From assembly GCA_044892505.1 (NCBI GenBank), contig CM097883.1, positions 182,094,001 to 182,158,000 on the forward strand: 64,000 nt of DNA. The letters run 5' to 3'. A program made the translations under genes and the position numbers. Under the pieces are notes generated by a model, which saw nothing but the letters and a program-made list of their open reading frames with translations, had not been told where the DNA came from and ran no database searches. Origin of the DNA: Schmidtea nova (lineage: Eukaryota). This document shows positions 1 to 64,000 of this stretch, one piece after another. Numbering within the stretch: the stretch's first letter is position 1; each line of letters starts with the position of its first letter.

Positions 1-2331
1 TTTACTGGACAAAAATCCTATAAATCTTTTGCCGGCCTTAATTGTGTAGAGGATTTCCTAAATGAAATAGAACTTATAAGTCGCCATATAGTAACACCGT
101 ACTATTATAAAAACGCTAATAAAGCTATGATAATTAGCAATGAGCAACAAATTGAATTTAACAACAGCACAATTTGTTATTTATGTAAAAAGCTATTATG
201 TCGACCTGTTAGGGACCATGACCATTTCACCGGTCTTTTTCTTGGAGCAGCTTGCTCAGAATGTAATAAAAATAGGCAGATTAGACATACCCTTCCTGTC
301 ATCTTTCACAATTTAAAGGGGTATGATCTACACCATATTCTAAAATATGGTTTATCTAAATACAGAAAATGGAATATTAGCTGTATTCCATTAACCAGTG
401 AAAAATTTCTTAGTCTTTTTGCTAGGATTGACTCTTTAACTGTCAAATTCATAGACTCATACCAATTCGTCAGCGAGTCTTTAAATAATGCTGTCAAAAC
501 TCTTACTTCCTTACCACTCACCGAATCAGAATTTCAGGGTACTATAATAACAGCCAAGGGCATTTTTCCCTATGATGCTGCAACTTCCTTAGAAGTTTTA
601 CATTCTACTTTAGCTCTCCCGCCGATCTGGAAAGATGTAAAGCCAGAAGAATATGCAATGGCACAAAGAATATGGGTTGAAACATCATGTAATTCACTTT
701 TTGATTACATGATGGTTTATTTAAAACTGGACGTTTTTTTACTTGCTGATTTTTTCCAGCAATTTCGTTTCAAGTCTATTAATCATAATAGACTTGAACC
801 TCTGAATTTCCTCGGGATTCCAAGTTTATCTTGGAGTTCTGCCTTAATGACCTTAGAATCTCCAATCGAGCTCCTCACCGATATGGAAATGTACAATTTT
901 TTCGAGGGCGGTATCCGTGGCGGACTAACTTTTATTAACAAACACTATGTAAAAACAAGCCCGGATACCGCATTGCTTTACATAGACATCAATAACTTGT
1001 ATGGATGGGCCTTAAGCCAACCTTTACCTTGTTCGAATTTTGAATGGGTCACAGATGACCACTTATTAAATGAAATCGTTTGTCAGTGCACATCGGTTGA
1101 TCTAGATGCACTTCATTATGGCTACACCATAGAAGTGGATTTGGAGATACCGGCATCAATTCACGACAAACTGGATGATCTTCCAGTTGCCGCTGAAAAG
1201 ATGTGTGCACCGGGATCCAAGGTTGAGAAGCTGATGCTCACGCATAATCCAAAGAAGAACTATGTTCTTCATTGGCGGCTTCTGCAACTATTTCTTAAAT
1301 TAGGCATCGTGATAACAAAGGTCCACAGGGCCATAAAATTTAATCAAAGCAAAATTTTTTTAAATTATATTAATACCAACACGACGTTACGATCGGCGTC
1401 AACAACTAAATTAGATCGAGATTTTTATAAATTATTAAACAACAGTCTTTACGGCAAGACTGTTGAAAATTTAAAAAAGCGTATTAATTTGCGCCTATGT
1501 AATAATGCCGAAAAATTATTAACTTATTGCTCGAAACCTACGTTTCGTAAAACTAATAAAATAGACAATGATCTTATTTCTGTCTTGCTGCGAAAGGAGT
1601 CAGTATGTTTGGATAGACCCAGCTACATCGGTCAAACTGTACTGGATTTATCCAAACTAAGAATGTACCAGCTACAGTATGTAGAGTTACAAAAATATCG
1701 TGACGACTACAACTGTAAGATTAACATCGTCGCTGGGGATACTGACTCCTTTTTTCTTGAGGTCAAAAACTGTAGTCTTGACACTCTTTTACCGGCTATG
1801 GTTAATGATTGCTTGCTGGACACCTCTAATTATGACCCTATGGATCCTTTATACAACAGAAACCTTGACTCTGTCATTGGAAAGTTCAAAGACGAGAGTA
1901 AAGGGATGTTGTATAAAGAGTGGGTGTTTCTTAGACCGAAATGCTACAGTTTAATGGGTGATGAGGAAAGTATGAAGGCTAAGGGGATATGCATGAAGGA
2001 TACTGGACTAACTCATCAGTCGTATCTCGATTGCTATTTAAATAACAAGATCTATAAGGTCCCCCAGTTTAGGATAACATCGAAAAATCACCAGCTTTTT
2101 AGTGTGAAAAATAATAAGCGTGCATTAAACTGTAGAGATGATAAGCGCAATTGGGTAGGGAAAAATAAAAGCCTGGCATATGGCCATTATAGAGGGGGTA
2201 ACAGTATTTTAGATACGGAGCAGCCTCAGCAGCAGATTCAACAACAACAACAGATACAACAGCTACAACAACAGCTACAAAATGATCCGTATTTATTTTA
2301 CGAAGAGCCGGAGCATAATTATTTGCAATGA
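1..2331 (+). CDS. Protein-primed family B DNA polymerase (Polinton type), 5' end outside window
   Basis: Frame 1 is open from base 1. Motifs: CYLC..RDHDHFTG..GAAC..CN, HNLKGYD exonuclease, YIDINNLYG, KLLNNSLYGK, GDTDS, KCYS. The C-terminus is Q-rich. Confidence 0.93.
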   Translation, partial: FTGQKSYKSFAGLNCVEDFLNEIELISRHIVTPYYYKNANKAMIISNEQQIEFNNSTICYLCKKLLCRPVRDHDHFTGLFLGAACSECNKNRQIRHTLPVIFHNLKGYDLHHILKYGLSKYRKWNISCIPLTSEKFLSLFARIDSLTVKFIDSYQFVSESLNNAVKTLTSLPLTESEFQGTIITAKGIFPYDAATSLEVLHSTLALPPIWKDVKPEEYAMAQRIWVETSCNSLFDYMMVYLKLDVFLLADFFQQFRFKSINHNRLEPLNFLGIPSLSWSSALMTLESPIELLTDMEMYNFFEGGIRGGLTFINKHYVKTSPDTALLYIDINNLYGWALSQPLPCSNFEWVTDDHLLNEIVCQCTSVDLDALHYGYTIEVDLEIPASIHDKLDDLPVAAEKMCAPGSKVEKLMLTHNPKKNYVLHWRLLQLFLKLGIVITKVHRAIKFNQSKIFLNYINTNTTLRSASTTKLDRDFYKLLNNSLYGKTVENLKKRINLRLCNNAEKLLTYCSKPTFRKTNKIDNDLISVLLRKESVCLDRPSYIGQTVLDLSKLRMYQLQYVELQKYRDDYNCKINIVAGDTDSFFLEVKNCSLDTLLPAMVNDCLLDTSNYDPMDPLYNRNLDSVIGKFKDESKGMLYKEWVFLRPKCYSLMGDEESMKAKGICMKDTGLTHQSYLDCYLNNKIYKVPQFRITSKNHQLFSVKNNKRALNCRDDKRNWVGKNKSLAYGHYRGGNSILDTEQPQQQIQQQQQIQQLQQQLQNDPYLFYEEPEHNYLQ

Positions 2332-2559
2332 TGGCTGGAAAAATTATCTAATCAGAAAATGGAAAAAGAAAAATAAGAGAAAATCAAAAAACAAAATTCA
2401 AAAAATCAAAAAACAGAAAATCAAAAAAAAAAAAAAAAAAACAGAAAGATATGCGAATGCACAATCGGCCCTCTTCAGGGCCACAATTTATGATTGTTAA
2501 AAAGTTTTTGCAATTTTAGATTTTTAGAAAACAGTACCGATAATAAAACAGAAAGGAAA

Positions 2560-2710
2560 ACAGATTCAGAAACCAGAAAATAAAACTGAAAAGAAATATG
2601 AAAAGTAACCGAAAAGAAAATACATAAAAGAAATATGAAAACCGAAAAGAAAAACCGAAAAGAAATATGAAAACCGAAAAGAAAAAACGAAAAGAAATAT
2701 GAAAAAAGAT
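2560..2710. repeat. Degenerate tandem repeat GAAAAGAAATATGAAAACC
   Basis: Several imperfect copies are visible downstream of the pPolB stop. Confidence 0.75.
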
Positions 2711-2829
2711 TGAGAATGAAATAATGGTCCTCTTTAGGGCCTTATTTTATGATTGTAAATAATATTGCGCAATCAATAAAAACTATGAAAATATTTTATT
2801 TTGTTTTGTTTGTTTGTTTTTGAAATTAT

Positions 2830-3331
2830 TTTTATAAGTTAATATTATTATTTTTTATAAGTTATTATAATTATAAGTTATCATTATTATTTTTATAAGT
2901 TATTATTATTATTTTTATAAGTTATTATTATTATTAATATTATAAGTTATTATTATTATTATTATTATTAATATTATTATTAACACTATCATTAACACTA
3001 TCATTATTCTTTTTTTTTTATAAGTTATTATTATTATTATTATTAACACTATTATNNNNNNNNNNNNNNNNNNNNNNNNNNNNNNNNNNNNNNNNNNNNN
3101 NNNNNNNNNNNNNNNNNNNNNNNNNNNNNNNNNNNNNNNNNNNNNNNNNNNNNNNNNNNNNNNNNNNNNNNNNNNNNNNNNNNNNNNNNNNNNNNNNNNN
3201 NNNNNNNNNNNNNNNNNNNNNNNNNNNNNNNNNNNNNNNNNNNNNNNNNNNNNNNNNNNNNNNNNNNNNNNNNNNNNNNNNNNNNNNNNNNNNNNNNNNN
3301 NNNNNNNNNNNNNNNNNNNNNNTATCACTAA

Positions 3332-3404
<73 letters not shown>

Positions 3405-3446
3405 AGTTACTATCACTATTATCACTAATATTATCATTATTATCAA

Positions 3447-3519
<73 letters not shown>

Positions 3520-3543
3520 AGTTACTATCACTATTATCACTAA

Positions 3544-3607
<64 letters not shown>

Positions 3608-3625
3608 TTTATTATTATTATTAAA
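2830..3625. repeat. (TAT)n microsatellite / low-complexity tract spanning an N gap
   Basis: Long ATT runs on both sides of the N run 3056-3322. Confidence 0.95.
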
Positions 3626-3996
3626 ATGATTGCCAAAATAATGATGAAAATAGTTGAACGATTAAAATGTATCAATCAAACTTTTGTTAAAAAAGAATAT
3701 GAAGTCAGATACCAAAATCAAACAGTTGAAAATGAAAAAAACAGCCATTGTATTACATTATATAAGTTTATTTATATTAATAATTATAATGATGTTATCG
3801 GCATCCATACGGCTGGAGAAGATTTCAAATATTCCAAAGAATAATATTCCGACAAATACTAGTATTCCGATGAATAATATTACAATGAATAATATTCCTA
3901 TGAATAATATTCCGAGTAATCCAGATGTAAATAATTTTGAAACTAAATTTTGTACACGTACACAACGATATATTTATAAATAAATTTAATTTTCAA

Positions 3997-4132
3997 TGTC
4001 TTTGTTCATGTTGCACGTGTATTGCAAAGTCTTGCACGTGTATTGCATTGTCTTTGTTTAAGTTGCACGCGTGTTGCAAAGTCTTGCACGTGTATTGCAT
4101 TGTCTTTGTTTAAGTTGCACGCGTGTTGCAAA
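3997..4132. repeat. 52-bp tandem repeat, about 2.6 copies, rich in TGCACGTG/TGCACGCG
   Basis: Units start at 3997, 4049 and 4101. Confidence 0.85.
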
Positions 4133-4169
4133 CCTTTCGATGACTAATATTTCTGTTAAAATTATTTAT

Positions 4170-4882
4170 GTAAAAAAAAAATTTGTGTAAAAAAAAAAAA
4201 ATTTACAATTATAAATTTGGCGGGAAAAAAAATTTGAAAAAAAAAATTTTTAAAAATTTAAAAAATTTTTGGCGCGAAAAAATAATTTTTGAAAAAAAAA
4301 AAAAAAAAAAAAAAAATTTAGCCCCCCCCCCCGGGGGGGGTCTCGAAAAAGTTCTTTGTTTAAAAATTTTTACGCCCACGCATTAAAAAGTTCTTTGTTT
4401 AAATTTTTTACGCCCACGCATAAAAAAGTTCTTTGTTTAAAAAAAAATTTTAAAAAAAAATTTGTATGAAAAAAAAATTTGTGAAAAAAAAATTTGTGAA
4501 AAAAAAAAAAAAATTTGTGTTAAAAAATTTTGTGTTAAAAAATTTTGTGTTGAAAAAATTTGTGTTAAAAATTTTATGTTAAAAAATTTTGTGTTAAAAA
4601 ATTTTGTGTTGAAAAAAATTTGTGTTGAAAAAATTTGTGTTAAAAAATTTTATGTTAAAAAATTTTGTTAAAAAATTTTGTGTTAAAAAATTTTGTGTTA
4701 AAAAATTTTGTGTTAAAAAATTTTGTGTTAAAAAATTTTGTGTTGAAAAAATTTGTGTTAAAAAAAAATTTGTGTTAAAAAAAAATTTGTGTTAAAAAAA
4801 AATTTTGTGTTAAAAAATTTTGAAATTTAAATTTGGCGCGAAAAAAAATTTTTCAAAAAAAAATTCAAAAATTTTTGGCGCG

Positions 4883-4916
<34 letters not shown>

Positions 4917-4985
4917 TTGACCCCCCCCCCGGGGGGGGTTCGGAAAAAAAAGTTCTTTGTTTAAAATTTTCCGCCCACGCATTAT
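4170..4985. repeat. Subterminal complex repeat: two direct copies of a block with a C-run/G-run palindrome, separated by an (AAAAAATTTTGTGTT)n array
   Basis: TTTGGCGCGAAAA...CCCCCCCCCGGGGGGG...GTTCTTTGTTTAAAA...CGCCCACGCA occurs at ~4215-4385 and ~4820-4985. A 15-16 bp array lies at ~4460-4810. Homopolymer lengths may be sequencing error. Confidence 0.8.
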
Positions 4986-5849
4986 GACTCATTTCTTTGT
5001 GTTTGACTCCACACATCTACCTACTCATTAACTAGATATGATATTTAAAACTAACTGATTCTAAATGTAGTGTCATAAAATTAAATTTATTACTTTGAAT
5101 AATTGAATTAATCTTAAGTTGATTATCAGTTTTTAAAAAGGTATACTTTTTATATTTTTTAAAAGGTATATTTTTTATTAAATAAAGTTCTTTAAATTTT
5201 GAATATATTTAAAATACAAATGACTTTTAATCCAAAGCTCTATTGAAATCATTGTTCATCTAATTCTTCACTTGCTAACTAACATGTATAATTAATTTAA
5301 AAATCATTATAAAAACTCCGTTAACTAGGTAAACCTATTAAAATGATAAGTAAGCAACTAATGAAATGTTTTTTGATACTTCTTATTACATGTTCAAATT
5401 AATTTTTCACTCCGTTAATTTAAAGGATTAAATAAATAAATATTCAATTAATTCTTTATTGATTGTCAATAAATTCTAAAATTAATAAAATGTATTCAAA
5501 AATTTCAATACAAATATTTATTTATTAAACATTTTTATTAACCACGCTAAACAGTGCTACCACGTGTTTTTTGTCATTGGATTCTAGTATCAGATTCTGT
5601 TATATTCAATTCACATCAACATAGCAGCGAATAATCTAATCCCATTGGATAAAACATGTGTATTTTATTGGGTTTCACATAGGGGTGTGTGGTCTAGAGG
5701 GCCACTGGTCTTAGGGGCCATTAACTATCTACTTATATGAATTTGACAGAATGTCGCGATTAAATAATTGTAATTTAACTATTTTTTAAAGTCAAATATT
5801 ACAATAGCCGTTTTATTAACATCCTGTAGCTTTATATTTAATTCATTTA

Positions 5850-6010
5850 ATTGTGAAAATAAATCAGTAAAAAAATAATTATGCAAGGCATTCTACATCC
5901 AATAATTGACTGTGTTGCTCAATAATATTCTCCTTATTTAGAAATAATCTAATTTTCACTAAACAATTTACAGATCTTTGCAAAACATTTCCGTGGCTAA
6001 ACCATTGTAC
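5850..6010 (-). pseudogene. Possible hAT (Charlie/ZBED5-like) transposase remnant
   Basis: The minus strand reads QWFSHGNVLQRSVNCLVKIRLFLNKE, resembling the hAT RWLSRG.vL.rf..l..eI..FL motif. Confidence 0.4.
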
Positions 6011-6051
6011 ATTATTGTATAAAAGTAAGCTATTGTATGATGACTTTAAAC

Positions 6052-7187
6052 CAGGGGTCTCAAACTCAAACTAGCCTGCGGGCCGCATTAGACTAGTATC
6101 ATAAGCCGGCGGGCCGCAGCATAATTTTTTATGAAAATAAATACTCAAGAATGTATCATAATTGCAATTTATTAGAAAGAGGAAAAAAACATTATTATGA
6201 ACATAAAAATGTAACACAAAATTATTTAAATAAAGACAAACAAAGTGTCAAATATATTATTTTTATTTCTGGCTACTTAGTTGGCAACGTTTAGCAGCCA
6301 CAAGAGCAACAATATTAGGAACAATCTTTTGAGATGTGTCCAGTCTTAGTGTTGCTTGCAAATTTTCGTCACTTAACTTTGTTCTTGTTGAAGATTTGTT
6401 GAATTTCATCAATGAAAAGAAATGTTCACAAAGATAGGTGCTTCCAAACATTGCAATTATTTTTACTGCCTGAGAATGCAAACTTGGAAATCTTTCTTGT
6501 TGGAGATATGAATATATGAATGATTTTAACTGAATAATTTTCTCTTCTCTTAATTTTCCATGGAATTTGTTGAATTTGTTGCCATGAAGTGTGTTATAGT
6601 GGCGACTATGATTGAACTCTTTTGCTACCGCAATTGTTTGATGACAAATAAGACACACAATTCGGTCCTTTGTTTCAATAAAAAATACATATCTTCCCAC
6701 TTGTCTTGAAACTTTCTGTTTTCATCTTCAATTTTTCTTTTTAATGTCACCATATCTGTTTCCAACTCAACATCCATTTTTGATTTATTTTTGATAGGCA
6801 TTTTATATATTATTTATTTTATTTGGAGCTGTTGAAAAAATTAAGTAAAAATTATTGAATAATTCGTTAAAATTTACGACAATGATCAAATTATTTTATT
6901 ATAACGTTTGATTATGTTTTGTTTTAGTCAAATTTTAAACAAAAAAATATTATAATTTTCTTAAATAAGCATTTCTTTTAGTAATAATAATAAGTTTTTA
7001 ATAAGTTTAATAATAAGTTTTTCTTTAATAAGCATTCATAAAAATATTGAAGTCATGCTTTTAATTTTAAAAAAATCAATTTAAAAACTTATGCAGTTCT
7101 TGTTATTTAATTAATTTGAATTTGAAATTATAAACTTATTTTGGTAATTTATGAAAGTCTTCGCGGGCCGCGTGTTTGAGACGCCTG
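6052..7187 (-). mobile_element. Internally deleted hAT transposon (SPIN/Charlie, GTF2IRD2-like)
   Basis: TIRs CAGGGGTCTCAAAC / GTTTGAGACGCCTG; 8-bp TSD CTTTAAAC / CTATAAAC. ORF 6263-6700 joins the N-terminal zinc finger (CLICH..HY...H) to the C-terminal FGSTYLCE..FS dimerisation motif. Confidence 0.88.
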
Positions 7188-7699
7188 CTATAAACCAATG
7201 ATATTGTAGTAATTNNNNNNNNNNNNNNNNNNNNNNNNNNNNNNNNNNNNNNNNNNNNNNNNNNNNNNNNNNNNNNNNNNNNNNNNNNNNNNNNNNNNNN
7301 NNNNNNNNNNNNNNNNNNNNNNNNNNNNNNNNNNNNNNNNNNNNNNNNNNNNGTTAGTAGAGTTAATTAAAGTATAATAATAAGGTAAAATTGTTAAGTC
7401 TTTCTTCGAAATGTTTATTTAGTAAAATATTTCGATCTTAAAAAGATTCTGATCACTCCAATACGAAATTCTTTTCAATTGACTTCCTACTTCCAGAATA
7501 TTTTCTTACTCCTGAATTCTGATTTAATATAAATTATTGAAACAATTTTAAGATTTATTCTCGAGATAGATTAAATTAAAATTTTTATTTATTAATCTTC
7601 TATGATTAGAGCGTTATAAAAAATTATATACAGAATCATAATTATATACAAAAAAGAGCATTTTATTATAGAAAAGATTTTGATTATTGGTGACAATGT

Positions 7700-7975
7700 G
7701 ACAAAAATGAAACTTTTGAAGATGAAAGAGTTGAAGTTCGAGACTTTGTCGAACCCTCCATATTCACCTGACCAGTCACTTATGCCTTTTTACTTTTTTT
7801 AAACACCTGGAACATTAACTTAATAATAAAATTCAGAAAGCAGTGTGAAATTGAAGAGGCCTTTAACAAATTCATCACCTCCCGCAATGATAAATTTTAC
7901 AAGAAAGAAATTAATGACTTACTGTCAAGATGGAAGAACTGCATAGATACAAAATGGAACTATTCTGACTGAATA
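7700..7975 (+). pseudogene. Mariner transposase C-terminal fragment
   Basis: NPPYSPD..., FFKHL..., INDLLSRWKNCID..WNYSD*, matching the mariner HPPYSPDL...RWQKCVD..G.YFD terminus. Confidence 0.8.
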
Positions 7976-8156
7976 ATGTAGTTTTTTTGTTGCTTTTAAT
8001 GAAAAAGAATTTGGTATGTTCATCGGCAATTTTCTTATTTTTTTTGCACAAAATTATTTACATATATAATGTGATTTAAATTTAAAAAAACAATTGCACA
8101 AATTAATGATATTATTTGAAAATTAATTATGAAATTAAAACAGCAATTAGTATTAC

Positions 8157-8741
8157 CCGGCATGAATTAAACACTTTTTTCATTTGTTGCATTGTCATTG
8201 GCTTTTCATCACGTGTTTTTGTAGGCACAACTAATTCCAATCTCAAACATAGCCAATATTTCATTAAACTATATGCAAATCTTGATGACCGACGGATTAT
8301 TTCAGCATTTATAACTTGAATTTCACTCTCAATCAACGGCCACACTGATTGATGGAGCGTTAAATTACCAGAAATGTTCCAATATGGAACGAGTGGTTCA
8401 CGAGATTTTAAATACACTTCATCGAGCCACCACTGTTGATATAATGGAAATTAAACTTTAGCAAGCTACTATTGATGAATTATTACATTTTCCAACCAAT
8501 TATCAAAGAATTTAGATCGTGATATTAGGGCACTTTGTAGTTTTTGTGACTCCTCGCTATTCAAAAATTTTTCAATGAGATTTTTAAGATTATTTAAATC
8601 TTCAGTAACGAGAGCACTAACAGAGCGAAAATATAACTCAAATGTTTCTTTTAAAGTTGGAATTGGAAGTTTTGGCAATTTATCATCGAAATAAAAAGTT
8701 TCAGCATTTGATTTTATAACTTTAGTTAACGGAGTATGCAT
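8157..8741 (-). CDS. Choline/carnitine O-acyltransferase family (CROT/CRAT-like): two 5' exons (8741-8487, 8432-8157); remainder not found
   Basis: TFYFDDKLPKLPIPTLKET...NWLEN, then a 54-bp GT-AG intron (8486-8433), then WWLDEVYLKSREPL...MTMQQMKKVFNSCR, followed by a GTAATA donor at 8156. Confidence 0.75.
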
Positions 8742-9269
8742 TTATTTTATTAATTGATTTAAACAATCTTGGGGTTTACGCAGTTTATGAATTTAAATAA
8801 TTTGTAAAATAATTTAATAAATTAAATTAGAATGATTAAATATTGTAGTGCCTCTGCTTTATGCATATTTATAATATACAGTATATACTAAATTAAAATA
8901 TTTATTTATTTATAATATACTATACATAAAAAATTAGAATTTAAATAAAATACGGTTGTTTGAATATTCAAGAAAAAGCACAAAAAATGCAAGAGAATAT
9001 GGTGGTCACGTCTAGCTGCGACCATATTAAAATTTAATTGAAATATTTATGGAATTTGGATTAGTTTGAGGGATTGGGGGATAGGGGGACCTTTTTAATT
9101 TCTAAATTTAAAATGTTTGGGTTTTTGAAAACATTTGGTTTGATTGGTTTTTTAATTAAATAAAATGAATCAATTTTGGGGTAATTTGGATTTTTTTTAA
9201 TTCAAAAAAGCTGTAAATTAAACAAAATATGTTCGGTATTTTGTTAAAAATTTGAAATTTCAATCAATG

Positions 9270-9601
9270 TCCTGGCATTATTTTGGACATTATTTATTAT
9301 TATTCAACAAAACGGAGTGGAAATTATTGCTTACGATCAAGGAAATAATACAAGTCACATACCGATGCAGAGCGATTGATTGGAGATGCTGCAAAAAGCC
9401 AAGTTACAATGACACCAAATAATACAGTTTTTAGGCTCCAAATTTGATGAACCGTCTGTGCAGAGTGACATGAATCATTGTTCATTCTATGTTATCAATG
9501 AAACTGGAAGACCGAAAATACGCGTTGAATTCAAAGGTGAAACAGAAATATTTTCCCCAGAATAAATCTCATCGATGGTGCTGATAAAAATTAGAGAAAT
9601 T
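9270..9601 (+). pseudogene. HSP70 N-terminal fragment (degenerate)
   Basis: Reads [52 protein letters not shown], with deletions and stops. Confidence 0.85.
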
Positions 9602-10245
9602 GTTCACTGACAAGCTGGTCAATGTGGTAACCAAATTGTTGCCAAGTTTTTGGGAAGTTATTTCTGATGAGCGTGGTGTTGAGCAAACTGGTACATACCA
9701 CGGAGATTCCGATTTTCAACTAGAAAGAATTAATATATATTATAATGAAGCTACTGGTGTTAAGTATGTTCCCCGAGCAGTTCTGATTAATTTGGTTCAG
9801 GAATTATGGATTCTGTGAGAGCTGGATCATTTGGTAAATTATTCAGACTAGACAACTTCGTTTTCAGACAAAGTGGAGCTGGAAATAACTGGGCCAAAGG
9901 ACATTACAGCGAAAGAGCAGAATAAGTCGATTCTGTTTTATATATTGCACGAAAAGAAGCTGAATCTTGTGATTGTTTGTGACGTTGTCAATCGACCCAC
10001 TCGTTGAGAGGAGGGATAGGATCTAGTAGGGAAATCCTCCTTATCTCTAATATCAGAAAAAATATCCAGACAGAACTATGAACACATTCTCGGTTGTGTT
10101 ATCAACCAAAGTGTCAGACACCATTGTTGAACTATACAATGTTACGTTTTTAGTCGACAATCGGTTGGAAATACAAAAGAAACTTTCTGTACTGACAATG
10201 AAGTCTTATGCGATATTTGCTTTAGAACTTTGAGATTAGCTGCGA
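9590..10245 (+). pseudogene. Beta-tubulin N-terminal ~220 codons (degenerate, no introns seen)
   Basis: [80 protein letters not shown], with frameshifts and stops. Confidence 0.92.
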
Positions 10246-10729
10246 AAACCAGATGGAGTACAAGCAAGATAATAAAATACAGCACGCATCACCAATCTAT
10301 TTTATATGTAATAAAATTTTGTGGTTATTTATCGTTTTTTGTTCAGTCTAGATAATTATGGTCAGAACCTGTCAAATTTTAGTTGTTTGAAAGATTTCAC
10401 TAATTCTAGTCAGTTTCCAAGTTATCAGTCAGATCCTTTCGTTTTATATTTCTTTCCTTTGGAACTCAGTTGGTCTCGTCGTAGAAATTCACCTATGAGT
10501 CATCACAAAGTTGATAAGTTCGCAAAATATTCAATATATTTTAATAAATTCCACACCCGAATCGAATTCCATGTTTCGCTCAAATAAATTTAATCGATCA
10601 ATTACTTTTGCAGAACCTGTTGAAAAGAAATTCCACTTTTTTCTTGGGAAATGGGGTATTTCAAGCAAAGATTTAAATCGACCTAGAATTATAGCCATTG
10701 ATGGGAAGAATGAAACCATTCACAATAAA

Positions 10730-11225
10730 AAAACGGAAATCATCGAGCAATCAATGAATAATATCCTCCAATTCATCTTTGTTAATAACTAAACATTTCA
10801 CTTGAAATCCAATAGCTATCTTGTTCAAGATTTAGCATCACATTCGATTTTTTACCCAATGGACGTCGTGCAACTTTAACATGAGGTCAACGATCCAGAA
10901 TTGTTTGTAGAGTTGTCTTATAATCGAATAATCGAGCTGGTAATGAATGAAAATCTTACTTGGGTTGGATTTCATTGTAATCACGACTTGGCATATATTC
11001 TGAAAATTGTAACCAGTAAGAAAGAAAGGTCAGATAATTATCAGGATTTTTCAGAATTGTCGCAAATTTATTCCCCGAAAACAATATATCTCAATACATT
11101 GGCGCCAGAGGCTCGTGCAAAGCACTACGTTCTACAAGAATTCACAAACACGTTAAAAGTGGAACGACTGAGAAGTCAAATTCAATCCAGTAGCGATTTG
11201 AGATTAACGAGTGAGTCGTATTTTA
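10730..11225 (+). pseudogene. CAF1/POP2 (CNOT7-like) deadenylase fragment
   Basis: LVMNENLTWVGFHCNHDLAYILKIVT...LKVERL..QIQSSSDLRLT resembles CAF1 W.tFHsgYDfgYL.K.LT...lERig.qHQAGSDsLLT. Catalytic residues look eroded. Confidence 0.6.
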
Positions 11226-11639
11226 AAAATATTTTTTATTATATTATATTATATAATATTTTATATTTATTTATATTATTTACATTTATAGTAACTTATA
11301 AAATGTTTTACAAACTCACTCTTCCCAAATTCCTTACCCCGTCATTTTCTACACCCAAACTACAAATTACGGTCGCTACCCTACCGGTTTATCCACCATA
11401 ATCTCTATCCTGACGCGCTTTAATCACAAAATACGAGAAGTCACCGTCACCACGGATTTACACACTGACATCGGCGCCTCTCTTCGCATCAATGAGACAT
11501 CCTTTTACATGTCGTGCAACGGGTTCCGAGTTTCGTCAATCACTTAGGTTCTTTCCAATTCAATCTTAGACATCCACTGTCACATCCTAAGGGGCGTTCG
11601 TACCGCAGCAGAACCGTCTTCCTCATCCGGCTCCTTTCA

Positions 11640-13050
11640 CCCGATTATGTTCTGCCTCGATCCGGACGGTACACATTCATCGTGGTTTCGCATCTTTGAA
11701 ACTCGTACGTTCTCTTTCCCGAAGTCACGCGCAGGTCATCTTTGACAACTTACCTGCTGAATTGATATCCTAACTTGCCCCAAAATCACCAAATCCCTAG
11801 ATGAAGAGAATCAATGCGAAAGCCTGAAAGCCTGAAAGCCCTAATAATTTCCAAATACACCTTTTCACAGACCCAAGCTTTGCAAAATCTATTGGCACCA
11901 TAGATATACTCAGGCCAACAATCTAGCCTCATTTTTGCAGAGATAGTTCGTTCAAACGATCCGGCAGTACCCGACCTTTCTAAAAATGCTCTCCTCTACC
12001 ATCTAAAATATTTGCTGGCATTGGTTGACTCCGAAGACCCATATCACCTCGCTAAGATCGCTGACCGCATTCACGCACTCGAAACACATAAACCACGCAC
12101 CACCGCTACCCACAGCCGTTAATACAACTCATACACCCAGTCTTTCCTTTCCCTGCTACGCTAAAAGATACTTCAGCGACTCATCATCTTCATATCAGGG
12201 GTAACATGCCAATCATTCACCAACAACACGCACATAAACCCTACAGCCAAGAAATAGAGCCCGCTAATCTGCTTTTATCACAACAGATTCAGACAACATG
12301 CACAGAAATGCTGTAATAGTTGCACGTCAGAGCTTCGCACCAATCAAAATTCAATAATCCCGACGTGCATCCATCATCACTTTTTTAAGAACGAGACCGT
12401 ATCGTGACTAGGCGGGTGTTCGTGGCATCACTCGTCTAAAAACTAATTAAGTCATCAAATACCCCTGGACGGCCTGATGACTTCCAGTCAGTTAATCCTC
12501 CTTCTCACAGCAAAACACATCCAACACGTACAACATCAACCCCGTCAACAAACACTATTTCAGGAACAACCGCTACTCTCTCCACATCTCAATCATCTCA
12601 CACAGCACCACTTACCACACCACCCAGTACACCACCCACAGTACCACTTACCCCGTCTGATGATGACTTTCAAACAAGCGACCCTCTGCTTCCACCACAA
12701 ACACCACGCACCACATTTTACACACTACTTACCACATCACCGATCGCCAAAATCAACACTCAAACTTTACCTTCACTCACTTCGCACGGAACCACTGGAA
12801 ATTTCTTTTTCAACGCTCAATTTTGCGACACCTCTGAACCATTCAACCAACGCACCATAACACTACTGGTAGTTACAGGCTCGTCCTATTCTATCCTACA
12901 TACAAACTTCGCCACAGACATAGCCTGCTTCTTCTCCGTGGTTGCCACGAACGGTACACACATACCGCTATCCGGTACAAAGACAATCCAATATCTCTGA
13001 TACCACCTTCTACATGCTAGGCCTCGACTTCCTAACAAACGAAGCAGTGC
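11640..13050 (+). mobile_element. Degenerate Ty3/Gypsy gag-protease remnant
   Basis: Gag-like SWFRIFET, DNLPAELIS, ESLKALIISKY, LAKIADRIHALE. Protease-like LLVVTGSSYSIL...VATNGTHIPLSGTKTI with the catalytic D lost. Many stops. Confidence 0.65.
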
Positions 13051-13124
13051 ACATTGAAAGTTGTACTTCGTGTTGCATACCGATTTTGTATTAAAACTTT
13101 TATTATTTTCACCTATTTAAAACA

Positions 13125-13790
13125 ATTTTATTGCGTTTTCATTGTAATAAGGTATATATAAAATATAAATTGTTATAAAATGACTTGATTAGAAATTTGT
13201 CGAATTTTGTGATGAATACGTGTTTTGTGTTAACATTTGTATTTTTCACATATAAACAGTAACTTTATTGAATTTTTATTGTAATATTGTAGGTGTAAAA
13301 TTTAAATTTCTATAAAATGATTTGATTAGAAATTTGAAAGTTGTCGTGTTTTGCGAATAAGGTTTTAAGTATCAACTATTTCAAATTATTTTATTGAGTT
13401 TTTATCGTAATAAATTGTGTGTAAAAATTAATTTTATACAAAATGGTTTGATTGAAAAATTGGTTTCTCGAATTTTGTAAAGCACATGTGTTTTGTTATT
13501 AATTTTTGTATTTTTCATCTAAATGAAGTAATTTTATCGAGTTTTGATTGTAATAAAGTATAGATAAATTTTAATTTTCTATAAAATGACTTGATTCATA
13601 GTTTAAAGTTTTTTTGTGTTATATATATAATTATTAATTAAATTTTACATTTTTCACATATATACAGTAATTTTATTGAATTTTTTATTGTAATATTGTA
13701 AGTTTAAACTTTAATTCTCTATAAAACATTTTGATTCAAAATTTAAAGGTTGTCATATTTTGTGTTGCACACTTGTTTGTTTAGAATTGA
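13125..13790. repeat. Degenerate ~135-140 bp minisatellite, about 5 copies
   Basis: TTTTATTG.GTTTT.ATTGTAATA...CTATAAAATGA.TTGATT recurs at ~13127, 13265, 13390, 13533 and 13672. Confidence 0.7.
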
Positions 13791-16179
13791 CTGAATTGTT
13801 TGAATTTTTATAAAATCTTTGAATAATTATGGTGATTTGGAATACTTTTCATATAAATATTGGATACATTTCTGAATGAATATATTGAATAGGGAATATT
13901 TTGAGTTCGGAGTATATTATCTTTAACTACTTTGTTAATAATTTCTGGTCATTTTATACGTTTTTAATAAAATTATTAGATATTGACTTATTTTTAACAG
14001 TTTATTAAAGAATATTAGGTGTGATATATATATTTTTTTAAATTAAACTTTACTATTTGATTACGTTTTGTTAAAAGTCTTGAGTGTAGAATATATTTGT
14101 AATTAAATTTTACCGGACGACTAAATTTTATTATTGTGAAATATAATTTGAATAAATATTTTGAGTGTGGGTTTATTTTATAATTAAAACTTTATTGGTT
14201 AATTTTCTTTTCAATGACTATTTTCAGTGTTGAATTAAATATATAATGAATTTTAATTAATTTAGTTTTAAATATTGGTATTACTTTTTCACTAAACTTA
14301 ATGGACACAATATATTTTAGGAGTTGAATATATTTTAAATAAAAACGGTTGACTGTGGAATAGAGTTTCAATAACAATTCTGAGTCATGAATTAAATTGT
14401 TAATGAACTTTTACTAATTTAAGATTATTTTTATAAAATCGCATTTTTATATTACATTGGCTATAAAATGGGTTAATTATAAGAAATTTTAATTATTTCA
14501 ATAAATATTATATTTTACTAACCATTTTATTAATATATTTACATTATTTCTATAAGCAAACATATTTAGTGAATCTAATTAGTAATTATTTTAATTAATA
14601 TTAGTAATAAAACTTTTAAATTATTGCATTTCAATGCAAACAATAAATTAAAACAGATTGTTTTTAGTAATAAATTTAGGTAAATTAGGTAATTTTTCTT
14701 TTTTCTTATAACTTTAAATTAAATTTTAGATAAAAATTTTCATATTTCAGCGAAAACAAATAATTCAAACAAATAAATTTAGTAATCATTTTAGATAATA
14801 AATTAATTTTTATATTTTGTAGTTAATTAATTTAAATTTTAACTTTAATTTTTGATTAGTCGCATTTTAAAAAATTAGTTTAGTAATTTTGTATAATTTT
14901 GTAAAAGTTAATAAAGTAATTTGAAATAAAATATGTTTTAATTATTTATTTATCAAATTTAAATAAATTATATTATGATATACATGATAATTACTATAAA
15001 ATTTTATATTATTTATAAAAAAATTAATAAAATTCTAATTTATAAGCAAATTTATGAAAATACACAATTTTATTAATATGCGAATGACTTTATTTTATGT
15101 TCCATTTAACTAAACATATTGTTTTTTTTGTTTTAGGCTGAAAATCTAAATAAACTTAATTTTATGGTAATTTTATTTCAGTATTGCTAGTAAATATTGA
15201 AATAATATTATCACTATCTTAAGTAAAATTGTGATATATTTTAAAGATATTAAACTAAAATGAAGATGAATAAATGAAATAAAAATATATATAAAATCTA
15301 TTTTTGTGATTCGAAAATTTATATTACAGTCCGGTCAGTATTAAATATTTAGTACAATTTGAATGCTGTAAACTTTTTCTTGATAAATTTATTATATGGT
15401 CGTTATTTTCTTGGATTAAAATTTTTACAATAAATTTGCATGTGTATTAGTGAAAATAATGGGAAATGTGTGAATTATCGATAAAGTTTGGTATGGATCA
15501 ATGCTAAAATATGAAGAACCATCAGTACTTGAAAGAAATTACGAAATTCAATGTTTTATCAATTAATTATGATAATAATCATCATTCTATGAGATTTATT
15601 GTTACTTGCTATATTGTCTTTAAAAAACAAAGTAAAGTATTCAATATATTCTGGTAAAATTATAATAATGAATGTTTGTAATTTGTAATATAAAATTAAT
15701 ATCACAGGAGATTTTGATGTATTCTTTGCAGTTTTAATGTTAATCCATTATTAATCCATTATTACATTTTTGTCAGTAAAATATTTTGGAAATTATATTA
15801 AATATTGAAAGAATGTCTATTTTTAAATAATTATTTAACACAATTTTCTTTTATTTAGAATAATTTATGAAAGAATATTTATAATTTGGTATGAATTGAT
15901 CATTTAATAAAGAAATTTAAGTAAAGAATTTATAAAATTTTATATTTTAACATAATTAATTTATAATAACAATTACATGGTATTTTAGAAGCAAGGTTAC
16001 AGTAAAATGCATAGGTTTTAAATTACCAACAAGGATAAATAATTAAATTAATGCATAAAGTATATAAAAATGTTTCATATTTTGATATGAAATTAGTATT
16101 AGTATTAATTTAGTTTGAATAAAGGAATATTTTAATTCATTTTAAGAGTGTAAAAATTTTAAATAGCATTTATAATATC

Positions 16180-16635
16180 TGAAAATTATGATTCAAATCA
16201 ACCTTTATACAGTAGGAACCTTGATTCTGTCATTGGCAAGCTCAAAGACTAGAATAAAAAGCTTAAGTACAATGAGTGAACCTAAATGTTATAGTCTTTT
16301 AGGTTATGACGAAACTAAAAAAGATAAGGCTGTAACATTGGAGGGTACTGGCATAAAGCATCAGTCATACCTGGACTGTTTTAATAAATAACCAAATATT
16401 TTCTGTTCCCCAAACCAGAATCACAAGTAAAAATCCTCAACATTTTACTATTCAAAATGAAAAGACTGCACTGACAAACGCAGATGATAAAAGGAAATGG
16501 GTAACAAAAAATAAAAGCTTGGCATATGGCCATTACATGGGAGGTGACTTGGTTATATTTCAACATACCGAACCCAGAATCAATCCAGATCAGCAATTCC
16601 AAGATCAAACTGAAGAAGAAACAGTTTTATTTAAA
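16180..16635 (+). pseudogene. Polinton pPolB C-terminal remnant
   Basis: Clearly homologous to 1825-2330 (AACCTTGATTCTGTCATTGG, CATCAGTCATACCTGGA, GATGATAA, AATAAAAGCTTGGCATATGGCCATTA), with frameshifts and stops. Confidence 0.88.
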
Positions 16636-17189
16636 TAAAATTTGTTGAAAAACTTTGTTTTTTAATTATTTAGTTATAAATTTTACAGATTAGTTTCACT
16701 CTGTTTTTATAATTTGGGTAATAATTTTTAGAAACTATGGTTATGTCATAGAAATAATAGTAATATTAATAGTAAAATTATAAATAATAAATAATTAGTT
16801 TAATATTTATCGTATTTCACCATGTGATATATTCTTATAATATTTTGAGTAGTGCTTTCATTGAACGTTTATCATTGAAGGTGTTCAAAAATAATAACAA
16901 TAATAATAAATTATACTAACAAAAGTAAATAATTAATATAAAAAAATAAATAACTGATTAAAAAAAATTAATAAATAAATAAATAAAAATAAATAAATAA
17001 ACAAAAAATCCGAAAAGTAAAACAAAACATAAATTCAAAATGGCACCAAAAAACGCGCGATAACTCATAGTGGTTTAGACCTGACACTGTCTTCTACTGA
17101 CGGTATTTCACGTGATTTTTCACTGGTCACATCTAGTTATTTATGAAATATTGAAGAAAATATTAATTGTGTTCTGAAAACAGTATATT

Positions 17190-18705
17190 CAGTGACGTAG
17201 CTGGGGGAGCAGGAGGAGCGGCCGATCCCCCTGAGACCATTTTTCAAAAAGTTGGGCTTTTTCAAGAATAAAACAAATACTTTATTCAATAATTTCAATT
17301 TCCAATTTTGCAAGTCACAAAGATGTATTTATTTATTTCAATCGTTCAAATAACATAAAAAGTTAAAAGCTGTGTTCACTCCGTCCATAAATTCGATAGT
17401 TTAACATATCCTTATCCAAGTACAAAATTCACAACTGGAAACTAGTAAGTTTATCTTAGAGTCAAACTGATTTATCATCTGTTGCAAGATTGTTGGAAGA
17501 ATTGACGTCTTATAATTTAATGTCTTTGCTCATAAAGACAAACCAAAGATTATATATTTCATTGACCGTAATGTTATTTGTTTATTATAATCATCGTCTG
17601 CTGTTTATAAAAAAATAAAAATATTAATCAATTGAATTAATTGAAAATTAAATATTGTGATTTGTGACCTAGAAACTGAATTTTTTGGAAAATTTAATGG
17701 AAAATAACACTGAAAGAAAGAAACTGTCTGGGCCATCTGGATGGGATAAAAAGAGGGAAAAAGAGGGAAAAAGAAGTCGAAGATCGTGAAAGAGAATCTT
17801 TAAAATATGCAAAATTGGATGCATATTTTTCATTCAGCAATTCTTCAAGTACTATCTGATTCTCGAAAAAGGTTTGTGGTTGAAATCTACTTAGTGTCAC
17901 TAGATTGTGTTATAACCAGCACAACTAAGAGATTTGAGCATTTTAACAACGTGGCATCCAAATTTAGTTGTTTAGATCCAAAGCATTTTAGCAACGCCGA
18001 TAATGTGACCAAATTAGAATATCTGTCAGAGATGTACTCTGACGTTGTCGAAAGTAAAACTGAAATTGTTCAAGAGTTTCTTTCTTTTAAAGACATGCAC
18101 AAGGAAATAATCATTATTAATAATAAGGACAATTCCAGTGATGAAGAAATGAGTCAAATGACCATCAATAATGTACTGAAATTCATGATCGCCAATGACA
18201 TGTGTTCCATTTATCCTAATCTGTCCACATTGTACCGCATTTTTCTAACCTTGCCAATCAACAGTGCTGGCGCGGAACGATCGTTCAGCCGACTCAAACT
18301 CATTAAGTCATACGTACTTTCTACAATTGGCGAAGACAGGTTGTCGGGTTTAGCTTTGATGACGATTGAAAGACAGTTTGCTAGTGAAGTGGATTATAAC
18401 GAAGCAATTAATAACTTTGCTAAAATGAAGCCTAGACGAAAAATGCTGATGTAACTGGTTTATTCTGATATACAAATACAATAACATATTTTGATATTAC
18501 TAAACATTATTGTTTTTGATTGCAACTTTATGGGTGTTGGTGACTTGGTGTTTCATTTTTATATTTAAAATGCAAAAATAAATGCGTATAAACTATATCC
18601 CAATTGATATAATTAGCTGAAATTAAATGAGTTATTTTGATATTGGTAAGTGGGCCTTTTCTAATCTTCTTGCTCCCCTGGTGTTAAAATCTGGCTACGC
18701 CACTG
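17190..18705 (+). mobile_element. Internally deleted hAT transposon (ZMYM1/hAT-dimerisation type)
   Basis: TIRs CAGTGACGTAGC / GCTACGCCACTG; perfect 8-bp TSD AGTATATT. The N-terminus (RKKLSG, from ~17697) is joined to the C-terminal YPNLSTLYRIFLTLPINSAGAERSFSRLKLIK domain (ORF to 18454). Confidence 0.92.
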
Positions 18706-19363
18706 AGTATATTATATTAAACTCGACTAAACTAGTGAATGCTTATTATTGCTCTTTATCAGTGTCGAATATCAATTTCGGATACCGAAATATGAAGTAA
18801 ATTGAGTTAGGGGCAGCCAGAAAAGTCAATTGCATAGTATACTGAAATTTGGATTTGTATTTCAAAGATTAGCCATATTTCAGGGAATTTCTAATTTGAA
18901 TCTGGTAATACAGCATATATTAAATAGTGATTTTTTGGTAACCGCACTAAGTATTAAATAATTAATAAATAACAAAATAAGCCTTTGCTGCAAAATTTTT
19001 TATTAAGTGAAAATTTTCGATTATAATATAAAACCCGAGCGGTAAGAGGTACCCGAATCAAAAATGATATAATTGGGTTTAGGACAAACAAAGCAAGAGG
19101 TGCTAACGAATAATACAATCAAACATGAGATTCATTCAATTAAAGAAACAGTATAAAAGGAGATCGAATCTAGAATTCAAGTCTGAGTGGTCGAAGAAAA
19201 AAAACTTAAAGTGAGTAATTGTAATACAAGAGTGTCAGTCAGAGTCAGAGTCAAAGTCAAATTTATTCTTTGTAGCGTACCAGAAAGTTAAATATTCCTT
19301 TTGAATACGTATGCCTATGCTGTTAATTTGGAAAAGATTGAAATTGTGTAAGATTGTGTAAGA

Positions 19364-20037
19364 TACGGTGACCAGATTTCTTGATAGTGAATGTGGTAGA
19401 GAGGGGTGGTTTTTCCAAAAATAAAAAAAAAATATTAATTTATATATGACACATATTTATTGTATCACAAAAAAAAAAAAAAAGTACATTTTCTTCTCTT
19501 TACATTTACGTTTGATGACATGATTATCGCTTATCCTTCAAGAATTTTTTTTAATGAAAATAAAATATTTATTAATTATTACTTTTAACTTACAATTTAA
19601 TTAAATTGACAATTTATTGTTGAAATAAATAATAATAAAGCTGATATTTAAAAAATCGCATCCGAATTTTTAATTACATTTTTTTTCACGTTAAAACACA
19701 GCCACACAGCCTACTTATCAAGTGCATTTAAATTAAAATATTAAACTGTCAAAGATGTCATAGTGATGTGAATTGACAAACAGGGTTTTGTAAGAAATTT
19801 ATTTGTCGTTCCTTCCGGCGATATAAATTAAAATCGATATATTTGTTATTAATATATCGACTCCTAAAACAACCCAGTAAACTTAAAACTTTTACAAAAA
19901 ATGATTGATAATTTTTTAAATCGATATATTAATGAAATGACTTAAATGTGGTACAAAATGTGGTGCAGTTGACAATGTTGGACGCCTGTTCAAAATGTTG
20001 TACTGTACCACACAATGTGGTACGTATGGTCACCGTA
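19364..20037. mobile_element. Non-autonomous hAT-type MITE (674 bp)
   Basis: TIRs TACGGTGACCA / TGGTCACCGTA; perfect 8-bp TSD GTGTAAGA; no coding capacity seen. Confidence 0.88.
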
Positions 20038-20752
20038 GTGTAAGATTGTTGAAATTGTGTAAAGAGAATTGTTATTAAATAATTGTATTGAATAAATGTT
20101 GTAGTATATACCCAATCCTGTTTTTACAGTCGTTTTTTGCACGATTTTGAAATAACACGGTTGAAGAAATATAAAAAATCCTGATTTTACACGATTTGAA
20201 TTTTTTACACGGACAAAGATTTTACTTCTAAAAAAATTCACAAAAGAATTTATGAAATATTTTGTGATTTGGTTAAAATGTATATAGGCCAGCCATGGTG
20301 TGTTAACAAAATTAATAAGTTTTTATTTTTTTTATTTAGTGTTATAGTTTTTTAATTTGAGATGAATTATTTACTAGTTGAATTTAACTCTGTTTTCGAA
20401 AAATAAAAAAAATATTTAAAAGTATGATTATGTATGTAATTGCGTAATTTTGACTGGTATGGTGTAATGGGGGAATCCCAATTATATTTATTATATTTAA
20501 TATTTCATTCTAGTTTTATTTCTTGTTTTTCATTACGGTTTAAACATTGAAGTGAAAAGTCATATTAAAAACTTTGAAGTTCGTAATTTTTTATCGTTAA
20601 TTTATTATAATATGTACGTATTATTTATTATGTTGAATTGAAAATCCATAAAATAGATTGCTTAAATTTTTTATGTTAATTAATAGAATAAAGTAAGTTC
20701 TAGCTTTTATAATTCTTAAGTAAATTATTCAATATTAAATTTTTATTTAAGC

Positions 20753-23700
20753 CTACACAAAAATGACCGATACAGCTGCAACAAAAACGTTAAAATGACA
20801 ATCCATTTCTTTAGAAACAAAGATACAAATCCGAGATCGACTAGCAAATAGGAAGGTTCCAGTTTTGTTGGTAAATGTTTTAATTTGAACGGAGCTACGA
20901 TCAGAACAATTCATAAAAATGAAACCACTATAAGACAATCGGTGACATATGGTTCAAAATTTAGCGCTAAATGTTTTTCATATACAAGAGATGTAATTTT
21001 ATAAAGAACGGAACAGATGTTGGTAGCATGGATAGAAGATCATACGAAAAACATGTAACAGTAGATATCAATACCGTTAAACAGAAGACTTTAAGAATTT
21101 ATGAGAGATTAAAATACCTGAAACCAACTGATGAGAACAACAACAGATTTACTGCAAGTAATGGGCGGTTGCAAGGATTTTTGGAGCAAGATGCGATTTT
21201 CTAATGTTAAAATTAAAGGTGAAATTGCTTCAGAAAATATAGCAGCGGCCAAAGAATATCCTTCGGAGCTTGCCAAAATAATTGAAGATGGTGATACAAT
21301 AGTCATCAAGTGTTTAACGCCAAGGAAACTGACATCTTCTGGAAAAGGATGCCTAGCAAAATATACATAGCAAAACACGAAAGAAGCGCTAGTGGTTTAA
21401 GGCGACGAAAGATCGAATTACGTTTTTATTTTGCAGCAATGCAGCAGGAAATCGTAAACTAAAACCTGATAAATAAATCACTTCAGCCACGAACAATGAA
21501 AGGAGTACATATGAATACACTGGTAGTCCATTGGAAAGCTAATAGAAATGCGTGGGTTACTACAGCAGTTTTGAGTAAGTGGTTCAATACTTGTTTTGTT
21601 CTAGAAGTAAAAAGTTATATGACAGATGAATTTATATGTAGTGATCTATTTATCAGCAAAGGTTTTAGTTTACAATCTCTGGCTGCATTGCTGCAAAATA
21701 AGAAAGTAATTCGATCTTTCGCCGCCTTAAACCACTAGCGCTTCTTTCGTGTTTTGCTATGTCATTTAAAATTCTTTTGGTTGCAGACAACGCTCCTGGC
21801 CACCCAGATTTGGGGCATCCTAATGGAAAAATTATTTTTTTGCCTCCTAATACTACTGTGCTTATTCAATCATTGAACCAAGGTATAACTGTAGCATTTC
21901 AACAGTATTACATAAAGAATTATTTTCAATACATTTTGAATAAAATGGATACTGATGTAAACCTTAGTGTCATCGACGCTTGGAAAAGTTTTTCAATATC
22001 GGATTGTGTGAAACATGCAGACGTAGCCTTATCAGAAATACGACCATTGACCTTGAATGTCTGTTGGCAAGCTATTGGGCCGCAATATGTTAGAAGTGAA
22101 AATTCTAATATCACATCAAATACGACAGACAAAGTGTGTAATGAAACAATCACTTTGGCACGAACAGTTAGAGGTGAGAGTTTCGATAATTTTACCATTA
22201 ATGATATAAACGAAATGGCTGTGGATAGAATCCTTAACGAAGACGAGTTACTAGATATTGCATTGAAGAACGAAGACACAGATCCACAAAATAGCAATGA
22301 TGAGGACGAACAATCCTGACTAATAGCTAATTCAACTTTTGAAGGCCTTAAAATGGCAAATAATTTGGCAGATTATTTTCTAACTAATGATCATATAACC
22401 GAACGAGCTGCGAAATTTCAATCTGATCTGAAATCTTGTATGGCTTGCTACAAGGAACTTGTGCTTAATTTAATTATTATTATTATTATTATTATTATAT
22501 TTAATTATTGTTTAATTTAATTTCAGTTGTTTTAATATTGAGTGTATTTGAAATAGATTTTAAAATTTTAGAAGCAATTGATGTTATATAATAAATATTC
22601 CAAAATTTGTTAATTATTTTTACTACAAGCTATCGCGGCCAACGATGGAAGTTTTGAATTATCTGGAAAAATTCGATGGAACCGGCAATGTTGCAAGCTG
22701 GTTTGCTCAACTCAAATCAATTGTAAAGATGTTGAAGATAGAAACTATAGAAGTTTTTATGCCTATTTTTTTGAAAGGTGATGCATATGTTGTCTACAAA
22801 CATTTATCAGAAAAGGACAACGCTAGTTTTGAAGGAATTGAGGATGCATTGGAAAAAGCTTTCTCTCCAAGTATGTTTTTATCATACGAAAAAATGAGAA
22901 ATTATAGATAGACTGGAGGATCAGTGGATGTATTTTTGGCCGATCTAAGATTTCATTCAAGACTTGTAATAGGGAATGAGAACTCCGTTAGAAACGCTTT
23001 TGTCGTAGGACTACCTAAAGACGTGTCGAGATTGTTGTAGGCTACTTCAAAGATTGATACTGTGCCAATGGAGGATATTGTTCAAATAACACGGGCAATG
23101 ATGAATACGAGAATTCAAGACATTGAATGTGTCAACGTTGTATATAACAAAGTAAAACGTTGTACTCATTGCGATAAGATTGGCCACGTAGCTGAATGTT
23201 GTTTTAAGAAGTTTGGTACAAGGTGTTGGTCTTGTAACGGCACCGATCACATATCTAGAGTATGTCCAAATAAGAATTCAAAAAACGACAACGGGGTAAC
23301 ACTAACGCCGGTGTCTACTCCATTGAACCAGTAATGGCGTTGCAAATAATCACAATTAACGTGAATGGGAGAGAGGCAAATGCTTTGATTGATTCCGGAT
23401 GCTCAAGATCTGTTGTTTTGGCTTCATTGGTAAGCAAACAGTTGAGAAGAACGGACGAGATGATGATAGCAAATGGAACCTCTGTGTCGTGTTATTGTGA
23501 TATATTGGTAAACTTGGTGACTAGAGGTATAGATTTACGAGTAAATTGTCTGGCTCTCGAAATATTACCCTACGATATTGAGATGATCCTGGGCATGGAT
23601 ATTATTGGAAGATTAGGGATGTCCTCATTAAAACAGATGGAGTCGTTTTTTCGAAAGAGAAGGTATGTGTGCTGAGTGATAAGTGTGTCACTGGGGCAAG

Positions 23701-26510
23701 TTCTTCTCCGAGCGTCATCAATATTATAGATGAAGATTTCGAAGCTAGATTCGACAAGAAATGTGTCGTCAAATGGAAATGGAAGTCTGGACCAGCGATA
23801 TTGTGGAACAAGATTGCTTGTTATAAGATGGCAAACGATATTCAAGCACCGATTGATGCAGAGATGAGGCGTTGGATAGAGGAAGGATGGCTTGTACCGG
23901 CCGAATAAAACGTCGGTGGTACGATTCCATTAATGGCAGTGGATCAGCCAAACAAGAATAAAGTTCGACCTGTTATGGATTTCCGAGAATTGAATAAGTT
24001 CGTCAAGAGTCACACTGGGCAAAGTGACGTGTGTGGAGAGTCATTGAGACAATGGCGAAAGATGGGTAGAGATGTTATTATGCTCGACTTAAAGAATGCT
24101 TATTTACAGTTGCATGTCGATGAAGAATGTTGGAAGTATCAAAAAGTATGCTATGACGATAAGTTTTACTATTTGACTAGACTGGGATTCAGGTTGGATG
24201 TAGCCCCAAAGATTGTGTCTAGTGTTTTGTAAAAAGGTGTTGAGTCTACGAAGTGACATTGCTAAAGCGACAGATAGTTATATAGACGACATAATAGTAG
24301 ACCAGTCATTAGTTTGCGTCTCGGATGTTGTAAATCATTTGCAGAAATACGGGTTAGAAGTGAAAGATCCAGAGAAGTTCGATGATGCAAGAGTTTTAAG
24401 ATTGCAAATAACAATGCGTAACATGGATCGGATTTGGACAAGAGGTAATGAGCTTCCTGTCTTGAAGAGTGGGCAGGAAGTGTCGAGACGTCAATTATTT
24501 TCAATTTGTGGTCAATTGCTCGGTCACTATCCAGTAGCAAATTGGTTGCGAGTTGCGTGCGGTTTCATAAAACGTCACAGTATTGGAGAAAAATGGAATG
24601 ATAAAATTGGGCATATTGCGCAAAAGATGTTAACTGACACTATTGCTCGTGTTTCCAAAGACGACCCGGTGCATGGCGAATGGCATGTGTCAGAACAACT
24701 TAACGGTGTAGTATGGTGTGACGCAAGTAGTTTGGTCTTGGGTGTTTGTTTGGAAATTGGAGGTCATGTAGTTGAAGATGCGTCCTGGTTGAGGAAGAAG
24801 ATTGATGTATGTCATATTAATGTAGCCGAGCTAGATGTCGTTATTAAAGGCATAAATGTAAGTCTAGCTTGGGGCCTGAAAGATATCTTAATAAAAACAG
24901 ATTCAGCCACTGTGAAATGTTGGGTTACCTCTATATTGTCCAATCAAGAAAGAGTACGTACACACGGAATATCAGAGATGTTAATTCAGCGGAGATTACA
25001 GATAATCAAGGAGTTGCAAGAAAGTTTCAATTTAGCTCTTTCGATAGAGTTACTATCTACAGAGAGGAACAAAACGGATATACTATGGAGAGTACCTAAG
25101 ACGTGGTTGTACTGGGTAAAGGCTGTAACATCTGTAGTAATTACAAGAATGGATGACTTAGTAAAGTCTCACAATGCTCATCATTTAGGCGTTGAAAGAA
25201 CGTTGCATCTTGTTAAGAGAAAATTCCCAAATATTACTAAGAAAGACGTGCAAACTGTCATTAGCAAATGTATAGAATGCAGATCTATTGATCCAGCACC
25301 GGTTAAATGGAAGCACGGGAAGCTTGATGTCAAGGTAAATTGGAAGAGGATCGCGATCGACGTGACTCACTATAAGGATAAAAGGTATTTAACAATTATC
25401 GATTGTGGACCGAGTCGGTTTGCAATTTGGATGGAGATAGCTAGCGAGGAAGTTGGAGTCATAATTCGAAATTTAGAGCAGATATTTAGGGAAAGAGGTT
25501 CACCAGTAGAAATACTCGTAGATAACGCTACATCTTTTAGATCTGGAGCGATGGATTCACTGTGCAAGAAGGGGGGGGGGGTTAGGCGCATGTTCAGATG
25601 TGCTTATTGACCTGCTGGAAATGGGATAATCGAGCGGAACCATAGAACGATTAAGCGTATGGCATCACGGTCTGGCGGAGAACCATTGGATATGGTTTAT
25701 TGGTAAAATGTGGCGTTAAGAGACGATGTTGATGAGGACTTGTCTCCTTTCGACCTAACGTTCAATTACGTAAAGAGACACCCAGATGAAGTGGAAGATG
25801 TCTTGACGGATCCAGAAGGCGGGTTTACTGTGGGAGAGGCGGTTTTTGTAAAACCTCCTGATGCAAGATGTACTTCTCGGTGGAATGAAGGAAGAGTGAC
25901 AAAAGTAAATTCATCTACAAATTTTGAGATTGACGGTATGCCTTGTCATGTTTCCGACATAAGATAAAAAGAGAATTCCACAGAGGACGAATTACAAATG
26001 CAAGACACTACCGAGGTCGCAGAGTTAGAAGTTGAGAATTCAGTGCGTAGAAGTATAAGAGTACGAAATCCGCCGCGTTACTTGGATGACTATGAACTGA
26101 CGAGCGATATTCATGACGACATCACGGGGAGATGTGCTTAATTTAATTATTATTGTTATTATTATATTTAATTATTGTTTAATTTAATTTCAGTTGTTTT
26201 AATGTTGAGTGTATTTGAAATAGATTTAAAATTTTTAGAAGCAATTGATGTTATATAATAAATATTCCAAAATTTGTTAATTATTTTTACTACAGAACTG
26301 TACAGAGAACTGTCCAGACTAGGAACACAGCCAAATATTACGGTATTTTCTATTAAAATAAGTAACGCTGTGCGTGAAACTGTCTCTGATAACCGATTAG
26401 CACTAACAGCAGTTGAAGTTGATGTACTAAACATTTCTTTTGACGATAGTGATTTTAAGCCAACACAGAAAAAGAGAACGCGGCTACTATCCGAAATTGA
26501 CTTTGAATAA
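20753..26510 (+). mobile_element. Tigger/pogo transposase pseudogene (20753-22459 and 26295-26510), split by an LTR retrotransposon
   Basis: CENP-B-like HTH (SISLETKIQI), FTASNG, KDRITFLFCSNAAG, LLVADNAPGHP, FLPPNTT. The frame ACYKEL resumes as YRELSRLGTQPNIT after the insert. TIRs were not confidently located. Confidence 0.85.
22460..26294 (+). mobile_element. Compact Ty3/Gypsy-like LTR retrotransposon (3.8 kb), degenerate
   Basis: LTRs 22460-22627 and 26133-26294 (TG...CA), perfect 5-bp TSD GAACT, PPT ACGGGGAGA. Gag with two CCHC knuckles (22645-23334), PR IDSG, RT LDLKNAYLQ/YIDD, RNase H, and integrase HHCC-DDE, all broken by stops and frameshifts. Confidence 0.93.
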
Positions 26511-28631
26511 AAATAATTAATATTAAAAACCATTTTTATTTTCGTGAATACAAATGTGATTTTTGAAAATTTTTTTTCTAAGGCTGAATATTTTTTAAAA
26601 ATCTATATTAAAACTTTAACGGCTATATAATAAAATAATAATAATAATAATAATATGTGTTAAATACAGGGAAAATGTTAAAAGTATTTGAATTTGATGA
26701 ATAATATAGCAAAAGGATGAATAGATACAGGTTGAACATACACATTGAGCCAGCCCCAAACAAGTCGTAAAATACGAATATTCCTTGCCGATGACCAAAT
26801 TATTTCTCTTCGAGATCCTGACAGTTCATTTTGTGATTGATTTTGACAATTTATCTTTATTATGTTGACAATTAATTTTTATAATCTATCACCATGAGAA
26901 TTTATTAGAATGACAATTTATAATTTGACAATTTATCAATTTACAATTTGAGATCTTGCGAACATTTATTGACATTTTTTATGGCGATGAACAAAATTTT
27001 ATGCATTTTGAAAGTATATTTTGTGTAGAGCCCACCAAATAACCTAAAAACGGAGAAAATAATACAACAATTAAAAAAAAAATAATAAAAATAATTTACC
27101 AAAACATAGCAATCTAGAAAAAAGAATAGAAATAAATAAGCAATTAACAATAAATAAATTACCAGTAGAAAGAATTAGCATATTTCGCAACAGAGCGACC
27201 AGCGGGGGTCCTGAAATAGAAAATTATAAATTAATAAAAACTAAGTCCAAATAATTAAATAATTACTTGGAAAATCAGGACCACCCAATGAGAAATCTGA
27301 AACGGAAATAAAATATTATTTAGAATAAAGAAAAATGAGTGACATACTTTGATAGACGGCCTGATCCTGATTGGTCAATCTGACCAACTGGATCAATATA
27401 AATACCGATCCGAAAACCACAATAGCAGCATATATTAAAACTTAAAAGTGAGACTCAAAACGATTACATTGTTTTCAAGCCGTCATAATTTACAATATTA
27501 TTAAAAAGAATTTGCTCAATTCTTAAAGCCAAAGTAAAGTTTATTCGTTGTTGTATGATTTTTAATTTATTGTTTCCATGATTTCATCGATTAATATAAT
27601 TTAGTTATAAAATTTTCATTTTTATTTTATGCTTCAATAACCTATAGATATGCTTCTTCGACTGCTAACGCGGCAAGGGAGTTAGTCGTTGTCTTGGAGC
27701 CCTGGGGCTTCACACGGCGGTTAGACCTTTTTATTTTTATGTTTTGGTTAAAGTTTTGATAATTTCATTAGAACTATTTTTTGATGAAAGCTTTTAAAAA
27801 CTAGTTTCAGTATGAAACATGTTTTATTTTTGCAAATTATTTTGCAGTTCCACGGTTGCACATAGGGTGGGTCGGAACACCCAGAGATGAAAGACATATT
27901 TGTAAGGGGAAAGAATAACTCAGCCTTAAGCGGCATCCCGAAATTTTATTTGGCTCATCATATTCCAACACGACACATTTAATGAGGGGCAAATTGACAT
28001 TTTCAGAAAGAGACATTCAACAGGGATTTTAACACGTTTTTACCAATAGCAAGTAAACGAGGTTCTATGAGAAATAGCACAATTCAGCTCAACACATGGC
28101 AGACGAATAAACTAGATAATTATAAGGCGATCATTTGATTACTAATCGACAGTTTTACTATAAAATCGATTGCGAATTGAACAATTTGGTGTAATACGTA
28201 AACACCTCGTAGTGATCATATTATTTTATTACTAAACCATCCACATTTTCAATAAAGCGAACAAAGTCGAACAATTTTCTCGATCGAATTATCCAGCGAA
28301 TAATGCGGGTACCGATTTAGAGTAAACAAGATCGGATCTAATTAATGTAAATTTTAATCCTGATTGCTGTAGGTAGCGCAGGAATTTAACGAAAATTTTT
28401 ATGGTATTTATCATGATCGCTGTACATAGCGCAGAGAGTATATGAAATAAAAAATTAATCAATCCGATCGTGGTATATCGCAACGGTGTTGATTGAACAG
28501 GTAGATAAATTTCGCTTTCCAAATATTTAATTTTCTCTCAATAATTTCATGGATTTTTTCTATAAAATAATTCTAAAAATCTTGATTTATCAACCAGTTA
28601 ATTCGTTAATCCTATTATGGTAATAATACAG

Positions 28632-29170
28632 ATGAACCCAAGCGATGTAAAGAAATTTTTAACTACTCATAGAGAGTCATCAAAATCCGTCAATACTGGA
28701 CCCTCTAGGATGCTTCGGATGGGGCTGAAAATTTTGCTATCATCGATACTGCGAACCGTGAATGCGCAAATGTTTAAATGGCGGAGGGAGTTTGGGAAAA
28801 GATGCCCGTTCTCCGTTTGGAACACAGGCAAAGATCTCGTGCTGTATCGGGGAGGCCCGGGTGGCCGATTTCCAACCAGGACTATTCCTCCAAGTTCGGA
28901 CCACTGATGATTTTAATAAATGGAACAAATTGAGAACCAACTAAAATCGTTTATTGGGGACATATCCCTCAAAGTGAAATAGCCAAATTGGGCCTGCAGT
29001 TATTTACATCGCCTCGGCCCCTTGGAGATGAATACGAACAGAGTCAACCGAAGTTTTCCCTGAGCAATTTGCGTAAATCACCGATCAATCAAGGGTTTCA
29101 TGTCGCCTATGTTTTTAGAACAGATTTTTCCAGTTCATAAATCCGTGTGTATTAGTACAAAATAAATAAT
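28632..29170 (+). pseudogene. LTR ORF A homolog, frameshifted
   Basis: SILRTVNAQMFKWRREFGKRCPFSVW, then after a frameshift WPISNQDYSSKFG..IVYWGHIP...KLGL; homologous to 34267-34731 and 40227-40703. Confidence 0.85.
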
Positions 29171-29277
29171 TGCGTTTAAATTTTCTTGTTTTACTTCATG
29201 TATTAAGCATTCATATGCATAGGATCAATTATTCTGAACTAGAGAGATAAAATAATCATTTACCAAACTATTTCAGT

Positions 29278-29870
29278 ATGAACTCAGAAACTCATCAACA
29301 GAAGGAGATTGAGAAGTTATGGCGAATCAGACGGGCTCAAGAGAAAGAGCTGGTTCAAATAAAAGCCCAGTTATCTAAAGCTGAGGCGCAAGTAACATAT
29401 CTACGAAAAGGTTGGTTCGCTCCTGCCAGGATGAAGAATCAAATTTCCCGAACCGAAAGGGCACAACGAACTGCGGCGGACTACAAACTGGAGTGGGAGG
29501 CCACAAAGATCGAGTTGAGAAAATGCCTCCACTCGGTAACGACTTCGTACATTGAGAAGGAGTTGAAATCGCAAATCCGACCCATCACTTATCAAAGCTG
29601 GGTATCGGAGCAAAGAACTATGTGTTCAATTGGTACCGATGTCGAACGGCTATCTGAAGGAAAATCGGACAACACTCAGCAGGCCACCCATGAGGTTCCC
29701 ACGAATACCACTTACTTGAAGCGAAAAAGGATCGGTCAAAAACGCCGGAGATAAAGGAAACTCGTCACCCAGCGGCTCCAGACCCAAGTGGATCGTCTGT
29801 CGAGCCTAACCAAACTCGACTTACTAGCCGAAATCTTTCCACCAGAAGGAAATTTCACCGAATTGTTGTA
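29278..29870 (+). pseudogene. LTR ORF B homolog with one internal nonsense codon (29752-29754)
   Basis: Coiled coil plus WFAPARMK; the frame continues past the TAA as RKLVTQRLQTQVDRLSSL..., aligning with the C-terminus of 41020-41604. Confidence 0.85.
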
Positions 29871-30923
29871 GTTAATAAAACCTTTTACGAAGTGTGCCGA
29901 GATTTCTGTTGTTATTTCTGAATTTTCGCTAATTATAATGCAATTAAACAAAAGGTAGCTAATTTGTAACAATCACATTTTTTTTGTAAAGCTAAATAAT
30001 AAATCATTAACACGGGCGCTCGAGTGAGATAGAAAACGATATATGCATGATCATGGACGGGATATCCCTAGTACCAGTTAGAATTTCTATCTAACCCCTC
30101 CATGAACCCAGCATTTGGTTTGAAAATATTTTATGTAAATTAATTTTTTAAACTATTTGGAACATGGTTTATATTTTGATTTATATCTTAGTATTTTAAT
30201 TCAATAAAATAAATTATAATAATAATAATAAAATAAATAAATAATACTGATTGTTTAAATAAGTTAAAATAAATAAATTACTGTTTGTTTAAATAAATTA
30301 TATTTATGACCTACAAAGGTCAGCAAAATGAAATAATATTCCAAGGTTAAAAAAAATAATTCTATTTTGAAAACAACTCTGTTTTCAAAAAACAATTTCA
30401 ATCAACACAAAAAGCAAAATAGCAATCATTATTTGCAGATTAAGTGCCTAAAAATTTACTATATAAACTGACTGGTTTTCAGTCAAATCACCCATAAAAT
30501 CTTTTAATCTAAATAGAGTTACAATTTCGGTAGACGGCATTTGTAAAACAAATTAGAGCATACAAAATTTACACATTCTATCTCAGGAGACTGTATACAC
30601 TTACATAACACTTATAAACACGAAAAAAATAAAAATCTAATTTTTATTAAGCTTTAAAATGTTTGTGATAGATAAATAAAACTTAGTAAACAGACTTTGT
30701 GTTTTATTTATATACAAACCATCAAGTTGAGATTCTCGGAACCTCAACATATGTATGGATATATGTACTAAACTACAAAACTTGATTTTGATTCTTTAAT
30801 TATTAATTTTTGTACTTTTTATTTGTGGAACCTATCTCGTGTTTTTTGTACTACCGTCTTTTTACACGATTTTTTAGACGATGGTTCGTGGAACCTATAT
30901 ACCGTGTACAAACAGGATTTGGT

Positions 30924-30950
30924 GTATATATATATATATATATATATATA
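30924..30950. repeat. (TA)n microsatellite
   Basis: Direct sequence. Confidence 0.9.
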
Positions 30951-31492
30951 TTCGTAATCTCTGGTAAATTTGAATGGGTTTCGTACATTAAAACGTGAGT
31001 TTTAAATTTATAATATAAAAGTCTTCACAATATTTGCATTTTCAAAATAGTCTTGGGAGGAAATCAGTCAGATAAACGTTAAGTCTACTGTAATAGCCGA
31101 ATTTAATGAAAGTTTTCTGAATATAATATGGCTATAAATGTCTTCAGTGATTTTTAACCTTTTAATTGTCACGACCCACGGAATAGCCATAAAAATTGCG
31201 GTCCCAGTGCAGTCCAAGTTTGATCTGGTTTTTCTCTGATTTTCTAACTTTTTATTATTGTTGGCAAATTTAATCTTTTATTTATTATTGATTTTTTATT
31301 TGTAAATTGGCTTTCAATAGCAAGCCAAATTCAAATTTATAATTGGAATATATATAATGGACAAAAAAATATACAAAAAACGGGGGAACAGACTAAAAGG
31401 GGGCAATAATCAAACGAATTGTGAACATTACAATTATTTATTATAAAAAACCGTTAAAAACAAAAATAATAAAAGCTAAATTTTATTAAATC

Positions 31493-32378
31493 TTATAATT
31501 GCGGGAAACTTGGTTTCTTTAAATAGACAGATTGATGCGAATCATCAACTATGTTTTCTGATACTGGTGAAGGCTTATCAACTTCGAATCCTGATCCCCT
31601 CAATAGTCCATCAACACTGGCATTTTGTCGATTGGGAACAACAGGAACTGAAATAGAACCAATAGGATTAATTGTAACAAATACGTTATTAGTCTTACGC
31701 ATAAATTCAGTGCTACCGGGAAACAATGATATCGGTGCTCGATCATCCGATACTTGTGCTAATAATATTCTCGCATATGCCTCTTCCAATTGTCGGGCTC
31801 TTTCAGCCGCTTGTCTACGTTTCTCTTCCAATGTCAATTTGCTGGGCCGATAACAAGGGGTGTCCATAATAGTATATGGCTCAGGAATTGGTGGCACAGA
31901 TGTCGGGAATTTCAACAGATTTGACAGAACATCTTCATAGCAATACATTCCCGTATTCAACGGTTTTGAAGTTGTTTTTGTATTTTCTGCAGCTGAAACA
32001 CATATATAATTAAGACAAATAGTGCTAGCGTTTCACTTAATACTACGGAGTTTAATTGGTGCACACGGACGAATCAGTACGTCACGAATTTCATAAACAT
32101 TGACCCCTTTAAGAAGCAGCATGTATTTGATGTCGGTTAAATTAGTAATATTTCGATTGGAATTTTCAGTTAGTTTTCTTGAATCATAACCCAAAGTTAA
32201 TAAAACTAGATGATTATTTATAATATATAAATATGAGAAATCATAAATTTGTTATAAGCTAACAATTTATTACAATGCGACACATGAGATTAAAAGCATG
32301 TGAATCAGAATTTTTAAAACCTATTGACTCCAATATGGAAGCAATGGATGAGTGTAAACATTCAATTATTGGATCCAT
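31493..32378 (-). CDS. TAF8: TFIID subunit 8; exons 32378-32264, 32205-32047, 31992-31493 (257 aa)
   Basis: Histone-fold N-terminus (SIASILESIGFKNSDSHAFNLM...LGYDSRKLTENSNR..NLTDI) and TAF8 C-domain (VPPIPEPYTIMDTPCYR...RRQAAERARQLEEAYARI). GT-AG introns of 58 and 54 bp preserve the frame. Confidence 0.82.
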
Positions 32379-33555
32379 TTAGAATGAACACAATTAAAGT
32401 CTTTAAAATTTAATAAAAATTTAAATAAATCGCCATAAACATATATTATTAAAACAAATGACAAACATTTTATGAAAATATCGATTTTTCTTACTAAAAT
32501 TGCAAAAAATACAACTCAATTTCTATTTCATAAAATGCTTTGTATGATTAATAAAATAATAAATTTTGAATTTAGTATTATTATAAATAAATTTAACTTC
32601 AAATCAACAAAAAATACAATAAAATAAAATATTTAAGATGGTTCATCATTGATGCATATAAATTATCAATTTCTATTCCATTCTTTTCAATAGTTAACTA
32701 TTTAATTTTATTAGTTTCGAATACATTAAAATGTATGATTTTTTTCGTGGATTGTGGGAAGGTATCTAGCCTTGAATTCCTATGGTTACGAATGTTAATT
32801 AATAATAATCAGTAAAAATTCCTTTGACTCCTCCATCTTTATCCTAAAATATATACGGGAACGTATGTCTACGTTAGTAGTGTATATCTGTGGTAAATAG
32901 GTTGCTTCGGCAGTGAGGTCGCTTATCTCATTTTGCATTCTCACCTACTAGAGTGCATGTAGTAAACAAAAAATTAGTATAAATACGATGCTGATCTTAT
33001 TCATTCAACGTTTCAGTTGCCAGTCAACTTTACCATCGGTGAATGAGTTGATTAATTTTTGATGTTGCTTTTGTCACTGTAACCTAGAAACCGTTATGCT
33101 GGGTTCATGGAGGGGTTAGATGAAAAATGTTCTAACAATGACTAAGGATCCCTCATCCATGATCATACATAAAATGTGCAACTATACACTCAAGCGCCCT
33201 TGATTATTTCCCTGGAAAATCAAATTGGTGATGCGCATGGTGGTGAAACAATGATGGGCAGGTGAGCACTATTGCTAGTACTACTCCCCATTTAGAAGGA
33301 CTTACGCTTTACTGGTATGCTATGTAATTCACCTAAAATCTGGAGAATTGATCTTTATTATAATTATTTCATTCCTTTACCGTATATAAAATTTGCATGA
33401 AGTTTTCTAATTTGGTGCCCTTATAATTGTTTATTTACTTTATTTTTATTTATCAACTAATTTAAGAAATAGCAAAAATGACAACAATTCAAAATTCCAT
33501 TTATTTTCTATTAAGCTACTAAAAATTCCTTCTGGGGGGAACACTTCATTTAATA

Positions 33556-34096
33556 ATTAATCCTCGGATAATTTGTGTAGCCTGTCTACCTGACTTTGCA
33601 ACTTTTGGGCGAAGAGTTTTCGTTGTCGACGCTATTTCTGTCCGATTCGCTTACGCTTTTGATGCGTATTGACGATTGGAGTGGTAGTGTTGATTGGTGA
33701 ATTTGGTTCGGCGCGGTTTTCGATAAGACCTTCGACGTCCGTACCTATCGAGGTTCCCAATTTTTTCTCCGCCGTCCATTCCTGGTATGTTATAGGTCGT
33801 ATTTGATCCTTTAACTCCCGTTCGATGTAGGAAGTCGTCACGGAGTGAAGGCATTTACGAAGCTCGATTTTGGTAGCTTCCCACTCCATCCTGTAATCAT
33901 CCGCTGTCCGTTGTGCTCGCTCTGTTTTTCCAAGCTGCTCCTTCATTCGAGCAGGAGCGAACCAGCTCTTGCGCAGGTACGCGATCTGCGCCTCAGCTTT
34001 GGCTAGATTTTCTTTGAGGAGACCCAATTCCTTATCTTGGGCTCTCCGAATTCGCCACATCTTTTCGATTTCCTTCTGAGCGGCTGCTAGGTCCAT
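33556..34096 (-). pseudogene. LTR ORF B homolog (ORF 33632-34096, continuing past one TAG)
   Basis: QKEIEKMWRIRRAQ...WFAPARMK...KRKRIGQK*RRQRKLFAQKLQSQVDRL. Confidence 0.85.
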
Positions 34097-34266
34097 TTCT
34101 ATAATTTAGCTAAATTAAAATTTGATGTATCGTCCTCAGGTCAGGCATTATTTATATTTATCAACATTCTCTGCATTATGATATTAAGACAAAACAAAAC
34201 AAAAGAAAAAAAATCAACACCATGAGTATTACTGACTTATTTATTATTATTAAATCATAATGATTA

Positions 34267-34731
34267 TTATTGTGGAAATAAAATATGTAGTTCGTGATTT
34301 ATGGGGGTTCTGCGAAGTCTGGCCCATGAAAATGGGGATTGTTCATCGTTGCATTCTCTTCCGAACGACTTTTTTGGTATGAATGCTCGCAGCCCTAATT
34401 TGGACAATTCCTTTCGGGGGATGTGTCCCCAGTAGATAAGCTGGTTTGGCCTTCCGTCGGCATCATTGATCAAGATGACCATCTGTCCAAACTTCTCGGA
34501 GTAGGGTCTTTTTGAGACTGGCCAATCCGGTCCGGCCTCCCTGCCATCCGCCCAGATGGAGAATGGGCATCTCCGATTAAACCCTCGACGCCATTTGTAA
34601 ACTTGCGCATTGATGGTACGCAAAATCCGTGGTGGCAGCTCCTTGAATCCATTTGTCGCTCTCTCCTTCTCGATTTCCTCTTCCGAGGTGCGGATTTCGG
34701 TTAGTCGATAATTGATCTCTGCTGCCATCAT
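34267..34731 (-). CDS. LTR ORF A homolog (154 aa), unknown function
   Basis: Intact ORF sharing RT.NAQ..KWRR, CPFS.W and .YWGHIP..LG with the other LTR copies. Confidence 0.8.
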   Translation of the reverse strand: MMAAEINYRLTEIRTSEEEIEKERATNGFKELPPRILRTINAQVYKWRRGFNRRCPFSIWADGREAGPDWPVSKRPYSEKFGQMVILINDADGRPNQLIYWGHIPRKELSKLGLRAFIPKKSFGRECNDEQSPFSWARLRRTPINHELHILFPQ

Positions 34732-36858
34732 CTGTACTATCCATTTATCATGTATAATTTATATATAAAGCAAACATTAATAGGTTTCTAAATTTTTATA
34801 CATTGACTTGTCTTCGCCGTGATGTACCGCGGTCGAAATAATGTAATCACAATTTGTCCTGCGCTATGTACAGCGGTCAGGAAGAATAAAAATTCGGTTC
34901 TAAGATTTCCGCGCTATCTACAGCGATCGGTTTATAAATTCATAATTAGGATATTTCGCGCTATTTACAGCGATCGGTTTATATTTAGGTTTCTAGATCT
35001 AGTTTGGATTTCCGTCGCAGTCTGACGCGATCAGAATTTAATGGACGTACGTGTATACCTGTGTATACTTGTTGATTTCTAAATTTGATTATACCGATTG
35101 AAATCGGACTTTAACCCTGGTTGGATCGACAATTTATGTTGACTTATTCGAAATATTTCTACTTTTTATTCACCTCTCTCGACTCTGGGAGTTCAATTCC
35201 AACTTATTTTACTAAATGCTCTGGTGATGAGTCCGCCATACCCCTTAGGTGTCCCTCACCGTCAAATACCCCTCTAATTTTTTACTATTGCAACCGTGTA
35301 ACTCATCCTTTGTGCAACCAAAAAATAAAAATTTTCAATTATCTCCAGTAAATCGACTGGAATAACTCGAATTATCAAAATCTCGTTATCGAAAAATTTA
35401 TCAGACTAAAATTAGAAAAAGGTTGAACCTCCATGTGAGACCGTTAAGCCCCACAACGACGACTCGGGCTCCCTCGCCGCGTGAGCAGCCTAGGAAGCAT
35501 CACTATATGCATGGATAAAAAGTAAAAACAAATAAAAATTCAGCCTTTAAATAAGTTTTAATGAAAAAATCATGGTACATGACAAAATAAAATTACTCCT
35601 TAGTTTTCCGGATTGGTAGTTTCTTCAACAAATTTTCAAAAGTTAAAAGTTCTCTCAAGTTAACAAGTAGAAAAGTGTTAAAAATTGTGATTTTCGGATC
35701 GGTATTTATACTGATCTGGCTGGTCAGATTGACCAATCAGGATCAGACCGTCCATCAAAGTGTTTTTACCATTTTATTTAAATCTAAATATTATTTTATT
35801 TCCTTTTCCGGTTTCTCGCTGGGTGGTCCTGGTTTTTCAAGTAATTAATTAATTACTTGCACTATTAATTTATTTAATTCTTAATTTTCTTATTTCAGGC
35901 CCCCTTTTACTGATTGTTACCGTTTTATTTTTAAAATTTCCTTTTGCTGGAAATTTATTAAATATTATTTACTATTTTATTTCTATTTTTAATTTTTCCT
36001 TTATTGCTATTTTTGTGTTTATTATTTTAAACTTTTATTTTATTTTTGTTGTTTTAGCCTATTTGGTGGGCCCAACAGTTATGAAATACAACCGGTAATT
36101 ATGTCGGTACTGTATGCAGTGGTATGAGAACCAACGACCAAGTGAGCTTCGTTGGTTGTCGATAAAAGGTCTTACGCTCATGATTTCTTAATCTTTCAAG
36201 ATCCATTCATTAATTGTTTTGTATCTTTTAGAACATCATTTATTAATAACAAGCTTCTGCACTCATTTGTCTTTTAACATTTTGAATATTGTTGAGTTTT
36301 CAATGTTTTACCTTAGTCGATCTATATAATCTAATCTATATAATAACATTAAAAATGAGAAGTTTTTGGTTAATCTATTTTCCGCTCGTTAAAGTGGATG
36401 GGGCGAAATTTAGACCCTTGGTCTAAGGCGCCATAATTGCTAGGGCCGGCCCGAATATACTGCTCAAAAGATTTGTTTAATCTTTCATAATTTACAATAA
36501 AAAATTCAAATTATAAACAATAATAATCTTAAAATTTAGATTGCAAAATTATATTTCTAATCACAAAATTATTCTGAATATTAAAAGATACAATGCACAT
36601 ATTTTATTAAAAAAAATTAATAACAAAATTCATAAAAAAGCGCAACATTATCCAATTAGAAAAGCGAGGTAGTGTGAATCCTACAAAATTACAAATGAAA
36701 AAGCAAGTTGAAATATTGACAGGCACTAATATATTAATAAAAAATTTTAATACTAAAAAGCAAACTTTAGCAAAAAAAACCATAGAAAAATATTCCAGAA
36801 AAATCGCAAATTTAAATGCACTCGATATTCATATTTATATATATTAAATACAGTGATG

Positions 36859-37821
36859 CTACGATTCTGATTCCACCAAATCCAAGAATACCGCAACATC
36901 ATCTTTAATCTGTCTGAAATCCTTCAAATCACAATGAGGTATATCAGTGTTGGCCATGTATTCATCTAATCTCACCATTTCATTGAGAACTAATTTCATT
37001 TTGCTCTTCAATACTGAAATAGCTTGTTGTTGTTTTTGTAATTTGCTCTCCAACACCTCAACATGTTGATTCTTTCTCTCTCGGCATTTTCTGGCAGCTT
37101 CTCGATTCTTTTCCCTCTTGCGTTCAAGCCGTCTGGTTTCATCATTCGAGTTGCCGGATTTCTGATTCAGCGCGAATTTCGTATCAAAAACGGAATGCAA
37201 ATCATTGCGATGAGAAATCAATTGCGGACAGGGATTGAATTGAGTTGCAGTGGTGTTGGGAATAGTTATTGTGTTTGTGCAACTGTTGTACTGATAATTA
37301 TTCGAATACGGCATGTAATTATTATTATTAGGAGGGCATGATTGTATAATCGTTAAACCGGGGGAAATATTTGCTGGGATAAAAGTATTTGAACTAAACC
37401 GATCGGCATTTGGATGAAATAAAATTGCACTAGTCAAATTGGCATTTAAATCAATTCCAACTGGTGATGTATTGTTATTATTGTTAACATTTTGCTGTTG
37501 TTGTGAAACTGACAAAATTTCATCATTTAAGCTGTTTGGATTAGATTTGAAATCTTCATTAATTGCATTGGAAGACTGAGAAAATAGACTAAATTCGAAT
37601 TAACTGAAAATTAGAAAATAATGAGAATTTCAAACTCACTCTGAGATATTAGATTGGGGAGAAATATTGGAAACAGTATTTTGGCAATTGGTAGTATTGA
37701 TAATATTTATCCCAAAAATGTCATTGTTTATTTCTCCATTTATAGAATTGGGATTAAATGAGAAATTATTCTGTAAATATGAGTCATGCTCTATTTTTTC
37801 AGATTTAAATAAATGTTGCAT
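36859..37821 (-). CDS. AP-1 family (Jun/Fos/ATF3-like) bZIP transcription factor; exons 37821-37640 and 37588-36859 (303 aa)
   Basis: Basic region RKREKNREAARKCRERK followed by a heptad zipper. A 51-bp GTGAGT...TTTAG intron (37639-37589) joins the exons in frame. Confidence 0.85.
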
Positions 37822-38249
37822 ATGTTAGTCATACAATGAGTAATAAATGTGTTGTCAAATATTAGGATTTATTTAAACAAGAATGAAACATTTATTTAAT
37901 TAATTATTTTATGTATGTCAATTTTACATATTTTTCTGGTTATTATCTATTTTCTGATTATTTTAGAGAAAAAAAATGATCTTTAACATTTCTTTCAATG
38001 TGAAAAATCTAAATTCAAAATACTGAATTATTAATCAATTTACAAAAATTAAATATTTCTAAGCAGTTTGTAATTTATATAAATCAGCTAAATGTACGAA
38101 AACAATTAAATGTCAGAACATAGCCAATAAATAATTTCAGTAAAGTTTTCTTTTATGTTCAAATGAAATTGAATTCGAGTTTGAAATATATTCAGTTGTG
38201 AAGTGTATTTATGTAACTTATGGTGGGTTATTGGCAAAATGCGAAAACT

Positions 38250-38760
38250 AATTACTGTGGCTCTATCTTCAATAACCTCGCATATAAACAATGACTAACT
38301 ATATTGTTATTCATTACATCGTAACATTGGTTCTGTAACAAGTGAGTAAACATTCGCAAAAAGTGAGCACTGACTGATTCAGAACTATAATTGACCTGTT
38401 GTATTGGGTGGGTTCAAGTGCAACCGATAGAAGGTATAATGCCCATTTTCGCTCCTTCCTCTTTCAACTATCTACACTTTTCTAGTGATACTAACGTAAA
38501 ATTATATCGTTTATTTTCCTGGCGAGTTGCTGGTAAACAAAATAACATTAACTAAAGCTATGGCTCTATTCTTCAACAACCCTACATATAAACTTTGCAA
38601 AACAATCTTGCTACCCGTTACCCAGTAACGATGGAAAAGTAACAAGTAGGCGGACATCTGCAACAAGTGAATTTCGAGTGGGTCAAAACTATAATTGACC
38701 GAATGTTTTGAGTGAGTTTAAAGACGACCGACAGAAGGTATAATGCCCATTTTCTTCCCA
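38250..38760. repeat. Diverged ~300-bp tandem duplication upstream of the bZIP gene
   Basis: GGCTCTAT.CTTCAA..ACC...CATATAAAC, AACTATAATTGACC and AGAAGGTATAATGCCCATTTTC each occur twice, about 300 bp apart. Confidence 0.75.
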
Positions 38761-39255
38761 AACTTAATCTATCTCTTATAAATATTCGTTAAAATTCTTT
38801 TGGTTATTAAAATAAAAATTCACAAATACATTATTAATTAATAAATAAATACTTAATGATTTATTGGATATTCAACGCAAATGACTATTGTTGGGCCAGC
38901 CAAATAGAGAAAAAAAATGAAATAAAAGTAGATTAATTAAAACAAAAAAGAGAAAAATAAGGTAAAAAGGAGAATATTTATTTATTAAAAGAAAGGAATA
39001 ATATAGTAAAAATATAGAATAACTAAGTACAAGCTATAAATAAAAATAAATGAATTTATAGATATTAACGGGCCCAGGAGACATCTAAAAACAAATAAAA
39101 TACAAATAATAATAATTAAAACCAAATAAAAGTACTTGTTATTGAATAATTGTTTTTGAAACCCGGACCTCCAAGGAAGAATACAATCTAAAAAATAAAA
39201 ATTAATTAGAATCAAAAACAATAATTAAAACCCACCATGAAATCGGCCAAATCCG

Positions 39256-39299
39256 ATTGGTCAGTCTAGATCAGACTGATCAGTATAAATACTGATCAG
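39256..39299 (+). promoter_or_regulatory. Putative LTR promoter: inverted CCAAT (ATTGG) plus TATAAATA box
   Basis: The same arrangement lies ~370-395 bp from the LTR start in all three copies (TATA at 27397, 35710 on minus, 39284). Confidence 0.7.
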
Positions 39300-40226
39300 A
39301 CTTTGGATAAAACAGACTTAATACCTAATCTTACAACGTCAGTTGAGAGTGAAAAATTTAGCTCACTAATCAAATAGACTTTGAATTCTAGACGAACCGA
39401 TCGAAGCAAACCCAGACGAATTAGGTATTTTGGTTTCTGTATTATTTTATTTATGAGTGTGTCATTTGCTTTGTCATTTATCTATTGATCTAATTATTTA
39501 TGTGTTTATGCATTCATGTGTTGAAATTTGTTATATGAATTAAACGTTATTGTGATTAGACTCAACATTAAAATATATAATGATCATATTAATTTTGCGC
39601 CGTTGGGAGCTTTAGGTTCCCAAGGTGTCCGTCCGTGGCGTGGTGCTCGAGGGCTCCACACACGGTAAAGTAATAAATAGTAAAGCACAATTTTATTAGT
39701 AGTGGTTGAGACTTGCACATGGGACACCCAACAAATCCGGGAAATTATTTTCTGATCATTTTAGCTACAGAGGGGACGAGAATTTTTTGATAAAGCTTAA
39801 AGATATGAAAGAAGTTGTTAACCGGGAGGAGGCACAATTTTTCACCCTCACCATAACGCAGCTGTTTAATAAACGTCTAATAAACCTTAGGAAAATTATG
39901 TCGACCGCGTTTGGTACAAAAGAGCGTTTTTCGAATAAGCTAGGGATACATGACGGGAGAGAGCTTCCGTTTTAAGTTACCAATATTTTGAAACTCCAAG
40001 CAGACAAATCACCATTTTTTCGTCTATCAAATTGATCATAAACAGATAAAGCTAAGTAGATACGAGAGTAATGCATATTGTAACAAACAACAGTTTTTTC
40101 TTGATTTCAGCTAAGGTCTAAGGGGAAGGCAAATAATAAAGGAATCACGATGAGAGATAACATTTACTATGATTAATTATTGATGTAAATTGTAACTATT
40201 ATAAAATTCAGCATCGTTTTGGAATC

Positions 40227-40703
40227 ATGGCTAAGCATAGATACACTATCAAAAAACGACAAGAACGAGCCCGAGTTAGCCCATTAAAGCCGGCTCCTTT
40301 CGAGATTTTACAGCAAATCCACCAAAAGATGTGGGCATGGCGCCGAGAGCTCGAAACCGCCTGTCCATTTACAGTATGGGACCATCCACGGCACCACGTA
40401 TGGTACCGGGGATGCGCTAGTTGGCCAATCATTCCAGACGAGGAATACGAATCATGGCACGCCGCCTGGTTCATCATGATGTTGGACAAAGGTGGATTCC
40501 CGAGATGTGTCATTTATTGGGGGTTCATTCCAGCCTCTACCTTCAAGGAATTGGGGTTCAAGTTCAATACAGCCATCCGACCCCTCCGAGAAGCTGAGAG
40601 AATCCGTTTCCAGCAGGCCTCGTCCCATAACACAGGAATTCATACAAATTTGCAGATCCGCTCGGTATTTTCGTATCGAGGAAAAATGACCGAGGATGAA
40701 TAG
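40227..40703 (+). CDS. LTR-encoded ORF A (158 aa), unknown function
   Basis: Intact ORF with protein-level conservation (W.WRR, CPF.VW, IYWG.IP, LG) to homologs in both solo LTRs. Confidence 0.8.
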   Translation: MAKHRYTIKKRQERARVSPLKPAPFEILQQIHQKMWAWRRELETACPFTVWDHPRHHVWYRGCASWPIIPDEEYESWHAAWFIMMLDKGGFPRCVIYWGFIPASTFKELGFKFNTAIRPLREAERIRFQQASSHNTGIHTNLQIRSVFSYRGKMTEDE

Positions 40704-41019
40704 CTGAATCAATGGCCGCCTGTTTTTAAATTAAATAAATGTTTTAAAGAATTCTGAAATGTTCGTTTTGTTAATAGTGTTGTCATGTAGATTTAGTATT
40801 GTAGTTGTTATAGTCATTAGGAAATTCATTTATTAATATAAAATTAGTTCAATAAACCTTTTGAGTCTTCAATAATTAGATAGTTAAATAATTTTGCAAA
40901 GAAATCAATAATTAAAAACATTAGTATACATCTCGTTTAATAATAATAATAGTTGTTTAAATAAAATAACATTGTTGATAGGCCCTCCAGTGAATTTATC
41001 GTTATAATCTTCAGACAAC

Positions 41020-41604
41020 ATGCCGACTTCAGAAAATTCGAAGAAAATCATGGGACAAATTCAAGAGAGAAAGCTGAGGGACCAGCAGCGACAGATCAAG
41101 CGACTCACGGTCGCCAATGATGAATTGAAAGCGAAGTGGTTCTCGCCCGAACAGATGAAGGACCAGTCGAAAAAACTCGAGCGAGTGCAGGAAGCATTGG
41201 CTACAACCAAATTGGAACTGGATGCCGTCCAGCGAGAACTCCGAAATTGCCTGAACGCAGTAACAAGAAGTTACATCGACTCCGAATTGCGAGCGCTAAT
41301 TCGGCCGATCACGGCTCAGCGCTGGATACAATGCACTCACCAAGATGTCGCTTGCGGGACGGAAGAGGAAATCATCATGGCACCCACTCTTACAACGGAA
41401 GATTTGCCTATTTTTCCCAGCGATCCCCCGAGAACAATAGCGTCAGCACCGGCCACAAACCCACAGCTTCGAAAGCATCGAATGGGATCGCGACAGCGTC
41501 GTCGTCGCCGAGAATTTGCAAGGCGCCTGGACGAACAAATCCACCACCTGAACTCCTTAACCGAAGCAGAGTTAATCCAGGAGATTAGCCTGGAGTTTGA
41601 ATAG
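41020..41604 (+). CDS. LTR-encoded ORF B (194 aa): coiled coil plus Arg-rich motif
   Basis: Intact ORF, homologous to the ORFs at 29278 and 34096; contains RKHRMGSRQRRRRREFARR. Confidence 0.82.
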   Translation: MPTSENSKKIMGQIQERKLRDQQRQIKRLTVANDELKAKWFSPEQMKDQSKKLERVQEALATTKLELDAVQRELRNCLNAVTRSYIDSELRALIRPITAQRWIQCTHQDVACGTEEEIIMAPTLTTEDLPIFPSDPPRTIASAPATNPQLRKHRMGSRQRRRRREFARRLDEQIHHLNSLTEAELIQEISLEFE

Positions 41605-42137
41605 GAAAATCTCCATGTAACATAACAACCTGTCTTTATTATTTTAATAAAGTATTACTGTGTAAATTTTTTCTCTCATCGTGTGATTTCACTAAATAAA
41701 ATAAGACTACATAAGTAATTCGTAGAACTAAAAATCGCATCGTAAAACCTACACCGACCGTTACTTAGCAGCGAGAGTTTTCGTAGGCTTGTAGAACAGC
41801 GAGGGAGAGCGTCATTGGGAAAAGCGTGTGATAGATCATAAGGATATGTAGTATAAAATTCAGTAGGAAACGAACATCCATAGAATGTAAATGCGTAAGA
41901 CCTTCTATCGGCAGCAAGAACCCGAGGGAAGATAAATGGGGAGTAGTTTTGGCGACAAAGCTCACCTGCCCATCATTTTTCCACCACCGTATGCAGTACC
42001 AACTTGACTAGTAGGGAATAGTCAAGGGCATACGCGTGTAGTAGTCATGTTATGTATGGTTATGGGCGCGGAATCCCTAGTATGATTAATTGTTTATTTG
42101 TATTACTTAAAACCCACCCATAATCCCAGCATAAATT

Positions 42138-42156
42138 TGGGGGCTCAGCCGGGATC
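42138..42156 (+). promoter_or_regulatory. Primer-binding site, tRNA-Pro-like
   Basis: TGGGGGCTCAGCCGGGATC, 6 nt after the LTR end. It is complementary to a tRNA 3' end GATCCCGGCTGAGCCC-CCA and close to the canonical Pro PBS TGGGGGCTCGTCCGGGAT. Confidence 0.8.
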
Positions 42157-42484
42157 AACTTTGTTTTATGCGGAAAAGGTGAACCCAACGACAACAGAGA
42201 AATTTAAAATCAGAAGTTTGTGAGAAAAATAGTAACCGAATAAGTAATCGAGACGAAAGCGAGCTACGTGGAAATAGATCGTTATAAACAGAGAATCAAA
42301 TAAACTGAGTAAATAAAAACAACAACACAATGAAATAGATAAATTAAATAAATGCAATTATAAATAACAGGTCGGGACGACAATTTACCGAAACACGGGG
42401 GGAGGCTATAAAACTGTCAGAAACGAAACACAGTACTACTTTTCGAATAATATTAACACAGTGTTTAAATAAATTATCTAGGAA

Positions 42485-42946
42485 ATGGAGGAAAAACTGA
42501 AAGAAATCGAGGAATTTTTCAACACCAAGAACGATACATTTGAGACAGTCTGCGAAAAAATAACCCGAATAAGAGCATCCGAATATGAGGAACCTACGAC
42601 ACAAACTGAGGAAACAACTGAGTTAATAAAAATCATAGAGAAAGTAAATAAACTCGATATAAATACGCGATATAAATGGTACAAAGCACGATTAGAGGAT
42701 GCCGAGTTGAATATCAGATGCCGACATATAGAACAGCAGTTAAGCCTAACATATAACCGATGGACGTCGCAAGGGGTCGAGGCAGCAAAACAATATAAAC
42801 AATGTTACATATGCGAAAACAGTGAAATCCAAATAATGTTTTTACCATGTGGACATTTTCGATTCTGTAAAAACTGTGCGAATAAGTGTGATGAGTGCCC
42901 CATGTGCAATTTCTCTGTAGCTGATAAAATTGTAGTTTATTTATAA
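42485..42946 (+). CDS. Accessory protein with a C-terminal IAP/Mdm2-type C3HC4 RING (153 aa)
   Basis: CYICENSEIQIMFLPCGHFRFCKNCANKCDECPMCNFSVADKIVVYL* at the extreme C-terminus; no BIR domain seen. Confidence 0.88.
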   Translation: MEEKLKEIEEFFNTKNDTFETVCEKITRIRASEYEEPTTQTEETTELIKIIEKVNKLDINTRYKWYKARLEDAELNIRCRHIEQQLSLTYNRWTSQGVEAAKQYKQCYICENSEIQIMFLPCGHFRFCKNCANKCDECPMCNFSVADKIVVYL

Positions 42947-43419
42947 TAAATATTTAGAGTGTTAATATATTGTATCGAATGACAAAGTCAAGGGAGCAAT
43001 CAACAATGTTAATTAATTTTTGAGCTACTGTCAAGTAGTCCGTTAAGCACCCATTGGGAGGTACCAGTTGATCAACCCACTCGGGGTATATAGAAAGGGG
43101 CCAATCGCAAATGTTGGAAAGCTTTTGTGATGTGATTGATCACCACATCCCGCATTAGTAGACCAACGCGATCTTTTTGTATATTTTGGTTGGGGAGAGA
43201 AATAGGGAAAACCCTGATGAGGTAAGATGCGCGCAGAGAAAATAATAAAAATTGAATTATGACTGATCAGCGAAAGAATTAGTAATAAAACAAAGAATCG
43301 AGGAATTGTAGAGAAAAATAAGAGGTGCATAATCAGCTCGCATGAAATTGAGAGAACTCAGCTGAGAAATTGTAGTCGCTAGCGAAGTTAAGAATTACGA
43401 TTAACCGGTTAAGGAAAAG

Positions 43420-43633
43420 TTATCAGCGGGTTGTCCCTTGAAACAAAGGGTTATTAGAATTTGTCCCTTGAAACAAAGGGTTATCAGCGGGTTGTCCCTT
43501 GAAACAAAGGGTTATTAGAATTTGTCCCTTGAAACAAAGGGTTATCAGCGGGTTGTCCCTTGAAACAAAGGGTTATTAGAATTTGTCCCTTGAAACAAAG
43601 GGTTATCAGCGGTTTGTCCCTTGAAACAAAGGG
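43420..43633 (+). repeat. Array of 7 CCCTTGAAACAAAGGG hairpin cores in alternating 31/30-bp units
   Basis: Cores start at 43435, 43465, 43496, 43526, 43557, 43587 and 43618. Confidence 0.95.
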
Positions 43634-43639
43634 TTGAGG

Positions 43640-43825
43640 CCAAAGAGCCATATTGAATGACCTAGCTAGGCGTTATTGAGAGATATGATTTAAGGCCAAT
43701 AGAGCCATTTGAGATAATTGAGATATGAATTTAAGGCCAATAGAGCCATTTGAGATAATTGAGATATGAATTTGAGGCCATAAGAGCCATTTGAGATAAT
43801 TGATATTAATTAGAGGCCAAAGGAG
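43640..43825 (+). repeat. ~41-bp tandem repeat (AGGCCAATAGAGCCATTTGAGATAATTGAGATATGAA-like), about 4 copies
   Basis: Direct sequence. Confidence 0.85.
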
Positions 43826-43849
43826 CCAATAGGGATATCCGGATATATA

Positions 43850-44062
43850 GTAACGGAGGGAATATAGGCCCAGGGTTACAATTGTTGAGTAGCAACGGAG
43901 GGAATATAGGCCCAGGGTTGCAATTATTTAAAATTAAAGGAAGATAGTAACGGAGGGAATATAAGCCCAGGGTTACAATCGTTTGAGTAGCAACGGAGGG
44001 AATATAGGCCCAGGGTTGCAAGTGATAAGAAATAACAACAGAGGGAATATAGGCCCAGAGTT
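43850..44062 (+). repeat. Five copies of AACGGAGGGAATATAGGCCCAGGGTT with variable spacing
   Basis: Direct sequence. Confidence 0.88.
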
Positions 44063-44612
44063 GTGATCGTCGACGATAATGAGAATAGTGCGCACCGATA
44101 ATAGAGAAATGCGAGTAAAGCTGATTATGCGACCTAAAATAATGCATGCAAGTAGAATCGAGAAATAGGAGCTGACCGGAAAGACCGGCAGAATTAATAA
44201 TTAGAGGCTAGCAGAGAGAAAGATAAAGAGATGAAAAAATAATAATCGAGTCAAATGACTCAGGGAATTAGAGCGTTCGAACGACAAATAAATTGGGAGA
44301 CCGCGGGAAAAATAATCGATGTATTTTAATAACCGATAGATAATTGTTATGACTAAATAGATAATTGTGACTAGTATATAGATAATTTAAATAGACTTAA
44401 ATAAAGGGGAATCTGGGAATGGGGAAAAATAATAGAAACCCAGTAATGAGAAGTCCCGTAAAAAGGGAATAAAAGCGCAACGATAACAATAGAGTATCGT
44501 TGAAGTGACATTTGTATTTTAGATAAATCAATCAAACCAAACCAATCAACTAAGGAAGAAAAGAATCGGAACACGATAAGACAGGAAAATTGAGTATACA
44601 AAAGTAATCCCG

Positions 44613-47489
44613 TTGAGAAAAGGAGAAAAGAGTGTCATAATAAAACCAGCAGAAAAGAATAAAGCTACCAAGAATAATAATCAGAAAGGCCCAAAAGGAA
44701 GTAAAGCAAGGCAGATAATAATACAAAAGTCGATTATCGAAAACGATAAATTATCAGTAACAAGCAACAGTTCAAGCAACAAAGAAAATCAAGCAGAACC
44801 CGAGAGAAACCCAATAAGTGAAATAGAAGTCGACAAAACCAACAACGATTATATAGAAGAAATAGAAGACGAAGTAGAACAAGAAACAGAAAGTGACGAT
44901 ACCGATAACGATAGTAAAGCATCAGATAACGAATCAGCAAAGGAAACTGAGATCGACCGAAATTCAAGTGACGAACCTAACAGTGAACTAGAAACAAGAG
45001 GAAACGAAAGTAAAATAACTACAGACAGCGGAATCGAAATGAGTGAACCAAGAGAAGAGATAAAAGACAAATTTTCCGGAGAACCGTTTAATGGAGATGC
45101 GAGTAAATTAGAAACTTTCTTAAAGGAATTTGGCATATTCGTGGAAGTATGCAAGTGGAAACCAGAAACAACTGTAAGCAGAATTCAGCTATATTTGAAA
45201 GATAGCGCATTAGATCTATATTTGGAAGCAAAGAATGGAACTAATCCACCTACAAGTTGGTCAGCGATAAAGGACTTTTTCCAACAAACCTTTGGAATAA
45301 ATAAAGTATTGAATGAGGCATTCACGGAATTCTCAATGAGGAAACAAAAGATAAATGAATCGAATGCGGTATATGCAAGCGAATTGAAAAAGTTAGCAAA
45401 GTTGATCTTTAATCAAGACAGCCCAATAAATGAGGAGTTAATGGCAGCTATCTTTGTGGGAGGATTAAGAAGACCCGACATAAGAGCGCAAGTTGGATGT
45501 CAAGGTTGTAAAACCATCGACCAAGCACTAGAAACAGCTAATAGATTTGAACTACACATGATAGGAAATGACGGTAGAATCTATTTAGCTATGGATACAG
45601 CACAAAACGAACAAGAAGTGAACCTGAATAACCACATTCCAAATTCACAACAATTAAACCGACCACCACCGCAACGAAGGAATGAAGGGAATAAAGTATC
45701 AAATTACGGAAATCAAAACAATTACAACCCCCAAGGACCAACGAAACAATGCAAAACATGTGGGAAATTGGGACATTGGCAACAAGAATGTTATCAGAAC
45801 TTGAATTGTGGAAAATGTGGAGTAAAAGGGCATTCAGAGAGCAGATGTTACACAATAACCTGTTTTAATTGTGGACGACCTGGACACCTATCAAGAAATT
45901 GCGGACAAAGAAGCAATCAACGAGGAAGCTGGCAGAATACCGGAAACCGACAAAACTATGGAAACCAACCAACTGGTGGAAACCGACAGAATTATGGAAA
46001 TCAGCCAAATAATGGAAACCAGCCGGAATACGGAAACCAACCAAATAGTAATAATAATAACCAAAATAAAAATACCACTAAAGAGATACATTTAATGCAA
46101 GAGGTTCAAAGATTGACGGAGCTGATAAACAATACAACCAGAGGAAATCCGCAAACAGGTCAACAACAAATCAATATGATGAGAAAAATAGAAAGCGAAA
46201 ACGAACGATTGAATCGGGAAAGTCAAGCACGACATGCTCAGGAATGGGCAAGAATACAAAGAGAAGAGGAACAAAAACAGCAAGAAAGAGAACGACAACC
46301 TCTAAGAATTAATATGATGAGAGCAACCAATCAAACAAATACCCACGAGAAAGAGACTGTACCAGAAATAAATCCAACAAACCCGAATCCAACCAACAAC
46401 GAAGGCCGAAAAGAGATAATACAAGAAGATGAAGAAGCAGAAAAAGAAACAGAAAAGGAAGTAGAAAAAGAAGGGAACCAAGAAGAGAAAAGGAAACTCG
46501 GGAAAAGAGGAATGATGGTAATTTTGCCAAACAAGCACGTGTTTCGATTCCAATATAACATAAAAGAAGAAGTAGAAATATTGTTCAATAAAGTGAATGA
46601 AATGGCTCCAGGAGTAACGAAACTGCCCAGAGAAGCATTCCTAAAAATAGAAGGTGCACCAGAAGTAAAATTGAAACTAACGGATACATGGGAAAACCTG
46701 GGAGTAGTAGAGACAAAAAGAAATGTGATGGTAATCAAGGAAATAGAACCAGAAGGAATTCCATCGCCAGTGCGTCACGAAACACGAATCAGTCGAATAT
46801 TTAAAGGGAAAATGATACGAAGACGGTTGGGAGAAATAGACGAGTTAGAACGAAAAATGAGAAAGGTCGGAGTAGTAGACGACAAGAGTGAATCAACACA
46901 AAAAGCTATTAAAAGTGAAACAAGACCAACGGAAAATACACCAAGTGAAATCAACCAAATAAAACACATTAACATGTTGAGAGGCCAGGCAAAGAAATTC
47001 TCAGATGACGAAGAGGATAGTGACGTCAGTAGTCTAGCCGGAGATATGCTAAACGAACCGGAAATTGAAGACAAAAAGATAGAAGTAGTAAAGACACCAG
47101 AAACTATTCAAGTAAAAGAGGACGAGATCCAGAAATTATTAGATAACGCGCTAGAAGTAATATATAATGAGGAATTCATCGACAAGAAACACTACCGGAA
47201 ATTCATGAGAGCAATATTACAAATGAACTATAAAGAGTGGTTACCAGGCCGGGAAGTAGAAACACTAAGCCAATACGTAGGAAAATTATTAAAAGAACCA
47301 CTCCATGAATATATAATACTAATAGAGATAAAAACATGTTTGCCAAGGATTTGGATCAAAACTCCACTCACGGAAGATATTTATCAATGGGTGGAAGACA
47401 GATTAGGGAGTTCATATAAAAACAAATTCCTCTATTCACAGAATGGACTAGTGAAGAAAAGGACGCATTTGATAGAAACAGGCATATGA
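44613..47489 (+). CDS. Gag part of the giant polyprotein: acidic N-terminal region, capsid-like domain, three CCHC knuckles, N/Q-rich and charged regions, start of a ubiquitin-like domain
   Basis: The frame is open from 44580 and the first in-frame ATG is 45039 (MSEPREE..PFNGD..LETFL..F); the true start is uncertain. Knuckles CKTCGKLGHWQQEC, CGKCGVKGHSESRC and CFNCGRPGHLSRNC lie at 45750-45902. Confidence 0.88.
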   Translation: MRKGEKSVIIKPAEKNKATKNNNQKGPKGSKARQIIIQKSIIENDKLSVTSNSSSNKENQAEPERNPISEIEVDKTNNDYIEEIEDEVEQETESDDTDNDSKASDNESAKETEIDRNSSDEPNSELETRGNESKITTDSGIEMSEPREEIKDKFSGEPFNGDASKLETFLKEFGIFVEVCKWKPETTVSRIQLYLKDSALDLYLEAKNGTNPPTSWSAIKDFFQQTFGINKVLNEAFTEFSMRKQKINESNAVYASELKKLAKLIFNQDSPINEELMAAIFVGGLRRPDIRAQVGCQGCKTIDQALETANRFELHMIGNDGRIYLAMDTAQNEQEVNLNNHIPNSQQLNRPPPQRRNEGNKVSNYGNQNNYNPQGPTKQCKTCGKLGHWQQECYQNLNCGKCGVKGHSESRCYTITCFNCGRPGHLSRNCGQRSNQRGSWQNTGNRQNYGNQPTGGNRQNYGNQPNNGNQPEYGNQPNSNNNNQNKNTTKEIHLMQEVQRLTELINNTTRGNPQTGQQQINMMRKIESENERLNRESQARHAQEWARIQREEEQKQQERERQPLRINMMRATNQTNTHEKETVPEINPTNPNPTNNEGRKEIIQEDEEAEKETEKEVEKEGNQEEKRKLGKRGMMVILPNKHVFRFQYNIKEEVEILFNKVNEMAPGVTKLPREAFLKIEGAPEVKLKLTDTWENLGVVETKRNVMVIKEIEPEGIPSPVRHETRISRIFKGKMIRRRLGEIDELERKMRKVGVVDDKSESTQKAIKSETRPTENTPSEINQIKHINMLRGQAKKFSDDEEDSDVSSLAGDMLNEPEIEDKKIEVVKTPETIQVKEDEIQKLLDNALEVIYNEEFIDKKHYRKFMRAILQMNYKEWLPGREVETLSQYVGKLLKEPLHEYIILIEIKTCLPRIWIKTPLTEDIYQWVEDRLGSSYKNKFLYSQNGLVKKRTHLIETGI

Positions 47490-50400
47490 CCAGGAGAGGT
47501 GACAACACTATCGATATGCGATGATAAGAGAGAAGAGAACCTACAAGAAGTAGCAAAGGAAGCAAATATGTGTTTCGAGAAGAAGATAAAACCACGGTTA
47601 GAATATGAGAAAGGACGAATCTTACGAGGAAATCTAAATTCCATGATAGAACAAATCATCCCACAAATCAAAAAACATAGAAAGGAGTTAATGAGAAGCG
47701 AATACGAAAAGTTGAAACGATGTATCGAATGCATACGTGACACAAGTCACACGAGATGGTCACAGATCTCATACGGAAAAGTAATTGCAAAAATGGGAAA
47801 AGCAATGTTCAGACAAGGGAAAATAACAGATCTGAAAATTGCAGTAGAGTTACCTAATGAGGATACCAAAGAAATTGAAGTGGTAGCAGATTGTACCATA
47901 AAAGAATTAGTAAATGTCATCAACGAGACACTATTACAAAGAGAACCAGAAGAAGAATGGGAAGATGACATAATCATGAAATACAACGAACATGTATTAT
48001 GGGATCACGATGAAAGACGGCTATATAAAATTGGTATATGGGATAATCACCAAACCATCCACGTTATCAGAATGGACGATACACCAAGAGAAACTGCTAA
48101 AGATGAGAAAAGAGAACGGGAACGAAAAAAAGAAGTTGTGCATAAATTACAACAAATAGTAGACATTTATCGAAATTGGCGGATTTGGCCAGAATGGGAA
48201 GACGTATTAGAAGAACTCAATCTCAACAGACGATTACCAACACCTGTAGAAAAACAATGGAACGAACGAGGAAAATGTTGGGAACCAAAAGCAGGCGAAT
48301 ACGAAGAGGAATACGGAATAGGCATAGAAGACGATCACAAACCGGAAACCGGAAGAGTCTGTATGGTAACAAGAAAAGCCATGCCAGCAGATTTAGACGG
48401 ACCAGAAACGACAACCATGTGGTTGGAAAGAGAAAAACAAAAAACGGAAGAATTTGTCGAAATATTAAAAACCAATGCGCACGGCAAGAGAAAAGTAGTA
48501 AAAGGTCTCGCAGATTTTTTCGTAGTTAATGGAGAAGACATAACATGCTTGCGTAAAGTAGCAAAAGCAATCGCCGAATACAAAAGAGTTAACGAGTGGT
48601 GTCCAGAACAATTGGATCACGTAATTAAAAAATGGAGAAACCAAGAATTCTCGCAGGAATCGCCACAGAAAGTACACCTAAGAATAGTATATCCGAACCA
48701 GGAAAAGGAAGAGTTTTGGGTAGGGATAGCGGAGAAAGTTCGAGACATTAAAAAGAAATTGAGATATGAACCACCATTCCATTTACAACACCAAGGACGA
48801 TCATTAGATAACAGCTTGGAAATTGGAATAACGCCAGCGCAATTAGATATCGCAAATACATTGACAGTGGCAGCAATAGCAGGCCAACCATTGAAATTGA
48901 AAGAGGAAAAGAAACCAAAGGGAAGTATGAGTACGCCGAGCCCAATGAAATCGGTAATGACTCCAGGAACAAGCTCAGAACAAGCTAGAACAACACCAAG
49001 AGATACAAGAGAAAGAACACCACCAGAACCATACGATGTAGACGAAATTTTTACAGATAGCGATGATATGTTAGAGGAGTTAATAGAGCTAACAAAAGAG
49101 AAAGATGATAATATTTTCGAAAGAATTCAAGAATTACCAACAGCAATACCGGTAACCAACACCGAAGATGAAGTTGAACAAGAAATAATCATCGAAGAAG
49201 TTAATGAAATAGCAGAAGAGGAAGCAAGGAGGGCAAATGTAGAAAATGTACAATTCACACAAGAAATGGAAAGATGGTTAGAAGAAAGAGCCAATGAACC
49301 AAGAGACGTTACAGAAGAAACTGGACGAGAAACAAGATTAGTAGAAACGGGCACGACAATGGATAAACGACCTAGAGGTAGACCCAAGATGGATCCAGCA
49401 AATGTAGTTATAAAATCAAGAGAGGAAAAAAGACGGGATCAATGGGATTTGTGTCTAAAGAAACTAAATAAAATAGCCGAAACGAAAGAAAAAGAAACAA
49501 CACAAACATACCAAGGCGAGGAATGGATATCAAAGATGTTAATGGAAATACTGGCAATAATCGATCCGGAATTAAAGAAATGGTGGAGAATAAACGAAAT
49601 AAGCGAAAGGGCGAAATCACTGCATAGCGCCATCGCACCAATCCTACCAGAACTAATAAAAGAGAAGACAAGGTCAAACCACCTAGATTGGCAAGGAACC
49701 ACGATGTTGATAAAGAAGTTAACGGAAGGAGCAGAGACGGATAACAAATATTTAATAGCTATAGCATACACCATCTACAATCTGCTGACACTGAGTAGAG
49801 GTCGACTGAAACCTACAGCACTCGAAAGACATATAAAGAATACAGCCAAAATTATAGAGAAAGAAATAGAACCGTACATCATCAGTAAAGGAGGATGGGA
49901 AACATTCACAAAAACGAACCAAAAGAAAAACCAAGCCAAAAATATGAAAAAGAAATTCGAAGAGATATTGGGAGAATTGGAAAAGGAAAAGTCGGGAACA
50001 GGAAACGGGAAATCATCACTAAACCTGAGTTCTATCATTATGATGATGTTAATATGGATGATTAGTACTGACGGAGCAACAGCATTTGAAGTATTCGATT
50101 GTGATCAAATGGCATTAGGTGAGAAATATTCACTACGAGGGACAGAACAATGTAAGGACGCAACCCCAACGGAGTTAAAAACATTAAAAAAGAGACAATT
50201 ATACCACGTATATCAGGAAGCTGAACTGATAAGAACAATGGTCAGGGAATGCAAAGTTTATAAAACCAGATTTGCTTTTTATTGTGGACACCGCCATTAT
50301 TCAGCAATCGTGATGCCAGGAACGGAAAGAGAATCGGTAATGCTGCAAGGAGAAGACTGTGAAAAATTATTTAAACATGGAGAAGTAGAGACTAGAGATA

Positions 50401-53400
50401 GAGTAAAGATAAGAGGAAAAACGGGAGTGATATTGCAACAAACATATTATGTAGCAGGAGCTATTACGGGAGGAGAAGGGTACTGCCAAGGAGCAACTTA
50501 TCCAATATTCGGAGTAGCAGCAACAAACCTAGTGGTAATAGATACGTATACAGTGGAACTAAAAACGTACGAGGCATTCTTCGATCCAACGACGGGAGAA
50601 ATGAAAACTCTACCTATGTGCAAAATCGAGTCAAACACTTGTCAGACTGGTATGTCAACCCTAACCTACCAGATACGAGGAAAGGAATGTCAACTACAAC
50701 TGTTAAAGGAAGCAGAATTCGATGAGATACAAGGGAAAACCTTCCAAGAGGAAGAAGAAGACGAGGCAGCAAGAGGAAAAATACTTCAAGACACAGTACG
50801 GGGAGAGAAAAAGATTGAAACCCGAACACAAGAAAAACAAATTAAAATGAGAAATACACCAACGGTACTAATTACCTCAGATGCAGATATCGGAATGAGG
50901 TTTGTAAAAGGAAAAACAGCCTTGAAATGCGGAGTAGCTATGTTGGAAACCAACTACCCCGGCATTTTTGTATCAAAACAAGAAGTACCTAGTGCGAAAC
51001 GCAAAGTGCACACGAACGATGTTAAATTACACCTTTACATGAACAATAAAATGGATTTTCTGTTCCATAGAGGACAAGCGTCACTACAAAAAGTGTATTA
51101 CGATTTAATTAACAACGATTGCATATTAAATAGGGAAATATTAAAGACAAAACTAGCGGTAGCAATCACAAACCCGGATAGTGCAATGCCATTATTACCA
51201 TTAAGAGAAGGTCATTTTGGAAGGGTAGTCGGAGAGGTCATGTACGTATACATATGTAAAAAGACAAATGCGAAGGTAGCGACAATGACAAAACTACAAC
51301 CAGGTCAGTGTACTAACGAACTAGAAATCGAATATAAAGGGAAAGTAAGATATGTACAACCAGTGACAAGAATCATAAATCCAATAAGCTTCGAACCAAA
51401 TCCTTTCAATTGCAGCAACGCATATGGACCACTATACCAAAAACCAGACGGAAATTGGGTTATGTTTCCGTCAAGAACAGAGGTACCAGCACCAAGGGAA
51501 TTTGAATTGATGCAACTATCAAAAGGACGAAAATTTAAAGACGTAGACGTAAGCAATATGGGATTCTATAACGCAAAGGATTTAGAAGCAGCAAGACAAA
51601 ACATACTATTTCCGGCAAGACGAGAAGCGGTGTTATCCAGTATTGTAACAATAACAGGAGGAACAAATTACCAAGGTGGACCAAATTACGAATTATTATT
51701 GTCACCAGCCCACTTTAAGAAGGCAACGGAAAACATGATGAAAGCGATGTGGGGAAGATTTTTAATATTTGGACAAATGATGGCAGGAATACTTGGTGTT
51801 ATACTAATTATACAAATAATACGGGTAATAATAACGCAAATGTTAGCCTGTTTTGACATCTATAAAAGAGAAAAGAAAGTAAATTGGAAATTGGTGGTAG
51901 GATTCTTACCATTTCTGGCTAAAACAATGGTATTACACGGTCATTCGAAAGATATTCACCGAATAAAGAGACTCCTAAAAATACTGGCAAAAATGAAAGG
52001 AACCGATGAAGAGGTGGGACGAAAGTTTAAAAAGATAATGAATAACGAGCAAGCAAGACAACAACTAAAGAAAGAGAGAAAAGGACTATGGGAAAGAATG
52101 AAAGGGTACAGAACCCAAGACGATTCCAGTGACGACGATGATGATGATAACGAAGGAGGTCAAGTATTTAAAAATCAAGTACCACAGTATGTCGAAAAGA
52201 ATCCAGCGGAAATGTGGAAATGTTACGCACCCCCACCGACCATGTACCAAGAACCAACACCAGGGATGAGACAAAATACAATGCAAATGATGCCGATGAC
52301 AAACATATATCCTATGATACCAGAAGACTATAGAACGAGACGGTGCAGAAGCGTAGATCCGCAAGGAGACTCACATACAATTGCAGTAATGTCATCAAAC
52401 ACCGGTCCAGTATTAACTACAACAATCGAAATTAACGGAAGGGAAATAGAAGCGATGATCGATACAGGAGCAAATATCTCAGCAATAGATATAAAATGGA
52501 TACCACAAGAACAAAGACGGGATATTGAGAGAACCAACGTTCACGTAATAGCATGCAGTAAAGAAGTAGTAGAAGTTGCCGGAAGATGGTGGGTAAAGAT
52601 AAAACATCAAAACACGGAAATCGAAACGTACGTAGCAGTAATACCAGCACTGAGCGTACCATGCATTATAGGTACGGATCTGATGCCAGCATTATTTAAA
52701 GAAATAGTTATTGACCTCGGAACAATGAGATTAAAGGATAGGACAGGACAGATATGCGCAATAGAAGCAAAAGTAACAAGTTCGAAACAAATAATCGTAC
52801 CAGCACGGAGAGAGAAAATATGTTTCGTAAAAATAGATCCTACAATAGAAGGTGACATGATCTTTGAACCCAGTAAAAGATTTGAAAAGAGAAAGTCGTT
52901 GCCAATGGCAAGGGGATTAGTGAGTGCGAATGACAACGGAGAAATCCCGATAAATGTAGTAAATTTCGATGAGGAGGATAAAATAATTTATGAAAATGAA
53001 AGATTAGGTAAACTAACTCCAATGATAGATATCGAAATACCAATAAAAGAAGGAGTAAAAGAGGAGGAACCCACTTGGAACATTAATAGCCAACTATTAA
53101 ATGAGGACCAAAAGAAACAGCTAGAAAGATTACTGATGGAATATAAAGACATATTCGCAGCATCCGATTTAGATTTAGGGACATGCGACGTCACACTACA
53201 TACGATTCCACTAACAGACGAAACGCCGATTGCGTTAAGACCATACAAGTTAGCTGAAGCGCAAAAATCAGTAGCAGAAGCAGAAGTACAGAAAATGCTA
53301 GACGCAGAAGTAATTGAACCAAGCTGCTCACCGTGGCAGTTCCCAGTTGTAATGGTGAAAAAGAAAGACGGAACACAACGATTTTGTATTGATTATCGGA

Positions 53401-56400
53401 GATTAAATGCAGTTACAAAAAGGGATACATACCCATTACCGGACATCAACGAGATGTTATTGACATTACAAGGAGCGGCATATTTTACATCATTGGATTT
53501 GAAAAGCGGATACTGGCAAATTAAAATGAAAGAGGAAGACAAAGAGAAAACTGCTTTCACTATCGGAAGAGACTTGTACCAATTTAGGAAAATGCCATTC
53601 GGACTAACCAATGCGCCAGCATCATTTCAAAGATGTATGAATTTCGTTACCCACGGCATAAAACAATGCATGGTTTACATTGACGACCTACTGATCTACT
53701 CAAGCACATTTGAACAACACATCCAAGATATCAGAGATGTATTTGTTAGATTGAGACAATGGAAACTCAAGCTCAAACCATCGAAATGCGATTGGGCAAA
53801 AGAGAAAGTGACATTCTTAGGACATATTGTGTCCGCAAAAGGAAAGGAACCAGATCCCAGAAACATTGATAAAGTAAAAGAATGTCCAGTACCAAAGACG
53901 ATAACGCAGATCCAAGAATTTCTCGGATTATGCGGTTACTATAGAAAATTCATAAAGGATTACGCAGGAATTGCAAAACCAATCCAGGAGCTAGTAAAGA
54001 AAGACGTATCGTTCATATGGGGAAGCGAACAACAAACAGCCTTCGAAACATTACGAGATAAGTTAATAACTGCACCAATATTGGTTCACCCGGATTTTAA
54101 AAAGCCATTCTTACTCGCAACCGACGCAAGTGGATATGCAGCAGGAGCAGTGTTAGGACAATATGATGACGAGGGAAAAGAGCGGGTAATCGGATATTAT
54201 AGCAGAACATTCAAGAAACACGAGAAGAATTATTCAGTAACGGAAAGAGAAGCATTGGCAATAATATTAGCAATAAAACACTTTAAATATCTATTATGGG
54301 GACACATTATATGCATAACCACAGACCATCAACCACTTGTATGGCTAGGACAACATAAGGAAACATCCAGCAGATTAATGAGATGGGCGATGCAATTACA
54401 AGAATATTCACCAGATATAAAATTCAAATCAGGAAAAGCGAATGCCAACGCAGATTGTATGTCAAGATTAACGTTTCCAGAACTAACAGACCCAGAAGTG
54501 CAAAGAATATGCATAATGATAGCAGAGGACTTGGATTTCAGTGAGTTAAAGAAAGATCAGCAAGAGGATAAAGAACTAAAACCCATCATAGAATTTCTAA
54601 GCTCACGAAATATGGATGTATTCGAAGACAATGCGGAGTTAAAAGAACACATGAGGAAATACCAACACCGATACACAATAGAAAAAGGATGGTTGTTAAT
54701 ACAAGATGGAGAAAAACGATTAATGTGTCTGCCAAGTAATAGACGAAAAGAGATAATAACTCAATACCATGACGGAAAGCTAGGAGGACACATGTCCTCT
54801 AAGAAAACATTAGATCGTATGAGACAGAAATATTATTGGCCAACAATGGACGAAGACGTAAAGGAATGGATAAAGAACTGTTTAACTTGTGCCACAAGAA
54901 AGGATAGTGGGAAGAAATGGAAAAATCCCTTAAAACCCATGCCAATACCAGCGGAACCAATGACTACCATTGCGATGGATGTAATAGGACCATTGCCAGA
55001 AAGTTTAAACGGGAATCAATATATATTGGTAATAACGGATTATTTGACTAAATTCCCTGAAGCATTTGCGATGCCGGATCAAAAAGCAAAGACGGTAGCA
55101 AGAATTTTAGTAGAGGAAATATGTTGTCGATACGGAACCCCGAAACAAATACTAACAGATCAAGGAACAAATTTTATGAGCGAAATACTAGATGAAGTAA
55201 CAAATTACTTCAGAATAGCCAAATTACGAACGTCACCATATCATCCGCAAACCAACGGGCAAACGGAAAGATTTAACGGCACATTGATTCGAATGTTATC
55301 CAATTATGTAAGCAAACACCAAACAGATTGGGATGAATACGTAAAGCTATGTCTAATGGCATACCGAATGTCGATACACGCAGCAACAAAATTGAGTCCA
55401 TTTCAATTAATGTATGGAAGGGAATGCAATATGCCAATAGATCTTGAATATCAACCACCTTTGTCTCAATATATGGAGGAAGATGATTACGTCACCAAAT
55501 TCAAAGAACGAATGCAAGAGATATGGAAGACAGCAGAACTAAACATAAAGTTTTATCAAGAAAGTTACAAGGACCTACACGATCAAAAGAAAAATGTTAA
55601 AACAAATGATCTTAAACCCGGAGATTGGGTAATGATAGAAACCCCAGAAATAATACCAGGAACCGTTAAAAAACTACAAAGACCAGGAAAAGGCCCTTAC
55701 GAAGTTATATACAAAAAGGAAAACAATGTGAAGGTAAAACTTGTTAATCGACCATTGATACGACCAATATACGTTAATACATGCAGATGTAAAAAAGTAC
55801 CAAAGACAATAACCACAGCGCCAGAAGAACGAATAATAACCAGATCCCAGACAGCCAGAATGAATATGCTCAGAGCAACCAATGAAAGTACCGAAGCAGA
55901 GAACAATCAACGAGGAAAAAGAAACAAGGAAATTGTACTAAAAGCCAGAGAAATAATGGGAAAATGGCATGTCAGAGACGATATATTAAGAGATATTCAG
56001 TCGATAATTAGTGATTACGCAAGGGGACTACCAACAAAACCAGTCATTTCAGAACTACTGGAAAAGATTCCAGAAATACTTTCACTAGAAGACATAGGAG
56101 GACAACCAGCATTACATAACGCCATAAAATGGGGAGAAGTAGAGAGAGTAAAAGAATTTCTAAAAATCGCTAAGGAAACAAACCAACACCTTGGTTTTGG
56201 GAATAGCGAACAAGAAACACCATTAATGGTAGCAGCCATCTACAAATCGGATAAAGCAATAATAGACCTTTTGATAAATGCCGATTTCAACTGGACGGAA
56301 CGCGATAGAGAAAACAAAACAGTCTTGAATCACGCAATATGGAGCTCAAATCAGATAATGCTCAAACAAATAATCGAGAAGGCCACTTGGGAAATAGACG

Positions 56401-59400
56401 AACTGATCAAAGGTGATATAATCAAGGAGGCAATAAAAATCGGTAACTGCAAAACAATACGCAAGCTAATAAAATGGAAAAGATCCGAAAATGATACATG
56501 GGTGTTAAATATAAACGAGGTATACAGTGAAGGGCAAAACACGTTATTACAATTCCTATTAAAATTCGTTTGTGACCAGAAAGCACTGTTAACGTTATTA
56601 GACAGAAGAAATATCATAATTTCCAAAAACAAAGAGGAGTGTAAATTCGAAAGTGAAAAAGAAGCATTATTCAGGAAAATTAGGGAATGGTGTGCAAAAT
56701 CGCTAACCAAGACGATAACTTACAAAGATATATCCAATTTTCAAGATAAATACAAAACGGTGGAGGAAGAGTATGACAAACTAATAGACATATTAAACCA
56801 CCCCGAAAAATGCAAACAATTCCTATGTCAAAAGGAAAGAGAAAGCAAAAGGAAAGTTACACCACTTTTCAGCGCAGAGGTACCATATCAAGAAAGGTTA
56901 GATGCGATACAGGACAAAGCAAAAGAACTATTACCAGAATTCGAAAATTCTAAACATACACTGGAGATACTCGGATCAATTGTGGAAAAGGTACACGCAT
57001 ATGCGGAAGGAACTTACAATGAAAACGATATGATGATCATAAAAAGAGAAATGCCAGTGACTTTCTTATTAACAAAGAATGGAGTATTGCCAATACATAG
57101 AGCCTTACGAGCAGGAAAAAATAGGAGGGTAGTCGAAATTGCACGGTTGATGCAAGATTGCGGAAGTGACATGAACATGAAAGATAAAAAGGGAGACACC
57201 CTCATGATATTTGCAGCAAGAGCGAACACAAAAACCCGAGTGTTACAGGAACTGTACGAAGTAGGTGCAGGACTCATGGGAAGAACTAACAAAGACAGCT
57301 CAATACTAGACGTAGCGTTGTTAACGTACAATTGGGAGGTGATAAATTTTATAAAAACAATCACAAATCAGGAGGAAATAGAATACCTTACAAGGAGAGT
57401 TAAAAAAGCTAGCGTACATTCCATGATGCATAACGCTGAACTAACTGAAGTAATACTCAATTGGATGAACCCAAACACCAATGAACCAGCATTCAGGATC
57501 AACGAGTGCATGGAACAAGGCCAGAATTTATATATAAAGTGTGCATTAATAATAAACAAATGGCCAAACATAATAGACATCTTCATGAGAAGAAAAGATT
57601 TACGATTCACAAACAACCCAAAGGAAACAGAACGTACGGACAAATGGAAAGAACTAATGAAAACGTACCTTAATAATTGGATAAAAGCCAAGAAAGAGAT
57701 TCTAGATTGTAAATTAACCGATAAGGAAATACCTAAGCAGGCAGTAACACAAGAATATGAAGCAAGTATACTCACAACCATAACGTATGAAAAAATGATA
57801 GAAGCAATTAATGTCGAGGACGACATTTTCAACGACCAAAGGGGAGGCGACAATACAGGAAACGACGACGATAGTACTCGAGAAAATCCAGAGGATCATG
57901 AGTTACTAGATAAAGAGGACAGTGAAGAGAAAGGAAGGGACACAGAGAAAAATGATAAGAAAAATGAATTTGGGAAACAAAGAAACAACAACTATAAAAA
58001 TAAAAACGAAGTAAAAAGAACAGGCTACAAACAAACAATAAACCCATTCTTTAAACCAGAACTATTATTACTAACGATAATCATGACCTTAATTAGTCCC
58101 ACTCAAGGAATGATATGTGAAGAAAGAGCGACAATACAAATTGGAAACGCAAAAGGAATCGAACGAGTATGTTGGTCAAAAAAGGACAAAATCTCGGGAC
58201 AAAATAGTCCAATGGATTGCAGGATCTCAGAATACGAACAAGAAATCATAGAGATCGATGACCTAGAGCTAGATACTTGGTACAGAATGTGCACCGTTCG
58301 GAAACCAAAGGATCCGAGATCACATAAGACAATTGCATGTGCAAATTACCTAACACCCAAAGTAACCATAACAGTACAGCAGTCATCCAAAGGAGACTAT
58401 GTCGTAGGAAAGTGTGGAAGAACAGAGACACAAGGAACAAAAAACAAGAAACCTCAGACAATAGACAGACGAACAACGCCAACTATACAAATTACCATAG
58501 ACAGGCCCGAAGTAAGAGTAACCACAAATGAAACTGAAAGAGTGACCTACCAAACAGAATTACTATGTTTAGCACTCATATTAACAATGTTAAAACGGTT
58601 AGAAGAAGGGATAGACATTGACACAATGGCAGTAACAGAGATGAACGACACCCAAAACACCAACCCAAAGTGTTGGGCCAGAAGCAACGAAGAAATTGGC
58701 GTAAGCGAAATAAAGACGAGTCGGAAAAGGAAAACAAATAAAGTAACCAAGATATCAGAAGTAAAAGCAGACAGGACGTATGAACTATGTTTACTAGAAA
58801 AAGAAAGACACAAGAAAGGAACGACAATTTGTAAAACATTTCAACCTGGGGAAACAATAAAGTTCATACGACGAGGAAGAAGAAATAAACGCACCAAACG
58901 GAGAACAACTATAATGTTAGAGTTAACCGGAATAGAACCGGACGTCAAAGGCGTATGCTGGAAGAAGCAGGAAAAGAAAACAAACCAGAATACACCGCCG
59001 CAATGTCGAACAAACAGAGGAACAACCACAATACAGATAGAAGGGTTAGAAAGTAATCAAACGTACGAAATATGCCTGATCAGGAAGAGCGACAAAATAA
59101 CAGTAAATGAACTGGAATGCAAAATATATAAAACACCCACCGGAACAAGAATTGGAAAGACAACGCGAAAAAGCAGAAGACAACGGAACAAAGGAAAAAC
59201 GAGGTATACCACTACTTTTAAACCTAATGGACAACAGAAAAACCAAGAAATACAAATAAAAACCGAAAAGAATACTACAGCAACTCTTATACTATGGAGA
59301 ATAGACAATAAAACGTTAGAAATATGTTGGGCAGTAGTCCAGGAACAAAAAGAAAGACAGCCACGATACTGCGAAAACGTAAAAGGAAAAGAAGAAATGA

Positions 59401-60002
59401 GTATCAAAAATCTGAAATTTAATAGAGAATACGAGATATGTGCGGTAGAAAAGACGGACATATTAGGAAATCAGCAGGAAAAATGCGAAACGTACTACAC
59501 ACCGGTAAACTCAACGTCCAAAGGGAAAGTGAGAAAACTCGAATTTAAAGAATTAAGTCAGACAACGAAACAAATGGACGCGGAACAAATAGTAATAGAC
59601 CCTTACGCAAGATGGACGCCGGAAGAAGTAATTAAAGAAGTTAAAAGAAAACAACAAGAACGAGAACAACTACTAAATAAACTAAAGGGACAATATGGAC
59701 CAATGATTAACCAGAGTGAAATTACGAAGATGGACGTAAACAAACAAGTTAGAGAACTAATTGGTCTAGGAATACTAGCAGCAACTATTCCAGTAATAAC
59801 AGTATTATTAATAATATGGATATATGATGTATTCAACAAGAAACCAATAACACATTGGCCAGATATAAAGATTATGAACTACAGTATAGAATTACCGGAA
59901 GAAGTACATAAAGAATTCCAAAGGGGGACGAAAGGTAAAGAATTTTGGAGACAAATAGAAGATGAAGAGCGATACGAAGGAAAGACAGTGATGGTGATAT
60001 AG
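47490..60002 (+). CDS. Polyprotein continuing the gag frame: Ubl domains, AT-hook, Bcl-2-like domain, signal peptide + chuvirus-like glycoprotein + TM, PR, RT, RNase H, integrase, ankyrin repeats, signal peptide + 4 FN3-like repeats + TM
   Basis: PR IDTG at 52461; RT LDLKSGYWQ and YIDD at 53676; RH TDAS; IN H-H-C-C, DDE and GPY. Glycoprotein ~50085-51855; BH2-like YIISKGGWETF at 49875-49907; ankyrin-like repeats ~56090-57340. Confidence 0.93.
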   Translation, partial: PGEVTTLSICDDKREENLQEVAKEANMCFEKKIKPRLEYEKGRILRGNLNSMIEQIIPQIKKHRKELMRSEYEKLKRCIECIRDTSHTRWSQISYGKVIAKMGKAMFRQGKITDLKIAVELPNEDTKEIEVVADCTIKELVNVINETLLQREPEEEWEDDIIMKYNEHVLWDHDERRLYKIGIWDNHQTIHVIRMDDTPRETAKDEKRERERKKEVVHKLQQIVDIYRNWRIWPEWEDVLEELNLNRRLPTPVEKQWNERGKCWEPKAGEYEEEYGIGIEDDHKPETGRVCMVTRKAMPADLDGPETTTMWLEREKQKTEEFVEILKTNAHGKRKVVKGLADFFVVNGEDITCLRKVAKAIAEYKRVNEWCPEQLDHVIKKWRNQEFSQESPQKVHLRIVYPNQEKEEFWVGIAEKVRDIKKKLRYEPPFHLQHQGRSLDNSLEIGITPAQLDIANTLTVAAIAGQPLKLKEEKKPKGSMSTPSPMKSVMTPGTSSEQARTTPRDTRERTPPEPYDVDEIFTDSDDMLEELIELTKEKDDNIFERIQELPTAIPVTNTEDEVEQEIIIEEVNEIAEEEARRANVENVQFTQEMERWLEERANEPRDVTEETGRETRLVETGTTMDKRPRGRPKMDPANVVIKSREEKRRDQWDLCLKKLNKIAETKEKETTQTYQGEEWISKMLMEILAIIDPELKKWWRINEISERAKSLHSAIAPILPELIKEKTRSNHLDWQGTTMLIKKLTEGAETDNKYLIAIAYTIYNLLTLSRGRLKPTALERHIKNTAKIIEKEIEPYIISKGGWETFTKTNQKKNQAKNMKKKFEEILGELEKEKSGTGNGKSSLNLSSIIMMMLIWMISTDGATAFEVFDCDQMALGEKYSLRGTEQCKDATPTELKTLKKRQLYHVYQEAELIRTMVRECKVYKTRFAFYCGHRHYSAIVMPGTERESVMLQGEDCEKLFKHGEVETRDRVKIRGKTGVILQQTYYVAGAITGGEGYCQGATYPIFGVAATNLVVIDTYTVELKTYEAFFDPTTGEMKTLPMCKIESNTCQTGMSTLTYQIRGKECQLQLLKEAEFDEIQGKTFQEEEEDEAARGKILQDTVRGEKKIETRTQEKQIKMRNTPTVLITSDADIGMRFVKGKTALKCGVAMLETNYPGIFVSKQEVPSAKRKVHTNDVKLHLYMNNKMDFLFHRGQASLQKVYYDLINNDCILNREILKTKLAVAITNPDSAMPLLPLREGHFGRVVGEVMYVYICKKTNAKVATMTKLQPGQCTNELEIEYKGKVRYVQPVTRIINPISFEPNPFNCSNAYGPLYQKPDGNWVMFPSRTEVPAPREFELMQLSKGRKFKDVDVSNMGFYNAKDLEAARQNILFPARREAVLSSIVTITGGTNYQGGPNYELLLSPAHFKKATENMMKAMWGRFLIFGQMMAGILGVILIIQIIRVIITQMLACFDIYKREKKVNWKLVVGFLPFLAKTMVLHGHSKDIHRIKRLLKILAKMKGTDEEVGRKFKKIMNNEQARQQLKKERKGLWERMKGYRTQDDSSDDDDDDNEGGQVFKNQVPQYVEKNPAEMWKCYAPPPTMYQEPTPGMRQNTMQMMPMTNIYPMIPEDYRTRRCRSVDPQGDSHTIAVMSSNTGPVLTTTIEINGREIEAMIDTGANISAIDIKWIPQEQRRDIERTNVHVIACSKEVVEVAGRWWVKIKHQNTEIETYVAVIPALSVPCIIGTDLMPALFKEIVIDLGTMRLKDRTGQICAIEAKVTSSKQIIVPARREKICFVKIDPTIEGDMIFEPSKRFEKRKSLPMARGLVSANDNGEIPINVVNFDEEDKIIYENERLGKLTPMIDIEIPIKEGVKEEEPTWNINSQLLNEDQKKQLERLLMEYKDIFAASDLDLGTCDVTLHTIPLTDETPIALRPYKLAEAQKSVAEAEVQKMLDAEVIEPSCSPWQFPVVMVKKKDGTQRFCIDYRRLNAVTKRDTYPLPDINEMLLTLQGAAYFTSLDLKSGYWQIKMKEEDKEKTAFTIGRDLYQFRKMPFGLTNAPASFQRCMNFVTHGIKQCMVYIDDLLIYSSTFEQHIQDIRDVFVRLRQWKLKLKPSKCDWAKEKVTFLGHIVSAKGKEPDPRNIDKVKECPVPKTITQIQEFLGLCGYYRKFIKDYAGIAKPIQELVKKDVSFIWGSEQQTAFETLRDKLITAPILVHPDFKKPFLLATDASGYAAGAVLGQYDDEGKERVIGYYSRTFKKHEKNYSVTEREALAIILAIKHFKYLLWGHIICITTDHQPLVWLGQHKETSSRLMRWAMQLQEYSPDIKFKSGKANANADCMSRLTFPELTDPEVQRICIMIAEDLDFSELKKDQQEDKELKPIIEFLSSRNMDVFEDNAELKEHMRKYQHRYTIEKGWLLIQDGEKRLMCLPSNRRKEIITQYHDGKLGGHMSSKKTLDRMRQKYYWPTMDEDVKEWIKNCLTCATRKDSGKKWKNPLKPMPIPAEPMTTIAMDVIGPLPESLNGNQYILVITDYLTKFPEAFAMPDQKAKTVARILVEEICCRYGTPKQILTDQGTNFMSEILDEVTNYFRIAKLRTSPYHPQTNGQTERFNGTLIRMLSNYVSKHQTDWDEYVKLCLMAYRMSIHAATKLSPFQLMYGRECNMPIDLEYQPPLSQYMEEDDYVTKFKERMQEIWKTAELNIKFYQESYKDLHDQKKNVKTNDLKPGDWVMIETPEIIPGTVKKLQRPGKGPYEVIYKKENNVKVKLVNRPLIRPIYVNTCRCKKVPKTITTAPEERIITRSQTARMNMLRATNESTEAENNQRGKRNKEIVLKAREIMGKWHVRDDILRDIQSIISDYARGLPTKPVISELLEKIPEILSLEDIGGQPALHNAIKWGEVERVKEFLKIAKETNQHLGFGNSEQETPLMVAAIYKSDKAIIDLLINADFNWTERDRENKTVLNHAIWSSNQIMLKQIIEKATWEIDELIKGDIIKEAIKIGNCKTIRKLIKWKRSENDTWVLNINEVYSEGQNTLLQFLLKFVCDQKALLTLLDRRNIIISKNKEECKFESEKEALFRKIREWCAKSLTKTITYKDISNFQDKYKTVEEEYDKLIDILNHPEKCKQFLCQKERESKRKVTPLFSAEVPYQERLDAIQDKAKELLPEFENSKHTLEILGSIVEKVHAYAEGTYNENDMMIIKREMPVTFLLTKNGVLPIHRALRAGKNRRVVEIARLMQDCGSDMNMKDKKGDTLMIFAARANTKTRVLQELYEVGAGLMGRTNKDSSILDVALLTYNWEVINFIKTITNQEEIEYLTRRVKKASVHSMMHNAELTEVILNWMNPNTNEPAFRINECMEQGQNLYIKCALIINKWPNIIDIFMRRKDLRFTNNPKETERTDKWKELMKTYLNNWIKAKKEILDCKLTDKEIPKQAVTQEYEASILTTITYEKMIEAINVEDDIFNDQRGGDNTGNDDDSTRENPEDHELLDKEDSEEKGRDTEKNDKKNEFGKQRNNNYKNKNEVKRTGYKQTINPFFKPELLLLTIIMTLISPTQGMICEERATIQIGNAKGIERVCWSKKDKISGQNSPMDCRISEYEQEIIEIDDLELDTWYRMCTVRKPKDPRSHKTIACANYLTPKVTITVQQSSKGDYVVGKCGRTETQGTKNKKPQTIDRRTTPTIQITIDRPEVRVTTNETERVTYQTELLCLALILTMLKRLEEGIDIDTMAVTEMNDTQNTNPKCWARSNEEIGVSEIKTSRKRKTNKVTKISEVKADRTYELCLLEKERHKKGTTICKTFQPGETIKFIRRGRRNKRTKRRTTIMLELTGIEPDVKGVCWKKQEKKTNQNTPPQCRTNRGTTTIQIEGLESNQTYEICLIRKSDKITVNELECKIYKTPTGTRIGKTTRKSRRQRNKGKTRYTTTFKPNGQQKNQEIQIKTEKNTTATLILWRIDNKTLEICWAVVQEQKERQPRYCENVKGKEEMSIKNLKFNREYEICAVEKTDILGNQQEKCETYYTPVNSTSKGKVRKLEFKELSQTTKQMDAEQIVIDPYARWTPEEVIKEVKRKQQEREQLLNKLKGQYGPMINQSEITKMDVNKQVRELIGLGILAATIPVITVLLIIWIYDVFNKKPITHWPDIKIMNYSIELPEEVHKEFQRGTKGKEFWRQIEDEERYEGKTVMVI

Positions 60003-60127
60003 GAGGCGGGATATGACTGTAAATAATAGTGTAAATAACAATGCATTACCGTAATAGTATGGGTATCGATATTATAAAAATATAAAAAGAGAAATCGAGA
60101 AAACGATTAATGTATATAATTTAGAAA

Positions 60128-60484
60128 ATGAACGAACAGGAAGAAATAGCAGAAACTACTATGGCTATGCGATGGAAAGCCCAGTGTGACATGTTAATAC
60201 GAACAATCAACTCACTACAAAATCAGTTAATTGAGAAACAGAATTTGTTATCCGAAAGTTATAATAATAGTTTTGAACAACTCCACAGAATCGAGGAGCA
60301 ACAGAGATTGATAACGCAACTTACCAGAGAGAATCAAGTGATGAGCGACATAAATCAGAGACAAGCAATAGAGATAGACCGTTTAACAATGGGAGAGACA
60401 GAAGAAGCAGAGGATGGATGGACAAATTGGGCAATAAACAGATCAGAAAATGACCCAGAACCAGATTCAACAAACGAGCCGTAG
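60128..60484 (+). CDS. Small coiled-coil accessory protein (118 aa)
   Basis: Intact ATG ORF preceded by an AG acceptor-like site; heptad Q/E/L-rich. Confidence 0.7.
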   Translation: MNEQEEIAETTMAMRWKAQCDMLIRTINSLQNQLIEKQNLLSESYNNSFEQLHRIEEQQRLITQLTRENQVMSDINQRQAIEIDRLTMGETEEAEDGWTNWAINRSENDPEPDSTNEP

Positions 60485-60575
60485 ATAAATAAAGCGAAAA
60501 ATTGTAAATATGTAAAAACAAAAACAAGAAAAATCAAAAAATAGATAACAAATCAAGTGTATATATCATTGTAGA

Positions 60576-61958
60576 ATGAATACAGAAGGAAAAGCCGAAG
60601 AGCGGATAATCGAAATTTTGAGAGCCGAGAACAGGAAATGGAGTCAGAGACTCACTTGTGTAAATTGTAAAAACATAATATTGAAACCAAGACAAACCCT
60701 ATGCGGATGCAGAGTATGTACCAAATGCATACACGAGTTAAGTATGAAAAGACCACCAGAATGTCCAGAATGCAAAGAAGGACAAATAAAATTCGAAGAA
60801 ACCGGACCAGATAGAGCAACTCAGAGAGAAATCATGAACACGAAAACCGAATGTATAAATCAACCATGTATATGGCAAGGACAAATACGCGATCTCGAGA
60901 ACCATCTGGAGAACTGCGAGGAGAAGAGAACCGAATGTAACAAATGCCAACAAAAAATAACTATAAAGAATAAAGAGCAGCACAAAGATGAATGCAAAGA
61001 AGAGGAAAGTCTATGCGAATATTGTGGAACTCGAGAAACGAGGAGAAAGATCGAGGAAGAACACCTGAATGTAAAAGAGGAGAAAGTATGTAGACAATAT
61101 GTAGGAATATGTTCAAACGAATGCGAGATAACGGCAGAAGTAAAATTACAAGAACATTGGAAAATGTGCACGGAGAAACCAAGGGAATGCCCTTATAACA
61201 AACAGGGATGTATGGAGAAAAGAACGCAAAAAACCATGAAACAACATCTGGAGGAAGCATTGCTAAAGCATGCGGAAATGACAAACGAAGCAACAAAAGA
61301 AACCGAACAAACAATCAAAAAATTAGAAAGAGAAATAGAGTCACACAAGATAATGGTAAACCTACTGTTGGAAACCAGAGAGCAATTCGAACTAACACGA
61401 GAAAAGATGGAGGAAAAGATAAAAGCTATCGAAGAATTGGCTAAAGGAATGAAAATCCAGTACAACAAACTCACCCAGGATACCGAAGAAAAGTTACCAA
61501 TCGCACCATATGTGTGGAAAGTGACAGATTTTAGAAACAAATTAACAGAGGCCAGAAATATGACGAAAACAGCAGTAATAAGCCCACCATTTTATTTATG
61601 GAGAAACGGAGCTAAAGTGAGATTGAAGCTATACCCAAATGGAGACGGAAGAGGACGAGGAACACATGTGTCAATATTTTTCTCGCTATGTAAAGGAGAA
61701 TACGACGACCTAGTAGAATGGCCCTTGAAAGTAGGAGTCATTGTAAGAATCAGAAGTGTAACAAAACCAGTGGAAAAATTCTTTGAGACAGAGAAACATG
61801 CGAGTACGAGCGAGAAACCAACCACAGAATGCGGATTAGCAGCGGGAGAACCGATGTTTATAACGAAAGAAAGCCTATGGGAACGATTATATGCAGACAC
61901 CCTATACATAGAAATGGAAAGGAATGAGAAAGCAGATAGAAAAGGATGGCTGACGTAA
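60576..61958 (+). CDS. TRAF-like protein (RING, TRAF zinc fingers, coiled coil, MATH), 460 aa
   Basis: CVNC..PRQTLCGCRVC..C..CPEC RING; C..QPC.W.G...L..H...C finger; MATH motifs WKV.DF, SPPFY, LYPNGDG.G.GTHVS.F, EWP. Confidence 0.92.
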   Translation: MNTEGKAEERIIEILRAENRKWSQRLTCVNCKNIILKPRQTLCGCRVCTKCIHELSMKRPPECPECKEGQIKFEETGPDRATQREIMNTKTECINQPCIWQGQIRDLENHLENCEEKRTECNKCQQKITIKNKEQHKDECKEEESLCEYCGTRETRRKIEEEHLNVKEEKVCRQYVGICSNECEITAEVKLQEHWKMCTEKPRECPYNKQGCMEKRTQKTMKQHLEEALLKHAEMTNEATKETEQTIKKLEREIESHKIMVNLLLETREQFELTREKMEEKIKAIEELAKGMKIQYNKLTQDTEEKLPIAPYVWKVTDFRNKLTEARNMTKTAVISPPFYLWRNGAKVRLKLYPNGDGRGRGTHVSIFFSLCKGEYDDLVEWPLKVGVIVRIRSVTKPVEKFFETEKHASTSEKPTTECGLAAGEPMFITKESLWERLYADTLYIEMERNEKADRKGWLT

Positions 61959-62071
61959 CAAGAGAAGTGATCATGTAAATAATATGTACAGTTAAATACC
62001 CAAAAATTATTATATAAACAAAAATAACTGATATATAAACCGATTAAAATTTTCATTCTGTAATTTTAGCA

Positions 62072-63133
62072 ATGGGAAATATCGAGGTATGCTTACAGGA
62101 AATTACGATGCATCAAGCAGAAGCGATTAGCGATCATCTAGAACAGATAGAAATATGGGTCAATGCATATTATAGAAAGCAAGAGGAGATAGAGAGACAA
62201 GCCGAATTATTAAAAGAAGCGGAAAGATCAAGTCAAAGAAGTCGAGAAAAAATAGAGGAAGTATACAAAATGCTACAACAACAAAAGGAATATTACCAGA
62301 GAATGATGAAAGAGCGACGAGAGGAAAGAGACAGACAGCAGATGGAAGCTGAACACAAGATGTATTCGATTACAGAACAAGCAAGATATTGGAAGAAAGA
62401 AGCGAAAGAATCTTACGAAAAAGCTAGAGAAATAATAGAAAGGACAGCTTATAGCGATGACTGGAAATTATATAAAGAGATCGACGAATTAAAAGACGAG
62501 TTAGAACAGAAAATACACCAAGAAGTGTTGAATAAAAGATGGAATACAAAGAGACAGCAATTTATCCGGGAACAAGCAAAGAAAATTAAAGGACTAACCT
62601 ATCAAGTTCAAAGAATGGGAGAAGAACTAGCTAATCAAGAACAACTGAAAACTATGCTCACCGGAATATGGAATCAGAAAGAAGAAGAGATGAAGAGAGA
62701 TATAAATGGTTATCAAGGGGTGATTACTCAAAAGAAAATAGAGCTAAAAAGAACCAGGGAAAGGTTAAAGGAAGAGAAACAAAGTTACGAGGAAAATTTA
62801 ACGAATTTGATGAAAGAAAACGAAGAATTGAAACAGAAACGAGTAACAGTATCAGTAATACCCAAAGAACCAAGTATAACGGCAGCCGTAACAAAAATGA
62901 TAAAAGAAGACGAACAAAAGACAAAAGTAATCGAATTAGAGAAACAAATAGAAACATTAACAGAACAAGCAAATTACCTAGAATATTTGCTAGACGAGGA
63001 GATCCAGATATCTCACATGTATCGAGATGAAGTCGAAATGTGGAGGAGCAGGGTTGTTTGGATACCACTCCCCACGAACCAAGTAGAGCCTCAGGACGAA
63101 GGTTTCTATGAACCAAATGAGACGATTGTGTAA
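62072..63133 (+). CDS. Long coiled-coil accessory protein (353 aa)
   Basis: Intact E/K/Q-rich ORF with an AG acceptor-like site 2 nt before the ATG. Confidence 0.75.
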   Translation: MGNIEVCLQEITMHQAEAISDHLEQIEIWVNAYYRKQEEIERQAELLKEAERSSQRSREKIEEVYKMLQQQKEYYQRMMKERREERDRQQMEAEHKMYSITEQARYWKKEAKESYEKAREIIERTAYSDDWKLYKEIDELKDELEQKIHQEVLNKRWNTKRQQFIREQAKKIKGLTYQVQRMGEELANQEQLKTMLTGIWNQKEEEMKRDINGYQGVITQKKIELKRTRERLKEEKQSYEENLTNLMKENEELKQKRVTVSVIPKEPSITAAVTKMIKEDEQKTKVIELEKQIETLTEQANYLEYLLDEEIQISHMYRDEVEMWRSRVVWIPLPTNQVEPQDEGFYEPNETIV

Positions 63134-63214
63134 ATAAAGCGGAAAATATATTTTTGTAAATAATTGTATGAAATGTAGTGTCAAATTGTATTGACCTATC
63201 TGTAAAGAAACAGT

Positions 63215-63787
63215 ATGAAAAAGCTCAGAATACCGATATTCCTATATCTAATAACAATCACCCTACAAAGAGAAGATCTTCAACTCACAGAGAAGGAGCT
63301 ACGAGCCCTACCCGAGAAAACCTATCAAGAACTAGATAAACTAATCAGCGAAGCAACACAAGAAATCACCCAACTTCAACAGATAACATCAGACAACCCA
63401 AACGATGAAAAATTTCAACAGGTCCTATATGAACATCGAATCAAATTGAAAACAATCAGAAAAACCCTAAAAGAAGGTCGAGAACCCATAAAAAGCTTAG
63501 CCCAAGCAGAGATAGAATATCAAGAAAAATGGATCATCGCAATTATAATAATCCTTGCACTCAGCGTGACCATTATCGCGATCACAATCCTCATAACATC
63601 ATACCGAGTGAAGATCTTAAAACAAAAACATGTCATCCTGAATCGAACAACAATACAAGACATCAGAACCCAAAAGCGAATGAGAAAACACCTAAACCGA
63701 ATCCAAAGCCACTACGAACTACGAACAATCAGCGAAAGAACCCCAATCCAATCCAATACCAATCATGAAATCAAAGAGCTTGTGTAA
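63215..63787 (+). CDS. Predicted membrane protein (N-terminal hydrophobic leader, helical domain, TM, basic tail), 190 aa
   Basis: MKKLRIPIFLYLITITL leader; TM WIIAIIIILALSVTIIAITILIT. Confidence 0.72.
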   Translation: MKKLRIPIFLYLITITLQREDLQLTEKELRALPEKTYQELDKLISEATQEITQLQQITSDNPNDEKFQQVLYEHRIKLKTIRKTLKEGREPIKSLAQAEIEYQEKWIIAIIIILALSVTIIAITILITSYRVKILKQKHVILNRTTIQDIRTQKRMRKHLNRIQSHYELRTISERTPIQSNTNHEIKELV

Positions 63788-63991
63788 AACTGATATATTA
63801 CATTCACTTTATGTATGATCCACTTACATTTAACAATAATATGACTTTGTGCTTACGTATAAAATCTATCACCTTACGTGATTCTTTATGTATATGTAAA
63901 TTGACATTTATCTGCTTAATTTTTATGTATGATGATATAGGTGTAAATGTATAATTAATTGCGGGACGCAATTTTAGGGGTCCCCGAGTGA

Positions 63992-64000
63992 TGTTGGGCC
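63992..64000 (+). repeat. Start of the 3' LTR (truncated by the window)
   Basis: TGTTGGGCC is identical to 38889-38897 and comes after the last internal ORF. Only 9 bp are visible. Confidence 0.7.

Follow-up and report, generated by a model that had tools for sequence, protein, structure and literature searches.

The 11 AG sites that precede accessory ATGs in the analysed stretch of 64,000 nt (the window) are spread over three distinct units that belong to a Burro-like giant gypsy family, namely two solo LTRs and one full element. The element type is known. It is tentatively proposed, with slightly less than even confidence, that the accessory genes are expressed by alternative cis-splicing in the manner of complex retroviruses, each LTR providing the leader for the accessory genes of its unit. 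The units and their landmarks were located as follows.

27024..30113, + strand: solo LTR1, 3,090 bp, TG...CA, 4-bp target duplication TTTG
27397, + strand: TATA box of solo LTR1, with donor-like GT at 27534 and 27867
33097..36077, − strand: solo LTR2, 2,981 bp, target duplication TAAC
35710, − strand: TATA box of solo LTR2, with donor-like GT at 35596; the second donor position reads AT (35306)
38889..42131, + strand: 5' LTR (LTR3) of the full element, 3,243 bp, TATA box at 39284
42138..42155, + strand: primer-binding-site-like 18-mer, 6 nt past the LTR
43419..44063, + strand: tandem repeat block of 61-, 41- and 43-nt units, in the leader ahead of gag
44580..47489, + strand: gag frame of 969 codons between stops, with its first ATG at 45039; Retrotrans_gag and CCHC knuckles; closed by an in-frame TGA
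47490..60002, + strand: env-pol frame, 4,170 codons; candidate Ub-like and Bcl-2-like domains, then fusion glycoprotein, PR, RT, RNase H, IN, ankyrin repeats and a C-terminal TM segment
63992..64000, + strand: first 9 nt of the 3' LTR, which runs on past the window end

The first 9 nt of LTR3 were found again at 63992-64000, and the order of the full element is 5' LTR, gag, env-pol, four tail ORFs and 3' LTR. Its length is 28,346 bp (~28.3 kb), assuming that the 3' LTR is as long as the 5' LTR, and the internal region (42132-63991) covers 21.9 kb; Burro-like elements are marked by more than 20 kb of internal region and a total close to 30 kb, and both sizes agree. The Ty3/gypsy features TG...CA LTRs, target-site duplications (4 bp, from the solo LTRs) and a primer-binding site (the 18-mer, presumably a tRNA-Pro match) were found; Rfam and tRNA scans of the window gave no matches. 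The Ty3/gypsy order of gag followed by PR-RT-RNase H-IN was confirmed by Pfam. The fusion glycoprotein is of the Monjiviricetes type (PF24664, E 1.5e-67) and lies upstream of the protease within the same ORF, in the same frame as gag. Ahead of it, the Ub-like and BCL2-like domains gave weak Pfam values (E 0.068 and 0.12); for a low-confidence model (pLDDT 45) the PDB matches listed were of the Bcl-2 family (best E 0.075). Ankyrin, TRAF/MATH and RING domains, which characterise Burro-like elements, were all found.

The element resembles Burro/GYPSM1 of planarians in its size of ~28 kb and multi-kb LTRs, in having gag and then, in frame before PR-RT-RH-IN, a mononegavirus-type env preceded by candidate Ub-like and Bcl-2-like domains, and in its ankyrin repeat, TRAF and RING accessory functions (PMC6431247). 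Unlike in Burro, no BIR domain was matched by Pfam in any ORF scanned, and ORF1 is not a single uninterrupted frame, as an in-frame TGA (47487-47489) divides gag from env-pol; it may be a read-through codon or a break in this copy. TRAF is here a separate ORF downstream of pol, while in the Burro elements described it is inside ORF1 or upstream (PMC6431247). Counted from stop to stop, gag and env-pol together comprise 5,140 codons, as many as one Burro-like ORF1 (PMC6431247). The two elements were not equated because the knuckle counts differ, with three CCHC-like knuckles here (by eye) and two in the 5,140-aa element. No named Burro protein was among the protein matches (best match 44%), and the proteins matched by the TRAF-like ORF were unnamed. 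A host-gene search with a TAF8-like ORF gave no match. Viral contigs yielded no relatives and metagenomes two short loci. A further 42 genome-contig loci were set aside as relatives, since all match only from query residue 767 on, that is, generic gypsy pol without env.

According to the sequence-only reading, every accessory ATG examined lies 0-15 nt after an acceptor-like AG, and a candidate common donor ACG/GTAAAG lies at 39664/39665. All 11 AG/ATG pairs and the ACG/GTAAAG sequence were located at these places. The nearest C/T-AG (YAG) is 0, 1, 2, 0, 15, 5, 3, 3, 1, 2 and 1 nt from the ATG, in the order of position along the window. The 0-15 nt range thus holds at 11 of 11 sites. As evidence it is weak because the background is already 29-41% (47/138 non-coding ATGs, 205/497 coding ATGs and 31/106 first ATGs of other ORFs). 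At a distance of 3 nt or less, by contrast, 9/11 sites stand against 10/138 non-coding, 59/497 coding and 14/106 other-ORF first ATGs, i.e. 7-13% of the controls. The 11 sites are not independent, as six represent three paralogous A/B pairs. When each of the five single-copy ORFs (42485, 60128, 60576, 62072 and 63215) was represented by its first ATG, 5/5 were within 3 nt. The joint probability is ~4e-5 at a 13% background, and the proposed comparison of AG-ATG spacing with shuffled controls, with the own upstream 80 nt of these five ORFs shuffled, gave a joint p of 1.5e-6.

It is very unlikely that the proximity reflects chance plus the selection of examples, or a start-codon context. In favour of this are the high background at 15 nt, the paralogy of six sites, the choice of one ATG that is the second of its ORF (28632 in A1; the first, 28617, precedes the AG and is 19 nt from another YAG) and two weak acceptors (63213 and 34732, each with another AG 3-4 nt upstream). 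Against it stand the 5/5 independent first ATGs (p 1e-6 to 4e-5), an AG that shifts within 0-5 nt, where a start context would keep it fixed, and the host ATGs, none of which (0/2 checked) has a nearby YAG. The ATGs of gag (45039) and env-pol (47568), which were outside the original list, have a YAG at 10 and 14 nt in a purine-rich context.

The same two genes, A and B, were found in all three LTRs, each preceded by a retained AG.

28629..28907, + strand: ORF A1 (LTR1), acceptor-like CAG 28629-28631, ATG 28632
29274..29754, + strand: ORF B1 (LTR1), acceptor-like CAG 29274-29276, 158 aa, basic C-terminus
34267..34734, − strand: ORF A2 (LTR2), acceptor-like CAG 34734-34732, 154 aa
33632..34101, − strand: ORF B2 (LTR2), acceptor-like TAG 34101-34099, 154 aa
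40209..40703, + strand: ORF A3 (LTR3), acceptor-like CAG 40209-40211, ATG 40227, 158 aa, no known family
41012..41604, + strand: ORF B3 (LTR3), acceptor-like CAG 41012-41014, ATG 41020, 194 aa, no known family

The A and B proteins of LTR3 are only 28-33% identical to those of LTR1 and LTR2, and the AG-ATG distance shifts among the three LTRs while the AG itself is retained. The acceptor-site part of the sequence-only reading is upheld to the extent that the statistics and the conservation across three diverged LTRs support the AGs as selected 3' splice-site-like signals. The frame of A1 is broken early relative to A2 and A3. ORF A had no match in the Atlas protein search (structure model pLDDT 44), and ORF B had a single weak, coiled-coil-like match.

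A single promoter with donor 39664, suggested as the source of all the messages, was rejected for the 11 sites, which fall in three LTR-bearing units. It is excluded for four of them, because 28632 and 29278 lie upstream in LTR1 and 34096 and 34731 on the opposite strand in LTR2; each of these two solo LTRs has its own TATA box. In each of the three LTRs, the TATA box is followed by an ATG-free first segment of ~115 nt that ends at a GTA donor-like site, 114-141 nt after the TATA box (39425, 27534 and 35596). The second donor position is GT in 2/3 LTRs and donor scores are modest: the GT at 39665 is mediocre (below 6/9 on a simple U1-match score) and its position is matched in LTR1 (AGG/GTGGGT, 27867), while LTR2 has AGG/ATGAGT. 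Two leader exons are predicted in LTR3 from these signals.

39310..39424, + strand: predicted first leader exon, ATG-free, ends TAG/GTATTT (GT at 39425); a T-rich stretch comes next
39616..39664, + strand: predicted second leader exon, ATG-free, ends at ACG/GTAAAG

Between 12 and 19 upstream ATGs precede ORF A across the LTRs and are predicted to block scanning; an unspliced RNA would carry 14 ATGs ahead of A3 and 54 ahead of RING. Every accessory ORF keeps its own ATG, and the phase of the first exon base is in frame in only 5/11, as expected for an AUG-free leader. On its sense strand, the gag/env-pol frame has slightly fewer strong donor words than expected (GTAAGT, 0 against 2.6, p 0.044; AGGTA, 11 against 18.5, p 0.032), in 3/9 patterns and with uncorrected p values. 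Four sequencing runs over 27001-47000 behave as DNA, with single contigs that span the inferred host introns at ~20x; they are uninformative on splicing, and the 15 joints listed of 96 include no GT-AG joint. The 40 differences listed of 780 in this interval include none at the AG sites.

The remaining accessory ORFs lie between the 5' LTR and gag (RING) and downstream of pol.

42479..42946, + strand: RING-finger ORF, acceptor-like TAG, ATG 42485, 153 aa
60003..60484, + strand: spacer 1 (125 nt) and 118-aa ORF; TGTAAATA at 60018 and 60030, TAG 60122-60124, ATG 60128
60485..61958, + strand: spacer 2 (91 nt) and TRAF-like ORF (460 aa); TGTAAATA at 60503, TAG 60572-60574, ATG 60576
61959..63133, + strand: spacer 3 (113 nt) and 353-aa ORF of no known family; TGTAAATA at 61974, TAG 62067-62069, ATG 62072
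63134..63787, + strand: spacer 4 (81 nt) and 190-aa ORF with a TM segment; TGTAAATA at 63155, CAG 63211-63213, ATG 63215

The motif TGTAAATA is present in all four tail spacers and absent from those of A, B and RING. An additional copy at 63129 spans the stop before spacer 4. AATAAA lies within 6 nt of the stop of the RING (where it overlaps the stop), 118-aa and 353-aa ORFs; it follows 2/4 of the ORFs upstream of tail genes, and one-mismatch variants follow the others. A role of TGTAAATA as a CFIm poly(A) element was discounted, since planarian poly(A) sites reportedly lack an upstream UGUA (PMC5068929); this applies only to a planarian host. No similarity was found between ORF B and the 353-aa tail ORF.

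Under the proposed leader splicing, Pol II would start ~25 nt past the TATA box, and the donor at 39425 and/or 39665 would be spliced to the acceptors of A, B and RING or, across 20-23 kb, to those of the tail genes. As alternative 3' splice sites, the AG sites would each receive a short non-coding leader exon supplied by the LTR of the same unit, so that every gene would have a separate mRNA ending at the poly(A)-like signal past its stop; the unspliced RNA would be the genome and the gag/env-pol template. The motif past the tail stops is probably regulatory, as a Pumilio-type site or a donor-like U1 site that would damp internal polyadenylation. This model is favoured because of the YAG within 3 nt of the ATG, the A/B AGs retained despite protein divergence, the ATG-free first segment with its GTA site in 3/3 LTRs, the likeness of the element acceptors to the AT-rich acceptors of three inferred host introns, and the scarcity of donor words in gag/env-pol. 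It also agrees with reports that gypsy ORF3s are typically made from spliced messages (PMC5408684) and that a cis donor beats SL for a downstream acceptor (PMC4558846). Against it, tail introns of this length would pass several acceptors and poly(A)-like signals, whereas the inferred host introns in the window are 36-54 nt; the donor-like GTAAAT in each tail spacer could out-compete the distant leader; the donor at 39665 is of mediocre strength, with AT at the matching LTR2 position; and no branch-point or pyrimidine-tract consensus stood out.

The spacing of the tail genes suggests a different route, which is considered rather unlikely: an LTR-driven pre-mRNA would be cut at poly(A) signals and the downstream genes (tail, possibly A/B/RING) would be SL-capped at the AG. 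The spacer lengths (81-125 nt) agree with flatworm operons, in which gene spacing peaks at ~100 bp (PMC8629364); this agreement also weighs against the leader model. The AATAAA close to three stops fits as well, and the Burro-type architecture points to a planarian host, for which SL RNAs are cited (PMC12582326; PMC8629364). Moreover, SL1 caps a spliced RNA of the gypsy element Cer1 (PMC3315495), and flatworm operon acceptors show the least cis-splicing (PMC12582326). However, the flatworm SL ends in AUG (PMC12582326), which would be out of frame at 6/11 sites, all accessory ORFs retain an ATG of their own, upstream donor-like sites are present and should win, and no AATAAA lies within 130 nt after the env-pol, TRAF or 190-aa ORF. 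In its fullest form, a doubtful proposition, a giant enveloped retroelement would be an operon resolved by host SL trans-splicing, whose LTR transcript would yield mRNAs for TRAF, the membrane protein and others under shared TGTAAATA control, with solo LTRs as scattered two-gene cassettes.

It is unlikely that the tail spacers are short GT-AG introns whose removal either joins adjacent ORFs or sets each start a uniform ~20 nt from the preceding stop, so that reinitiation could occur. GTAAAT occurs 6 times in the four spacers against ~0.5 expected, all four tail ORFs end in G-TAR, as do 0/8 of the others (Fisher p 0.002), splicing from a GT located at the stop or shortly ahead of it would be in frame at 3/4 junctions (chance per junction 8-23%), and excision from the TGTAAATA GT would leave 19, 20, 18 and 23 nt; all these patterns are post hoc. 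Burro accessory domains do occur as ORFs or within the polyprotein (PMC6431247). However, A, B and RING, with spacers that lack the motif, would be unexplained, fusion would work without an ATG at every AG, the join of TRAF to the 353-aa ORF is out of frame, and the 190-aa ORF opens with a signal-peptide-like stretch (by eye). An internal promoter for each accessory gene, with the AG as the end of a short 5'-UTR intron or outron and GTAAATA as a forkhead-type DNA site, is likewise improbable. TATA-like words lie 40-61 nt ahead of two tail ATGs and 78 nt ahead of RING. Such words are, however, expected by chance in A/T-rich spacers; spacer 4 has none and spacer 2 only one at −16, promoters alone do not require the AG, and the spacing of TGTAAATA is fixed to the upstream stop (16-22 nt), not to the downstream ATG.

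In complex retroviruses and the adenovirus major late unit, one non-coding leader is spliced to many acceptors just ahead of ATGs, and complex retroviruses carry genes inside their LTRs (nef, sag). Unlike in those systems, most genes here seem to carry a poly(A)-like signal of their own, and the genes within the LTRs follow the TATA box; a solo LTR hence keeps a complete promoter-leader-two-gene cassette. Cer1 of C. elegans, whose unspliced genomic RNA must skip consensus sites and whose cis-spliced RNA exists with and without SL1, makes a single spliced product (PMC3315495), in contrast to the series of accessory genes here. In flatworm SL operons, too, genes on one strand follow each other at ~100 nt and every start is preceded by an acceptor, but these are host genes (PMC8629364; PMC12582326). 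The literature search returned no retroelement operon. GAG-ENV-POL errantiviruses, which carry an HSV/gB-type env and have been reported from Nematoda, Bryozoa and Platyhelminthes (PMC13524379), share the gag-env-pol order, class III-type fusogen, LTRs and PBS; the present element is far larger, with at least seven accessory ORFs. The terms 'splic', 'accessory', 'TRAF', 'ankyrin' and 'Burro' do not occur in the main text of PMC13524379.

No description of a similar accessory-gene expression layout was found in the literature covered, a scope outside which two key Burro papers fell. The available part of PMC6431247 states nothing on LTR-encoded genes or splicing of Burro elements and does not address how a 25-30 kb retroelement makes many accessory genes from one RNA. 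For this question the window supplies exact coordinates of candidate donors, acceptors and poly(A)-like signals. The anti-apoptotic cargo of Burro1 is reported to support planarian stem cells (PMC13465017). With its genes downstream of the promoter, every solo LTR could stay a protein-expressing unit beside host genes.

The element that starts at 38889 is a giant Ty3/gypsy retroelement. Upstream of it lie two solo LTRs, LTR1 and LTR2, which belong to related families; the window is animal DNA with a GC content of 33%. The features are listed by position.

27024-30113, + strand: LTR1, solo LTR, target duplication TTTG
33097-36077, - strand: LTR2, solo LTR, target duplication TAAC
Between the LTR units: host TAF8-like (weak match) and bZIP genes
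27397, 35710 and 39284: TATA boxes of LTR1, LTR2 and LTR3, respectively
38889-42131, + strand: 5' LTR of the element (LTR3)
42138, + strand: PBS-like 18-mer, 3' of the 5' LTR
Between the PBS-like 18-mer and the tandem-repeat block, + strand: RING ORF
Between the RING ORF and the gag frame, + strand: tandem-repeat block
44580-47489, + strand: gag frame, ending at an in-frame TGA
After the gag TGA, + strand: env-pol frame of 4,170 codons (Monjiviricetes-type fusion protein, then PR-RT-RNase H-IN, ankyrin repeats)
3' of env-pol, + strand: four tail ORFs, in order 118 aa, TRAF-like 460 aa, 353 aa, and 190 aa with a TM segment
60481, 61955, 63130 and 63784, + strand: G-TAR, stop overlapping a donor-like GTA word
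63992, + strand: start of the 3' LTR

This kind of element is already known, and its layout matches the planarian Burro elements as described in PMC6431247, which suggests a planarian host. Compared with those elements, TRAF is here a separate downstream ORF, a BIR match is lacking and gag is closed by a stop. Among the papers listed in the literature searches, none described Burro splicing, LTR-encoded Burro genes or a retroelement operon resolved by a spliced leader (SL); the claim of novelty is provisional, since transcript maps may already exist in the 2018 genome paper and the 2026 Burro1 paper.

The 11 accessory ATGs that a sequence-only reading had placed shortly after an AG were all present, at distances of 0, 1, 2, 0, 15, 5, 3, 3, 1, 2 and 1 nt. 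A YAG within 15 nt of an ATG has a background of already 29-41%. Within 3 nt it was found at 9/11 accessory ATGs, against a background of 7-13% (10/138, 59/497, 14/106). With paralogs discounted, all five single-copy ORFs had a YAG within 3 nt of the first ATG (joint probability 1.5e-6 by shuffling). The AG signal is real and non-random, and chance proximity is highly improbable, even though two of the 11 acceptors are weak, the A1 ATG (first of two LTR-encoded genes, A and B, in LTR1) is the second in its ORF, and the gag and env-pol ATGs fit loosely (YAG at 10 and 14 nt, purine-rich context). No clear branch point was seen at the acceptor-like sites, and the pattern was missing at both host ATGs checked (0/2).

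All three LTRs have a conserved TATA region and, downstream of it, homologous ORFs A and B. The proteins of LTR3 share 28-33% identity with those of LTR1 and LTR2; the AG before A and B is kept, at a varying distance from the ATG. In each LTR the first ~115 nt past the TATA region are ATG-free and close at a donor-like GTA (27534, 35596, 39425), beyond which the sequence is T-rich. The proposal of one promoter feeding all genes failed: four of the sites lie upstream of 39664, in the solo LTRs, two of these four being on the opposite strand, and each LTR has a TATA box of its own. Reading the AGs as splice acceptors was a plausible direction, and a shared leader within the full element is possible. 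The candidate common donor ACG|GTAAAG (39664/39665) was backed by its LTR1 counterpart, AGG|GTGGGT, and not by that of LTR2, AGG|ATGAGT; it scored below 6/9 in a simple match to the U1 consensus.

Complex retroviruses use alternative cis-splicing from a leader and keep unspliced RNA as genome. A similar scheme is tentatively favoured here, at somewhat less than an even chance, and in it we infer every splicing step: the non-coding leader of each LTR would be spliced to the acceptor just before an accessory gene, which would form the terminal exon, and the unspliced RNA would be the genome. The latter would carry 14 ATGs ahead of A3 (gene A of LTR3) and 54 ahead of RING, and therefore processing or internal initiation is needed; an internal promoter for each accessory gene is improbable. 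According to PMC5408684, ORF3 messages of LTR elements are typically spliced. Against leader cis-splicing stand introns of 20-23 kb spanning internal poly(A)-like signals, and the donor-like words in the spacers; the inferred introns in the window are short (36-54 nt).

Resolution of the tail mRNAs by host SL trans-splicing at the AGs, as an operon, is unlikely. The tail spacers (81-125 nt) agree with the ~100 bp flatworm peak (PMC8629364), cis-splicing is avoided at flatworm operon acceptors (PMC12582326) and Cer1 is a precedent of a gypsy RNA taking SL (PMC3315495). The flatworm SL ends in AUG (PMC12582326), which would set the wrong frame at 6/11 sites, and every accessory ORF retains its own ATG; SL is also reported to be out-competed by cis donors (PMC4558846). 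Splicing modes of these kinds can share one acceptor (PMC12582326).

The word TGTAAATA occurs in six copies at the four tail spacers (60003-63214) and nowhere else on the sense strand of the element, its first copy lying 16, 19, 16 and 22 nt after the respective stops; an 8-mer common to all four spacers, of any word, arose in 19/2000 shuffles. It matches the Pumilio element and a forkhead site, and it contains the donor-like GTAAAT. A role of UGUA in polyadenylation is unlikely should the host be a planarian, as PMC5068929 reports that planarian poly(A) sites lack an upstream UGUA. G-TAR endings were found in 4/4 tail ORFs vs 0/8 others (p 0.002, post hoc), and in three of the four spacers, removal from a GT at the stop or immediately ahead of it would join the neighbours in frame; that these spacers are short local introns is quite unlikely. 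AATAAA lies within 130 nt past 9/12 ORF ends; for RING and the 118-aa and 353-aa ORFs it overlaps the stop or lies no more than 6 nt from it. This is modest evidence because such hexamers abound on the A-rich strand (29 in the gag/env-pol frame) and one of the nine ends is that of the broken A1.

A single in-frame TGA (47487-47489, next base C) separates gag from env-pol; it is either read through, or the frame is broken in this copy. The gag frame has 153 open codons ahead of its first ATG. An acceptor-like site at 44522 shares the gag frame but, in this copy, runs into a stop at 44577. Among the donor-like sites before gag, the best is the GT at 43222 (GAG|GTAAGA); 5 nt upstream of it lies an ATG, which a TAG precedes by 11 nt. 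A CAG directly past the 44577 stop (44582-44585) matches gag in phase, in poor acceptor context. Together, 43193-43227 and 44582-44585 may form a start mini-exon candidate that flanks the repeat block, defined post hoc. Ub-like and Bcl-2-like signals ahead of env were weak. The env-pol C-terminus (about 58050-60002) had no match in Pfam; residues 3499-3518 and 4061-4092 form hydrophobic segments, with repeated Cys/Trp units between them, and the region resembles a type I membrane protein. By eye, related proteins P0001-P0004 apparently end in hydrophobic segments too. Provided that the PBS assignment is right, 39310-42131 is an R+U5 of ~2.8 kb encoding two proteins, and the minus-strand strong-stop DNA would be unusually long.

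Four sequencing runs over 27001-47000 behaved as DNA. Depth was 368-471 over the LTR3 leader and 237-348 over gag (contigs with 2-3 differences) vs about 12-33 in unique-region contigs, which hints at many close copies, depth not being copy number. Elsewhere in the window, a protein-primed family B DNA polymerase (Polinton/adintovirus-like; 1-2331) is open at the window start, with tandem arrays after it up to about 4900; a second, small and decayed LTR retroelement (22479-26294) has direct repeats of 149 nt (97%) and fragments of DUF7047/integrase. Host carnitine acyltransferase exons, tubulin-like and CAF1-like fragments (by eye) and hAT and DDE transposase remnants were seen at 8160-8741 (-), about 9500-9900 (-), 10943-11401, 17807-18454 and 21365-22319. 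Many bacterial MAG records contain gypsy pol sequences of 29-57% identity (loci L003-L044); binning of eukaryotic contigs into these MAGs is the likeliest cause.

What the first reader, a model, noticed from the sequence alone, without database searches (positions are those of the whole stretch)
38889..64000. Giant (~28 kb) enveloped Ty3/Gypsy 'complex retrovirus' carrying apoptosis/immune-signalling modules
Seen: a 3,243-bp LTR, a PBS, a ~5,100-codon frame, seven extra ORFs (two in the LTR, one in the leader, four after pol) and the 3' LTR start at 63992. The cargo is Bcl-2-like, IAP-type RING, TRAF, ankyrin, ubiquitin-like and two membrane-protein modules. Established: ordinary Ty3/Gypsy elements are several-fold smaller, and these cargo types are what large DNA viruses use to control cell death and NF-kB signalling. 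Giant 'Burro' LTR elements were reported in the planarian Schmidtea mediterranea; I cannot tell whether this is a member. Inference: an infectious or recently infectious retrovirus-like agent that manipulates host cell death.
Basis: partly seen in the sequence, partly recalled or inferred. Interest (0 to 1): 0.95.

Follow-up and report, generated by a model that had tools for sequence, protein, structure and literature searches.

The report
Burro-type giant planarian-like retrovirus element
This is a nearly intact copy of a giant, envelope-carrying Ty3/Gypsy retrovirus-like element of the "Burro" kind already described in planarian flatworms, so it is remarkable biology but not a new kind of thing.

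Summary
Bases 38889-42131 are a true 3,243-bp LTR. Two related solo LTRs elsewhere in the window start and end at exactly the same motifs, and each has a 4-bp target-site duplication. After the LTR come a PBS-like site, a leader with an IAP-type RING ORF and three tandem-repeat arrays, and one 5,130-codon frame (44613-60002) with a single in-frame stop. Four accessory ORFs follow, and the last 9 nt of the window repeat the LTR start.

The giant frame encodes Gag with three Zn knuckles, weak ubiquitin-like modules, a Bcl-2-like domain and an internal signal peptide. It continues with a mononegavirus-type fusion glycoprotein, PR-RT-RNase H-IN, two ankyrin blocks and two membrane segments. A complete TRAF homologue is a separate ORF.

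This architecture, including env in frame between gag and pol and the apoptosis/ubiquitin cargo, matches Burro/GYPSM1 elements of dugesiid planarians (PMC6431247). Its novelty is not, and infectivity is untested.

Possibly new details are two LTR-borne ORFs, one of them under purifying selection, and 16-17 kb environmental relatives with the same fused gag-env-pol layout. No BIR or dUTPase domain was found. Neither the source species nor identity with Burro-1 to -4 could be tested.

The parts
38885..38888 (+). 5' flanking tetranucleotide CTAT (expected target-site duplication)
   Evidence: Read directly. The 3' partner lies beyond the window. The family makes 4-bp duplications, as the two solo LTRs show.
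38889..42131 (+). 5' LTR, 3,243 bp, TG...CA
   Evidence: Both ends are fixed by alignment with two related solo LTRs (A1, A2).
40227..40703 (+). LTR ORF 1 (158 aa, no known domain)
   Evidence: ORF. An intact homologous ORF lies in solo LTR y, with 29-33% aa identity. The copy in solo LTR x is disrupted. No Pfam hit.
41020..41604 (+). LTR ORF 2 (194 aa; coiled-coil, Arg-rich run, Leu-rich tail)
   Evidence: Intact homologous ORFs lie in both solo LTRs (A3). For x versus y, pN is 0.22 against pS 0.90, which indicates purifying selection. No Pfam or PDB relative.
42138..42156 (+). PBS-like site (starts TGG, 6 nt after the LTR)
   Evidence: Read directly. Absent after the two solo LTRs (A1). Complementarity to a tRNA was not testable.
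42485..42946 (+). Leader ORF with a C-terminal IAP-type RING (153 aa)
   Evidence: Pfam zf-C3HC4_3, E 2.3e-11. Best PDB matches are the XIAP and cIAP RINGs, E 1e-10.
43419..44080 (+). Three tandem-repeat arrays in the leader (periods 61, 41 and about 43-45 nt)
44613..60002 (+). Giant gag-cargo-env-pol-cargo frame, 5,130 codons, first ATG at 45039. Broken once by an in-frame stop, with no frameshift.
   Evidence: A relative (P0004) reads uninterrupted across the homologous stretch.
45189..45902 (+). Gag: Retrotrans_gag-like capsid region followed by three CCHC zinc knuckles (45750-45902)
   Evidence: Pfam. Motif count.
47799..48122 (+). Best ubiquitin-like candidate. Two further candidates, seen by eye only, are at 46485-46793 and 48645-48938.
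   Evidence: Pfam Ubiquitin_4, E 0.07. The AF2 model has pLDDT 50-70 here with beta-beta-alpha-beta-beta-beta order. Foldseek top hits are mostly ubiquitin or Ub-like domains, prob 0.8-0.94, E at least 0.025. Support is weak.
49437..49928 (+). Bcl-2-like helical domain with a BH2-like GGW motif at 49890
   Evidence: The profile of relatives hits only Bcl-xL/Bcl-2 in the PDB, best E 0.002. Pfam Bcl-2 is sub-threshold in 3 relatives. All top 50 Foldseek hits are Bcl-2 family, prob about 0.99, TM about 0.55.
50028..50084 (+). Internal hydrophobic signal-peptide-like stretch directly before the glycoprotein ectodomain
   Evidence: Read directly. Position and character are conserved in all five aligned relatives (A6).
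50085..51866 (+). env: mononegavirus-type fusion glycoprotein ectodomain plus membrane anchor (51777-51833)
   Evidence: Pfam Monjiviricetes_fusion, E 1.5e-67. 37-40% identity to 5 relatives, with 13 of 14 Cys invariant. Membrane segment.
52419..55247 (+). pol: PR (52419-52691), RT (53355-53831), RNase H (54018-54407), integrase zinc finger and core (54732-55247)
   Evidence: Pfam. About 3,000 Ty3/Gypsy-type pol relatives at 40-52% identity. The PR-RT linker matches foamy-virus and Ty3 RT N-termini.
56112..57356 (+). Two ankyrin-repeat blocks (56112-56381 and 57036-57356)
   Evidence: Pfam Ank_2. PDB ankyrin and DARPin hits down to E 6.5e-10.
58062..59816 (+). C-terminal tail of the giant frame with two predicted membrane segments (58062-58118 and 59760-59816); otherwise unassigned
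   Evidence: Hydropathy. No Pfam or PDB hits.
60128..60484 (+). Accessory ORF, 118 aa, coiled-coil-like, no known domain
60576..61958 (+). Accessory ORF: complete TRAF homologue (RING, TRAF zinc fingers, coiled coil, MATH), 460 aa
   Evidence: Pfam MATH_2 at E 5e-21 and zf-TRAF. PDB TRAF5/3/2 at E 1e-22 and TRAF6 RING-zinc finger at E 4e-11.
62072..63133 (+). Accessory ORF, 353 aa, Glu/Lys-rich coiled-coil-like, no known domain
63215..63787 (+). Accessory ORF, 190 aa, with an N-terminal hydrophobic stretch and one strong membrane segment
   Evidence: No Pfam hit.
63992..64000 (+). First 9 nt of the presumed 3' LTR (identical to 38889-38897)
   Evidence: The rest lies beyond the window.

Best explanation
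The region is a young, nearly intact provirus of a Burro-type giant Ty3/Gypsy (Metaviridae-like) endogenous retrovirus in an A/T-rich, transposon-rich animal genome, most likely a dugesiid planarian.

Shown:
- A 3.2-kb LTR whose family has integrated elsewhere with 4-bp duplications and recombined to solo LTRs.
- One 15.4-kb frame that strings together Gag, ubiquitin-like and Bcl-2-like modules, an internal signal peptide, a mononegavirus-type fusion glycoprotein with its own membrane anchor, PR-RT-RNase H-IN, ankyrin repeats and a membrane-spanning tail.
- Separate ORFs for an IAP-type RING protein, a complete TRAF, two coiled-coil proteins and a small membrane protein.
- Two ORFs inside the LTR.

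Inferred mechanism:
- The full-length RNA is translated as one polyprotein.
- The internal signal peptide takes the nascent chain to the ER, so the glycoprotein ectodomain enters the lumen.
- Gag, upstream, and PR-RT-IN, downstream of the anchor, stay cytosolic.
- Signal peptidase and the element's protease then release the parts.
- The Bcl-2-like, RING, TRAF and ankyrin modules mimic or decoy host regulators of apoptosis and TRAF/NF-kB-type signalling to keep the expressing cell alive and quiet.
- The LTR ORFs lie upstream of the last ~530 nt of the LTR. They would therefore be in U3 and be carried at the 3' end of the genomic RNA as further accessory genes.

This copy has one in-frame stop in the giant frame.
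For: - LTR ends are fixed by three-way alignment, and the solo LTRs have target-site duplications.
- Frame statistics: 2 stops in frame against 560 and 287 in the other frames.
- Domain hits.
- Bcl-2-like domain.
- Signal-like stretch conserved before the ectodomain in five relatives.
- 13 of 14 env cysteines invariant across six sequences of about 40% identity.
- A uniform A-rich + strand (43% A, AT skew 0.29-0.47) from the leader to the window end, which argues for one transcription unit.
- Independent contigs with Bcl-2-like plus env, env plus PR, ankyrin and MATH in related frames.
- Purifying selection on LTR ORF 2.
- The published Burro description has the same order: gag, TRAF/Ub/Bcl-2, in-frame env, pol, ankyrin (PMC6431247).
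- Burro RNA is expressed and PIWI-controlled in Schmidtea (PMC8532177).
Against: - The 3' LTR is represented by 9 nt only.
- No reference Burro sequence could be compared, and the source species is unknown.
- The closest database relatives are only 31-42% identical.
- BIR and dUTPase-like motifs reported for Burro were not found.
- About 65% of the giant frame has no assigned domain.
- The Ub-like and Bcl-2-like calls rest on weak E-values and low-confidence models.
- Polyprotein topology, processing, the U3 placement of the LTR ORFs and all host-manipulation functions are inference.
- The frame has one in-frame stop, so this copy may not make the full polyprotein.
Confidence: 0.85

Rival explanations
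1. It is a member of a distinct, undescribed lineage of invertebrate 'complex retroviruses' that only resembles Burro. That lineage would share the fused gag-env-pol layout with the 16-17 kb environmental relatives. The element would be present here as a recently endogenised, possibly still replication-competent virus.
For: No database protein is closer than about 40-52% identity in any region. The fused layout also occurs in environmental contigs of unknown host that carry different accessory genes, RNase_T exonucleases. TRAF is a downstream ORF, and BIR and dUTPase are absent. The frame is near-intact and env is conserved.
Against: The order and kinds of domains, the size, the leader repeats and the A/T-rich host genome all fit the published Burro description. 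That description already allows accessory domains to be either in-frame or separate ORFs (PMC6431247). The protein databases searched seem to hold few planarian transposon proteins, so the lack of close hits says little.
Confidence: 0.1
2. It is an assembly chimera or nested mosaic: an ordinary Gypsy element into or next to which host genes (Bcl-2, TRAF, ankyrin, RING) and a viral glycoprotein gene were joined by misassembly or by unrelated insertions.
For: The region is repeat-rich and planarian genomes are hard to assemble (PMC11410931). Most cargo is not shared with the 16-kb relatives.
Against: One frame runs 15.4 kb through gag, cargo, env, pol and cargo with a single stop. Strand composition is uniform. 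Bcl-2-like directly followed by env, and env followed by PR, recur on independent contigs from other samples. No internal LTR-like repeats or duplications mark nested insertions.
Confidence: 0.03
3. It is a dead, domesticated locus: the host keeps some of the ORFs (for example TRAF, the Bcl-2-like domain or env) as cellular genes, and the retroviral parts are relics.
For: There is one in-frame stop in the giant frame. The cargo domains are of host type.
Against: Gag, PR, RT, RNase H and IN are all as open as the cargo. The LTR, the PBS-like site and the flanking tetranucleotide are intact. The family left solo LTRs with target-site duplications nearby. Nothing marks selective retention of single genes.
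Confidence: 0.02

Closest known systems
Burro-1 to -4 / GYPSM1 of Schmidtea mediterranea and the Burro-like element of Girardia (Dugesia) tigrina (Grohme et al. 2018; Jurka 2007; Arkhipova and Yushenova 2019, PMC6431247)
   Same: A giant Gypsy-like LTR element with one polyprotein of about 4,900-5,100 aa that starts with Gag and CCHC knuckles. A mononegavirus-like env lies in frame between gag and pol, with a Bcl-2-like module just upstream of it. Ub-like modules, ankyrin repeats, MATH/TRAF (a separate ORF in the Girardia element, as here), tandem repeats in non-coding parts and an A/T-rich host genome are also shared.
   Different: No BIR and no dUTPase-like domain were detected. TRAF lies downstream of pol. 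A RING-only ORF sits in the leader. Two ORFs lie inside the LTR, and I found no mention of such ORFs in the papers read. Direct sequence identity could not be measured.
Errantiviruses (gypsy, ZAM and relatives; Metaviridae) of insects
   Same: Ty3/Gypsy-type pol with an acquired viral fusion protein, giving a retrovirus-like element.
   Different: Their env is a separate spliced ORF3 downstream of pol and derives from a baculovirus F-type protein. The elements are about 7-8 kb and carry no host-type cargo.
Nematode Cer/Atlas-type elements with phlebovirus-like env, as cited in PMC6431247 (Malik et al. 2000)
   Same: An LTR retroelement that captured the glycoprotein of an RNA virus.
   Different: These have a different pol lineage and glycoprotein class, env lies downstream of pol, and the size is ordinary. 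This comparison rests on my own knowledge and was not tested here.
Complex vertebrate retroviruses and foamy-like fish ERVs with accessory ORFs; MMTV sag in the LTR
   Same: Accessory genes sit beyond gag-pol-env, including genes placed in U3 of the LTR. Works like: regulation of host cell state by virus-encoded factors.
   Different: The pol here is Ty3/Gypsy-type, env is not retroviral TM/SU, and the cargo is fused into the polyprotein. The comparison with sag is an analogy from general knowledge only.
Environmental relatives found here (P0001-P0003 on L001/L002; P0007 and P0009 on L003/L005)
   Same: gag, internal signal peptide, the same glycoprotein family and PR-RT-RNase H-IN in one frame. 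Some have a Bcl-2-like module before env, and some have ankyrin repeats.
   Different: They are 16-17 kb rather than about 28 kb. Their accessory ORFs are RNase_T-type exonucleases. In L003/L005 the ankyrin block lies between PR and RT. Their hosts are unknown.

Membership tests
Burro-type giant LTR elements (as described in PMC6431247) | Ty3/Gypsy-type pol with the order PR-RT-RNase H-IN | tested here: met
   Pfam order RVP, RVT_1, RT_RNaseH, Integrase_H2C2, rve. Thousands of Gypsy-type pol relatives.
Burro-type giant LTR elements (as described in PMC6431247) | Gigantic size: internal region up to 25 kb, about 30 kb with LTRs | tested here: inconclusive
   The internal region 42132-63991 is 21.9 kb and the 5' LTR is 3.2 kb. 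The total would be 28.3 kb only if the 3' LTR is complete, and just 9 nt of it are in the window.
Burro-type giant LTR elements (as described in PMC6431247) | One polyprotein of about 4,900-5,100 aa beginning with Gag (retrotrans_gag plus 2-3 CCHC knuckles) | tested here: met
   A 5,130-codon frame. Retrotrans_gag at E 3.6e-4 and three CCHC knuckles. One in-frame stop in this copy.
Burro-type giant LTR elements (as described in PMC6431247) | env in frame between gag and pol, related to mononegavirus fusion glycoproteins | tested here: met
   Monjiviricetes_fusion at E 1.5e-67, between the knuckles and PR in the same frame.
Burro-type giant LTR elements (as described in PMC6431247) | Bcl-2-like module upstream of env | tested here: met
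   The evidence is concordant but each line is individually weak (best E 0.002; model pLDDT 53).
Burro-type giant LTR elements (as described in PMC6431247) | Ubi2/SUMO-like module | tested here: inconclusive
   Pfam Ubiquitin_4 at E 0.07. The model is low-confidence and its Foldseek hits are mostly ubiquitin.
Burro-type giant LTR elements (as described in PMC6431247) | MATH/TRAF module, in the polyprotein or as an accessory ORF | tested here: met
   Separate 460-aa TRAF ORF. Relative P0004 has MATH in frame.
Burro-type giant LTR elements (as described in PMC6431247) | Ankyrin repeats | tested here: met
   Two blocks after IN.
Burro-type giant LTR elements (as described in PMC6431247) | BIR domain (noted for GYPSM1/Burro-1) | tested here: not met
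   No Pfam BIR hit and no BIR-type Cys/His motif. Only an IAP-type RING is present. BIR is a reported motif rather than a defining one.
Burro-type giant LTR elements (as described in PMC6431247) | dUTPase-like module between PR and RT | tested here: not met
   No Pfam hit. The profile of the linker hits foamy-virus and Ty3 RT N-termini only. HHpred-level sensitivity was not available.
Burro-type giant LTR elements (as described in PMC6431247) | Sequence relatedness to Burro-1 to -4, GYPSM1 or the Girardia element | not testable with these tools
   No reference sequence is reachable. The protein searches returned no named planarian element.
Burro-type giant LTR elements (as described in PMC6431247) | Host in Dugesiidae (planarians) | not testable with these tools
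   The source is not given. The flank has about 31% G+C and is dense in transposons, which is consistent with the >70% A/T of planarian genomes (PMC11410931).
Errantivirus (insect gypsy-type endogenous retroviruses) | env as a separate ORF downstream of pol, of the baculovirus F type | tested here: not met
   env is of the Monjiviricetes_fusion type and lies upstream of PR in the gag-pol frame.
LTR retrotransposon (general) | Terminal direct repeats TG...CA, a PBS next to the 5' LTR, and short target-site duplications | tested here: inconclusive
   The 5' LTR, TG...CA ends and a PBS-like site are present, and the family makes 4-bp duplications at two solo LTRs. The element's own 3' LTR and duplication lie beyond the window.

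The most novel reading that the evidence does not exclude
The element belongs to a wider, barely described lineage of invertebrate retroviruses. These express a captured mononegavirus-type glycoprotein from inside the gag-pol polyprotein through an internal signal peptide. The same layout occurs in 16-17 kb environmental relatives. The lineage also carries conserved protein-coding genes inside the LTR. One of these is under purifying selection and has an Arg-rich run plus a Leu-rich tail, so it could be a Rev/Rex-like RNA regulator. The copy here would be a very recent insertion of a still-active member.
Probability: 0.25. Interest if true: 0.6.

Novelty: new member of a known kind. Interest (0 to 1): 0.3.

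Why it matters
Burro-type elements are the largest known LTR retroelements, and they are the only ones reported to carry env inside the gag-pol frame together with host-type regulators of apoptosis and ubiquitin/TRAF signalling. A near-intact copy with defined LTR ends is a good substrate for annotation. It gives clean coordinates for every module and shows that the LTR itself carries conserved coding sequence. Together with the environmental relatives, it suggests that the fused gag-env-pol design is older and wider than the giant planarian forms. The kind itself is already in the literature, so the finding mainly confirms and refines what is known.

Tried and rejected
- Exact look-ups of two window ORFs in public assemblies found nothing. 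The contig could therefore not be extended and the source species was not identified.
- The word-indexed search with the env cut-out returned nothing, and the IMG/VR scan gave one spurious 28-residue match. Relatives came only from the length-restricted search and the exhaustive HMMER search.
- phmmer of env and of the pre-env stretches against PDB sequences gave nothing useful.
- Rfam and ARAGORN found nothing, so the PBS partner tRNA is untested.
- A dUTPase between PR and RT was not found. BIR was not found. The midasin homology reported for the Girardia element was not seen.
- The AF2 model of the Ub-like region had pLDDT 35, so its Foldseek hits are only a hint.
- The profile of LTR ORF 2 against the PDB gave nothing.
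- The alignment upstream of the LTR end did not reveal a conserved promoter, so the U3/R/U5 bounds are not set. A TATAAAA near 41860 is only a candidate.
- Rejected: chimera or nested mosaic, because of one frame, uniform strand composition and recurrence of the junctions on independent contigs.
- Rejected: the in-frame stop as a conserved gag/pol boundary, because relative P0004 reads through the homologous stretch and P0001-P0003 are uninterrupted from gag to IN.
- Grohme et al. 2018 is not held in the paper library.

Full report
ANATOMY

The window is an A/T-rich, transposon-dense piece of an animal genome. The flank has about 31% G+C. Upstream of the finding lie a Polinton-type PolB ORF, hAT and pogo fragments and another small retroelement piece.

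From 38889 to the end of the window, everything of size is on the + strand:
- two ORFs at 40227-40703 and 41020-41604;
- one ORF at 42485-42946;
- a 5,130-codon frame at 44613-60002;
- four ORFs at 60128-60484, 60576-61958, 62072-63133 and 63215-63787.

The giant frame has 2 stops in frame (one internal, one terminal), against 560 and 287 stops in the other two frames. The + strand of the internal region is 43% A, and the AT skew stays at 0.29-0.47 from about 44 kb to the window end, against about 0 upstream. This is one compositional and coding unit, far beyond what chance would give.

THE LTR

That 9-mer occurs three times on the + strand, so alone it is weak.

Stronger evidence lies inside the window. 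Two further sequences are 65-76% identical to the proposed LTR: x at 27024-30113 on the + strand and y at 33097-36077 on the - strand. In three-way alignments the homology starts exactly at TGT(T/A)G(G/A)GCC and ends exactly at CCCAGCA, with unrelated flanks (A2 and A1).

Copy x is flanked by TTTG on both sides and y by TAAC on both sides. Both are therefore solo LTRs with 4-bp target-site duplications. This fixes 38889 and 42131 as true LTR ends (3,243 bp, TG...CA). It also shows that the family integrates like a Ty3/Gypsy element and has existed as two-LTR elements that recombined.

Only the element's LTR is followed by a TGG-initiated 18-19-nt stretch, starting at 42138, with the layout of a tRNA 3' end. 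No tRNA was at hand to test it.

The element's 5' flank is CTAT. The 3' LTR is represented only by 63992-64000. If it is complete, the element is 28.3 kb with a 21.9-kb internal region.

THE GIANT FRAME

Pfam and PDB-sequence searches of its pieces give the following, in window coordinates:
- a Retrotrans_gag-like region, 45189-45470;
- three CCHC knuckles, 45750-45902;
- a viral fusion glycoprotein of the Monjiviricetes_fusion family (E 1.5e-67), about 50085-51866, with a strong membrane segment at 51777-51833;
- retropepsin, 52419-52691;
- RT, 53355-53831;
- RNase H, 54018-54407;
- integrase zinc finger and core, 54732-55247;
- two ankyrin blocks, 56112-56381 and 57036-57356;
- two further predicted membrane segments, 58062-58118 and 59760-59816.

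So env is real, and it lies in the same frame between gag and pol.

Directly before the ectodomain lies a hydrophobic, signal-peptide-like stretch (50028-50084). Its presence and position are conserved in all five aligned relatives (A6). Of the 14 cysteines in the window's glycoprotein, 13 are invariant across six sequences that are only about 40% identical. This points to an intact, constrained fold.

BCL-2-LIKE AND UBIQUITIN-LIKE MODULES

Neither is seen by Pfam in the window itself.

For the Bcl-2-like module, a BH2-like GGW motif sits at 49890. The exhaustive HMMER search found only six relatives of the pre-env stretch. Three of them carry sub-threshold Pfam Bcl-2 hits immediately before the start of the same glycoprotein. 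A profile of these sequences hits only Bcl-xL/Bcl-2 chains in the PDB, best E 0.002, aligned over BH1-BH2. An AF2 model (pLDDT 53, pTM 0.50, all helical) finds only Bcl-2-family structures among its top 50 Foldseek hits, with prob about 0.99 and TM about 0.55. I take the Bcl-2-like domain (49437-49928) as supported.

For ubiquitin-like modules I saw three candidates by eye. Only the one at 47799-48122 has any support. That support is Ubiquitin_4 at E 0.07, a beta-grasp-like strand order at pLDDT 50-70 within a model of overall pLDDT 35, and mostly ubiquitin among weak Foldseek hits. This remains tentative.

About 65% of the frame has no assigned domain.

ACCESSORY ORFS

- The leader ORF ends in a RING whose best solved relatives are the XIAP and cIAP RINGs (E 1e-10). 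No BIR is present anywhere.
- ORF 60576-61958 is a complete TRAF. Its RING and zinc fingers match TRAF6 (E 4e-11) and its MATH domain matches TRAF5/3/2 (E 1e-22).
- ORFs 60128-60484 and 62072-63133 look like coiled coils.
- ORF 63215-63787 has an N-terminal hydrophobic stretch and one strong membrane segment.

The two LTR ORFs are more than noise. Homologous ORFs are intact in solo LTR y (both ORFs) and in solo LTR x (the second ORF; the first is disrupted there). For the second ORF, x versus y shows 68% amino-acid identity but only 63% nucleotide identity, with pN 0.22 against pS 0.90. That indicates purifying selection.

Both LTR ORFs end about 530 nt before the LTR's 3' end. They probably lie in U3 and would be carried at the 3' end of the genomic RNA. 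The U3/R/U5 bounds could not be set.

STATE OF THE COPY

The giant frame is broken once, by an in-frame stop, with no frameshift. The stop is not a conserved gene boundary. Relative P0004 reads uninterrupted across the homologous stretch, and the polyproteins P0001-P0003 are open from gag to integrase. It may be a single recent mutation, an assembly or sequencing error, or a readthrough site. I did not examine it further.

RELATIVES

A length-restricted search found three polyproteins of 3,700-3,865 aa with 37-40% identity in env and the order gag, env, PR-RT-RNase H-IN in one frame. They lie on 16.6-16.8-kb metagenome contigs (L001, L002). One of these has matching terminal repeats, and both carry RNase_T-type exonuclease accessory ORFs.

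Two further contigs from one ENA sample (L003, L005) carry gag, a Bcl-2-like module, env, PR and an ankyrin block placed before RT. P0004, a UniParc entry, has a MATH domain in frame after the stretch homologous to the window's pre-env region.

The cargo is thus a family trait that moves between in-frame and separate-ORF positions. Most of the window's cargo is not shared with the 16-kb forms. The pol cut-out finds about 3,000 animal Ty3/Gypsy pols at 40-52% identity and nothing closer.

COMPARISON WITH WHAT IS KNOWN

Arkhipova and Yushenova (PMC6431247) describe Burro/GYPSM1 of Schmidtea mediterranea and a Burro-like element of Girardia (Dugesia) tigrina as follows:
- Gypsy-like, with an internal region up to 25 kb and more than 30 kb with LTRs;
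- an ORF1 of 4,873 or 5,140 aa that starts with Gag and three or two CCHC knuckles;
- MATH/TRAF, in frame or as an accessory ORF;
- PR, a dUTPase-like module, RT, RNase H, IN, plus BIR and ankyrin repeats;
- tandem repeats in non-coding parts.

They already propose that these are integrated proviruses that tinker with apoptosis and ubiquitination. Burro-1 RNA is abundant and PIWI-controlled (PMC8532177).

The window's element meets nearly every architectural feature. It has three knuckles, as in Schmidtea, and a separate TRAF ORF, as in Girardia. It lacks a detectable BIR and dUTPase. I therefore file it as a Burro-type element. Whether it is one of the named families or a new one cannot be tested here. 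No reference sequence is reachable and the source species is unknown.

HOW IT MOST LIKELY WORKS

Shown: the parts and their order; family mobility, from the solo LTRs with duplications; constraint on env and on one LTR ORF.

Inferred:
- Full-length RNA from the 5' LTR is translated into one polyprotein.
- The internal signal peptide targets the chain to the ER, so the glycoprotein ectodomain is luminal and anchored by its own membrane segment.
- Gag with the Ub-like and Bcl-2-like modules, and PR-RT-IN with the ankyrin tail, stay on the cytosolic side.
- Signal peptidase and the retropepsin separate the parts.
- The Bcl-2-like domain, the IAP-type RING protein, the TRAF homologue and the ankyrin repeats act as mimics or decoys of host cell-death and TRAF/NF-kB-type signalling. 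This is analogous to the cargo of large DNA viruses, which is general knowledge and was not tested here.

Infectivity is not shown.

- My first notebook entry, written before I judged the in-frame stop to be a break, gives the lengths of the two pieces of the giant frame and so implies where the stop lies. Tool calls also had to address the pieces by their bounds. I noticed this, stopped repeating it, and give no position here.
- Alignment tools printed consensus lines on their own. I used none of them.
- The N runs at 3056-3322 and 7215-7352 were left alone.
- Nothing in the window looked human.

Noticed in passing
window 27024-30113 (+) and 33097-36077 (-): Two solo LTRs of the same LTR family as the element (65-76% nt identity), each with a perfect 4-bp target-site duplication (TTTG and TAAC). 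They face each other about 3 kb apart.
   Followed up: yes
window 41020-41604; homologues at 29278-29754 (+) and 33632-34096 (-): The conserved LTR-borne ORF (pN 0.22 against pS 0.90 between the solo-LTR copies) ends in an Arg-rich run. In the element's copy a Leu-rich tail follows. This is reminiscent of Rev/Rex-type regulators, but no homologue was found.
   Followed up: partly
L001 (ENA ERZ2272167, 16.8 kb) and L002 (JGI 3300027940, 16.6 kb): Environmental relatives with gag, internal signal peptide, the same glycoprotein family and pol in one frame of 3,700-3,771 aa. Their accessory ORFs carry RNase_T exonuclease domains. L001 has matching 52-nt ends. Hosts are unknown.
   Followed up: partly
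L003 and L005 (both ENA ERZ25039515): Decayed relatives in which the ankyrin block lies between PR and RT instead of after IN, and a Bcl-2-like stretch precedes env. The cargo modules seem to shuffle position within the lineage.
   Followed up: partly
window 127-2331 (+): A 734-aa ORF with a protein-primed family-B DNA polymerase domain (DNA_pol_B_2, E 5e-30), as in Polinton/Maverick elements.
   Followed up: no
window 17807-18454, 21759-22319, 22479-26294: A hAT dimerisation-domain ORF and a pogo-type DDE_1 ORF. There is also a piece of another retroelement (RNase H/integrase ORF at 24213-25610, with DUF7047) lying between 149-nt direct repeats that are 97% identical.
   Followed up: no
window 36859-37515 (-): A 218-aa ORF with a bZIP domain (E 4e-6), between solo LTR y and the element. 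It could be a host exon or transposon cargo.
   Followed up: no
window 43419-44080: Three different tandem-repeat arrays (units of 61, 41 and about 43-45 nt) in the leader between the RING ORF and gag. Their function is unknown.
   Followed up: no
window 52692-53354: The PR-RT linker matches the N-terminal RT region of foamy-virus PR-RT (E 2.4e-8) better than that of Ty3 (E 2.6e-3). No dUTPase signal was seen.
   Followed up: partly
window 4292-4385 and 4891-4984; N runs 3056-3322 and 7215-7352: Odd low-complexity repeats (a long A run followed by C10-11 G8) occur twice 600 nt apart. The two N runs were left untouched.
   Followed up: no

Follow-up and report, generated by a model that had tools for sequence, protein, structure and literature searches.

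On the evidence of codon comparisons, ORF B is a real, selected gene inside the long terminal repeat (LTR) of a giant Ty3/gypsy element. The type of element is already known; what appears to be new, going by the literature searched, is the presence of two selected genes inside its LTR, one of them encoding a basic helix. We explain the ORF B protein as a dimeric RNA-processing or export regulator that would bind the element's own structured LTR RNA, a reading that we prefer and hold at somewhat less than even confidence. The gene lies in a 64,000-nucleotide stretch of Schmidtea nova DNA, called the window below, and all positions refer to the first letter of that stretch (Table 1).

The element and its LTRs

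Three homologous LTR modules, each starting with TG and ending with CA, were found in the window: the 5′ LTR of the main element and two solo LTRs. ORF B had been described in an earlier note as LTR-encoded, and this was confirmed by the TG...CA termini, the target site duplications (TSDs) flanking the solo copies, a primer-binding-site-like 18-mer, and the reappearance of the first nine bases of the LTR at the end of the window. We take the 18-mer to read like the complement of the tRNA-Pro 3′ end. A family contig from sequencing runs begins exactly at the first base of the 5′ LTR, 38889. In DNA contigs of four runs from one study, depth was 18–27 on two unique bins and 320–580 on single contigs of the main LTR and the RING region; this corresponds to about 15–25 near-identical copies, depth being a poor measure of copy number.

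Table 1. Positions of the LTRs, coding sequences and candidate signals in the window
Feature	Position	Strand	Remarks
Solo LTR 1	27024–30113	+	3,090 bp; 4-bp TSD
ORF A homologue, solo LTR 1	from 28632	+	frameshifted
ORF B homologue, solo LTR 1	29278–29871	+	one stop
Solo LTR 2	33097–36077	−	2,981 bp; 4-bp TSD
ORF B homologue, solo LTR 2	from 34096	−	two stops
ORF A homologue, solo LTR 2	34731–34267	−	intact
5′ LTR	38889–42131	+	3,243 bp; TG...CA
CCAAT box (reverse) and TATA box	39256–39291	+	inferred promoter
Twin RNA hairpin	39597–39672	+	ends at donor-like GT (39665); candidate response element and first-exon end
ORF A	40227–40703	+	second LTR gene; 158 aa; no known relative
Acceptor-like CAG	41012–41014	+	ends 5 nt before ORF B ATG (1 and 2 nt in the solo copies)
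ORF B	41020–41604	+	194 aa; intact in main copy
Parts of the ORF B protein	residues 8–84; 99–109; linker; 149–179; 182–192		predicted coiled coil; short helix; linker; Arg-rich helix; helix
AATAAA	41646–41651	+	candidate poly(A) signal, 41 nt after ORF B stop; GT/T-rich tract then follows
Donor-like GTAAG, then conserved structured RNA	41895–42131	+	LTR 3′ end
Internal region	42132–63991		21.9 kb; element about 28 kb in all
Primer-binding-site-like 18-mer	42138–42155	+	just past the 5′ LTR
RING-finger accessory ORF	42485–42946	+	
gag	45039–47489	+	CCHC knuckles
4,144-aa ORF	47568–60002	+	mononegavirus-type fusion glycoprotein, then PR-RT-RNase H-IN, then ankyrin repeats
3′ cassette, four accessory ORFs	60128–63787	+	starts at 60128, 60576 (TRAF/MATH), 62072 and 63215
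3′ LTR start	63992–64000	+	first 9 bases of the LTR again; rest beyond the window

From its domain layout and a length near 30 kb, the element is of the Burro type of giant Ty3/gypsy elements. In the available part of the published account, the planarian giants Burro and GYPSM1 have Env in frame upstream of PR-RT-RH-IN, together with ankyrin, MATH/TRAF and RING domains and accessory ORFs (PMC6431247). The element described here resembles them in its in-frame env-PR-RT-RH-IN, mononegavirus-like fusion protein, ankyrin, MATH/TRAF and RING domains, tandem repeats and size of about 28 kb, and differs in having gag as a separate ORF and TRAF downstream of pol (PMC6431247). BIR and BCL2-like domains gave no Pfam match in the element at E values up to 0.1. 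The available portion of the Burro account makes no mention of genes inside the LTR (PMC6431247), and the literature searched yielded none for Burro-type elements, although Grohme 2018 and Lee 2026 may describe such ORFs. An envelope gene upstream of pol is also shared with the GAG-ENV-POL errantiviruses of Platyhelminthes, Nematoda and Bryozoa, for which the part of PMC13524379 available to us describes neither LTR genes nor regulators.

Two features of the internal region were noted in passing. Three tandem arrays (periods 61, 41 and 43–45) occupy the leader at 43419–44063, between the RING ORF and gag. The gag TGA and the first env-pol ATG are 78 nt apart (47489–47568); the metagenome relatives L002 and L003 have a single Gag-Env-Pol ORF.

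Conservation of ORF B

A tblastn search of the window gave two homologues of ORF B, at 29278 (+) and 34096 (−), one in each solo LTR. Each is 33–34% identical to the main copy, and the two are 65% identical to each other. The sequence WF.P..MK, which had been called conserved, is present in all three copies. A longer motif in the earlier note, starting TK.EL, fits the two solo copies and does not match the main copy as written; the form common to all three is ELR.CL..VT.SYI..EL...IRPIT.Q.W. The Arg-rich tract quoted there is indeed present in ORF B, and its position is kept in all three copies despite their low identity. The best 15-mer of the main protein contains eight arginines, a number reached in 0.2% of 20,000 shuffled versions. 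The tracts of the solo copies have five or six arginines in 15 residues and are richer in lysine. Arg-rich tracts are not unique within the element, since its 4,144-aa Pol has one other tract with seven arginines in 15.

Selection was assessed by comparing the codons of solo 1 and solo 2 and calculating pN and pS by segment. Synonymous sites were saturated (pS 0.90). Non-synonymous divergence was low in the 107 N-terminal codons, which include the coiled coil (pN 0.16) and in the 38 codons of the basic tract plus helix (pN 0.23), and reached 0.51 in the 37 codons of the linker. The helix behind the Arg tract is conserved to the same degree as the tract. Saturated synonymous sites combined with low pN argue that purifying selection has acted on both the coiled coil and the basic helix, and the low pN of the C-terminal domain indicates that this domain was constrained before the solo stops arose. 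Among the 40 differences listed between family copies, at least four fall in the main ORF B, two of them synonymous and two non-synonymous in the linker.

The solo copies had been reported to carry independent nonsense codons in the Arg-rich tract. The stops do lie at different codons in the two solos, at codon 159 in solo 1 (29752–29754) and codon 155 in solo 2 (33634–33632); a third, at codon 180 of solo 2 (33559–33557), falls inside the Leu-rich helix and had been overlooked. The accompanying statement that the frame still aligns downstream of the stops was borne out, the downstream sequence being both aligned and conserved. Other copies of the solo 2 family, in contigs from sequencing runs, do not have its codon-155 stop. 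All three stops lie within the last 52 codons, for which a rough post-hoc chance of about 0.02 was obtained from counts of sites one step from a stop. We considered whether truncation of the solo ORF B might have been selected, as a dominant-negative form. Decay is preferred because ORF A of solo 1 is also frameshifted and the codon-155 stop of solo 2 is not family-wide; the clustering of the stops leaves a small opening for selection. The solo stops are best read as decay after insertion, and they carry little functional information.

Predicted structure of the ORF B protein

The AlphaFold2 model of ORF B (mean pLDDT 70, pTM 0.25) contains helices at residues 4–40, 43–93 and 99–109, a disordered linker of low confidence at about 105–151, one continuous helix at 149–179 that begins with the Arg tract, and a last helix at 182–192. 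When ESMFold2 was given two copies of the protein, the homodimer scored 0.56 against 0.00 for the best of three controls, with an in-register interface formed by residues 8–84. Contacts agreed between runs by at least 52%, and the partner pLDDT was at least 58. In benchmarks 21 of 30 microbial and 17 of 29 eukaryotic dimers passed the mark for a dimer, and no monomers did (0 of 23 and 0 of 30, respectively); a caveat is that long coiled coils can pass through likeness to solved ones. On these models ORF B is predicted to form a parallel coiled-coil homodimer, and the C-terminal helix lies outside the interface.

The main copy gave no significant result in a simple heptad test (shuffle p 0.98 and 0.22); the N-terminal segments of the solo copies gave shuffle p values of 0.04 and 0.09. 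The coiled coil proposed in the earlier note is thus backed by structure prediction, but not by the heptad test in the main copy.

Searches for homologues

A word-indexed search with ORF B returned 341 candidates, none of which was homologous. An exhaustive HMMER search of 1.84 billion proteins produced two matches, a Copia-type RNase H repeat protein and a bacterial surface-repeat protein; both were rejected as sums of weak matches over repeated units. The best score in the ESM Atlas was 0.87, which has the value of a lead only. There was no match in Pfam, and PDB sequences gave a single weak hit, at E 1.3. No fold in BFVD matched at E values up to 0.001, the model being a weak probe (long helices, pTM 0.25). 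Pattern searches detected ORF B in none of 407 metagenome contigs and none of 209 viral contigs. In these libraries, therefore, no homologue or fold link connects ORF B with Rev, Rex, Rem or any RNA-binding family. Nine env-bearing metagenome relatives of the element contained no homologue of ORF A or ORF B; no LTR was recognised in these relatives, so the absence says nothing about the distribution of the two genes.

ORF A is a second conserved orphan gene of the LTR. None of 114 candidates was homologous to it, and no PDB sequence matched. Leads from the ESM Atlas pointed to primase-type alpha+beta domains from mixed families (scores 0.88–0.92). Its predicted structure had a pLDDT of 41, and a fold search with this model was uninformative (Z under 3).

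Candidate processing signals and predicted RNA structures in the LTR

The CCAAT/TATA block is the best-conserved non-coding part of the LTR and is found in all three copies, 340–400 bp from the LTR start. The twin hairpin begins about 300 nt after the TATA box and is followed by ORFs A and B. Its fold gave z scores of −3.9, −1.3 and −2.6, and 6 of its 25 pairs show two-sided changes. For the 3′ end of the LTR a hairpin with a GNRA loop, a three-helix stem and a terminal stem were predicted; 9 of 47 predicted pairs are changed on both sides between the main copy and solo 2, and the fold z scores were −3.7 and −1.7. These covariation counts rest on two or three sequences, and for three of the eight segments that were folded the result did not clearly surpass that of shuffles (z −1.7, −1.3 and −0.4). 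Summed depth over the 3′ segment is about five times that over the rest of the LTR, which places it in many more copies. Its counterpart in solo 2 lies at 33097–33305 (−), and in solo 1 it is partly deleted. Rfam gave no match within 27000–45100.

Signals resembling those at the start and end of processed messages recur along the element. A YAG ending 0–5 nt before the ATG was present at 10 of the 11 accessory ORFs in the window, compared with 103 of 647 ATGs; the exception is the main ORF A, where the distance is 15 nt. For the element alone the count was 6 of 7 (p about 1e-4). The spacers of the 3′ cassette measure 125, 91, 113 and 81 nt, and YAG stands 1–3 nt before each ATG. In the metagenome relatives L001–L003 the pattern was seen at five of six downstream ORFs. 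Short AT-rich spacers accompany the YAG at nearly all accessory ORFs, both in the window (40227–63787) and in these relatives, at ORFs that start at 10617 and 12241 in L001 and at 11375, 12169 and 13589 in L002; a post-pol accessory ORF in each (L001 10617–12107, L002 12169–13473) encodes a DEDD-type exonuclease (Pfam RNase_T). Of 10 ORFs, 7 have AATAAA at or near the stop, compared with a frequency of 18% in non-coding windows; the count for the ORFs is inflated by two of the seven matches, which overlap the TAA stop itself.

Flatworms, S. mediterranea among them, are known to use spliced-leader trans-splicing, which resolves operons whose spacers are shorter than 300 nt, according to the available part of PMC12582326. 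With YAG, AATAAA and short spacers together, each accessory gene looks like a separately processed message, and the accessory ORFs look like an operon-like string that would be resolved by alternative cis-splicing or by spliced-leader trans-splicing. The acceptor–ATG pattern across the accessory genes is a testable prediction of its own. A full-length RNA runs past six or more acceptor-like sites, and past several sites that resemble poly(A) signals. As such an RNA must bypass all of these, a switch like that of Rev or Rex would have a job to do.

Function of the ORF B protein

In the explanation that we prefer, the conserved CCAAT/TATA promoter near the LTR start would drive a transcript through ORF B. 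This transcript would be spliced to the acceptor before ORF B, either in cis, with the donor at 39665, or in trans, with a spliced leader supplied by the host, and the message would end at the AATAAA behind the ORF. A short spliced message from the LTR promoter would allow the protein to be made early and without a helper. The basic helix would bring the protein into the nucleus and then onto either the twin hairpin or the structured segment at the 3′ end, and the bound protein would let the RNA skip acceptors and poly(A) signals, or aid unspliced RNA in leaving the nucleus. The net effect would be a shift from short processed messages to full-length genome RNA. The protein has what such a switch would need: its gene is placed early, a dimer is predicted, and the two Arg-rich helices of that dimer would be attached by flexible linkers.

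Complex retroviruses are marked by RNA regulators that act in trans. These viruses get their full-length RNA past such sites by means of an early protein that binds structured RNA and multimerises (available part of PMC3856414). ORF B resembles the Rev, Rex, Rem and Rec proteins in being small, in its basic Arg-rich motif and predicted multimer, in a probably spliced message and in the candidate structured RNAs (PMC3856414, same portion). It differs from all of them in having no sequence or fold likeness to them and no conserved canonical nuclear export signal (NES), in belonging to a Ty3/gypsy element rather than a retrovirus, and in lying wholly inside the LTR. Rev multimerises through a short helical hairpin, in place of which ORF B has a long, predicted parallel coiled coil.

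The layout of Rev, Rex and Rec that had been proposed for ORF B stands for the oligomerisation domain, which is predicted, and for the Arg-rich helix, which is conserved, and fails for the Leu-rich export signal. Strict NES classes matched the C-terminal helix not at all in the main copy, once in solo 1 and not at all in solo 2, so that none is shared, and relaxed matches arise in 79% of shuffles. Export of the protein by CRM1 is not supported by these sequences, though an atypical NES may be present. Because neither a conserved canonical NES nor homology was found, we do not file ORF B as a member of the Rev/Rex family; the likeness is by analogy only. A Tat-like function, also suggested earlier, found no support. 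In Tat, a Cys-rich and a core domain precede the basic motif. ORF B shares with Tat an Arg-rich motif and LTR hairpins, but it has no Cys-rich or core domain (the three copies contain three, two and one Cys), and the hairpins lie about 300 nt after the TATA box instead of at the RNA start.

Besides the missing export signal and the negative searches, further points weigh against an RNA regulator. Tracts of Arg and Lys also serve as ordinary nuclear localisation signals; the solo tracts are the more Lys-rich ones, and Pol has a 7-Arg tract of its own; the RING, TRAF and ankyrin neighbours point to host modulation; and structured RNA before the primer-binding site is expected anyway for priming and packaging. 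In a different explanation, the basic tract does no more than direct the protein to the nucleus or nucleolus, and the coiled coil makes it a scaffold or decoy that acts on host proteins involved in silencing, stress or apoptosis, like the RING and TRAF genes of the element. We regard this as possible, if on the unlikely side. Of the conserved blocks the coiled coil is the largest, and it bears the surface motifs WF.P..MK and SYI..EL...IRPIT.Q.W; the same element also encodes RING, TRAF/MATH and ankyrin domains; several other short helical orphan ORFs are found in the element and its relatives; and a RING-BIR gene of Burro1 guards stem cells from apoptosis (cited in the available part of PMC13465017). 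However, the helix that follows the tract shows equal conservation, which goes beyond the needs of a bare localisation signal, and a gene placed after the promoter within the LTR would suit an early regulator.

The strongly conserved promoter in the same LTR would fit a transactivator of the LTR that binds DNA or is tethered to the promoter, in the manner of foamy Tas, Tax or HBZ, with a bZIP-like basic region. A dimer is predicted, and in the single predicted helix 149–179 a basic run is followed by Leu at heptad spacing. The bZIP signature is N-x7-R/K-x9-L in the basic region, with dimerisation by the zipper. This signature is absent from all three ORF B copies, no bZIP match was obtained in Pfam at E values up to 10 while the real bZIP fragment in the window does score, and the basic C-terminal helix is not part of the predicted dimer interface. 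A bZIP identity was rejected on these grounds. The protein also has no acidic or Cys-rich activation domain, and we consider a transactivator distinctly unlikely.

It is very unlikely that the protein is a particle component or nucleic-acid chaperone for packaging or copying a very long, terminally redundant RNA: a 21.9-kb internal region between 3.2-kb LTRs and a basic helix on a flexible linker would fit such a role, but Gag already has CCHC knuckles and no likeness to structural proteins was found. That ORF B is a chance frame or dead relic is scarcely credible, for although both solo copies are broken and no outside homologues were found, non-synonymous divergence is low at saturated synonymous sites, the ORF is intact in a young multi-copy family, and the acceptor and ATG are placed alike in all three copies.

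The RNA-processing regulator that we prefer can be placed in a wider setting, which we put forward tentatively and think rather less probable than not by a good way: the LTR would be a self-contained early transcription unit, and the ORF B protein an independently evolved switch, like Rev or Rex, for the operon-like RNA of a Ty3/gypsy element. Equally speculative is the corresponding arrangement of the LTR, with a short U3 and an R of more than 2 kb that holds two genes; the protein would bind the LTR hairpins, and genome RNA would escape spliced-leader cutting. If the LTR is such a unit, every intact solo LTR is a potential source of the regulator. Retroviral genes that overlap the LTR, namely MMTV sag, HIV nef and foamy bet, are in U3. 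ORFs A and B share with these the placing of protein-coding sequence within the LTR; since they lie downstream of the best-conserved TATA box, they may be in R, unlike sag, nef and bet. A second promoter near 41850, which would put the ORFs in U3, was considered and set aside, with some plausibility left to it: the TATA-like word there is not conserved in the solo copies, and the last 250 nt contain no AATAAA.

If the ORF B protein regulates RNA in trans, then an invertebrate retrotransposon evolved anew, and with another protein fold, the kind of gene control used by complex retroviruses, and this would explain how an RNA of 25 kb can be made whole despite its many acceptors and poly(A) signals. 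No trans-acting RNA regulators of Ty3/gypsy elements were found in the literature searched. Burro1 has been reported to support planarian stem cells (cited in the available part of PMC13465017), and a master regulator carried by the LTR would therefore be a direct handle on the relationship between host and element.

Sequences around the LTR insertions

Within 15 kb (27024–42131) there are insertions from three diverged LTR lineages, all belonging to one element clade, and this clustering possibly reflects an insertion preference. Neighbouring coding pieces are TAF8-like (31493–31948, −) and bZIP (36859–37314, −). Upstream of the 5′ LTR is a direct repeat of 72% identity (38255–38450 and 38558–38754), which is multi-copy in the sequencing runs. 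Near the start of the window, a 734-aa ORF (127–2331) looks by eye like a piece of a protein-primed family B DNA polymerase; a fragment related to it lies near 16482.

Follow-up and report, generated by a model that had tools for sequence, protein, structure and literature searches.

The window (the whole 64,000-nucleotide stretch of Schmidtea nova DNA) contains one copy of a Ty3/gypsy LTR retrotransposon of 28.3 kb (28,346 bp), whose features are listed in Table 1. The 5' and 3' LTRs are 100% identical, the 18-mer following the 5' LTR resembles a primer-binding site, possibly of tRNA-Pro type, the pol domains have the gypsy-type order protease–RT–RNase H–integrase, and several near-identical copies were found; the family is a recently spreading one.

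Table 1. Features of the retrotransposon in the window.
Feature	Position	Strand	Basis or remarks
5' LTR	38889..42131	+	3,243 bp, TG...CA ends, 4-bp target-site duplication
Primer-binding-site-like 18-mer	42138..42155	+	Six bases past the 5' LTR
Accessory ORF, C-terminal RING finger	42482..42946	+	zf-C3HC4_3 E 2.3e-11
First part of the long frame	44580..47486	+	Gag capsid (first ATG 45039), CCHC knuckles, low-complexity spacer
In-frame stop	47487..47489	+	Private to the window copy
One or two ubiquitin-like domains (weak)	47700..48902	+	Ubiquitin_4 E 0.12 for 47700-48101
Bcl-2-like domain	49383..49961	+	Profile search of PDB
Signal 1 (predicted internal signal peptide)	50019..50084	+	Hydropathy; predicted mature Env start 50085
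Env ectodomain, Monjiviricetes/gB-type fusion protein	50085..51750	+	Pfam PF24664 E 1.5e-67
Env transmembrane helix (predicted)	51777..51839	+	Hydropathy, alignment across families
Weaker conserved hydrophobic stretch, Env tail	51879..51935	+	Hydropathy; overlooked in the first-pass annotation
Pol: protease, 120-residue insert, RT, RNase H, integrase	52377..55856	+	Pfam
Ankyrin repeats, then acidic linker	55857..58040	+	Ank_2 E 2.7e-12
Signal 2 (predicted internal signal peptide)	58050..58109	+	Hydropathy, family alignment; predicted mature start 58110
Four FN3-fold repeats	58110..59513	+	About 58122-58361, 58611-58862, 58893-59141, 59268-59513
Conserved 11-residue hydrophobic segment between repeats 1 and 2	58560..58592	+	Hydropathy; overlooked in the first-pass annotation
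Stalk, two N-glycosylation sequons	59508..59717	+	Asn 59508 and 59709
Second transmembrane helix (predicted)	59757..59825	+	Then a 57-residue tail; stop at 60002
Accessory TRAF-like ORF (zinc fingers, MATH)	60576..61958	+	MATH_2 E 5.3e-21, zf-TRAF
3' LTR start	63992..64000	+	A further 3,234 bases lie past the window end

The long reading frame

The family codes for a single reading frame of 5,140 residues, which in the window copy (44580–60002) is split by the in-frame stop into 969 and 4,170 codons. Programmed read-through at 47487 was considered and rejected: in a comparison that started from 480 candidates, of which 40 were scored and 30 loci fetched, the stop occurs in the window copy only, and the other copies have a sense codon at this position (29 of 29). 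The stop is therefore private damage, and because of it the window copy is unable to make the full polyprotein. The frame is open in many copies: of 86 close copies, 33 reach 5,060 codons or more, and of 43 sister-family rows seven reach 5,600 or more. No stop separates its parts in any family examined. Pfam matches follow one another as zinc knuckle, Monjiviricetes_fusion, aspartic protease, RT, RNase H, integrase, and ankyrin; this bears out the domain order given in the first-pass annotation, but its single open frame from 44580 to 60002 does not exist in this copy.

The gag region matches Retrotrans_gag (E 9e-05), and is followed by a region that had been annotated as ubiquitin-like. Pfam gives a match for one such domain at E 0.12 and none at 48600–48902, and the region as a whole has 65–92% identity in sister families, so that portion of the earlier reading is best kept as a weak assignment. 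The Bcl-2 call fared better, with a profile of the domain finding Bax (E 0.0013), Bcl-xL, and BOK in the PDB at E 0.001–0.005; the Pfam Bcl-2 match is only at E 0.12, and an ESM Atlas search with the domain returned no Bcl-2 match. Bcl-2 proteins normally carry a tail anchor after the domain. We note that here the domain ends about 43 residues upstream of the signal 1 hydrophobic core, and that signal 1 occupies the place of the usual anchor.

The protease and RT are separated by an insert of 120 residues at the place of a published dUTPase-like domain, for which Pfam gives no match. Motifs of one pattern are found at the protease, RNase H/integrase, and integrase/ankyrin borders, and are candidate sites for the element protease, the pattern having been picked post hoc with the sequence already seen. 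All five strict matches lie in predicted cytosolic parts, which is not beyond chance as these make up about 77% of the chain, and three of 15 loose matches are luminal.

Signal 1 and the Env protein

The four places at which signal peptides and transmembrane helices had been proposed coincide with hydrophobic segments at 50031–50063, 51777–51833, 58062–58094, and 59760–59825. Signal 1 has an aligned hydrophobic core and, by eye, small residues at -3 and -1 in seven of seven rows. Together with the Env helix it is kept in three sister families, in a family without RT, and in a family with 35% Env identity, and it is also seen in two outside records (35–36% identity). The ectodomain has 14 invariant cysteines among seven aligned rows and a dN/dS of 0.04–0.08, and its profile finds no relative by sequence among solved structures. 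We take PF24664 to denote the gB type of fusion protein. Likeness by eye to the Env rows seen in print agrees with this (PMC13524379).

The weaker hydrophobic stretch in the Env tail is, we infer, interfacial rather than membrane-spanning. Were it to cross the membrane, Pol would lie in the lumen, and its conservation thus counts against the topology proposed below; so does outside record P0120, which ends past the Env tail without a protease.

All four close families retain a methionine 29 residues upstream of signal 1, from which Env could be translated on a message of its own. On such a reading the frame would be continuous, but spliced or subgenomic RNAs would supply most of the Env, the FN3 protein, or both, as happens with env in other errantiviruses, and the two signals would be ordinary N-terminal ones; the 1:1:1 ratio of Gag, Env, and Pol implied by one polyprotein, which is unusual for LTR elements, fits this reading too. 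We nonetheless regard it as unlikely. The methionine is not kept in a distant family, where it is at -5 in one copy and at -51 in the other, and none lies within 89 residues upstream of signal 2 in seven of seven first cassettes. The parts are undivided by stops in every family examined, the acidic linker before signal 2 is, judged by dN/dS (0.25–0.30 between families), under purifying selection, and a crude scan of up to 300 bases before either signal finds no pyrimidine-rich acceptor. Contigs from two of four sequencing runs of unspecified kind span the stretch without a gap, and none of 14 joints listed in them is of GT..AG type, which is uninformative on splicing.

The FN3 cassette

The frame continues past the ankyrin repeats and acidic linker into a cassette of signal, FN3-fold repeats, stalk, and helix. 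The strand-B tryptophan and strand-F tyrosine of FN3 domains are found, with the tryptophan invariant in 23 rows. Repeat 3, the sole repeat folded alone, is modelled at pLDDT 82.7, and in a structure search FN3 domains fill nearly all of 50 rows, the best with Z 7.7 (rmsd 2.6, 77 aligned), although a Z under 8 may reflect a common arrangement. For this one repeat the model supports the FN3-like ectodomain of the first-pass annotation. The Pfam fn3 match is only at E 0.022, the single-sequence fold of the whole ectodomain is poor (pLDDT 38), and its Foldseek matches to tandem FN3 proteins are a lead only, as are the FN3 matches in the ESM Atlas (0.86–0.89). Cassette homologues number none among 7,999 candidates, none in 1.84 billion representatives, and none by sequence in the PDB; animal transposon proteins are sparsely represented in these collections, and the result is no proof of rarity. 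When long relatives were sought, 118 proteins came back, all of them generic gypsy Pol and all lacking PF24664.

Four families, with cassette identities of 39–66%, retain both signal 2 and the last helix, along with 15 invariant cysteines and two sequons; both stalk sequons are present in five of five aligned sequences, the middle residue varying in one sequon. With a dN/dS of 0.15–0.48 (between-family dS being near saturation) the cassette is evidently under purifying selection, although a comparison of near-identical copies gives pN/pS near 1, on few sites, for signal 2 and for the linker. In the family without RT, five of five copies checked share one deletion of about 3 kb, yet their frames still run for 4,113–4,118 codons and the FN3 cassette is retained. 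The distant family (3,400 aa, 35% Env identity) has no ankyrins; past its integrase the open frame goes on to encode a signal-like segment, then a beta-rich domain, then a helix (two of two copies by eye), but its signal 2 falls below the hydrophobicity threshold used. The first-pass annotation had named conservation of topology across copies as a check, and diverged families do retain the two signal-like segments and the two anchors, with the frame open across the junctions.

One family duplicates the whole signal–FN3–helix cassette, the second behind a short linker, and this bears on the 11-residue segment at 58560–58592. The segment equals signal 2 in hydrophobicity, is directly followed by two basic residues in the manner of a stop-transfer sequence, and is kept in five of five rows and in the duplicated cassette. 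It could be a short stop-transfer, with repeat 1 luminal, repeats 2–4 cytosolic, and the last helix reversed (or with both forms present). This seems quite improbable to us: only 11 residues are hydrophobic, conserved sequons and paired cysteines lie downstream, three crossings per cassette would invert the topology of the duplicated one, and the distant family has no counterpart of the segment.

The duplicated signal has no small residue at -3, and signal 2 might accordingly be an uncleaved signal-anchor, leaving the ankyrins and FN3 repeats joined in a receptor-like protein that crosses the membrane twice and either signals in the host cell or blocks signalling there; the ankyrins with their acidic tail and the TRAF, RING, and Bcl-2-like parts likewise point to control of host signalling. 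We give this little credence, as signal 2 has a short core with small residues at -3 and -1 in five of five rows and in both distant copies (by eye), and in the distant family the cassette occurs in the absence of ankyrins.

Relationship to described elements

The first-pass annotation knew of no retroelement precedent for this layout. This is wrong because the layouts of Burro, GAG-ENV-POL errantiviruses, and Atlas have been published, covering both the Gag/Env/Pol order (PMC6431247, PMC13524379) and two membrane glycoproteins in one polyprotein (PMC9094657), and the capsid–envelope–polymerase gene order is not new. The claim may still hold for a membrane FN3 cassette after the integrase, which goes unmentioned in the parts of these descriptions examined.

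Burro/GYPSM1 and a Burro-like element of Dugesia tigrina are giant gypsy LTR elements in which env sits after gag and before pol in the same frame (Arkhipova and Yushenova 2019, PMC6431247). Their Ubl/SUMO-like and dUTPase-like domains have as possible counterparts here the weak ubiquitin-like region and the insert without a Pfam match. The family of the window element shares with them a single frame of 4,873–5,140 aa, Gag with CCHC knuckles, a BCL2-like domain, an in-frame env, protease–RT–RNase H–integrase, and ankyrins; the size (about 25–30 kb) and frame (about 5,000 codons, broken in the window copy) are Burro-like, as are the order BCL2-like–env–protease, the ankyrins after the integrase, and the MATH/TRAF part. 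Among these elements the MATH/TRAF domain is within the frame or in an accessory ORF; in the window element TRAF is downstream and a RING ORF upstream; signal peptides, membrane helices, or an FN3 cassette are not mentioned in the parts of the Burro description consulted (PMC6431247). A scan of plus-strand ORFs gave no BIR match, and the element is therefore filed as Burro-like rather than as one of Burro1-4, to which its likeness is by description only.

Errantiviruses with GAG-ENV-POL order and HSV/gB-type Env are known from Platyhelminthes, Nematoda, and Bryozoa, and their Env ectodomain lies either between a signal and a helix or between two helices (Chary and Hayashi, PMC13524379). The window element likewise has Env (PF24664) between gag and pol, upstream of the protease, and belongs to a family with intact elements in several copies; the printed Env of Smed_errantivirus_1 closely resembles, by eye, that of the distant 3,400-aa family. 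The main text of that report does not contain 'polyprotein', 'fused', or 'ankyrin', and the parts examined mention no second membrane protein (PMC13524379). Atlas, a belpaovirus, encodes a single Gag-Pol-Env polyprotein, in which two membrane glycoproteins lie in tandem and cleavage sites are predicted at phlebovirus-like places (PMC9094657). It differs in that it is a BEL/Pao rather than a gypsy element, and both glycoproteins are C-terminal, class II, and Gn/Gc-like; unlike in the window element, Pol is not enclosed between membrane proteins (PMC9094657).

Proposed topology

The reading we favor, and consider probable, is that a single polyprotein threads through the ER membrane, entering at the two predicted internal signals and leaving at the two predicted helices, with processing by host signal peptidase and the element protease. 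In flavivirus, alphavirus, and hepacivirus polyproteins internal signals are cut by signal peptidase, each cut signal anchoring the upstream protein, and the viral protease cuts cytosolic junctions; their proteins are unrelated to those of the window element and the analogy is of mechanism only. Cuts by signal peptidase would give Env and the FN3 protein, both of them type I glycoproteins, their mature N-termini. The cut signals would remain as C-terminal anchors, signal 1 holding the Gag-to-Bcl-2-like precursor and signal 2 the ankyrin protein. Until the element protease excised it, Pol would loop into the cytosol with each of its ends fixed to the membrane. Gag and Pol would thus be brought together at the ER face by their anchors, and not by a Gag-Pol fusion.

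Published annotation of giant elements leaves about half of the polyprotein unexplained. The post-integrase membrane protein, in a layout kept in families of 3,400 to 5,700 aa, points to a partner of the gB-type fusogen for receptor binding or adhesion, a role that the FN3 protein would most likely play on the particle or cell surface; it also suggests a route of Pol packaging other than Gag-Pol fusion. A wider picture, which we offer tentatively and consider doubtful in its entirety, is that Burro-like elements are enveloped retroelements whose Pol is flanked by two surface glycoproteins, one a gB-type fusogen and the other an FN3 protein for attachment, which varies among families by lengthening or duplication; Pol would be packaged through membrane anchors, the cut signals would hold the Bcl-2-like and ankyrin proteins in the ER, and satellites without RT would keep both glycoproteins and borrow Pol. 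The predicted N-termini and glycosylation sites are exact targets for proteomics of the host.

Organization of the element and its long reading frame

The element is 28,346 bp long, with LTRs that have TG...CA ends and a target duplication of 4 bp. By Pfam, the domains run from CCHC knuckles through a Monjiviricetes fusion protein, protease, reverse transcriptase (RT), RNase H and integrase to ankyrins, and the long frame is flanked by a RING ORF upstream and a TRAF ORF downstream; a ubiquitin-like assignment is weak. The Bcl-2-like region matches Bax, Bcl-xL and BOK with a profile of six sequences (E 0.001–0.005; E 0.12 with Pfam alone), and the Atlas gave no Bcl-2 match.

The first-pass annotation described a single polyprotein here, and its parts do lie in one frame, but in the window copy this frame is not open throughout, with 969 codons before a stop and 4,170 after it. 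A DNA search of the same genome (40 scored of 480 candidates) led to 30 fetched loci including the window copy, and in each of the other 29 this position is occupied by a sense codon. In a protein search with FN3 repeats 2–4 (129 scored of 2,102 candidates), 86 rows reached 85% identity, and 33 of these have an open frame of 5,060 codons or more, in most cases 5,140; for one sister family, 7 of its 43 rows reach 5,600 codons or more (tallied from hand-copied numbers). A full-length polyprotein thus characterises the family, of which the window copy is a damaged member. This copy differs by ~1% from its closest relatives and carries the stop, yet its LTRs are 100% identical, so it was likely mobilised recently by the proteins of other copies.

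Features of the element and its relatives (window coordinates unless a locus is named)
Feature	Coordinates	Remarks
DNA polymerase B fragment, protein-primed type	1-2331	outside the element; with endonuclease VII domain
Separate retroelement fragment	24204-25610	outside the element; bears integrase
5' LTR	38889-42131	3,243 bp; identical to second LTR
ORFs within LTR	40173-40703; 41008-41604	176 and 198 codons; no family found by Pfam
Leader 5' of gag	43419-44080	tandem repeats, units 30/31 and 42-55 bases
Long frame	44580-60002	
Stop	47487-47489	
Bcl-2-like region	49383-49961	
Signal 1	50019-50084	predicted; 11-mer at 50031
Env helix	51777-51839	predicted; 11-mer at 51780
Weaker hydrophobic stretch	51879-51935	after Env helix
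Signal 2	58050-58109	predicted; 11-mer at 58062
Fifth segment	58560-58592	11-mer at 58560
Last helix	59757-59825	predicted; 11-mer at 59793
Accessory ORF	60125-60484	nothing useful from Pfam
Accessory ORF	62048-63133	nothing useful from Pfam; counterpart in one sister family
Accessory ORF	63206-63787	nothing useful from Pfam; hydrophobic stretch by eye
Second LTR	63992 (start)	
RT-less, non-autonomous family	G000 C1:47174501-47191400 (L119, L120); L126-L129	
Double-cassette sister family	L113, L115, L124, L125	
Distant-family accessory ORF	L105:4350-5801	DEDDh exonuclease-like by eye; no Pfam match

Predicted membrane segments and the FN3 protein

Five 11-mers in the 5,140 residues exceed a fixed hydrophobicity threshold, and four of these coincide with the two signal peptides and two helices proposed in the first-pass annotation; the fifth was absent from that layout. 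Flanking charges weakly place the N-side of both signals and the C-side of the Env helix in the cytosol, and are uninformative for the fifth segment and the last helix.

Signal 2, four FN3-fold repeats and the last helix form a cassette C-terminal to the integrase and ankyrins, preceded by an acidic linker. The FN3-like ectodomain suggested earlier finds support: the repeats are alignable with an invariant Trp, and a model of repeat 3 (23-row alignment, pLDDT 82.7), compared with 48,161 chains, has an L1CAM FN3 domain as its top match (Z 7.7, a modest value being below 8; rmsd 2.6, 77 aligned). Nearly all 50 rows of structural matches are FN3 domains, and Pfam, PDB profile and Atlas leads are consistent with this. 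Two sequons beyond the fifth segment are conserved in 5/5 rows and 15 Cys are invariant, which favours a luminal position for repeats 2–4 and argues that the fifth segment would not be a lasting stop-transfer. Its resemblance to signal 2 suggests that it may be a relic of an earlier duplication.

Conservation across families

Separate stretches from three RT-bearing sister families, one RT-less family and one distant family (~3,400 codons; four elements, 35% identity in Env and 54% in RT) were compared. All have Gag, signal 1, Env, its helix and then protease in one frame. In the signal 1/Env alignment (seven rows, including two outside records), a hydrophobic core with small -3/-1 residues, judged by eye, precedes the same Env start in every row. 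The cassette alignment has five rows from four families, two of the rows being near-identical; all five retain signal 2, the last helix and the fifth segment between them. In the distant family the integrase is followed directly by a signal-like segment, which falls below the threshold, then by a beta-rich region containing many sequons and by a helix at the C-terminus, as read by eye in two elements. One sister family carries the cassette twice in tandem, in frames of 5,641–5,685 codons, and three membrane proteins are predicted for it. The RT-less family keeps its frame (4,108–4,140 codons in 11 of 142 search rows): the five copies checked, 96–98% identical to an RT-bearing relative, share a single in-frame deletion of ~3 kb that takes out RT, RNase H and integrase but spares Gag, the Bcl-2-like region, Env, protease, ankyrins and the FN3 cassette.

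Comparison of the window copy with sister families gives a dN/dS of 0.01–0.02 in RT and integrase, 0.04–0.08 in Env, 0.07–0.11 in the ankyrins, 0.25–0.30 in the linker and 0.15–0.48 in the cassette, with dS near saturation and several values not computable. Among 29 near-identical copies, pN/pS is 0.33–0.39 in most of the cassette and ~1, from few sites, in the linker and signal 2; in one of these copies the linker is interrupted by a stop. By comparison across families, the second membrane cassette and the predicted topology appear well supported.

Relation to known elements

The gene order is already known, and the earlier view that the layout has no retroelement precedent does not stand for the Gag-Env-Pol order or for two membrane glycoproteins in one polyprotein, though it may still hold for the FN3 cassette after integrase. 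PMC6431247 describes planarian Burro elements whose env lies in frame, after gag and before pol (frames of 4,873 and 5,140 aa), and presents this as the first such case; PMC13524379 reports GAG-ENV-POL elements from three phyla, and PMC9094657 a Gag-Pol-Env polyprotein with two membrane glycoproteins. By eye, the Env of the distant family resembles that of a Schmidtea element printed in PMC13524379; this likeness and the architecture point to a planarian as the likely host. Burro1 is expressed, according to PMC8532177 and PMC13465017, which also refer to work from 2026 on its IAP-like product. Neither an FN3 membrane protein after integrase nor a two-signal topology was found described in these texts or in literature searches that did not combine fibronectin with retrotransposon and did not reach the primary papers on Burro and nematode elements, so any claim that the two features are new is a limited one.

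Predicted processing

We consider it fairly probable that the chain would be translated as a whole, with translocation begun by signals 1 and 2 and halted by the two helices, Env and the FN3 protein being freed by signal peptidase and the cytosolic parts cut by the element protease. The BH2 motif of the Bcl-2-like domain lies ~43 residues N-terminal to the signal 1 core, which falls where Bcl-2 proteins have their tail anchor. A motif of one pattern occurs at three borders (before protease, RNase H/integrase and integrase/ankyrins); it was selected post hoc, and its excess in the cytosolic parts does not reach significance. Production of the FN3 protein from a separate message is argued against by the lack of any Met in the 89 residues that precede signal 2, seen in 7/7 first cassettes. 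An Env message of its own is possible, given a Met at -29 that is conserved in four close families.

Follow-up and report, generated by a model that had tools for sequence, protein, structure and literature searches.

A giant LTR retroelement of Schmidtea nova encodes, between its Gag and its Env, a domain that by profile comparison is homologous to the Bcl-2 family, the link being transitive through sister element families, and that is predicted to fold as a Bcl-2 helical bundle. The element lies in the window, by which we mean the whole 64,000-nucleotide stretch that was analysed (contig CM097883.1, positions 182,094,001 to 182,158,000 of the forward strand). We put at roughly 55% the probability that the domain is a Bcl-2 homologue captured once, held at the endoplasmic reticulum (ER), capable of binding BH3 helices and pro-survival for the cell that produces the element. 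The presence of the domain is an already known feature of Burro elements; to this we add support for the fold from structure models, a BH1 register in which a basic residue is conserved, evidence pointing to one capture event and the idea of a signal-peptide anchor.

The window contains a gypsy LTR element of 28,346 bp with LTRs of 3243 bp each, laid out as follows.

38889..42131, + strand: 5' LTR, 3243 bp, TG...CA ends, target-site duplication CTAT
42138..42156, + strand: putative primer-binding site, directly 3' of the 5' LTR
42482..42946, + strand: accessory ORF with a C-terminal RING finger (IAP-like end); Pfam zf-C3HC4_3, E 2.3e-11
44580..47489, + strand: Gag (969 aa); zf-CCHC, E 3.8e-8; in-frame stop at 47487-47489
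47490..60002, + strand: remainder of the polyprotein (4170 aa), with Ubl-like, Bcl-2-like, Env, PR, RT, RH, IN, ankyrin and a second membrane protein
50085..51833, + strand: Env, a mononegavirus-type fusion glycoprotein; Pfam PF24664, E 1.9e-68; C-terminal TM at 51777-51833 by hydropathy
52299..55799, + strand: protease, RT, RNase H and integrase; Pfam RVP, RVT_1, RT_RNaseH, Integrase_H2C2 and rve; DTG at 52461, YIDD at 53676
56112..56381, + strand: ankyrin repeats; Pfam Ank_2, E 7.3e-14
58062..59816, + strand: second type I membrane protein (predicted), closing the polyprotein, with signal peptide, four FN3-like repeats and TM
60549..61958, + strand: TRAF-like accessory ORF (zf-TRAF + MATH); Pfam MATH_2, E 5.3e-21
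63992..64000, + strand: start of the 3' LTR, which runs on to base 3234 of the adjoining downstream stretch (L031)

The 5' and 3' LTRs are identical, the 3' copy comprising the last 9 bp of the window and 3234 bp of the downstream stretch, and are flanked by CTAT, and the 28.3-kb insertion is therefore recent. The polyprotein follows the order Gag-[Bcl-2]-Env-PR-RT-RH-IN in one frame of 969 + 1 + 4170 = 5140 codons, with one in-frame stop in the window copy. The ubiquitin-like domain upstream of the Bcl-2 domain is weak (Pfam E 0.035). A search of the genome gave 984 candidates, 150 of them scored; the 5140-codon frame was open in 24 of the 150 listed, counted by hand, and a second subfamily with 86-89% identity among the same 150 had frames of up to ~5690 codons. 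The sequence of the putative primer-binding site, which we take to resemble that for tRNA-Pro, matched the genome exactly 573 times against 0 for a control, and ARAGORN reported a tRNA at 0 of 3 such loci. Contigs from three runs of unspecified kind span the region, with GT..AG ends at 0 of the 7 joints listed.

Judged by length and domain order against the published description, the window element is likely Burro-type. Burro and GYPSM1 are giant gypsy LTR retrotransposons (Grohme 2018, Jurka 2007, cited in the relevant part of Arkhipova & Yushenova 2019, PMC6431247); the same part describes for planarian Burro elements a BCL2-like motif preceded by a ubiquitin/SUMO-like domain, with Env in frame between BCL2 and protease, and a Burro-like element of Dugesia tigrina whose ORF1 has 5,140 aa and whose TRAF sits on a separate ORF. 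The likeness thus extends to a size of ~28 kb, the LTRs, a single very long ORF ordered Gag-Ubl-BCL2-Env-PR-RT-RH-IN-ankyrin, the separate TRAF ORF and the length of 5140. The novelty implied by the sequence-only reading did not survive this comparison, since a BCL2 motif ahead of env in Burro polyproteins is already in print there. The two descriptions differ in some respects. The TRAF ORF is upstream in that account, whereas in the window it is downstream of the polyprotein; two CCHC knuckles are given there, and the window Gag has two by Pfam and three by eye; the second membrane protein is absent from the Burro description in section 7 of PMC6431247; and Pfam detected no BIR domain in the window RING ORF, unlike the Burro1 B-IAP (BIR-RING) as reported. 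We came across no work on the structure or function of the Burro Bcl-2 domain in the literature searched; Grohme 2018 and Dev Cell 2026 (PMC13047482), which lay outside that search, may cover it.

The domain and its surroundings comprise the following features; families B-F are the related element families introduced below.

49365..49388, + strand: basic RPRGRPK motif, with a similar one in family B and none seen in families C-F
49437..49481, + strand: extra N-terminal helix (weak L-x-x-I-A pattern); pLDDT ~44, unpacked in the model
~49512..49925, + strand: predicted Bcl-2-fold domain (helical bundle), in frame within ORF 47490-60002
49737..49748, + strand: BH1-equivalent tetrad TDNK (canonical NWGR), by ungapped alignment
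49866..49907, + strand: BH2-like motif IEPYIISKGGWETF; GGW invariant in 16/16 rows; Pfam positions 69-100, E 0.1
50016..50084, + strand: predicted internal Env signal peptide; h-region ~50031-50069; cleavage between ATA and FEVFDC at 50084/50085

We take the RPRGRPK motif to be AT-hook/NLS-like. The sequence-only reading had placed a Bcl-2-like helical segment at 49510..49915; the segment is present and in frame, its model is all-helical, and it has the BH2-like end at 49866-49907. Direct comparison with the window domain gave little. Pfam Bcl-2 (PF00452) scored 13.6 bits (E 0.1) against a cut-off of 31.4 bits, and on a longer piece containing the domain Pfam returned no Bcl-2 match at E<=0.1. 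With the single domain as query, phmmer against the PDB returned no Bcl-2 protein and only designed PPR proteins (E>=0.15), the word-index homologue searches came back empty in 3 of 3 attempts, and the ESM Atlas offered no usable match. The homology is carried by the element's relatives. The Pfam Bcl-2 and Env models led to five other element families (B-F) in the genome, whose open frames measure ~3073, 2992, 2993, 3393 and 3401 codons. Each family has a related domain immediately 5' of the Env signal peptide; the RT of three of the five is 52-54% identical to that of the window element. All five domains score on Pfam Bcl-2, with E values from 2.5e-8 to 6.5e-4, and two exceed the cut-off. A profile of families B-D matched Bcl-xL at E 4e-7, and hhalign aligned the window domain to that profile at E 3.9e-5. 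A profile built from the five other families only, B-F, gave the window domain 31.4 bits, compared with 8.7 for the best of 1000 shuffles and 1.9 for the reversed sequence. Searched against 1.84 billion proteins, a 16-row retroelement-only profile yielded 33 matches, 26 of which carry Pfam Bcl-2 and six Env or a zinc knuckle (two of the six being among the 26); one of the 33, the saposin-repeat protein P0007, was taken as a false positive. Overall identity across the aligned element domains is ~20%.

The predicted structure is all-helical, a bundle around a central hydrophobic helix. A predicted structure other than a Bcl-2 bundle had been named beforehand as the outcome that would overturn the Bcl-2 reading; both structure models support the Bcl-2 fold, and together with the profile homology they bear that reading out. 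Structurally, the model comes closest to BH3-binding members of the Bcl-2 family and to viral Bcl-2 proteins. The viral mimics (BHRF1, BALF1, KsBcl-2, E1B-19K, A179L, ORFV125) supply most of the top matches and likewise represent a captured, divergent fold in a genetic parasite, but they are stand-alone genes of DNA viruses, whereas the window domain is part of a retroelement polyprotein. The cellular proteins (Bfl-1/A1, Bcl-xL, Bak, Bok) are 10-17% identical to the window domain, which differs from them in lacking the BH1 Trp and Gly, in being embedded in a polyprotein and in its anchor, which would be a cleavable signal peptide (predicted) well away from BH2. The extra N-terminal helix was considered as a BH3 docked in the groove, which the model, with its pLDDT of ~44 there, does not support; its L-x-x-I-A pattern became common to families A-D only after manual trimming of the alignment, on which its register depended. 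When the domain was modelled together with the BH3 exon of a Bak-like host gene (L147), with the alignment unused, the score was 0.00 and no verdict came out, a result that counts neither for nor against binding.

Of the two signature motifs, BH2 is present (IISKGGW) and BH1 is degenerate. The canonical NWGR is absent from the window domain, as had been proposed, although the register required correction: NWGR aligns without gaps to TDNK, one residue earlier than the DNKY first suggested, so that a Lys occupies the position of the Arg. Trp and Gly are lost and the basic residue is kept. TDNK is identical in 30 of 30 family-A loci. Across all aligned domains, 20 of 25 have Arg or Lys at this position: 11 of the 16 in-genome rows, families E and F lacking it, and all nine retroelement-type database matches listed, among which one reads TDSK and one retains the Gly. 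The Gly is missing from 16/16 in-genome rows and from 8/9 of the listed outside matches, and the Trp from 15/16 in-genome rows. An apparent NWDR in family C was rejected, being a CGG>TGG change in a single copy (1/29 loci). In published work, the BH1 Arg forms a salt bridge with the BH3 Asp and the Gly likewise matters for binding (PMC9027176); a degenerate BH1 is nevertheless tolerated in ORFV125 and DPV022 (PMC9027176, PMC11209288), and ORFV125, with SPGR, binds Puma at much lower affinity (PMC9027176). Among host-type Bcl-2 paralogues in this genome, only two rows out of 10 retain the BH1 Gly, and its loss therefore counts less against binding than it would in a mammal.

The hydrophobic segment downstream of the domain looks like a cleavable internal signal peptide. 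In the window copy its hydropathy peaks at 2.52 over 11 residues and at only 1.47 over 19, indicating a short core. Small residues occupy positions -3 and -1 of the predicted cleavage site in 7/7 subfamilies, 55-70 residues past the start of GGW and just before the [FY]DC conserved in Env; in the window element the cut would fall 65 residues after the G of GGW. The earlier claim that the domain lies right before the Env signal peptide holds for the order, which is the same in 7/7 subfamilies, and fails for adjacency to BH2: the segment starts ~41-47 residues past the G of GGW. We infer from the topology of the polyprotein, with HCV core/E1 as precedent, that the Env signal peptide could serve as the domain's C-terminal anchor. 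Such an anchor would place the domain at the ER, not at mitochondria, might be transient and would serve Gag too. In the relevant part of PMC5402940, HCV core ends in the envelope signal peptide and is ER-anchored after signal peptidase cleavage, and such a signal peptide can be recut, freeing the protein. The core-E1 junction shares with the window element an upstream protein that ends in an envelope signal peptide; virus and protein are unrelated, and the analogy is one of topology only.

On the pro-survival reading, the internal signal peptide would insert into the ER and signal peptidase would cut off Env, leaving the upstream piece, from Gag to the Bcl-2 domain, cytosolic and held at the ER by the signal peptide in the manner of HCV core. 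The element's protease would then trim the Bcl-2 piece away from Gag. Through its retained basic residue, the domain would bind BH3 helices of host Bak/Bok-type or BH3-only proteins, and this binding would delay the death of the element-producing cell. Anti-apoptotic activity appears likely from the sequence: the basic BH1 residue is kept, the domain is under purifying selection, the element's other cargo includes RING, TRAF and ankyrin modules, and a Burro1 IAP is reported second-hand to be anti-apoptotic. Against it stand the lost BH1 Gly and Trp and the missing basic residue of families E and F; the short h-region could be open to clipping by signal peptide peptidase, which speaks against a lasting anchor, and the ER is not Bak's site of action.

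The Bcl-2 fold alone does not separate pro-survival from pro-death or non-apoptotic roles. The domain might have the fold without a working BH3 groove and modulate NF-kB/TRAF, autophagy or ER calcium signalling, as poxvirus A46/A52/K7-type proteins exemplify. The loss of BH1 Trp and Gly across families, the ER topology and the TRAF, ankyrin and RING cargo, which suggests signalling and ubiquitin pathways, all suit such a modulator; the basic residue kept in most domains and the BH3-binding and viral proteins among the top structural matches do not, and the scarcity of the Gly in host paralogues suggests that its loss may be the norm in this lineage. We regard a signalling role as possible though doubtful. 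Less probable still, and in our judgement unlikely, is a structural part of the particle, in which bundle and signal peptide would take Gag to the ER membrane for budding, matrix-like, with no effect on cell death. In every subfamily the domain sits at the same place, after Gag and ahead of the Env signal peptide, and it does so again in 6/6 listed database polyproteins that extend past the domain to Env; the precursor would be anchored whatever the domain's activity; yet a spacer needs neither the BH2 GGW nor the basic BH1 residue, and both are kept at ~20% identity.

A pro-death or membrane-permeabilising module of Bak/Bax type, or a BH3 decoy acting through the extra N-terminal helix, would aid release or kill neighbouring cells. 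We consider this quite improbable: the helix is poorly modelled, has no BH3 Gly-Asp pair and is less pronounced in families E and F, and the hundreds of germline copies would argue against toxicity. That the BH2-like motif arose by chance in an unrelated helical region would fit the marginal direct Pfam score and the lack of a direct PDB sequence match, but this explanation is largely refuted by the hhalign result, the shuffle test, the Bcl-xL profile match, the structure models and the database profile matches, and we give it hardly any credence.

A single capture of Bcl-2 from a host gene is likely from the sequences, allowing for long branches in the tree. A tree computed from the C-terminal half (79 columns; five near-duplicate alignment rows dropped beforehand) separates 11 element domains from 10 host-type paralogues with support of 96/93, and this single split fits one capture. 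The domain is under purifying selection, though not unusually constrained: its dN/dS is 0.05 in the comparison of subfamilies A1 and A2, where the whole region spans 0.03-0.15, and 0.30 in that of families C and D, where Env has 0.09.

More tentatively, and with the odds against it, the pro-survival reading may extend to all Burro-type endogenous retroviruses. These would share one ancient Bcl-2 capture with the Env signal peptide as tail anchor, Trp and Gly lost and Lys or Arg kept, forming a working ER-anchored BH3 sink that, from hundreds of germline copies and together with the Burro IAP, would raise the threshold at which planarian stem cells die. The BIR-RING IAP of Burro1 is reported second-hand, in part of PMC13465017, to protect planarian stem cells from apoptosis. 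If the Bcl-2 domain is active, such a retroelement would possess two anti-death tools independent of each other, a point relevant to mutualism between host and transposon in regeneration.

Several further observations concern the polyprotein. An I/M-N-M-M/L-R-like motif recurs at 46086, 46170, 46308, 46968, 48057, 48357 and 55860, that is, in Gag and after integrase, and possibly marks cleavage sites of the element's protease. Four sites are common to subfamily A2 and none occurs in families B and C; the pattern was devised after viewing the sequence and is a lead only, as is the spacing of ~360 codons between the closest candidate site and the downstream Bcl-2 domain. The repeats in the second membrane protein follow a CW ... 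L-x-x-x-x-x-Y-x-I/L/M-C pattern and are fibronectin type III-like; Pfam gave no FN3 match there, and a structure-atlas search placed FN3 clusters first with a score of 0.87, again a lead only.

Elsewhere in the element, three accessory ORFs (+) lie between the polyprotein and the 3' LTR at 60125-60484, 62048-63133 and 63206-63787, for which Pfam gave nothing convincing; inspected by eye, the third shows two hydrophobic stretches. The 5' untranslated region bears tandem 30/31-bp repeats at 43419-43635. Each LTR carries two ORFs, 40173-40703 and 41008-41604 (+), of 176 and 198 aa and no known family, with relatives of 31-34% identity at 29251-29754 (+), 33632-34105 (-) and 34267-34758 (-) that probably belong to LTRs of other Burro families. 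Outside the element, a pol fragment of another LTR element, RNase H/integrase-like by eye, lies at 24204-25610 (+), and a bZIP-like host exon at 36859-37599 (+), just 5' of the 5' LTR. The genome is rich in host-type Bcl-2 paralogues (L033-L041, L044, L052, L054, L058, L061), several with a degenerate BH1 and including an expanded group that resembles L038/L040. Finally, protein-primed type B DNA polymerase ORFs lie just 5' of Gag on the same strand in a family-C copy (L099:3081-4379) and a family-D copy (L101:2-2590, which also contains endonuclease VII); they could represent either cargo or Polinton-like insertions next to the elements.

What the first reader, a model, noticed from the sequence alone, without database searches (positions are those of the whole stretch)
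50019..51860. Chuvirus-like class III fusion glycoprotein placed between gag and protease
Seen: an internal signal peptide (LSSIIMMMLIWMISTDGATA|FEVFDC), a Cys-rich ectodomain and a TM segment. The ectodomain has ECKVYKTRFAFYCGHRH, YMNNKMDF...LYYDL-like/DC.LNREIL, GRVVGEVMYVYIC and CTNEL. Established: this pattern resembles chuviral (Jingchuvirales) gB-like glycoproteins, which are known to have been captured by BEL/Pao elements. Retroelement env genes normally lie 3' of integrase in their own ORF. Inference: an independent env capture by a Gypsy lineage at an unorthodox position, in frame with pol.
Basis: partly seen in the sequence, partly recalled or inferred. Interest (0 to 1): 0.87.

Follow-up and report, generated by a model that had tools for sequence, protein, structure and literature searches.

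The report
Burro-type giant retroelement's built-in envelope protein
The flagged stretch really encodes a herpes-gB/chuvirus-type membrane-fusion protein sitting in frame between gag and protease of a giant Ty3/gypsy retroelement, but this layout has already been published for planarian 'Burro' elements and flatworm, nematode and bryozoan 'errantiviruses'.

Summary
Window 50019-51860 lies inside one uninterrupted 4167-codon ORF (47499-60002). It encodes a signal-like segment, a 564-residue ectodomain and a strong TM helix.

Evidence that it is a chuvirus-like class III fusogen:
- It matches Pfam PF24664 (Monjiviricetes_fusion) at E 1.5e-67.
- Its nearest named viral relatives are chuvirus glycoproteins.
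- An AlphaFold2 model (pLDDT 89) matches only herpesvirus gB in the PDB (E 4e-13) and chuvirus G best in BFVD (E 9e-37).

The host element is Ty3/gypsy; its RT-IN matches yeast Ty3 at 1e-119. It carries gag with three CCHC knuckles, PR-RT-RH-IN, ankyrin repeats, and RING and TRAF/MATH accessory ORFs. More than 21 kb of internal sequence lies in the window.

That is the architecture of planarian Burro/GYPSM1 elements. Arkhipova & Yushenova (2019) already reported env in frame between gag and pol there. Chary & Hayashi (2026) describe GAG-ENV-POL, gB-type Ty3/gypsy elements in flatworms, nematodes and bryozoans.

The closest relatives (28-46% identity) are also embedded in gag-env-PR-RT-IN polyproteins. 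They form a 100/100-supported group apart from chuviral and BEL/Pao-linked glycoproteins.

Verdict: real and correctly read, but already known. Host species and the exact published family were not identified.

The parts
42139..42156 (+). Candidate primer-binding site (18-mer starting TGG). It marks the approximate 5' start of the internal region; the 5' LTR bound is not defined.
   Evidence: Read. Untested: there is no tRNA gene in the window and no LTR pair in the window. The A-rich strand skew begins at about 42000 and runs to 64000.
42485..42946 (+). Upstream accessory ORF (153 aa) with a C-terminal C3HC4 RING finger.
   Evidence: Pfam zf-C3HC4_3, E 2.3e-11.
43419..44063 (+). Leader tandem-repeat arrays (61/31-nt, 41-nt and 43-45-nt units).
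   Evidence: Burro elements are drawn with tandem repeats (PMC6431247, Fig. 2 legend).
44613..47489 (+). gag-like ORF (958 aa) with three CCHC zinc knuckles. It is in the same reading frame as the next ORF and closed by one stop codon.
   Evidence: Pfam zf-CCHC, E 3.7e-8.
47499..60002 (+). Giant uninterrupted ORF (4167 aa): accessory N-terminal region, env, PR, RT, RNase H, IN, ankyrin repeats and a C-terminal membrane module. No breaks.
47499..50018 (+). N-terminal 840 residues with no family assignment. By eye there are ubiquitin-like and BCL2-like stretches, but these were not confirmed.
   Evidence: No Pfam hit above noise; no PDB sequence hit for nt 49200-50018. Relatives P0002 and P0003 align upstream of the signal segment.
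50019..50084 (+). Internal signal-peptide-like segment of env (ORF aa 841-862).
   Evidence: It is conserved in P0002 and P0003 and aligns with the N-termini of stand-alone glycoproteins.
50085..51776 (+). Env ectodomain (564 aa) with a class III (gB/chuvirus-G-like) fold.
   Evidence: Pfam PF24664, E 1.5e-67. AF2 pLDDT 89.4, pTM 0.72, with a 48-residue central helix. Foldseek PDB: gB, E 4e-13. BFVD: chuvirus G, E 9e-37.
51777..51833 (+). Env transmembrane helix core (ORF aa 1427-1445).
   Evidence: Hydropathy 2.57.
51834..51947 (+). Membrane-proximal cytoplasmic tail of env, conserved with relative P0002. The end is approximate.
   Evidence: Reading against P0002. In relatives the Pfam profile extends to position 650 of 653.
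52419..52691 (+). Retroviral aspartyl protease.
   Evidence: Pfam RVP, E 4.7e-8, aa 1641-1731.
53355..54407 (+). Reverse transcriptase and RNase H.
   Evidence: Pfam RVT_1, E 3.8e-37; RT_RNaseH, E 3.3e-38. Ty3 RT 4ol8, E 5.9e-90.
54732..55304 (+). Integrase (H2C2 zinc domain plus catalytic core).
   Evidence: Pfam Integrase_H2C2, E 1.1e-22; rve, E 2.4e-10.
56112..56381 (+). Ankyrin repeats downstream of integrase.
   Evidence: Pfam Ank_2, E 1e-13.
58038..59999 (+). C-terminal orphan type-I membrane module: a signal-like segment, repeated 4-Cys units, 8 N-glycosylation sequons, a TM helix (aa 4088-4106) and a short tail.
   Evidence: No Pfam hit and no homologue.
60576..61958 (+). Downstream accessory ORF (460 aa): TRAF-type zinc fingers plus a MATH domain.
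   Evidence: Pfam MATH_2, E 5.1e-21; TRAF-mep_MATH, E 1.8e-18; zf-TRAF, E 1e-4.
60128..63787 (+). Further same-strand downstream ORFs: 60128-60484 and 62072-63133 (coiled-coil-like) and 63215-63787 (small TM protein). The element appears to run off the window end.
   Evidence: the strand skew continues to 64000.

Best explanation
The stretch is the envelope (env) module of a giant Ty3/gypsy endogenous retrovirus-like element of the planarian 'Burro' type. It encodes a complete type-I membrane protein, from signal peptide through ectodomain and TM helix to tail. The protein has the class III fusion-protein fold and is homologous to the glycoproteins of chuviruses and other Monjiviricetes, and more distantly to herpesvirus gB.

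Shown:
- the sequence, the fold, the homology and the in-frame position;
- the same gag-env-PR-RT-IN order within single proteins of related elements.

Inferred mechanism:
- The long RNA is translated into Gag, which ends at its own stop. A larger product would arise if ribosomes pass that same-frame stop.
- When the internal signal segment emerges, the ribosome is targeted to the ER. Signal peptidase cuts after the small-x-small site and frees the cytosolic upstream part.
- The ectodomain is translocated and the TM helix stops transfer. PR-RT-IN therefore stays on the cytosolic side, tethered to the membrane until the element's protease releases it.
- This is the logic of flavivirus and hepacivirus polyproteins (core/E1 junction, PMC5402940).
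- The trimerised protein would then serve as the fusogen of enveloped particles, allowing cell-to-cell spread.
For: Identity and fold:
- Pfam PF24664, 228.5 bits.
- 957 homologues. The ~650-700-aa tier at 22-29% identity includes named chuvirus glycoproteins.
- AF2 pLDDT 89.4. The top 50 Foldseek PDB hits are all gB, E down to 4e-13 over ~650 columns. BFVD top hits are chuvirus or chu-like G, TM up to 0.71.
- The profile against PDB sequences hits 34 distinct gB sequences, all in the central-helix region, and no other family.

Element type:
- Ty3 Gag-Pol, E 1.4e-119.
- CCHC gag, PR, RT, RH, IN, Ank; RING and TRAF/MATH ORFs; leader tandem repeats.
- This matches the published Burro description, including env in frame between gag and pol (PMC6431247) and GAG-ENV-POL gB-type flatworm elements (PMC13524379).

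Lineage trait:
- P0004, P0006, P0015, P0017 and P0018 carry env followed by PR/RT/RH/IN in one protein, and P0006 also has CCHC upstream.
- 100/100 NJ support for the group.

Integrity:
- 4167 codons without a stop.
- All 10 near-invariant Cys are retained.

Topology:
- The signal segment aligns to the N-termini of free-standing homologues.
- Basic residues follow the TM helix.
Against: - No expression, processing or particle data exist for this element, and signal-peptidase cleavage was not predicted with a dedicated tool.
- Host species and 3' LTR are not in hand, so membership of a published Burro family is inferred from architecture only.
- BCL2-like, BIR and Smc motifs reported for Burro were not detected here by Pfam or PDB search.
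- TRAF/MATH lies in a separate downstream ORF, unlike Burro-1 (inside the polyprotein) or the D. tigrina element (upstream ORF).
- gag is closed by a stop, so production of the large protein needs read-through or separate initiation. No notable RNA structure follows the stop (z = -1.6).
- There is only one N-glycosylation sequon in 564 residues.
- Global TM-scores to gB are only 0.35-0.45, as expected for multi-domain proteins in different conformations.
Confidence: 0.8

Rival explanations
1. The protein is the same, but it is expressed differently. Env would be made from a spliced subgenomic mRNA that starts at a Met in or just before the signal segment, as in orthodox retroviruses. The in-frame continuity would then be incidental.
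For: Several Met codons lie inside the hydrophobic core of the signal segment and one lies about 40 codons upstream. Relative P0003 has a Met followed by a basic stretch directly before its hydrophobic core. Separate initiation would also avoid the need to pass the gag stop.
Against: The frame is continuous from the upstream accessory domains through env into PR/RT/IN in at least five divergent relatives at 28-40% identity. That is hard to keep without selection on a fused product. No splice-site evidence was obtained.
Confidence: 0.3
2. Env is an inert relic, or a host-co-opted gene, rather than a working envelope protein of a mobile element.
For: Most endogenous env genes are decayed or domesticated. 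Only one copy was seen in the window. There is only one glycosylation sequon.
Against: The 12.5-kb ORF is intact, including PR, RT, RH and IN. All near-invariant cysteines are kept. The model is high-confidence and full-length. The gene sits in an element with gag, a leader and a candidate PBS, not in a host gene context.
Confidence: 0.1
3. A recent chance integration of a chuvirus glycoprotein fragment (an EVE) into one retroelement copy.
For: Chuvirus G-derived EVEs are abundant in arthropod genomes (PMC10084718 and PMC7642597). The P0037 cluster includes beetle genome copies.
Against: Identity to any stand-alone or viral G is only 19-29%. The closest relatives, at 28-46%, are all embedded in the same way in Ty3/gypsy polyproteins and form a 100/100 group. 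The frame is perfectly continuous on both sides.
Confidence: 0.02
4. A cellular membrane protein with only superficial resemblance to viral glycoproteins.
For: None was found beyond the generic type-I topology.
Against: Every significant sequence, profile and structure match is to a viral or retroelement fusion glycoprotein.
Confidence: 0.01

Closest known systems
Burro / GYPSM1 giant Ty3/gypsy LTR retrotransposons of planarians (Jurka 2007; Grohme et al. 2018; Arkhipova & Yushenova 2019, PMC6431247)
   Same: - A giant internal region and a multi-thousand-residue polyprotein.
- Gag with three CCHC knuckles, then PR-RT-RH-IN and ankyrin repeats.
- RING and MATH/TRAF modules, and tandem repeats.
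- Env in frame between gag and PR, with hits to mononegavirus fusion glycoproteins.
- An AT-rich host genome (PMC11410931).
   Different: - Here gag is a separate ORF in the same frame, closed by one stop.
- TRAF/MATH is a separate downstream ORF and RING a separate upstream ORF.
- BIR, Smc, BCL2-like, dUTPase and SUMO-like motifs were not detected by Pfam.
- The 2019 paper likened the env to gypsy (F-type) Env by HHpred, whereas the fold here is class III.
- Host species and sequence identity to published Burro families could not be tested.
GAG-ENV-POL 'errantiviruses' with HSV/gB-type ENV in Platyhelminthes, Nematoda and Bryozoa (Chary & Hayashi 2026, PMC13524379; nematodes first in Sacco et al. 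2022 as cited there)
   Same: A Ty3/gypsy pol, a gB-type class III env placed between gag and pol, and conserved cysteine architecture.
   Different: That survey only accepted elements with LTRs 5-14 kb apart, so giant elements like this one fall outside its search window. It treats ENV as an ORF next to POL, whereas here env is fused in frame on both sides.
Jingchuvirales (chuvirus) glycoproteins; Pfam PF24664 Monjiviricetes_fusion
   Same: Full-length homology from signal peptide to TM helix, shared cysteines, and the best structural matches (E 1e-37 to 1e-29, TM 0.55-0.71).
   Different: Identity is only 19-29%. The Pfam score is 228 bits, against 620-725 bits for core family members. The window env falls in a separate, 100/100-supported clade of retroelement-embedded proteins.
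Mosquito BEL/Pao elements that captured a chuvirus-like glycoprotein (Dezordi et al. 2020, PMC7642597)
   Same: An LTR retroelement carrying a Monjiviricetes-type class III glycoprotein.
   Different: - A different retroelement superfamily.
- Env lies in the canonical position after integrase (P0052: DUF5641 followed by G).
- Their G is close to the Pfam core, and it is no closer to the window env than exogenous chuvirus G.
Herpesvirus glycoprotein B (e.g. PDB 2gum, 5cxf, 6esc)
   Same: The class III fold aligned over ~650 columns (E ~1e-12). There is weak but specific sequence similarity in the central-helix region.
   Different: About 10% identity and TM 0.35-0.45. gB works with gH/gL, and no such partners are evident here.
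Internal signal peptides in flavivirus/hepacivirus polyproteins (HCV core-E1 junction, PMC5402940)
   Same: A cytosolic structural protein is followed in one polyprotein by a signal sequence and then an envelope-protein ectodomain. This offers an analogy for how the env could be released.
   Different: This is an analogy only. There is no homology, and processing of this polyprotein has not been observed.

Membership tests
Pfam PF24664 Monjiviricetes_fusion (viral fusion glycoprotein) | Whole-protein score above the curated gathering cut-off (27 bits). | tested here: met
   228.5 bits, E 1.5e-67, two stretches; the best covers aa 1115-1456 against profile positions 242-579 of 653.
Class III viral fusion proteins (gB / rhabdovirus G / gp64 type) | A multi-domain beta-rich ectodomain with a long central helix (the class III fold). 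| tested here: met
   AF2 pLDDT 89.4, pTM 0.72, helix at residues 315-362. Foldseek: 114 PDB hits at E<=1e-3, and the top 50 are all gB with probability 1.00.
Class III viral fusion proteins (gB / rhabdovirus G / gp64 type) | Type-I membrane topology: an N-terminal signal, a single C-terminal TM helix and a cytoplasmic tail. | tested here: met
   Signal-like segment aa 841-862 and TM helix aa 1427-1445 followed by basic residues. The signal is internal to a polyprotein rather than N-terminal.
Class III viral fusion proteins (gB / rhabdovirus G / gp64 type) | Internal bipartite fusion loops, a trimeric assembly and membrane-fusion activity. | not tested
   Only a monomer model was made, and model coordinates were not inspected for loops. 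Activity cannot be tested with these tools.
Jingchuvirales glycoprotein (a direct member, i.e. a recently captured chuvirus gene) | Nests within exogenous chuvirus G sequences with substantial identity. | tested here: not met
   19-29% identity to stand-alone or viral G. A separate clade together with embedded relatives, 100/100 NJ bootstrap. 'Chuvirus-like' holds; 'a chuvirus gene' does not.
Ty3/gypsy (Metaviridae) LTR retroelement | PR-RT-RH-IN order with a Ty3-type RT/RNase H and an H2C2 integrase, and no BEL/Pao markers. | tested here: met
   Pfam RVP, RVT_1, RT_RNaseH, Integrase_H2C2 and rve. Yeast Ty3 Gag-Pol 7q5b, E 1.4e-119. No Peptidase_A17 or DUF1759 / DUF5641 hits.
Ty3/gypsy (Metaviridae) LTR retroelement | A pair of long terminal repeats, a PBS and a polypurine tract. 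| tested here: inconclusive
   No LTR pair in the window, because the element runs off the 3' end. A candidate TGG-initiated PBS lies at 42139-42156 but was not verified.
Errantivirus-like GAG-ENV-POL elements with gB-type ENV (PMC13524379) | The order gag, gB-type env, Ty3/gypsy pol on one strand with intact reading frames. | tested here: met
   gag 44613-47489; env 50019-51947 and pol 52419-55304 within one intact ORF.
Burro (planarian giant gypsy) | An internal region far larger than ordinary LTR elements, with a multi-thousand-residue polyprotein. | tested here: met
   At least 21.8 kb from the candidate PBS to the window end without reaching a 3' LTR. ORFs of 958 and 4167 aa.
Burro (planarian giant gypsy) | The accessory domain set: three CCHC knuckles, RING, MATH_TRAF_C, ankyrin, BCL2-like, BIR, Smc. 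| tested here: inconclusive
   CCHC x3 (read), RING, TRAF/MATH and Ank were found. BCL2-like, BIR and Smc were not detected by Pfam at E<=1 or by PDB phmmer.
Burro (planarian giant gypsy) | Env in frame between gag and PR. | tested here: met
   compared with PMC6431247.
Burro (planarian giant gypsy) | A host in the Dugesiidae, and nucleotide or protein identity to published Burro-1 to -4 / GYPSM1. | not testable with these tools
   No planarian genome or Repbase entry is reachable. A look-up with a non-element ORF found nothing. The window is AT-rich and TE-rich, which is compatible with a planarian genome but not specific to one.

The most novel reading that the evidence does not exclude
The element may be a still-active giant retrovirus-like agent with a two-component envelope.

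- The first component is the class III fusogen. It would be released from the middle of the polyprotein by host signal peptidase, a flavivirus-style strategy not documented for reverse-transcribing elements.
- The second is the orphan type-I membrane protein at the canonical env position (58038-59999). It has repeated 4-Cys modules and 8 glycosylation sequons, and could act as an attachment partner.
- RING, TRAF/MATH and ankyrin accessory proteins would manipulate host signalling.

My evidence does not exclude this reading, and it does not show any step of it.
Probability: 0.15. Interest if true: 0.7.

Novelty: already known. Interest (0 to 1): 0.27.

Why it matters
It is a clean, fully intact example of a class III viral fusogen built into a retroelement polyprotein. 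It supports the view that envelope-carrying Ty3/gypsy elements with gB-type env are an old and widespread lineage.

It also sharpens the 2019 annotation of Burro env: the fold is gB/chuvirus-like (class III), not gypsy-F-like (class I).

The open questions are how a membrane protein is expressed from the middle of a polyprotein of about 5000 residues, and what the second membrane module at the C-terminus does. As a discovery claim, however, the gag-env-pol placement is not new.

Tried and rejected
- Single-sequence phmmer of env against PDB sequences found nothing. Only the 120-sequence profile reached gB.
- The first AF2 run, with a 4-sequence alignment, failed (pLDDT 39) and was discarded. 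The second, with 120 sequences, succeeded.
- The word-indexed homologue search found only 3 proteins because of its length window. The exhaustive representative search was needed.
- BCL2-like domain upstream of env: Pfam at E<=1 and PDB phmmer were both negative, so it remains only a visual lead.
- LTR search: no pair in the window.
- PBS check: no tRNA gene in the window.
- Read-through signal after the gag terminator: no notable RNA structure.
- Host identification: an exact-protein look-up with a non-element ORF gave nothing on record. The supplements of PMC13524379 are not held, and Grohme et al. 2018 is not held.
- C-terminal membrane module: no homologues and no self-BLAST repeats.
- Other copies of env or pol in the window: none.

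Steps deliberately not taken:
- I did not fetch DNA loci of relatives or of chuviruses, because of the bar on fetching animal viruses by any road. Copy-to-copy DNA comparison was therefore not done.
- No sequence was read across the gag stop.

I stopped, sent none of them to any tool, and use none as evidence.

The consensus lines that the alignment tool printed by itself were not used.

Full report
**1. What is at the coordinates**

Window 50019-51860 lies inside a single ORF, 47499-60002 on the plus strand, of 4167 codons with no stop. With the local base composition (43% A) the chance of such a run is about 1e-133.

The stretch has three parts:
- A signal-like segment, ORF aa 841-862. It has a 13-residue hydrophobic core and small residues at -3/-1.
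- A 564-residue ectodomain, nt 50085-51776.
- A strong transmembrane helix, aa 1427-1445 (hydropathy 2.57), followed by basic residues.

'Cys-rich' is generous, at 14 Cys. However, ten of them occupy columns that are at least 90% conserved in 120 homologues. Only one N-x-S/T sequon is present.

**2. What the protein is**

Sequence evidence:
- Pfam assigns the region to PF24664, Monjiviricetes_fusion, 'viral fusion glycoprotein', at 228.5 bits and E 1.5e-67.
- An exhaustive phmmer search of 1.84 billion representatives gives 957 homologues in two tiers.
- The nearer tier (28-46% identity) consists of long proteins of 1300-3243 aa in which the glycoprotein is embedded.
- The farther tier (22-29% identity, E 1e-35 to 1e-20) consists of free-standing proteins of ~650-700 aa.
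- Where sources give names, the farther tier includes the glycoproteins of Wufeng shrew chuvirus 2 and Tacheng Tick Virus 4, plus insect-genome copies.
- In these free-standing proteins the window's signal segment aligns with the N-terminus. The whole gene, from signal peptide to anchor, is therefore embedded here.

Structure evidence:
- A first AlphaFold2 run with four sequences failed (pLDDT 39).
- With a 120-sequence alignment the ectodomain folds with pLDDT 89.4 and pTM 0.72, and shows a 48-residue central helix.
- Foldseek against the PDB returns only herpesvirus gB in the top 50. E-values go down to 4e-13, probability is 1.00, about 650 columns align and TM is 0.35-0.45.
- Against BFVD the best matches are chuvirus and chu-like glycoproteins (E 9e-37 to 1e-29, TM up to 0.71). 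Next come other Monjiviricetes glycoproteins, and then gB.
- A sequence profile of the 120 homologues hits 34 distinct gB sequences in the PDB, all in the central-helix region, and no other family.

The 'chuvirus-like class III fusion glycoprotein' reading is therefore confirmed by four independent kinds of test.

**3. What it sits in**

- Upstream is a 958-aa gag-like ORF (44613-47489) with three CCHC knuckles.
- It is in the same frame as the large ORF and is closed by one stop codon. No notable RNA structure follows the stop.
- About 1380 residues of unassigned sequence separate the knuckles from env.
- Downstream of env, in the same ORF, come protease, RT, RNase H, integrase and ankyrin repeats.
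- The RT-RH-IN part matches yeast Ty3 Gag-Pol at E 1.4e-119, so the element is Ty3/gypsy, not BEL/Pao.
- A small ORF with a RING finger precedes gag. After the big ORF come a TRAF-zinc-finger/MATH ORF, two coiled-coil ORFs and a small membrane ORF.
- Tandem repeats fill the leader.
- An A-rich strand skew runs from about 42000 to the window end.
- No LTR pair is in the window, so the element runs off the 3' end. At least 21.8 kb is internal.
- A TGG-initiated 18-mer at 42139-42156 may be the primer-binding site, but this could not be tested.

**4. Comparison with what is known**

This architecture is that of the planarian Burro/GYPSM1 elements. Arkhipova & Yushenova (2019, PMC6431247) describe the following:
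- a 4873-5140-aa polyprotein;
- Gag with CCHC knuckles, PR-RT-RH-IN and ankyrin;
- RING and MATH_TRAF_C modules, sometimes as accessory ORFs;
- tandem repeats;
- an env region 'between BCL2 and PR' that hits fusion glycoproteins of arthropod and fish mononegaviruses.

Chary & Hayashi (2026, PMC13524379) report that Ty3/gypsy errantiviruses of Platyhelminthes, Nematoda and Bryozoa carry only HSV/gB-type ENV, arranged GAG-ENV-POL. They argue that the association is ancient.

The window's AT-rich, TE-rich context fits planarian genomes (PMC11410931).

Membership of a specific published Burro family could not be tested, for three reasons:
- the host was not identifiable;
- BCL2-like, BIR and Smc motifs were not detected;
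- the placement of TRAF/MATH and RING as separate ORFs differs from the two published layouts.

**5. Lineage trait, not a one-off**

Five divergent relatives (P0004, P0006, P0015, P0017, P0018) have env followed by PR and/or RT-RH-IN in one protein, and P0006 also has a CCHC knuckle upstream.

A neighbour-joining analysis of 115 sequences over 508 columns groups the window env with the embedded relatives, with 100/100 bootstraps. Mean identity is 39% inside the group and 21% to everything else.

A BEL/Pao-linked glycoprotein (P0052, with DUF5641 upstream) is no closer to this group than exogenous chuvirus G is. This is consistent with an acquisition separate from the mosquito BEL/Pao capture (PMC7642597). 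It does not give the direction or date of transfer.

**6. How it most likely works**

Shown: a complete type-I fusion-protein gene, fused in frame on both sides, in an intact element.

Inferred:
- The internal signal segment targets the nascent polyprotein to the ER.
- Signal peptidase separates the cytosolic upstream part from env.
- The TM helix stops transfer, so PR-RT-IN remains cytosolic until the element's protease cuts it free.
- This resembles the core-E1 junction of hepaciviruses (PMC5402940).
- The trimer then acts as the fusogen of enveloped particles.

The main rival is expression from a spliced subgenomic RNA that starts at a Met near the signal segment. The conserved in-frame continuity in relatives argues against it but does not exclude it.

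**7. Limits and declarations**

- No breaks occur in env or pol. The only interruption in the gag-to-pol reading frame is the single gag terminator.
- The tool-printed consensus lines were not used.
- I slipped once in my reasoning by recalling short strings of known molecules from memory, when weighing the candidate PBS and a BCL2-like motif. I stopped, sent none to any tool, and rest nothing on them.

**8. Verdict**

The observation and the structural reading are right. The claimed unorthodoxy is real but already published. Interest is modest. The residual open points are the expression mechanism and the orphan second membrane module at 58038-59999.

Noticed in passing
window 58038-59999 (+), ORF aa 3514-4167: A second type-I membrane module lies at the canonical env position after integrase. 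It has a signal-like segment, three clear C-x15-C-x23-C-x15-C units plus a partial one, 8 N-glycosylation sequons, a strong TM helix (aa 4088-4106) and a short tail. There is no Pfam hit, no homologue at E<=1e-3 and no self-BLAST repeat.
   Followed up: partly
window 60576-61958 (+) and 42485-42946 (+): Host-like signalling genes are carried as separate ORFs of the element: a TRAF zinc-finger plus MATH protein downstream of pol, and a C3HC4 RING protein upstream of gag. Their placement differs from both published Burro layouts.
   Followed up: partly
window 47487-47600 (+): gag and the 4167-codon ORF share one reading frame and are separated only by the gag terminator, a TGA followed by C. The downstream RNA fold is unremarkable (z = -1.6). 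Whether this reflects read-through or an inactivated copy cannot be told.
   Followed up: partly
window 28617-29754 (+), 33632-34731 (-), 40227-41604 (+): There are three diverged copies of an unassigned two-ORF unit, similar at protein level only. One ORF has a conserved RCPF-x-x-W stretch. The other is coiled-coil with a basic C-terminus. The third copy abuts the 5' side of the giant element.
   Followed up: no
window 22479-22627 and 26146-26294: 149-nt direct repeats, 97% identical and 3667 nt apart, flank an ORF (24213-25610) with RNase H-like and integrase domains plus DUF7047. This is probably the remnant of a small LTR element unrelated to the giant one.
   Followed up: no
window 127-2331 (+); 16482-16548: A 734-aa ORF carries a protein-primed type B DNA polymerase (PF03175) and an endonuclease VII-like N-terminus, which is Maverick/Polinton-like. 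A 67-nt repeat, 81% identical to its 3' part, lies 14 kb away.
   Followed up: no
window 17807-18454, 21759-22319, 31493-31960 (-), 36859-37515 (-): Fragments of a hAT dimerisation domain and a DDE_1 transposase, plus two possible host exons: a TAF8 C-terminal domain and a bZIP protein with poly-N tracts.
   Followed up: no
relatives P0004, P0006, P0017 (proteins): Some embedded relatives carry an extra DDI1-type aspartyl protease domain (PF09668) directly after env, ahead of the retroviral protease. It was not detected in the window element.
   Followed up: no
window 3056-3322 and 7215-7352: Two runs of N (267 and 138 bases) lie inside very AT-rich, microsatellite-like sequence. They were left as they are.
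   Followed up: no
ectodomain residues ~222-255 (about nt 50748-50849): A charged low-complexity insertion (acidic and lysine-rich) is the only long low-confidence stretch of the model (pLDDT 54-65). It varies in length among relatives.
   Followed up: no
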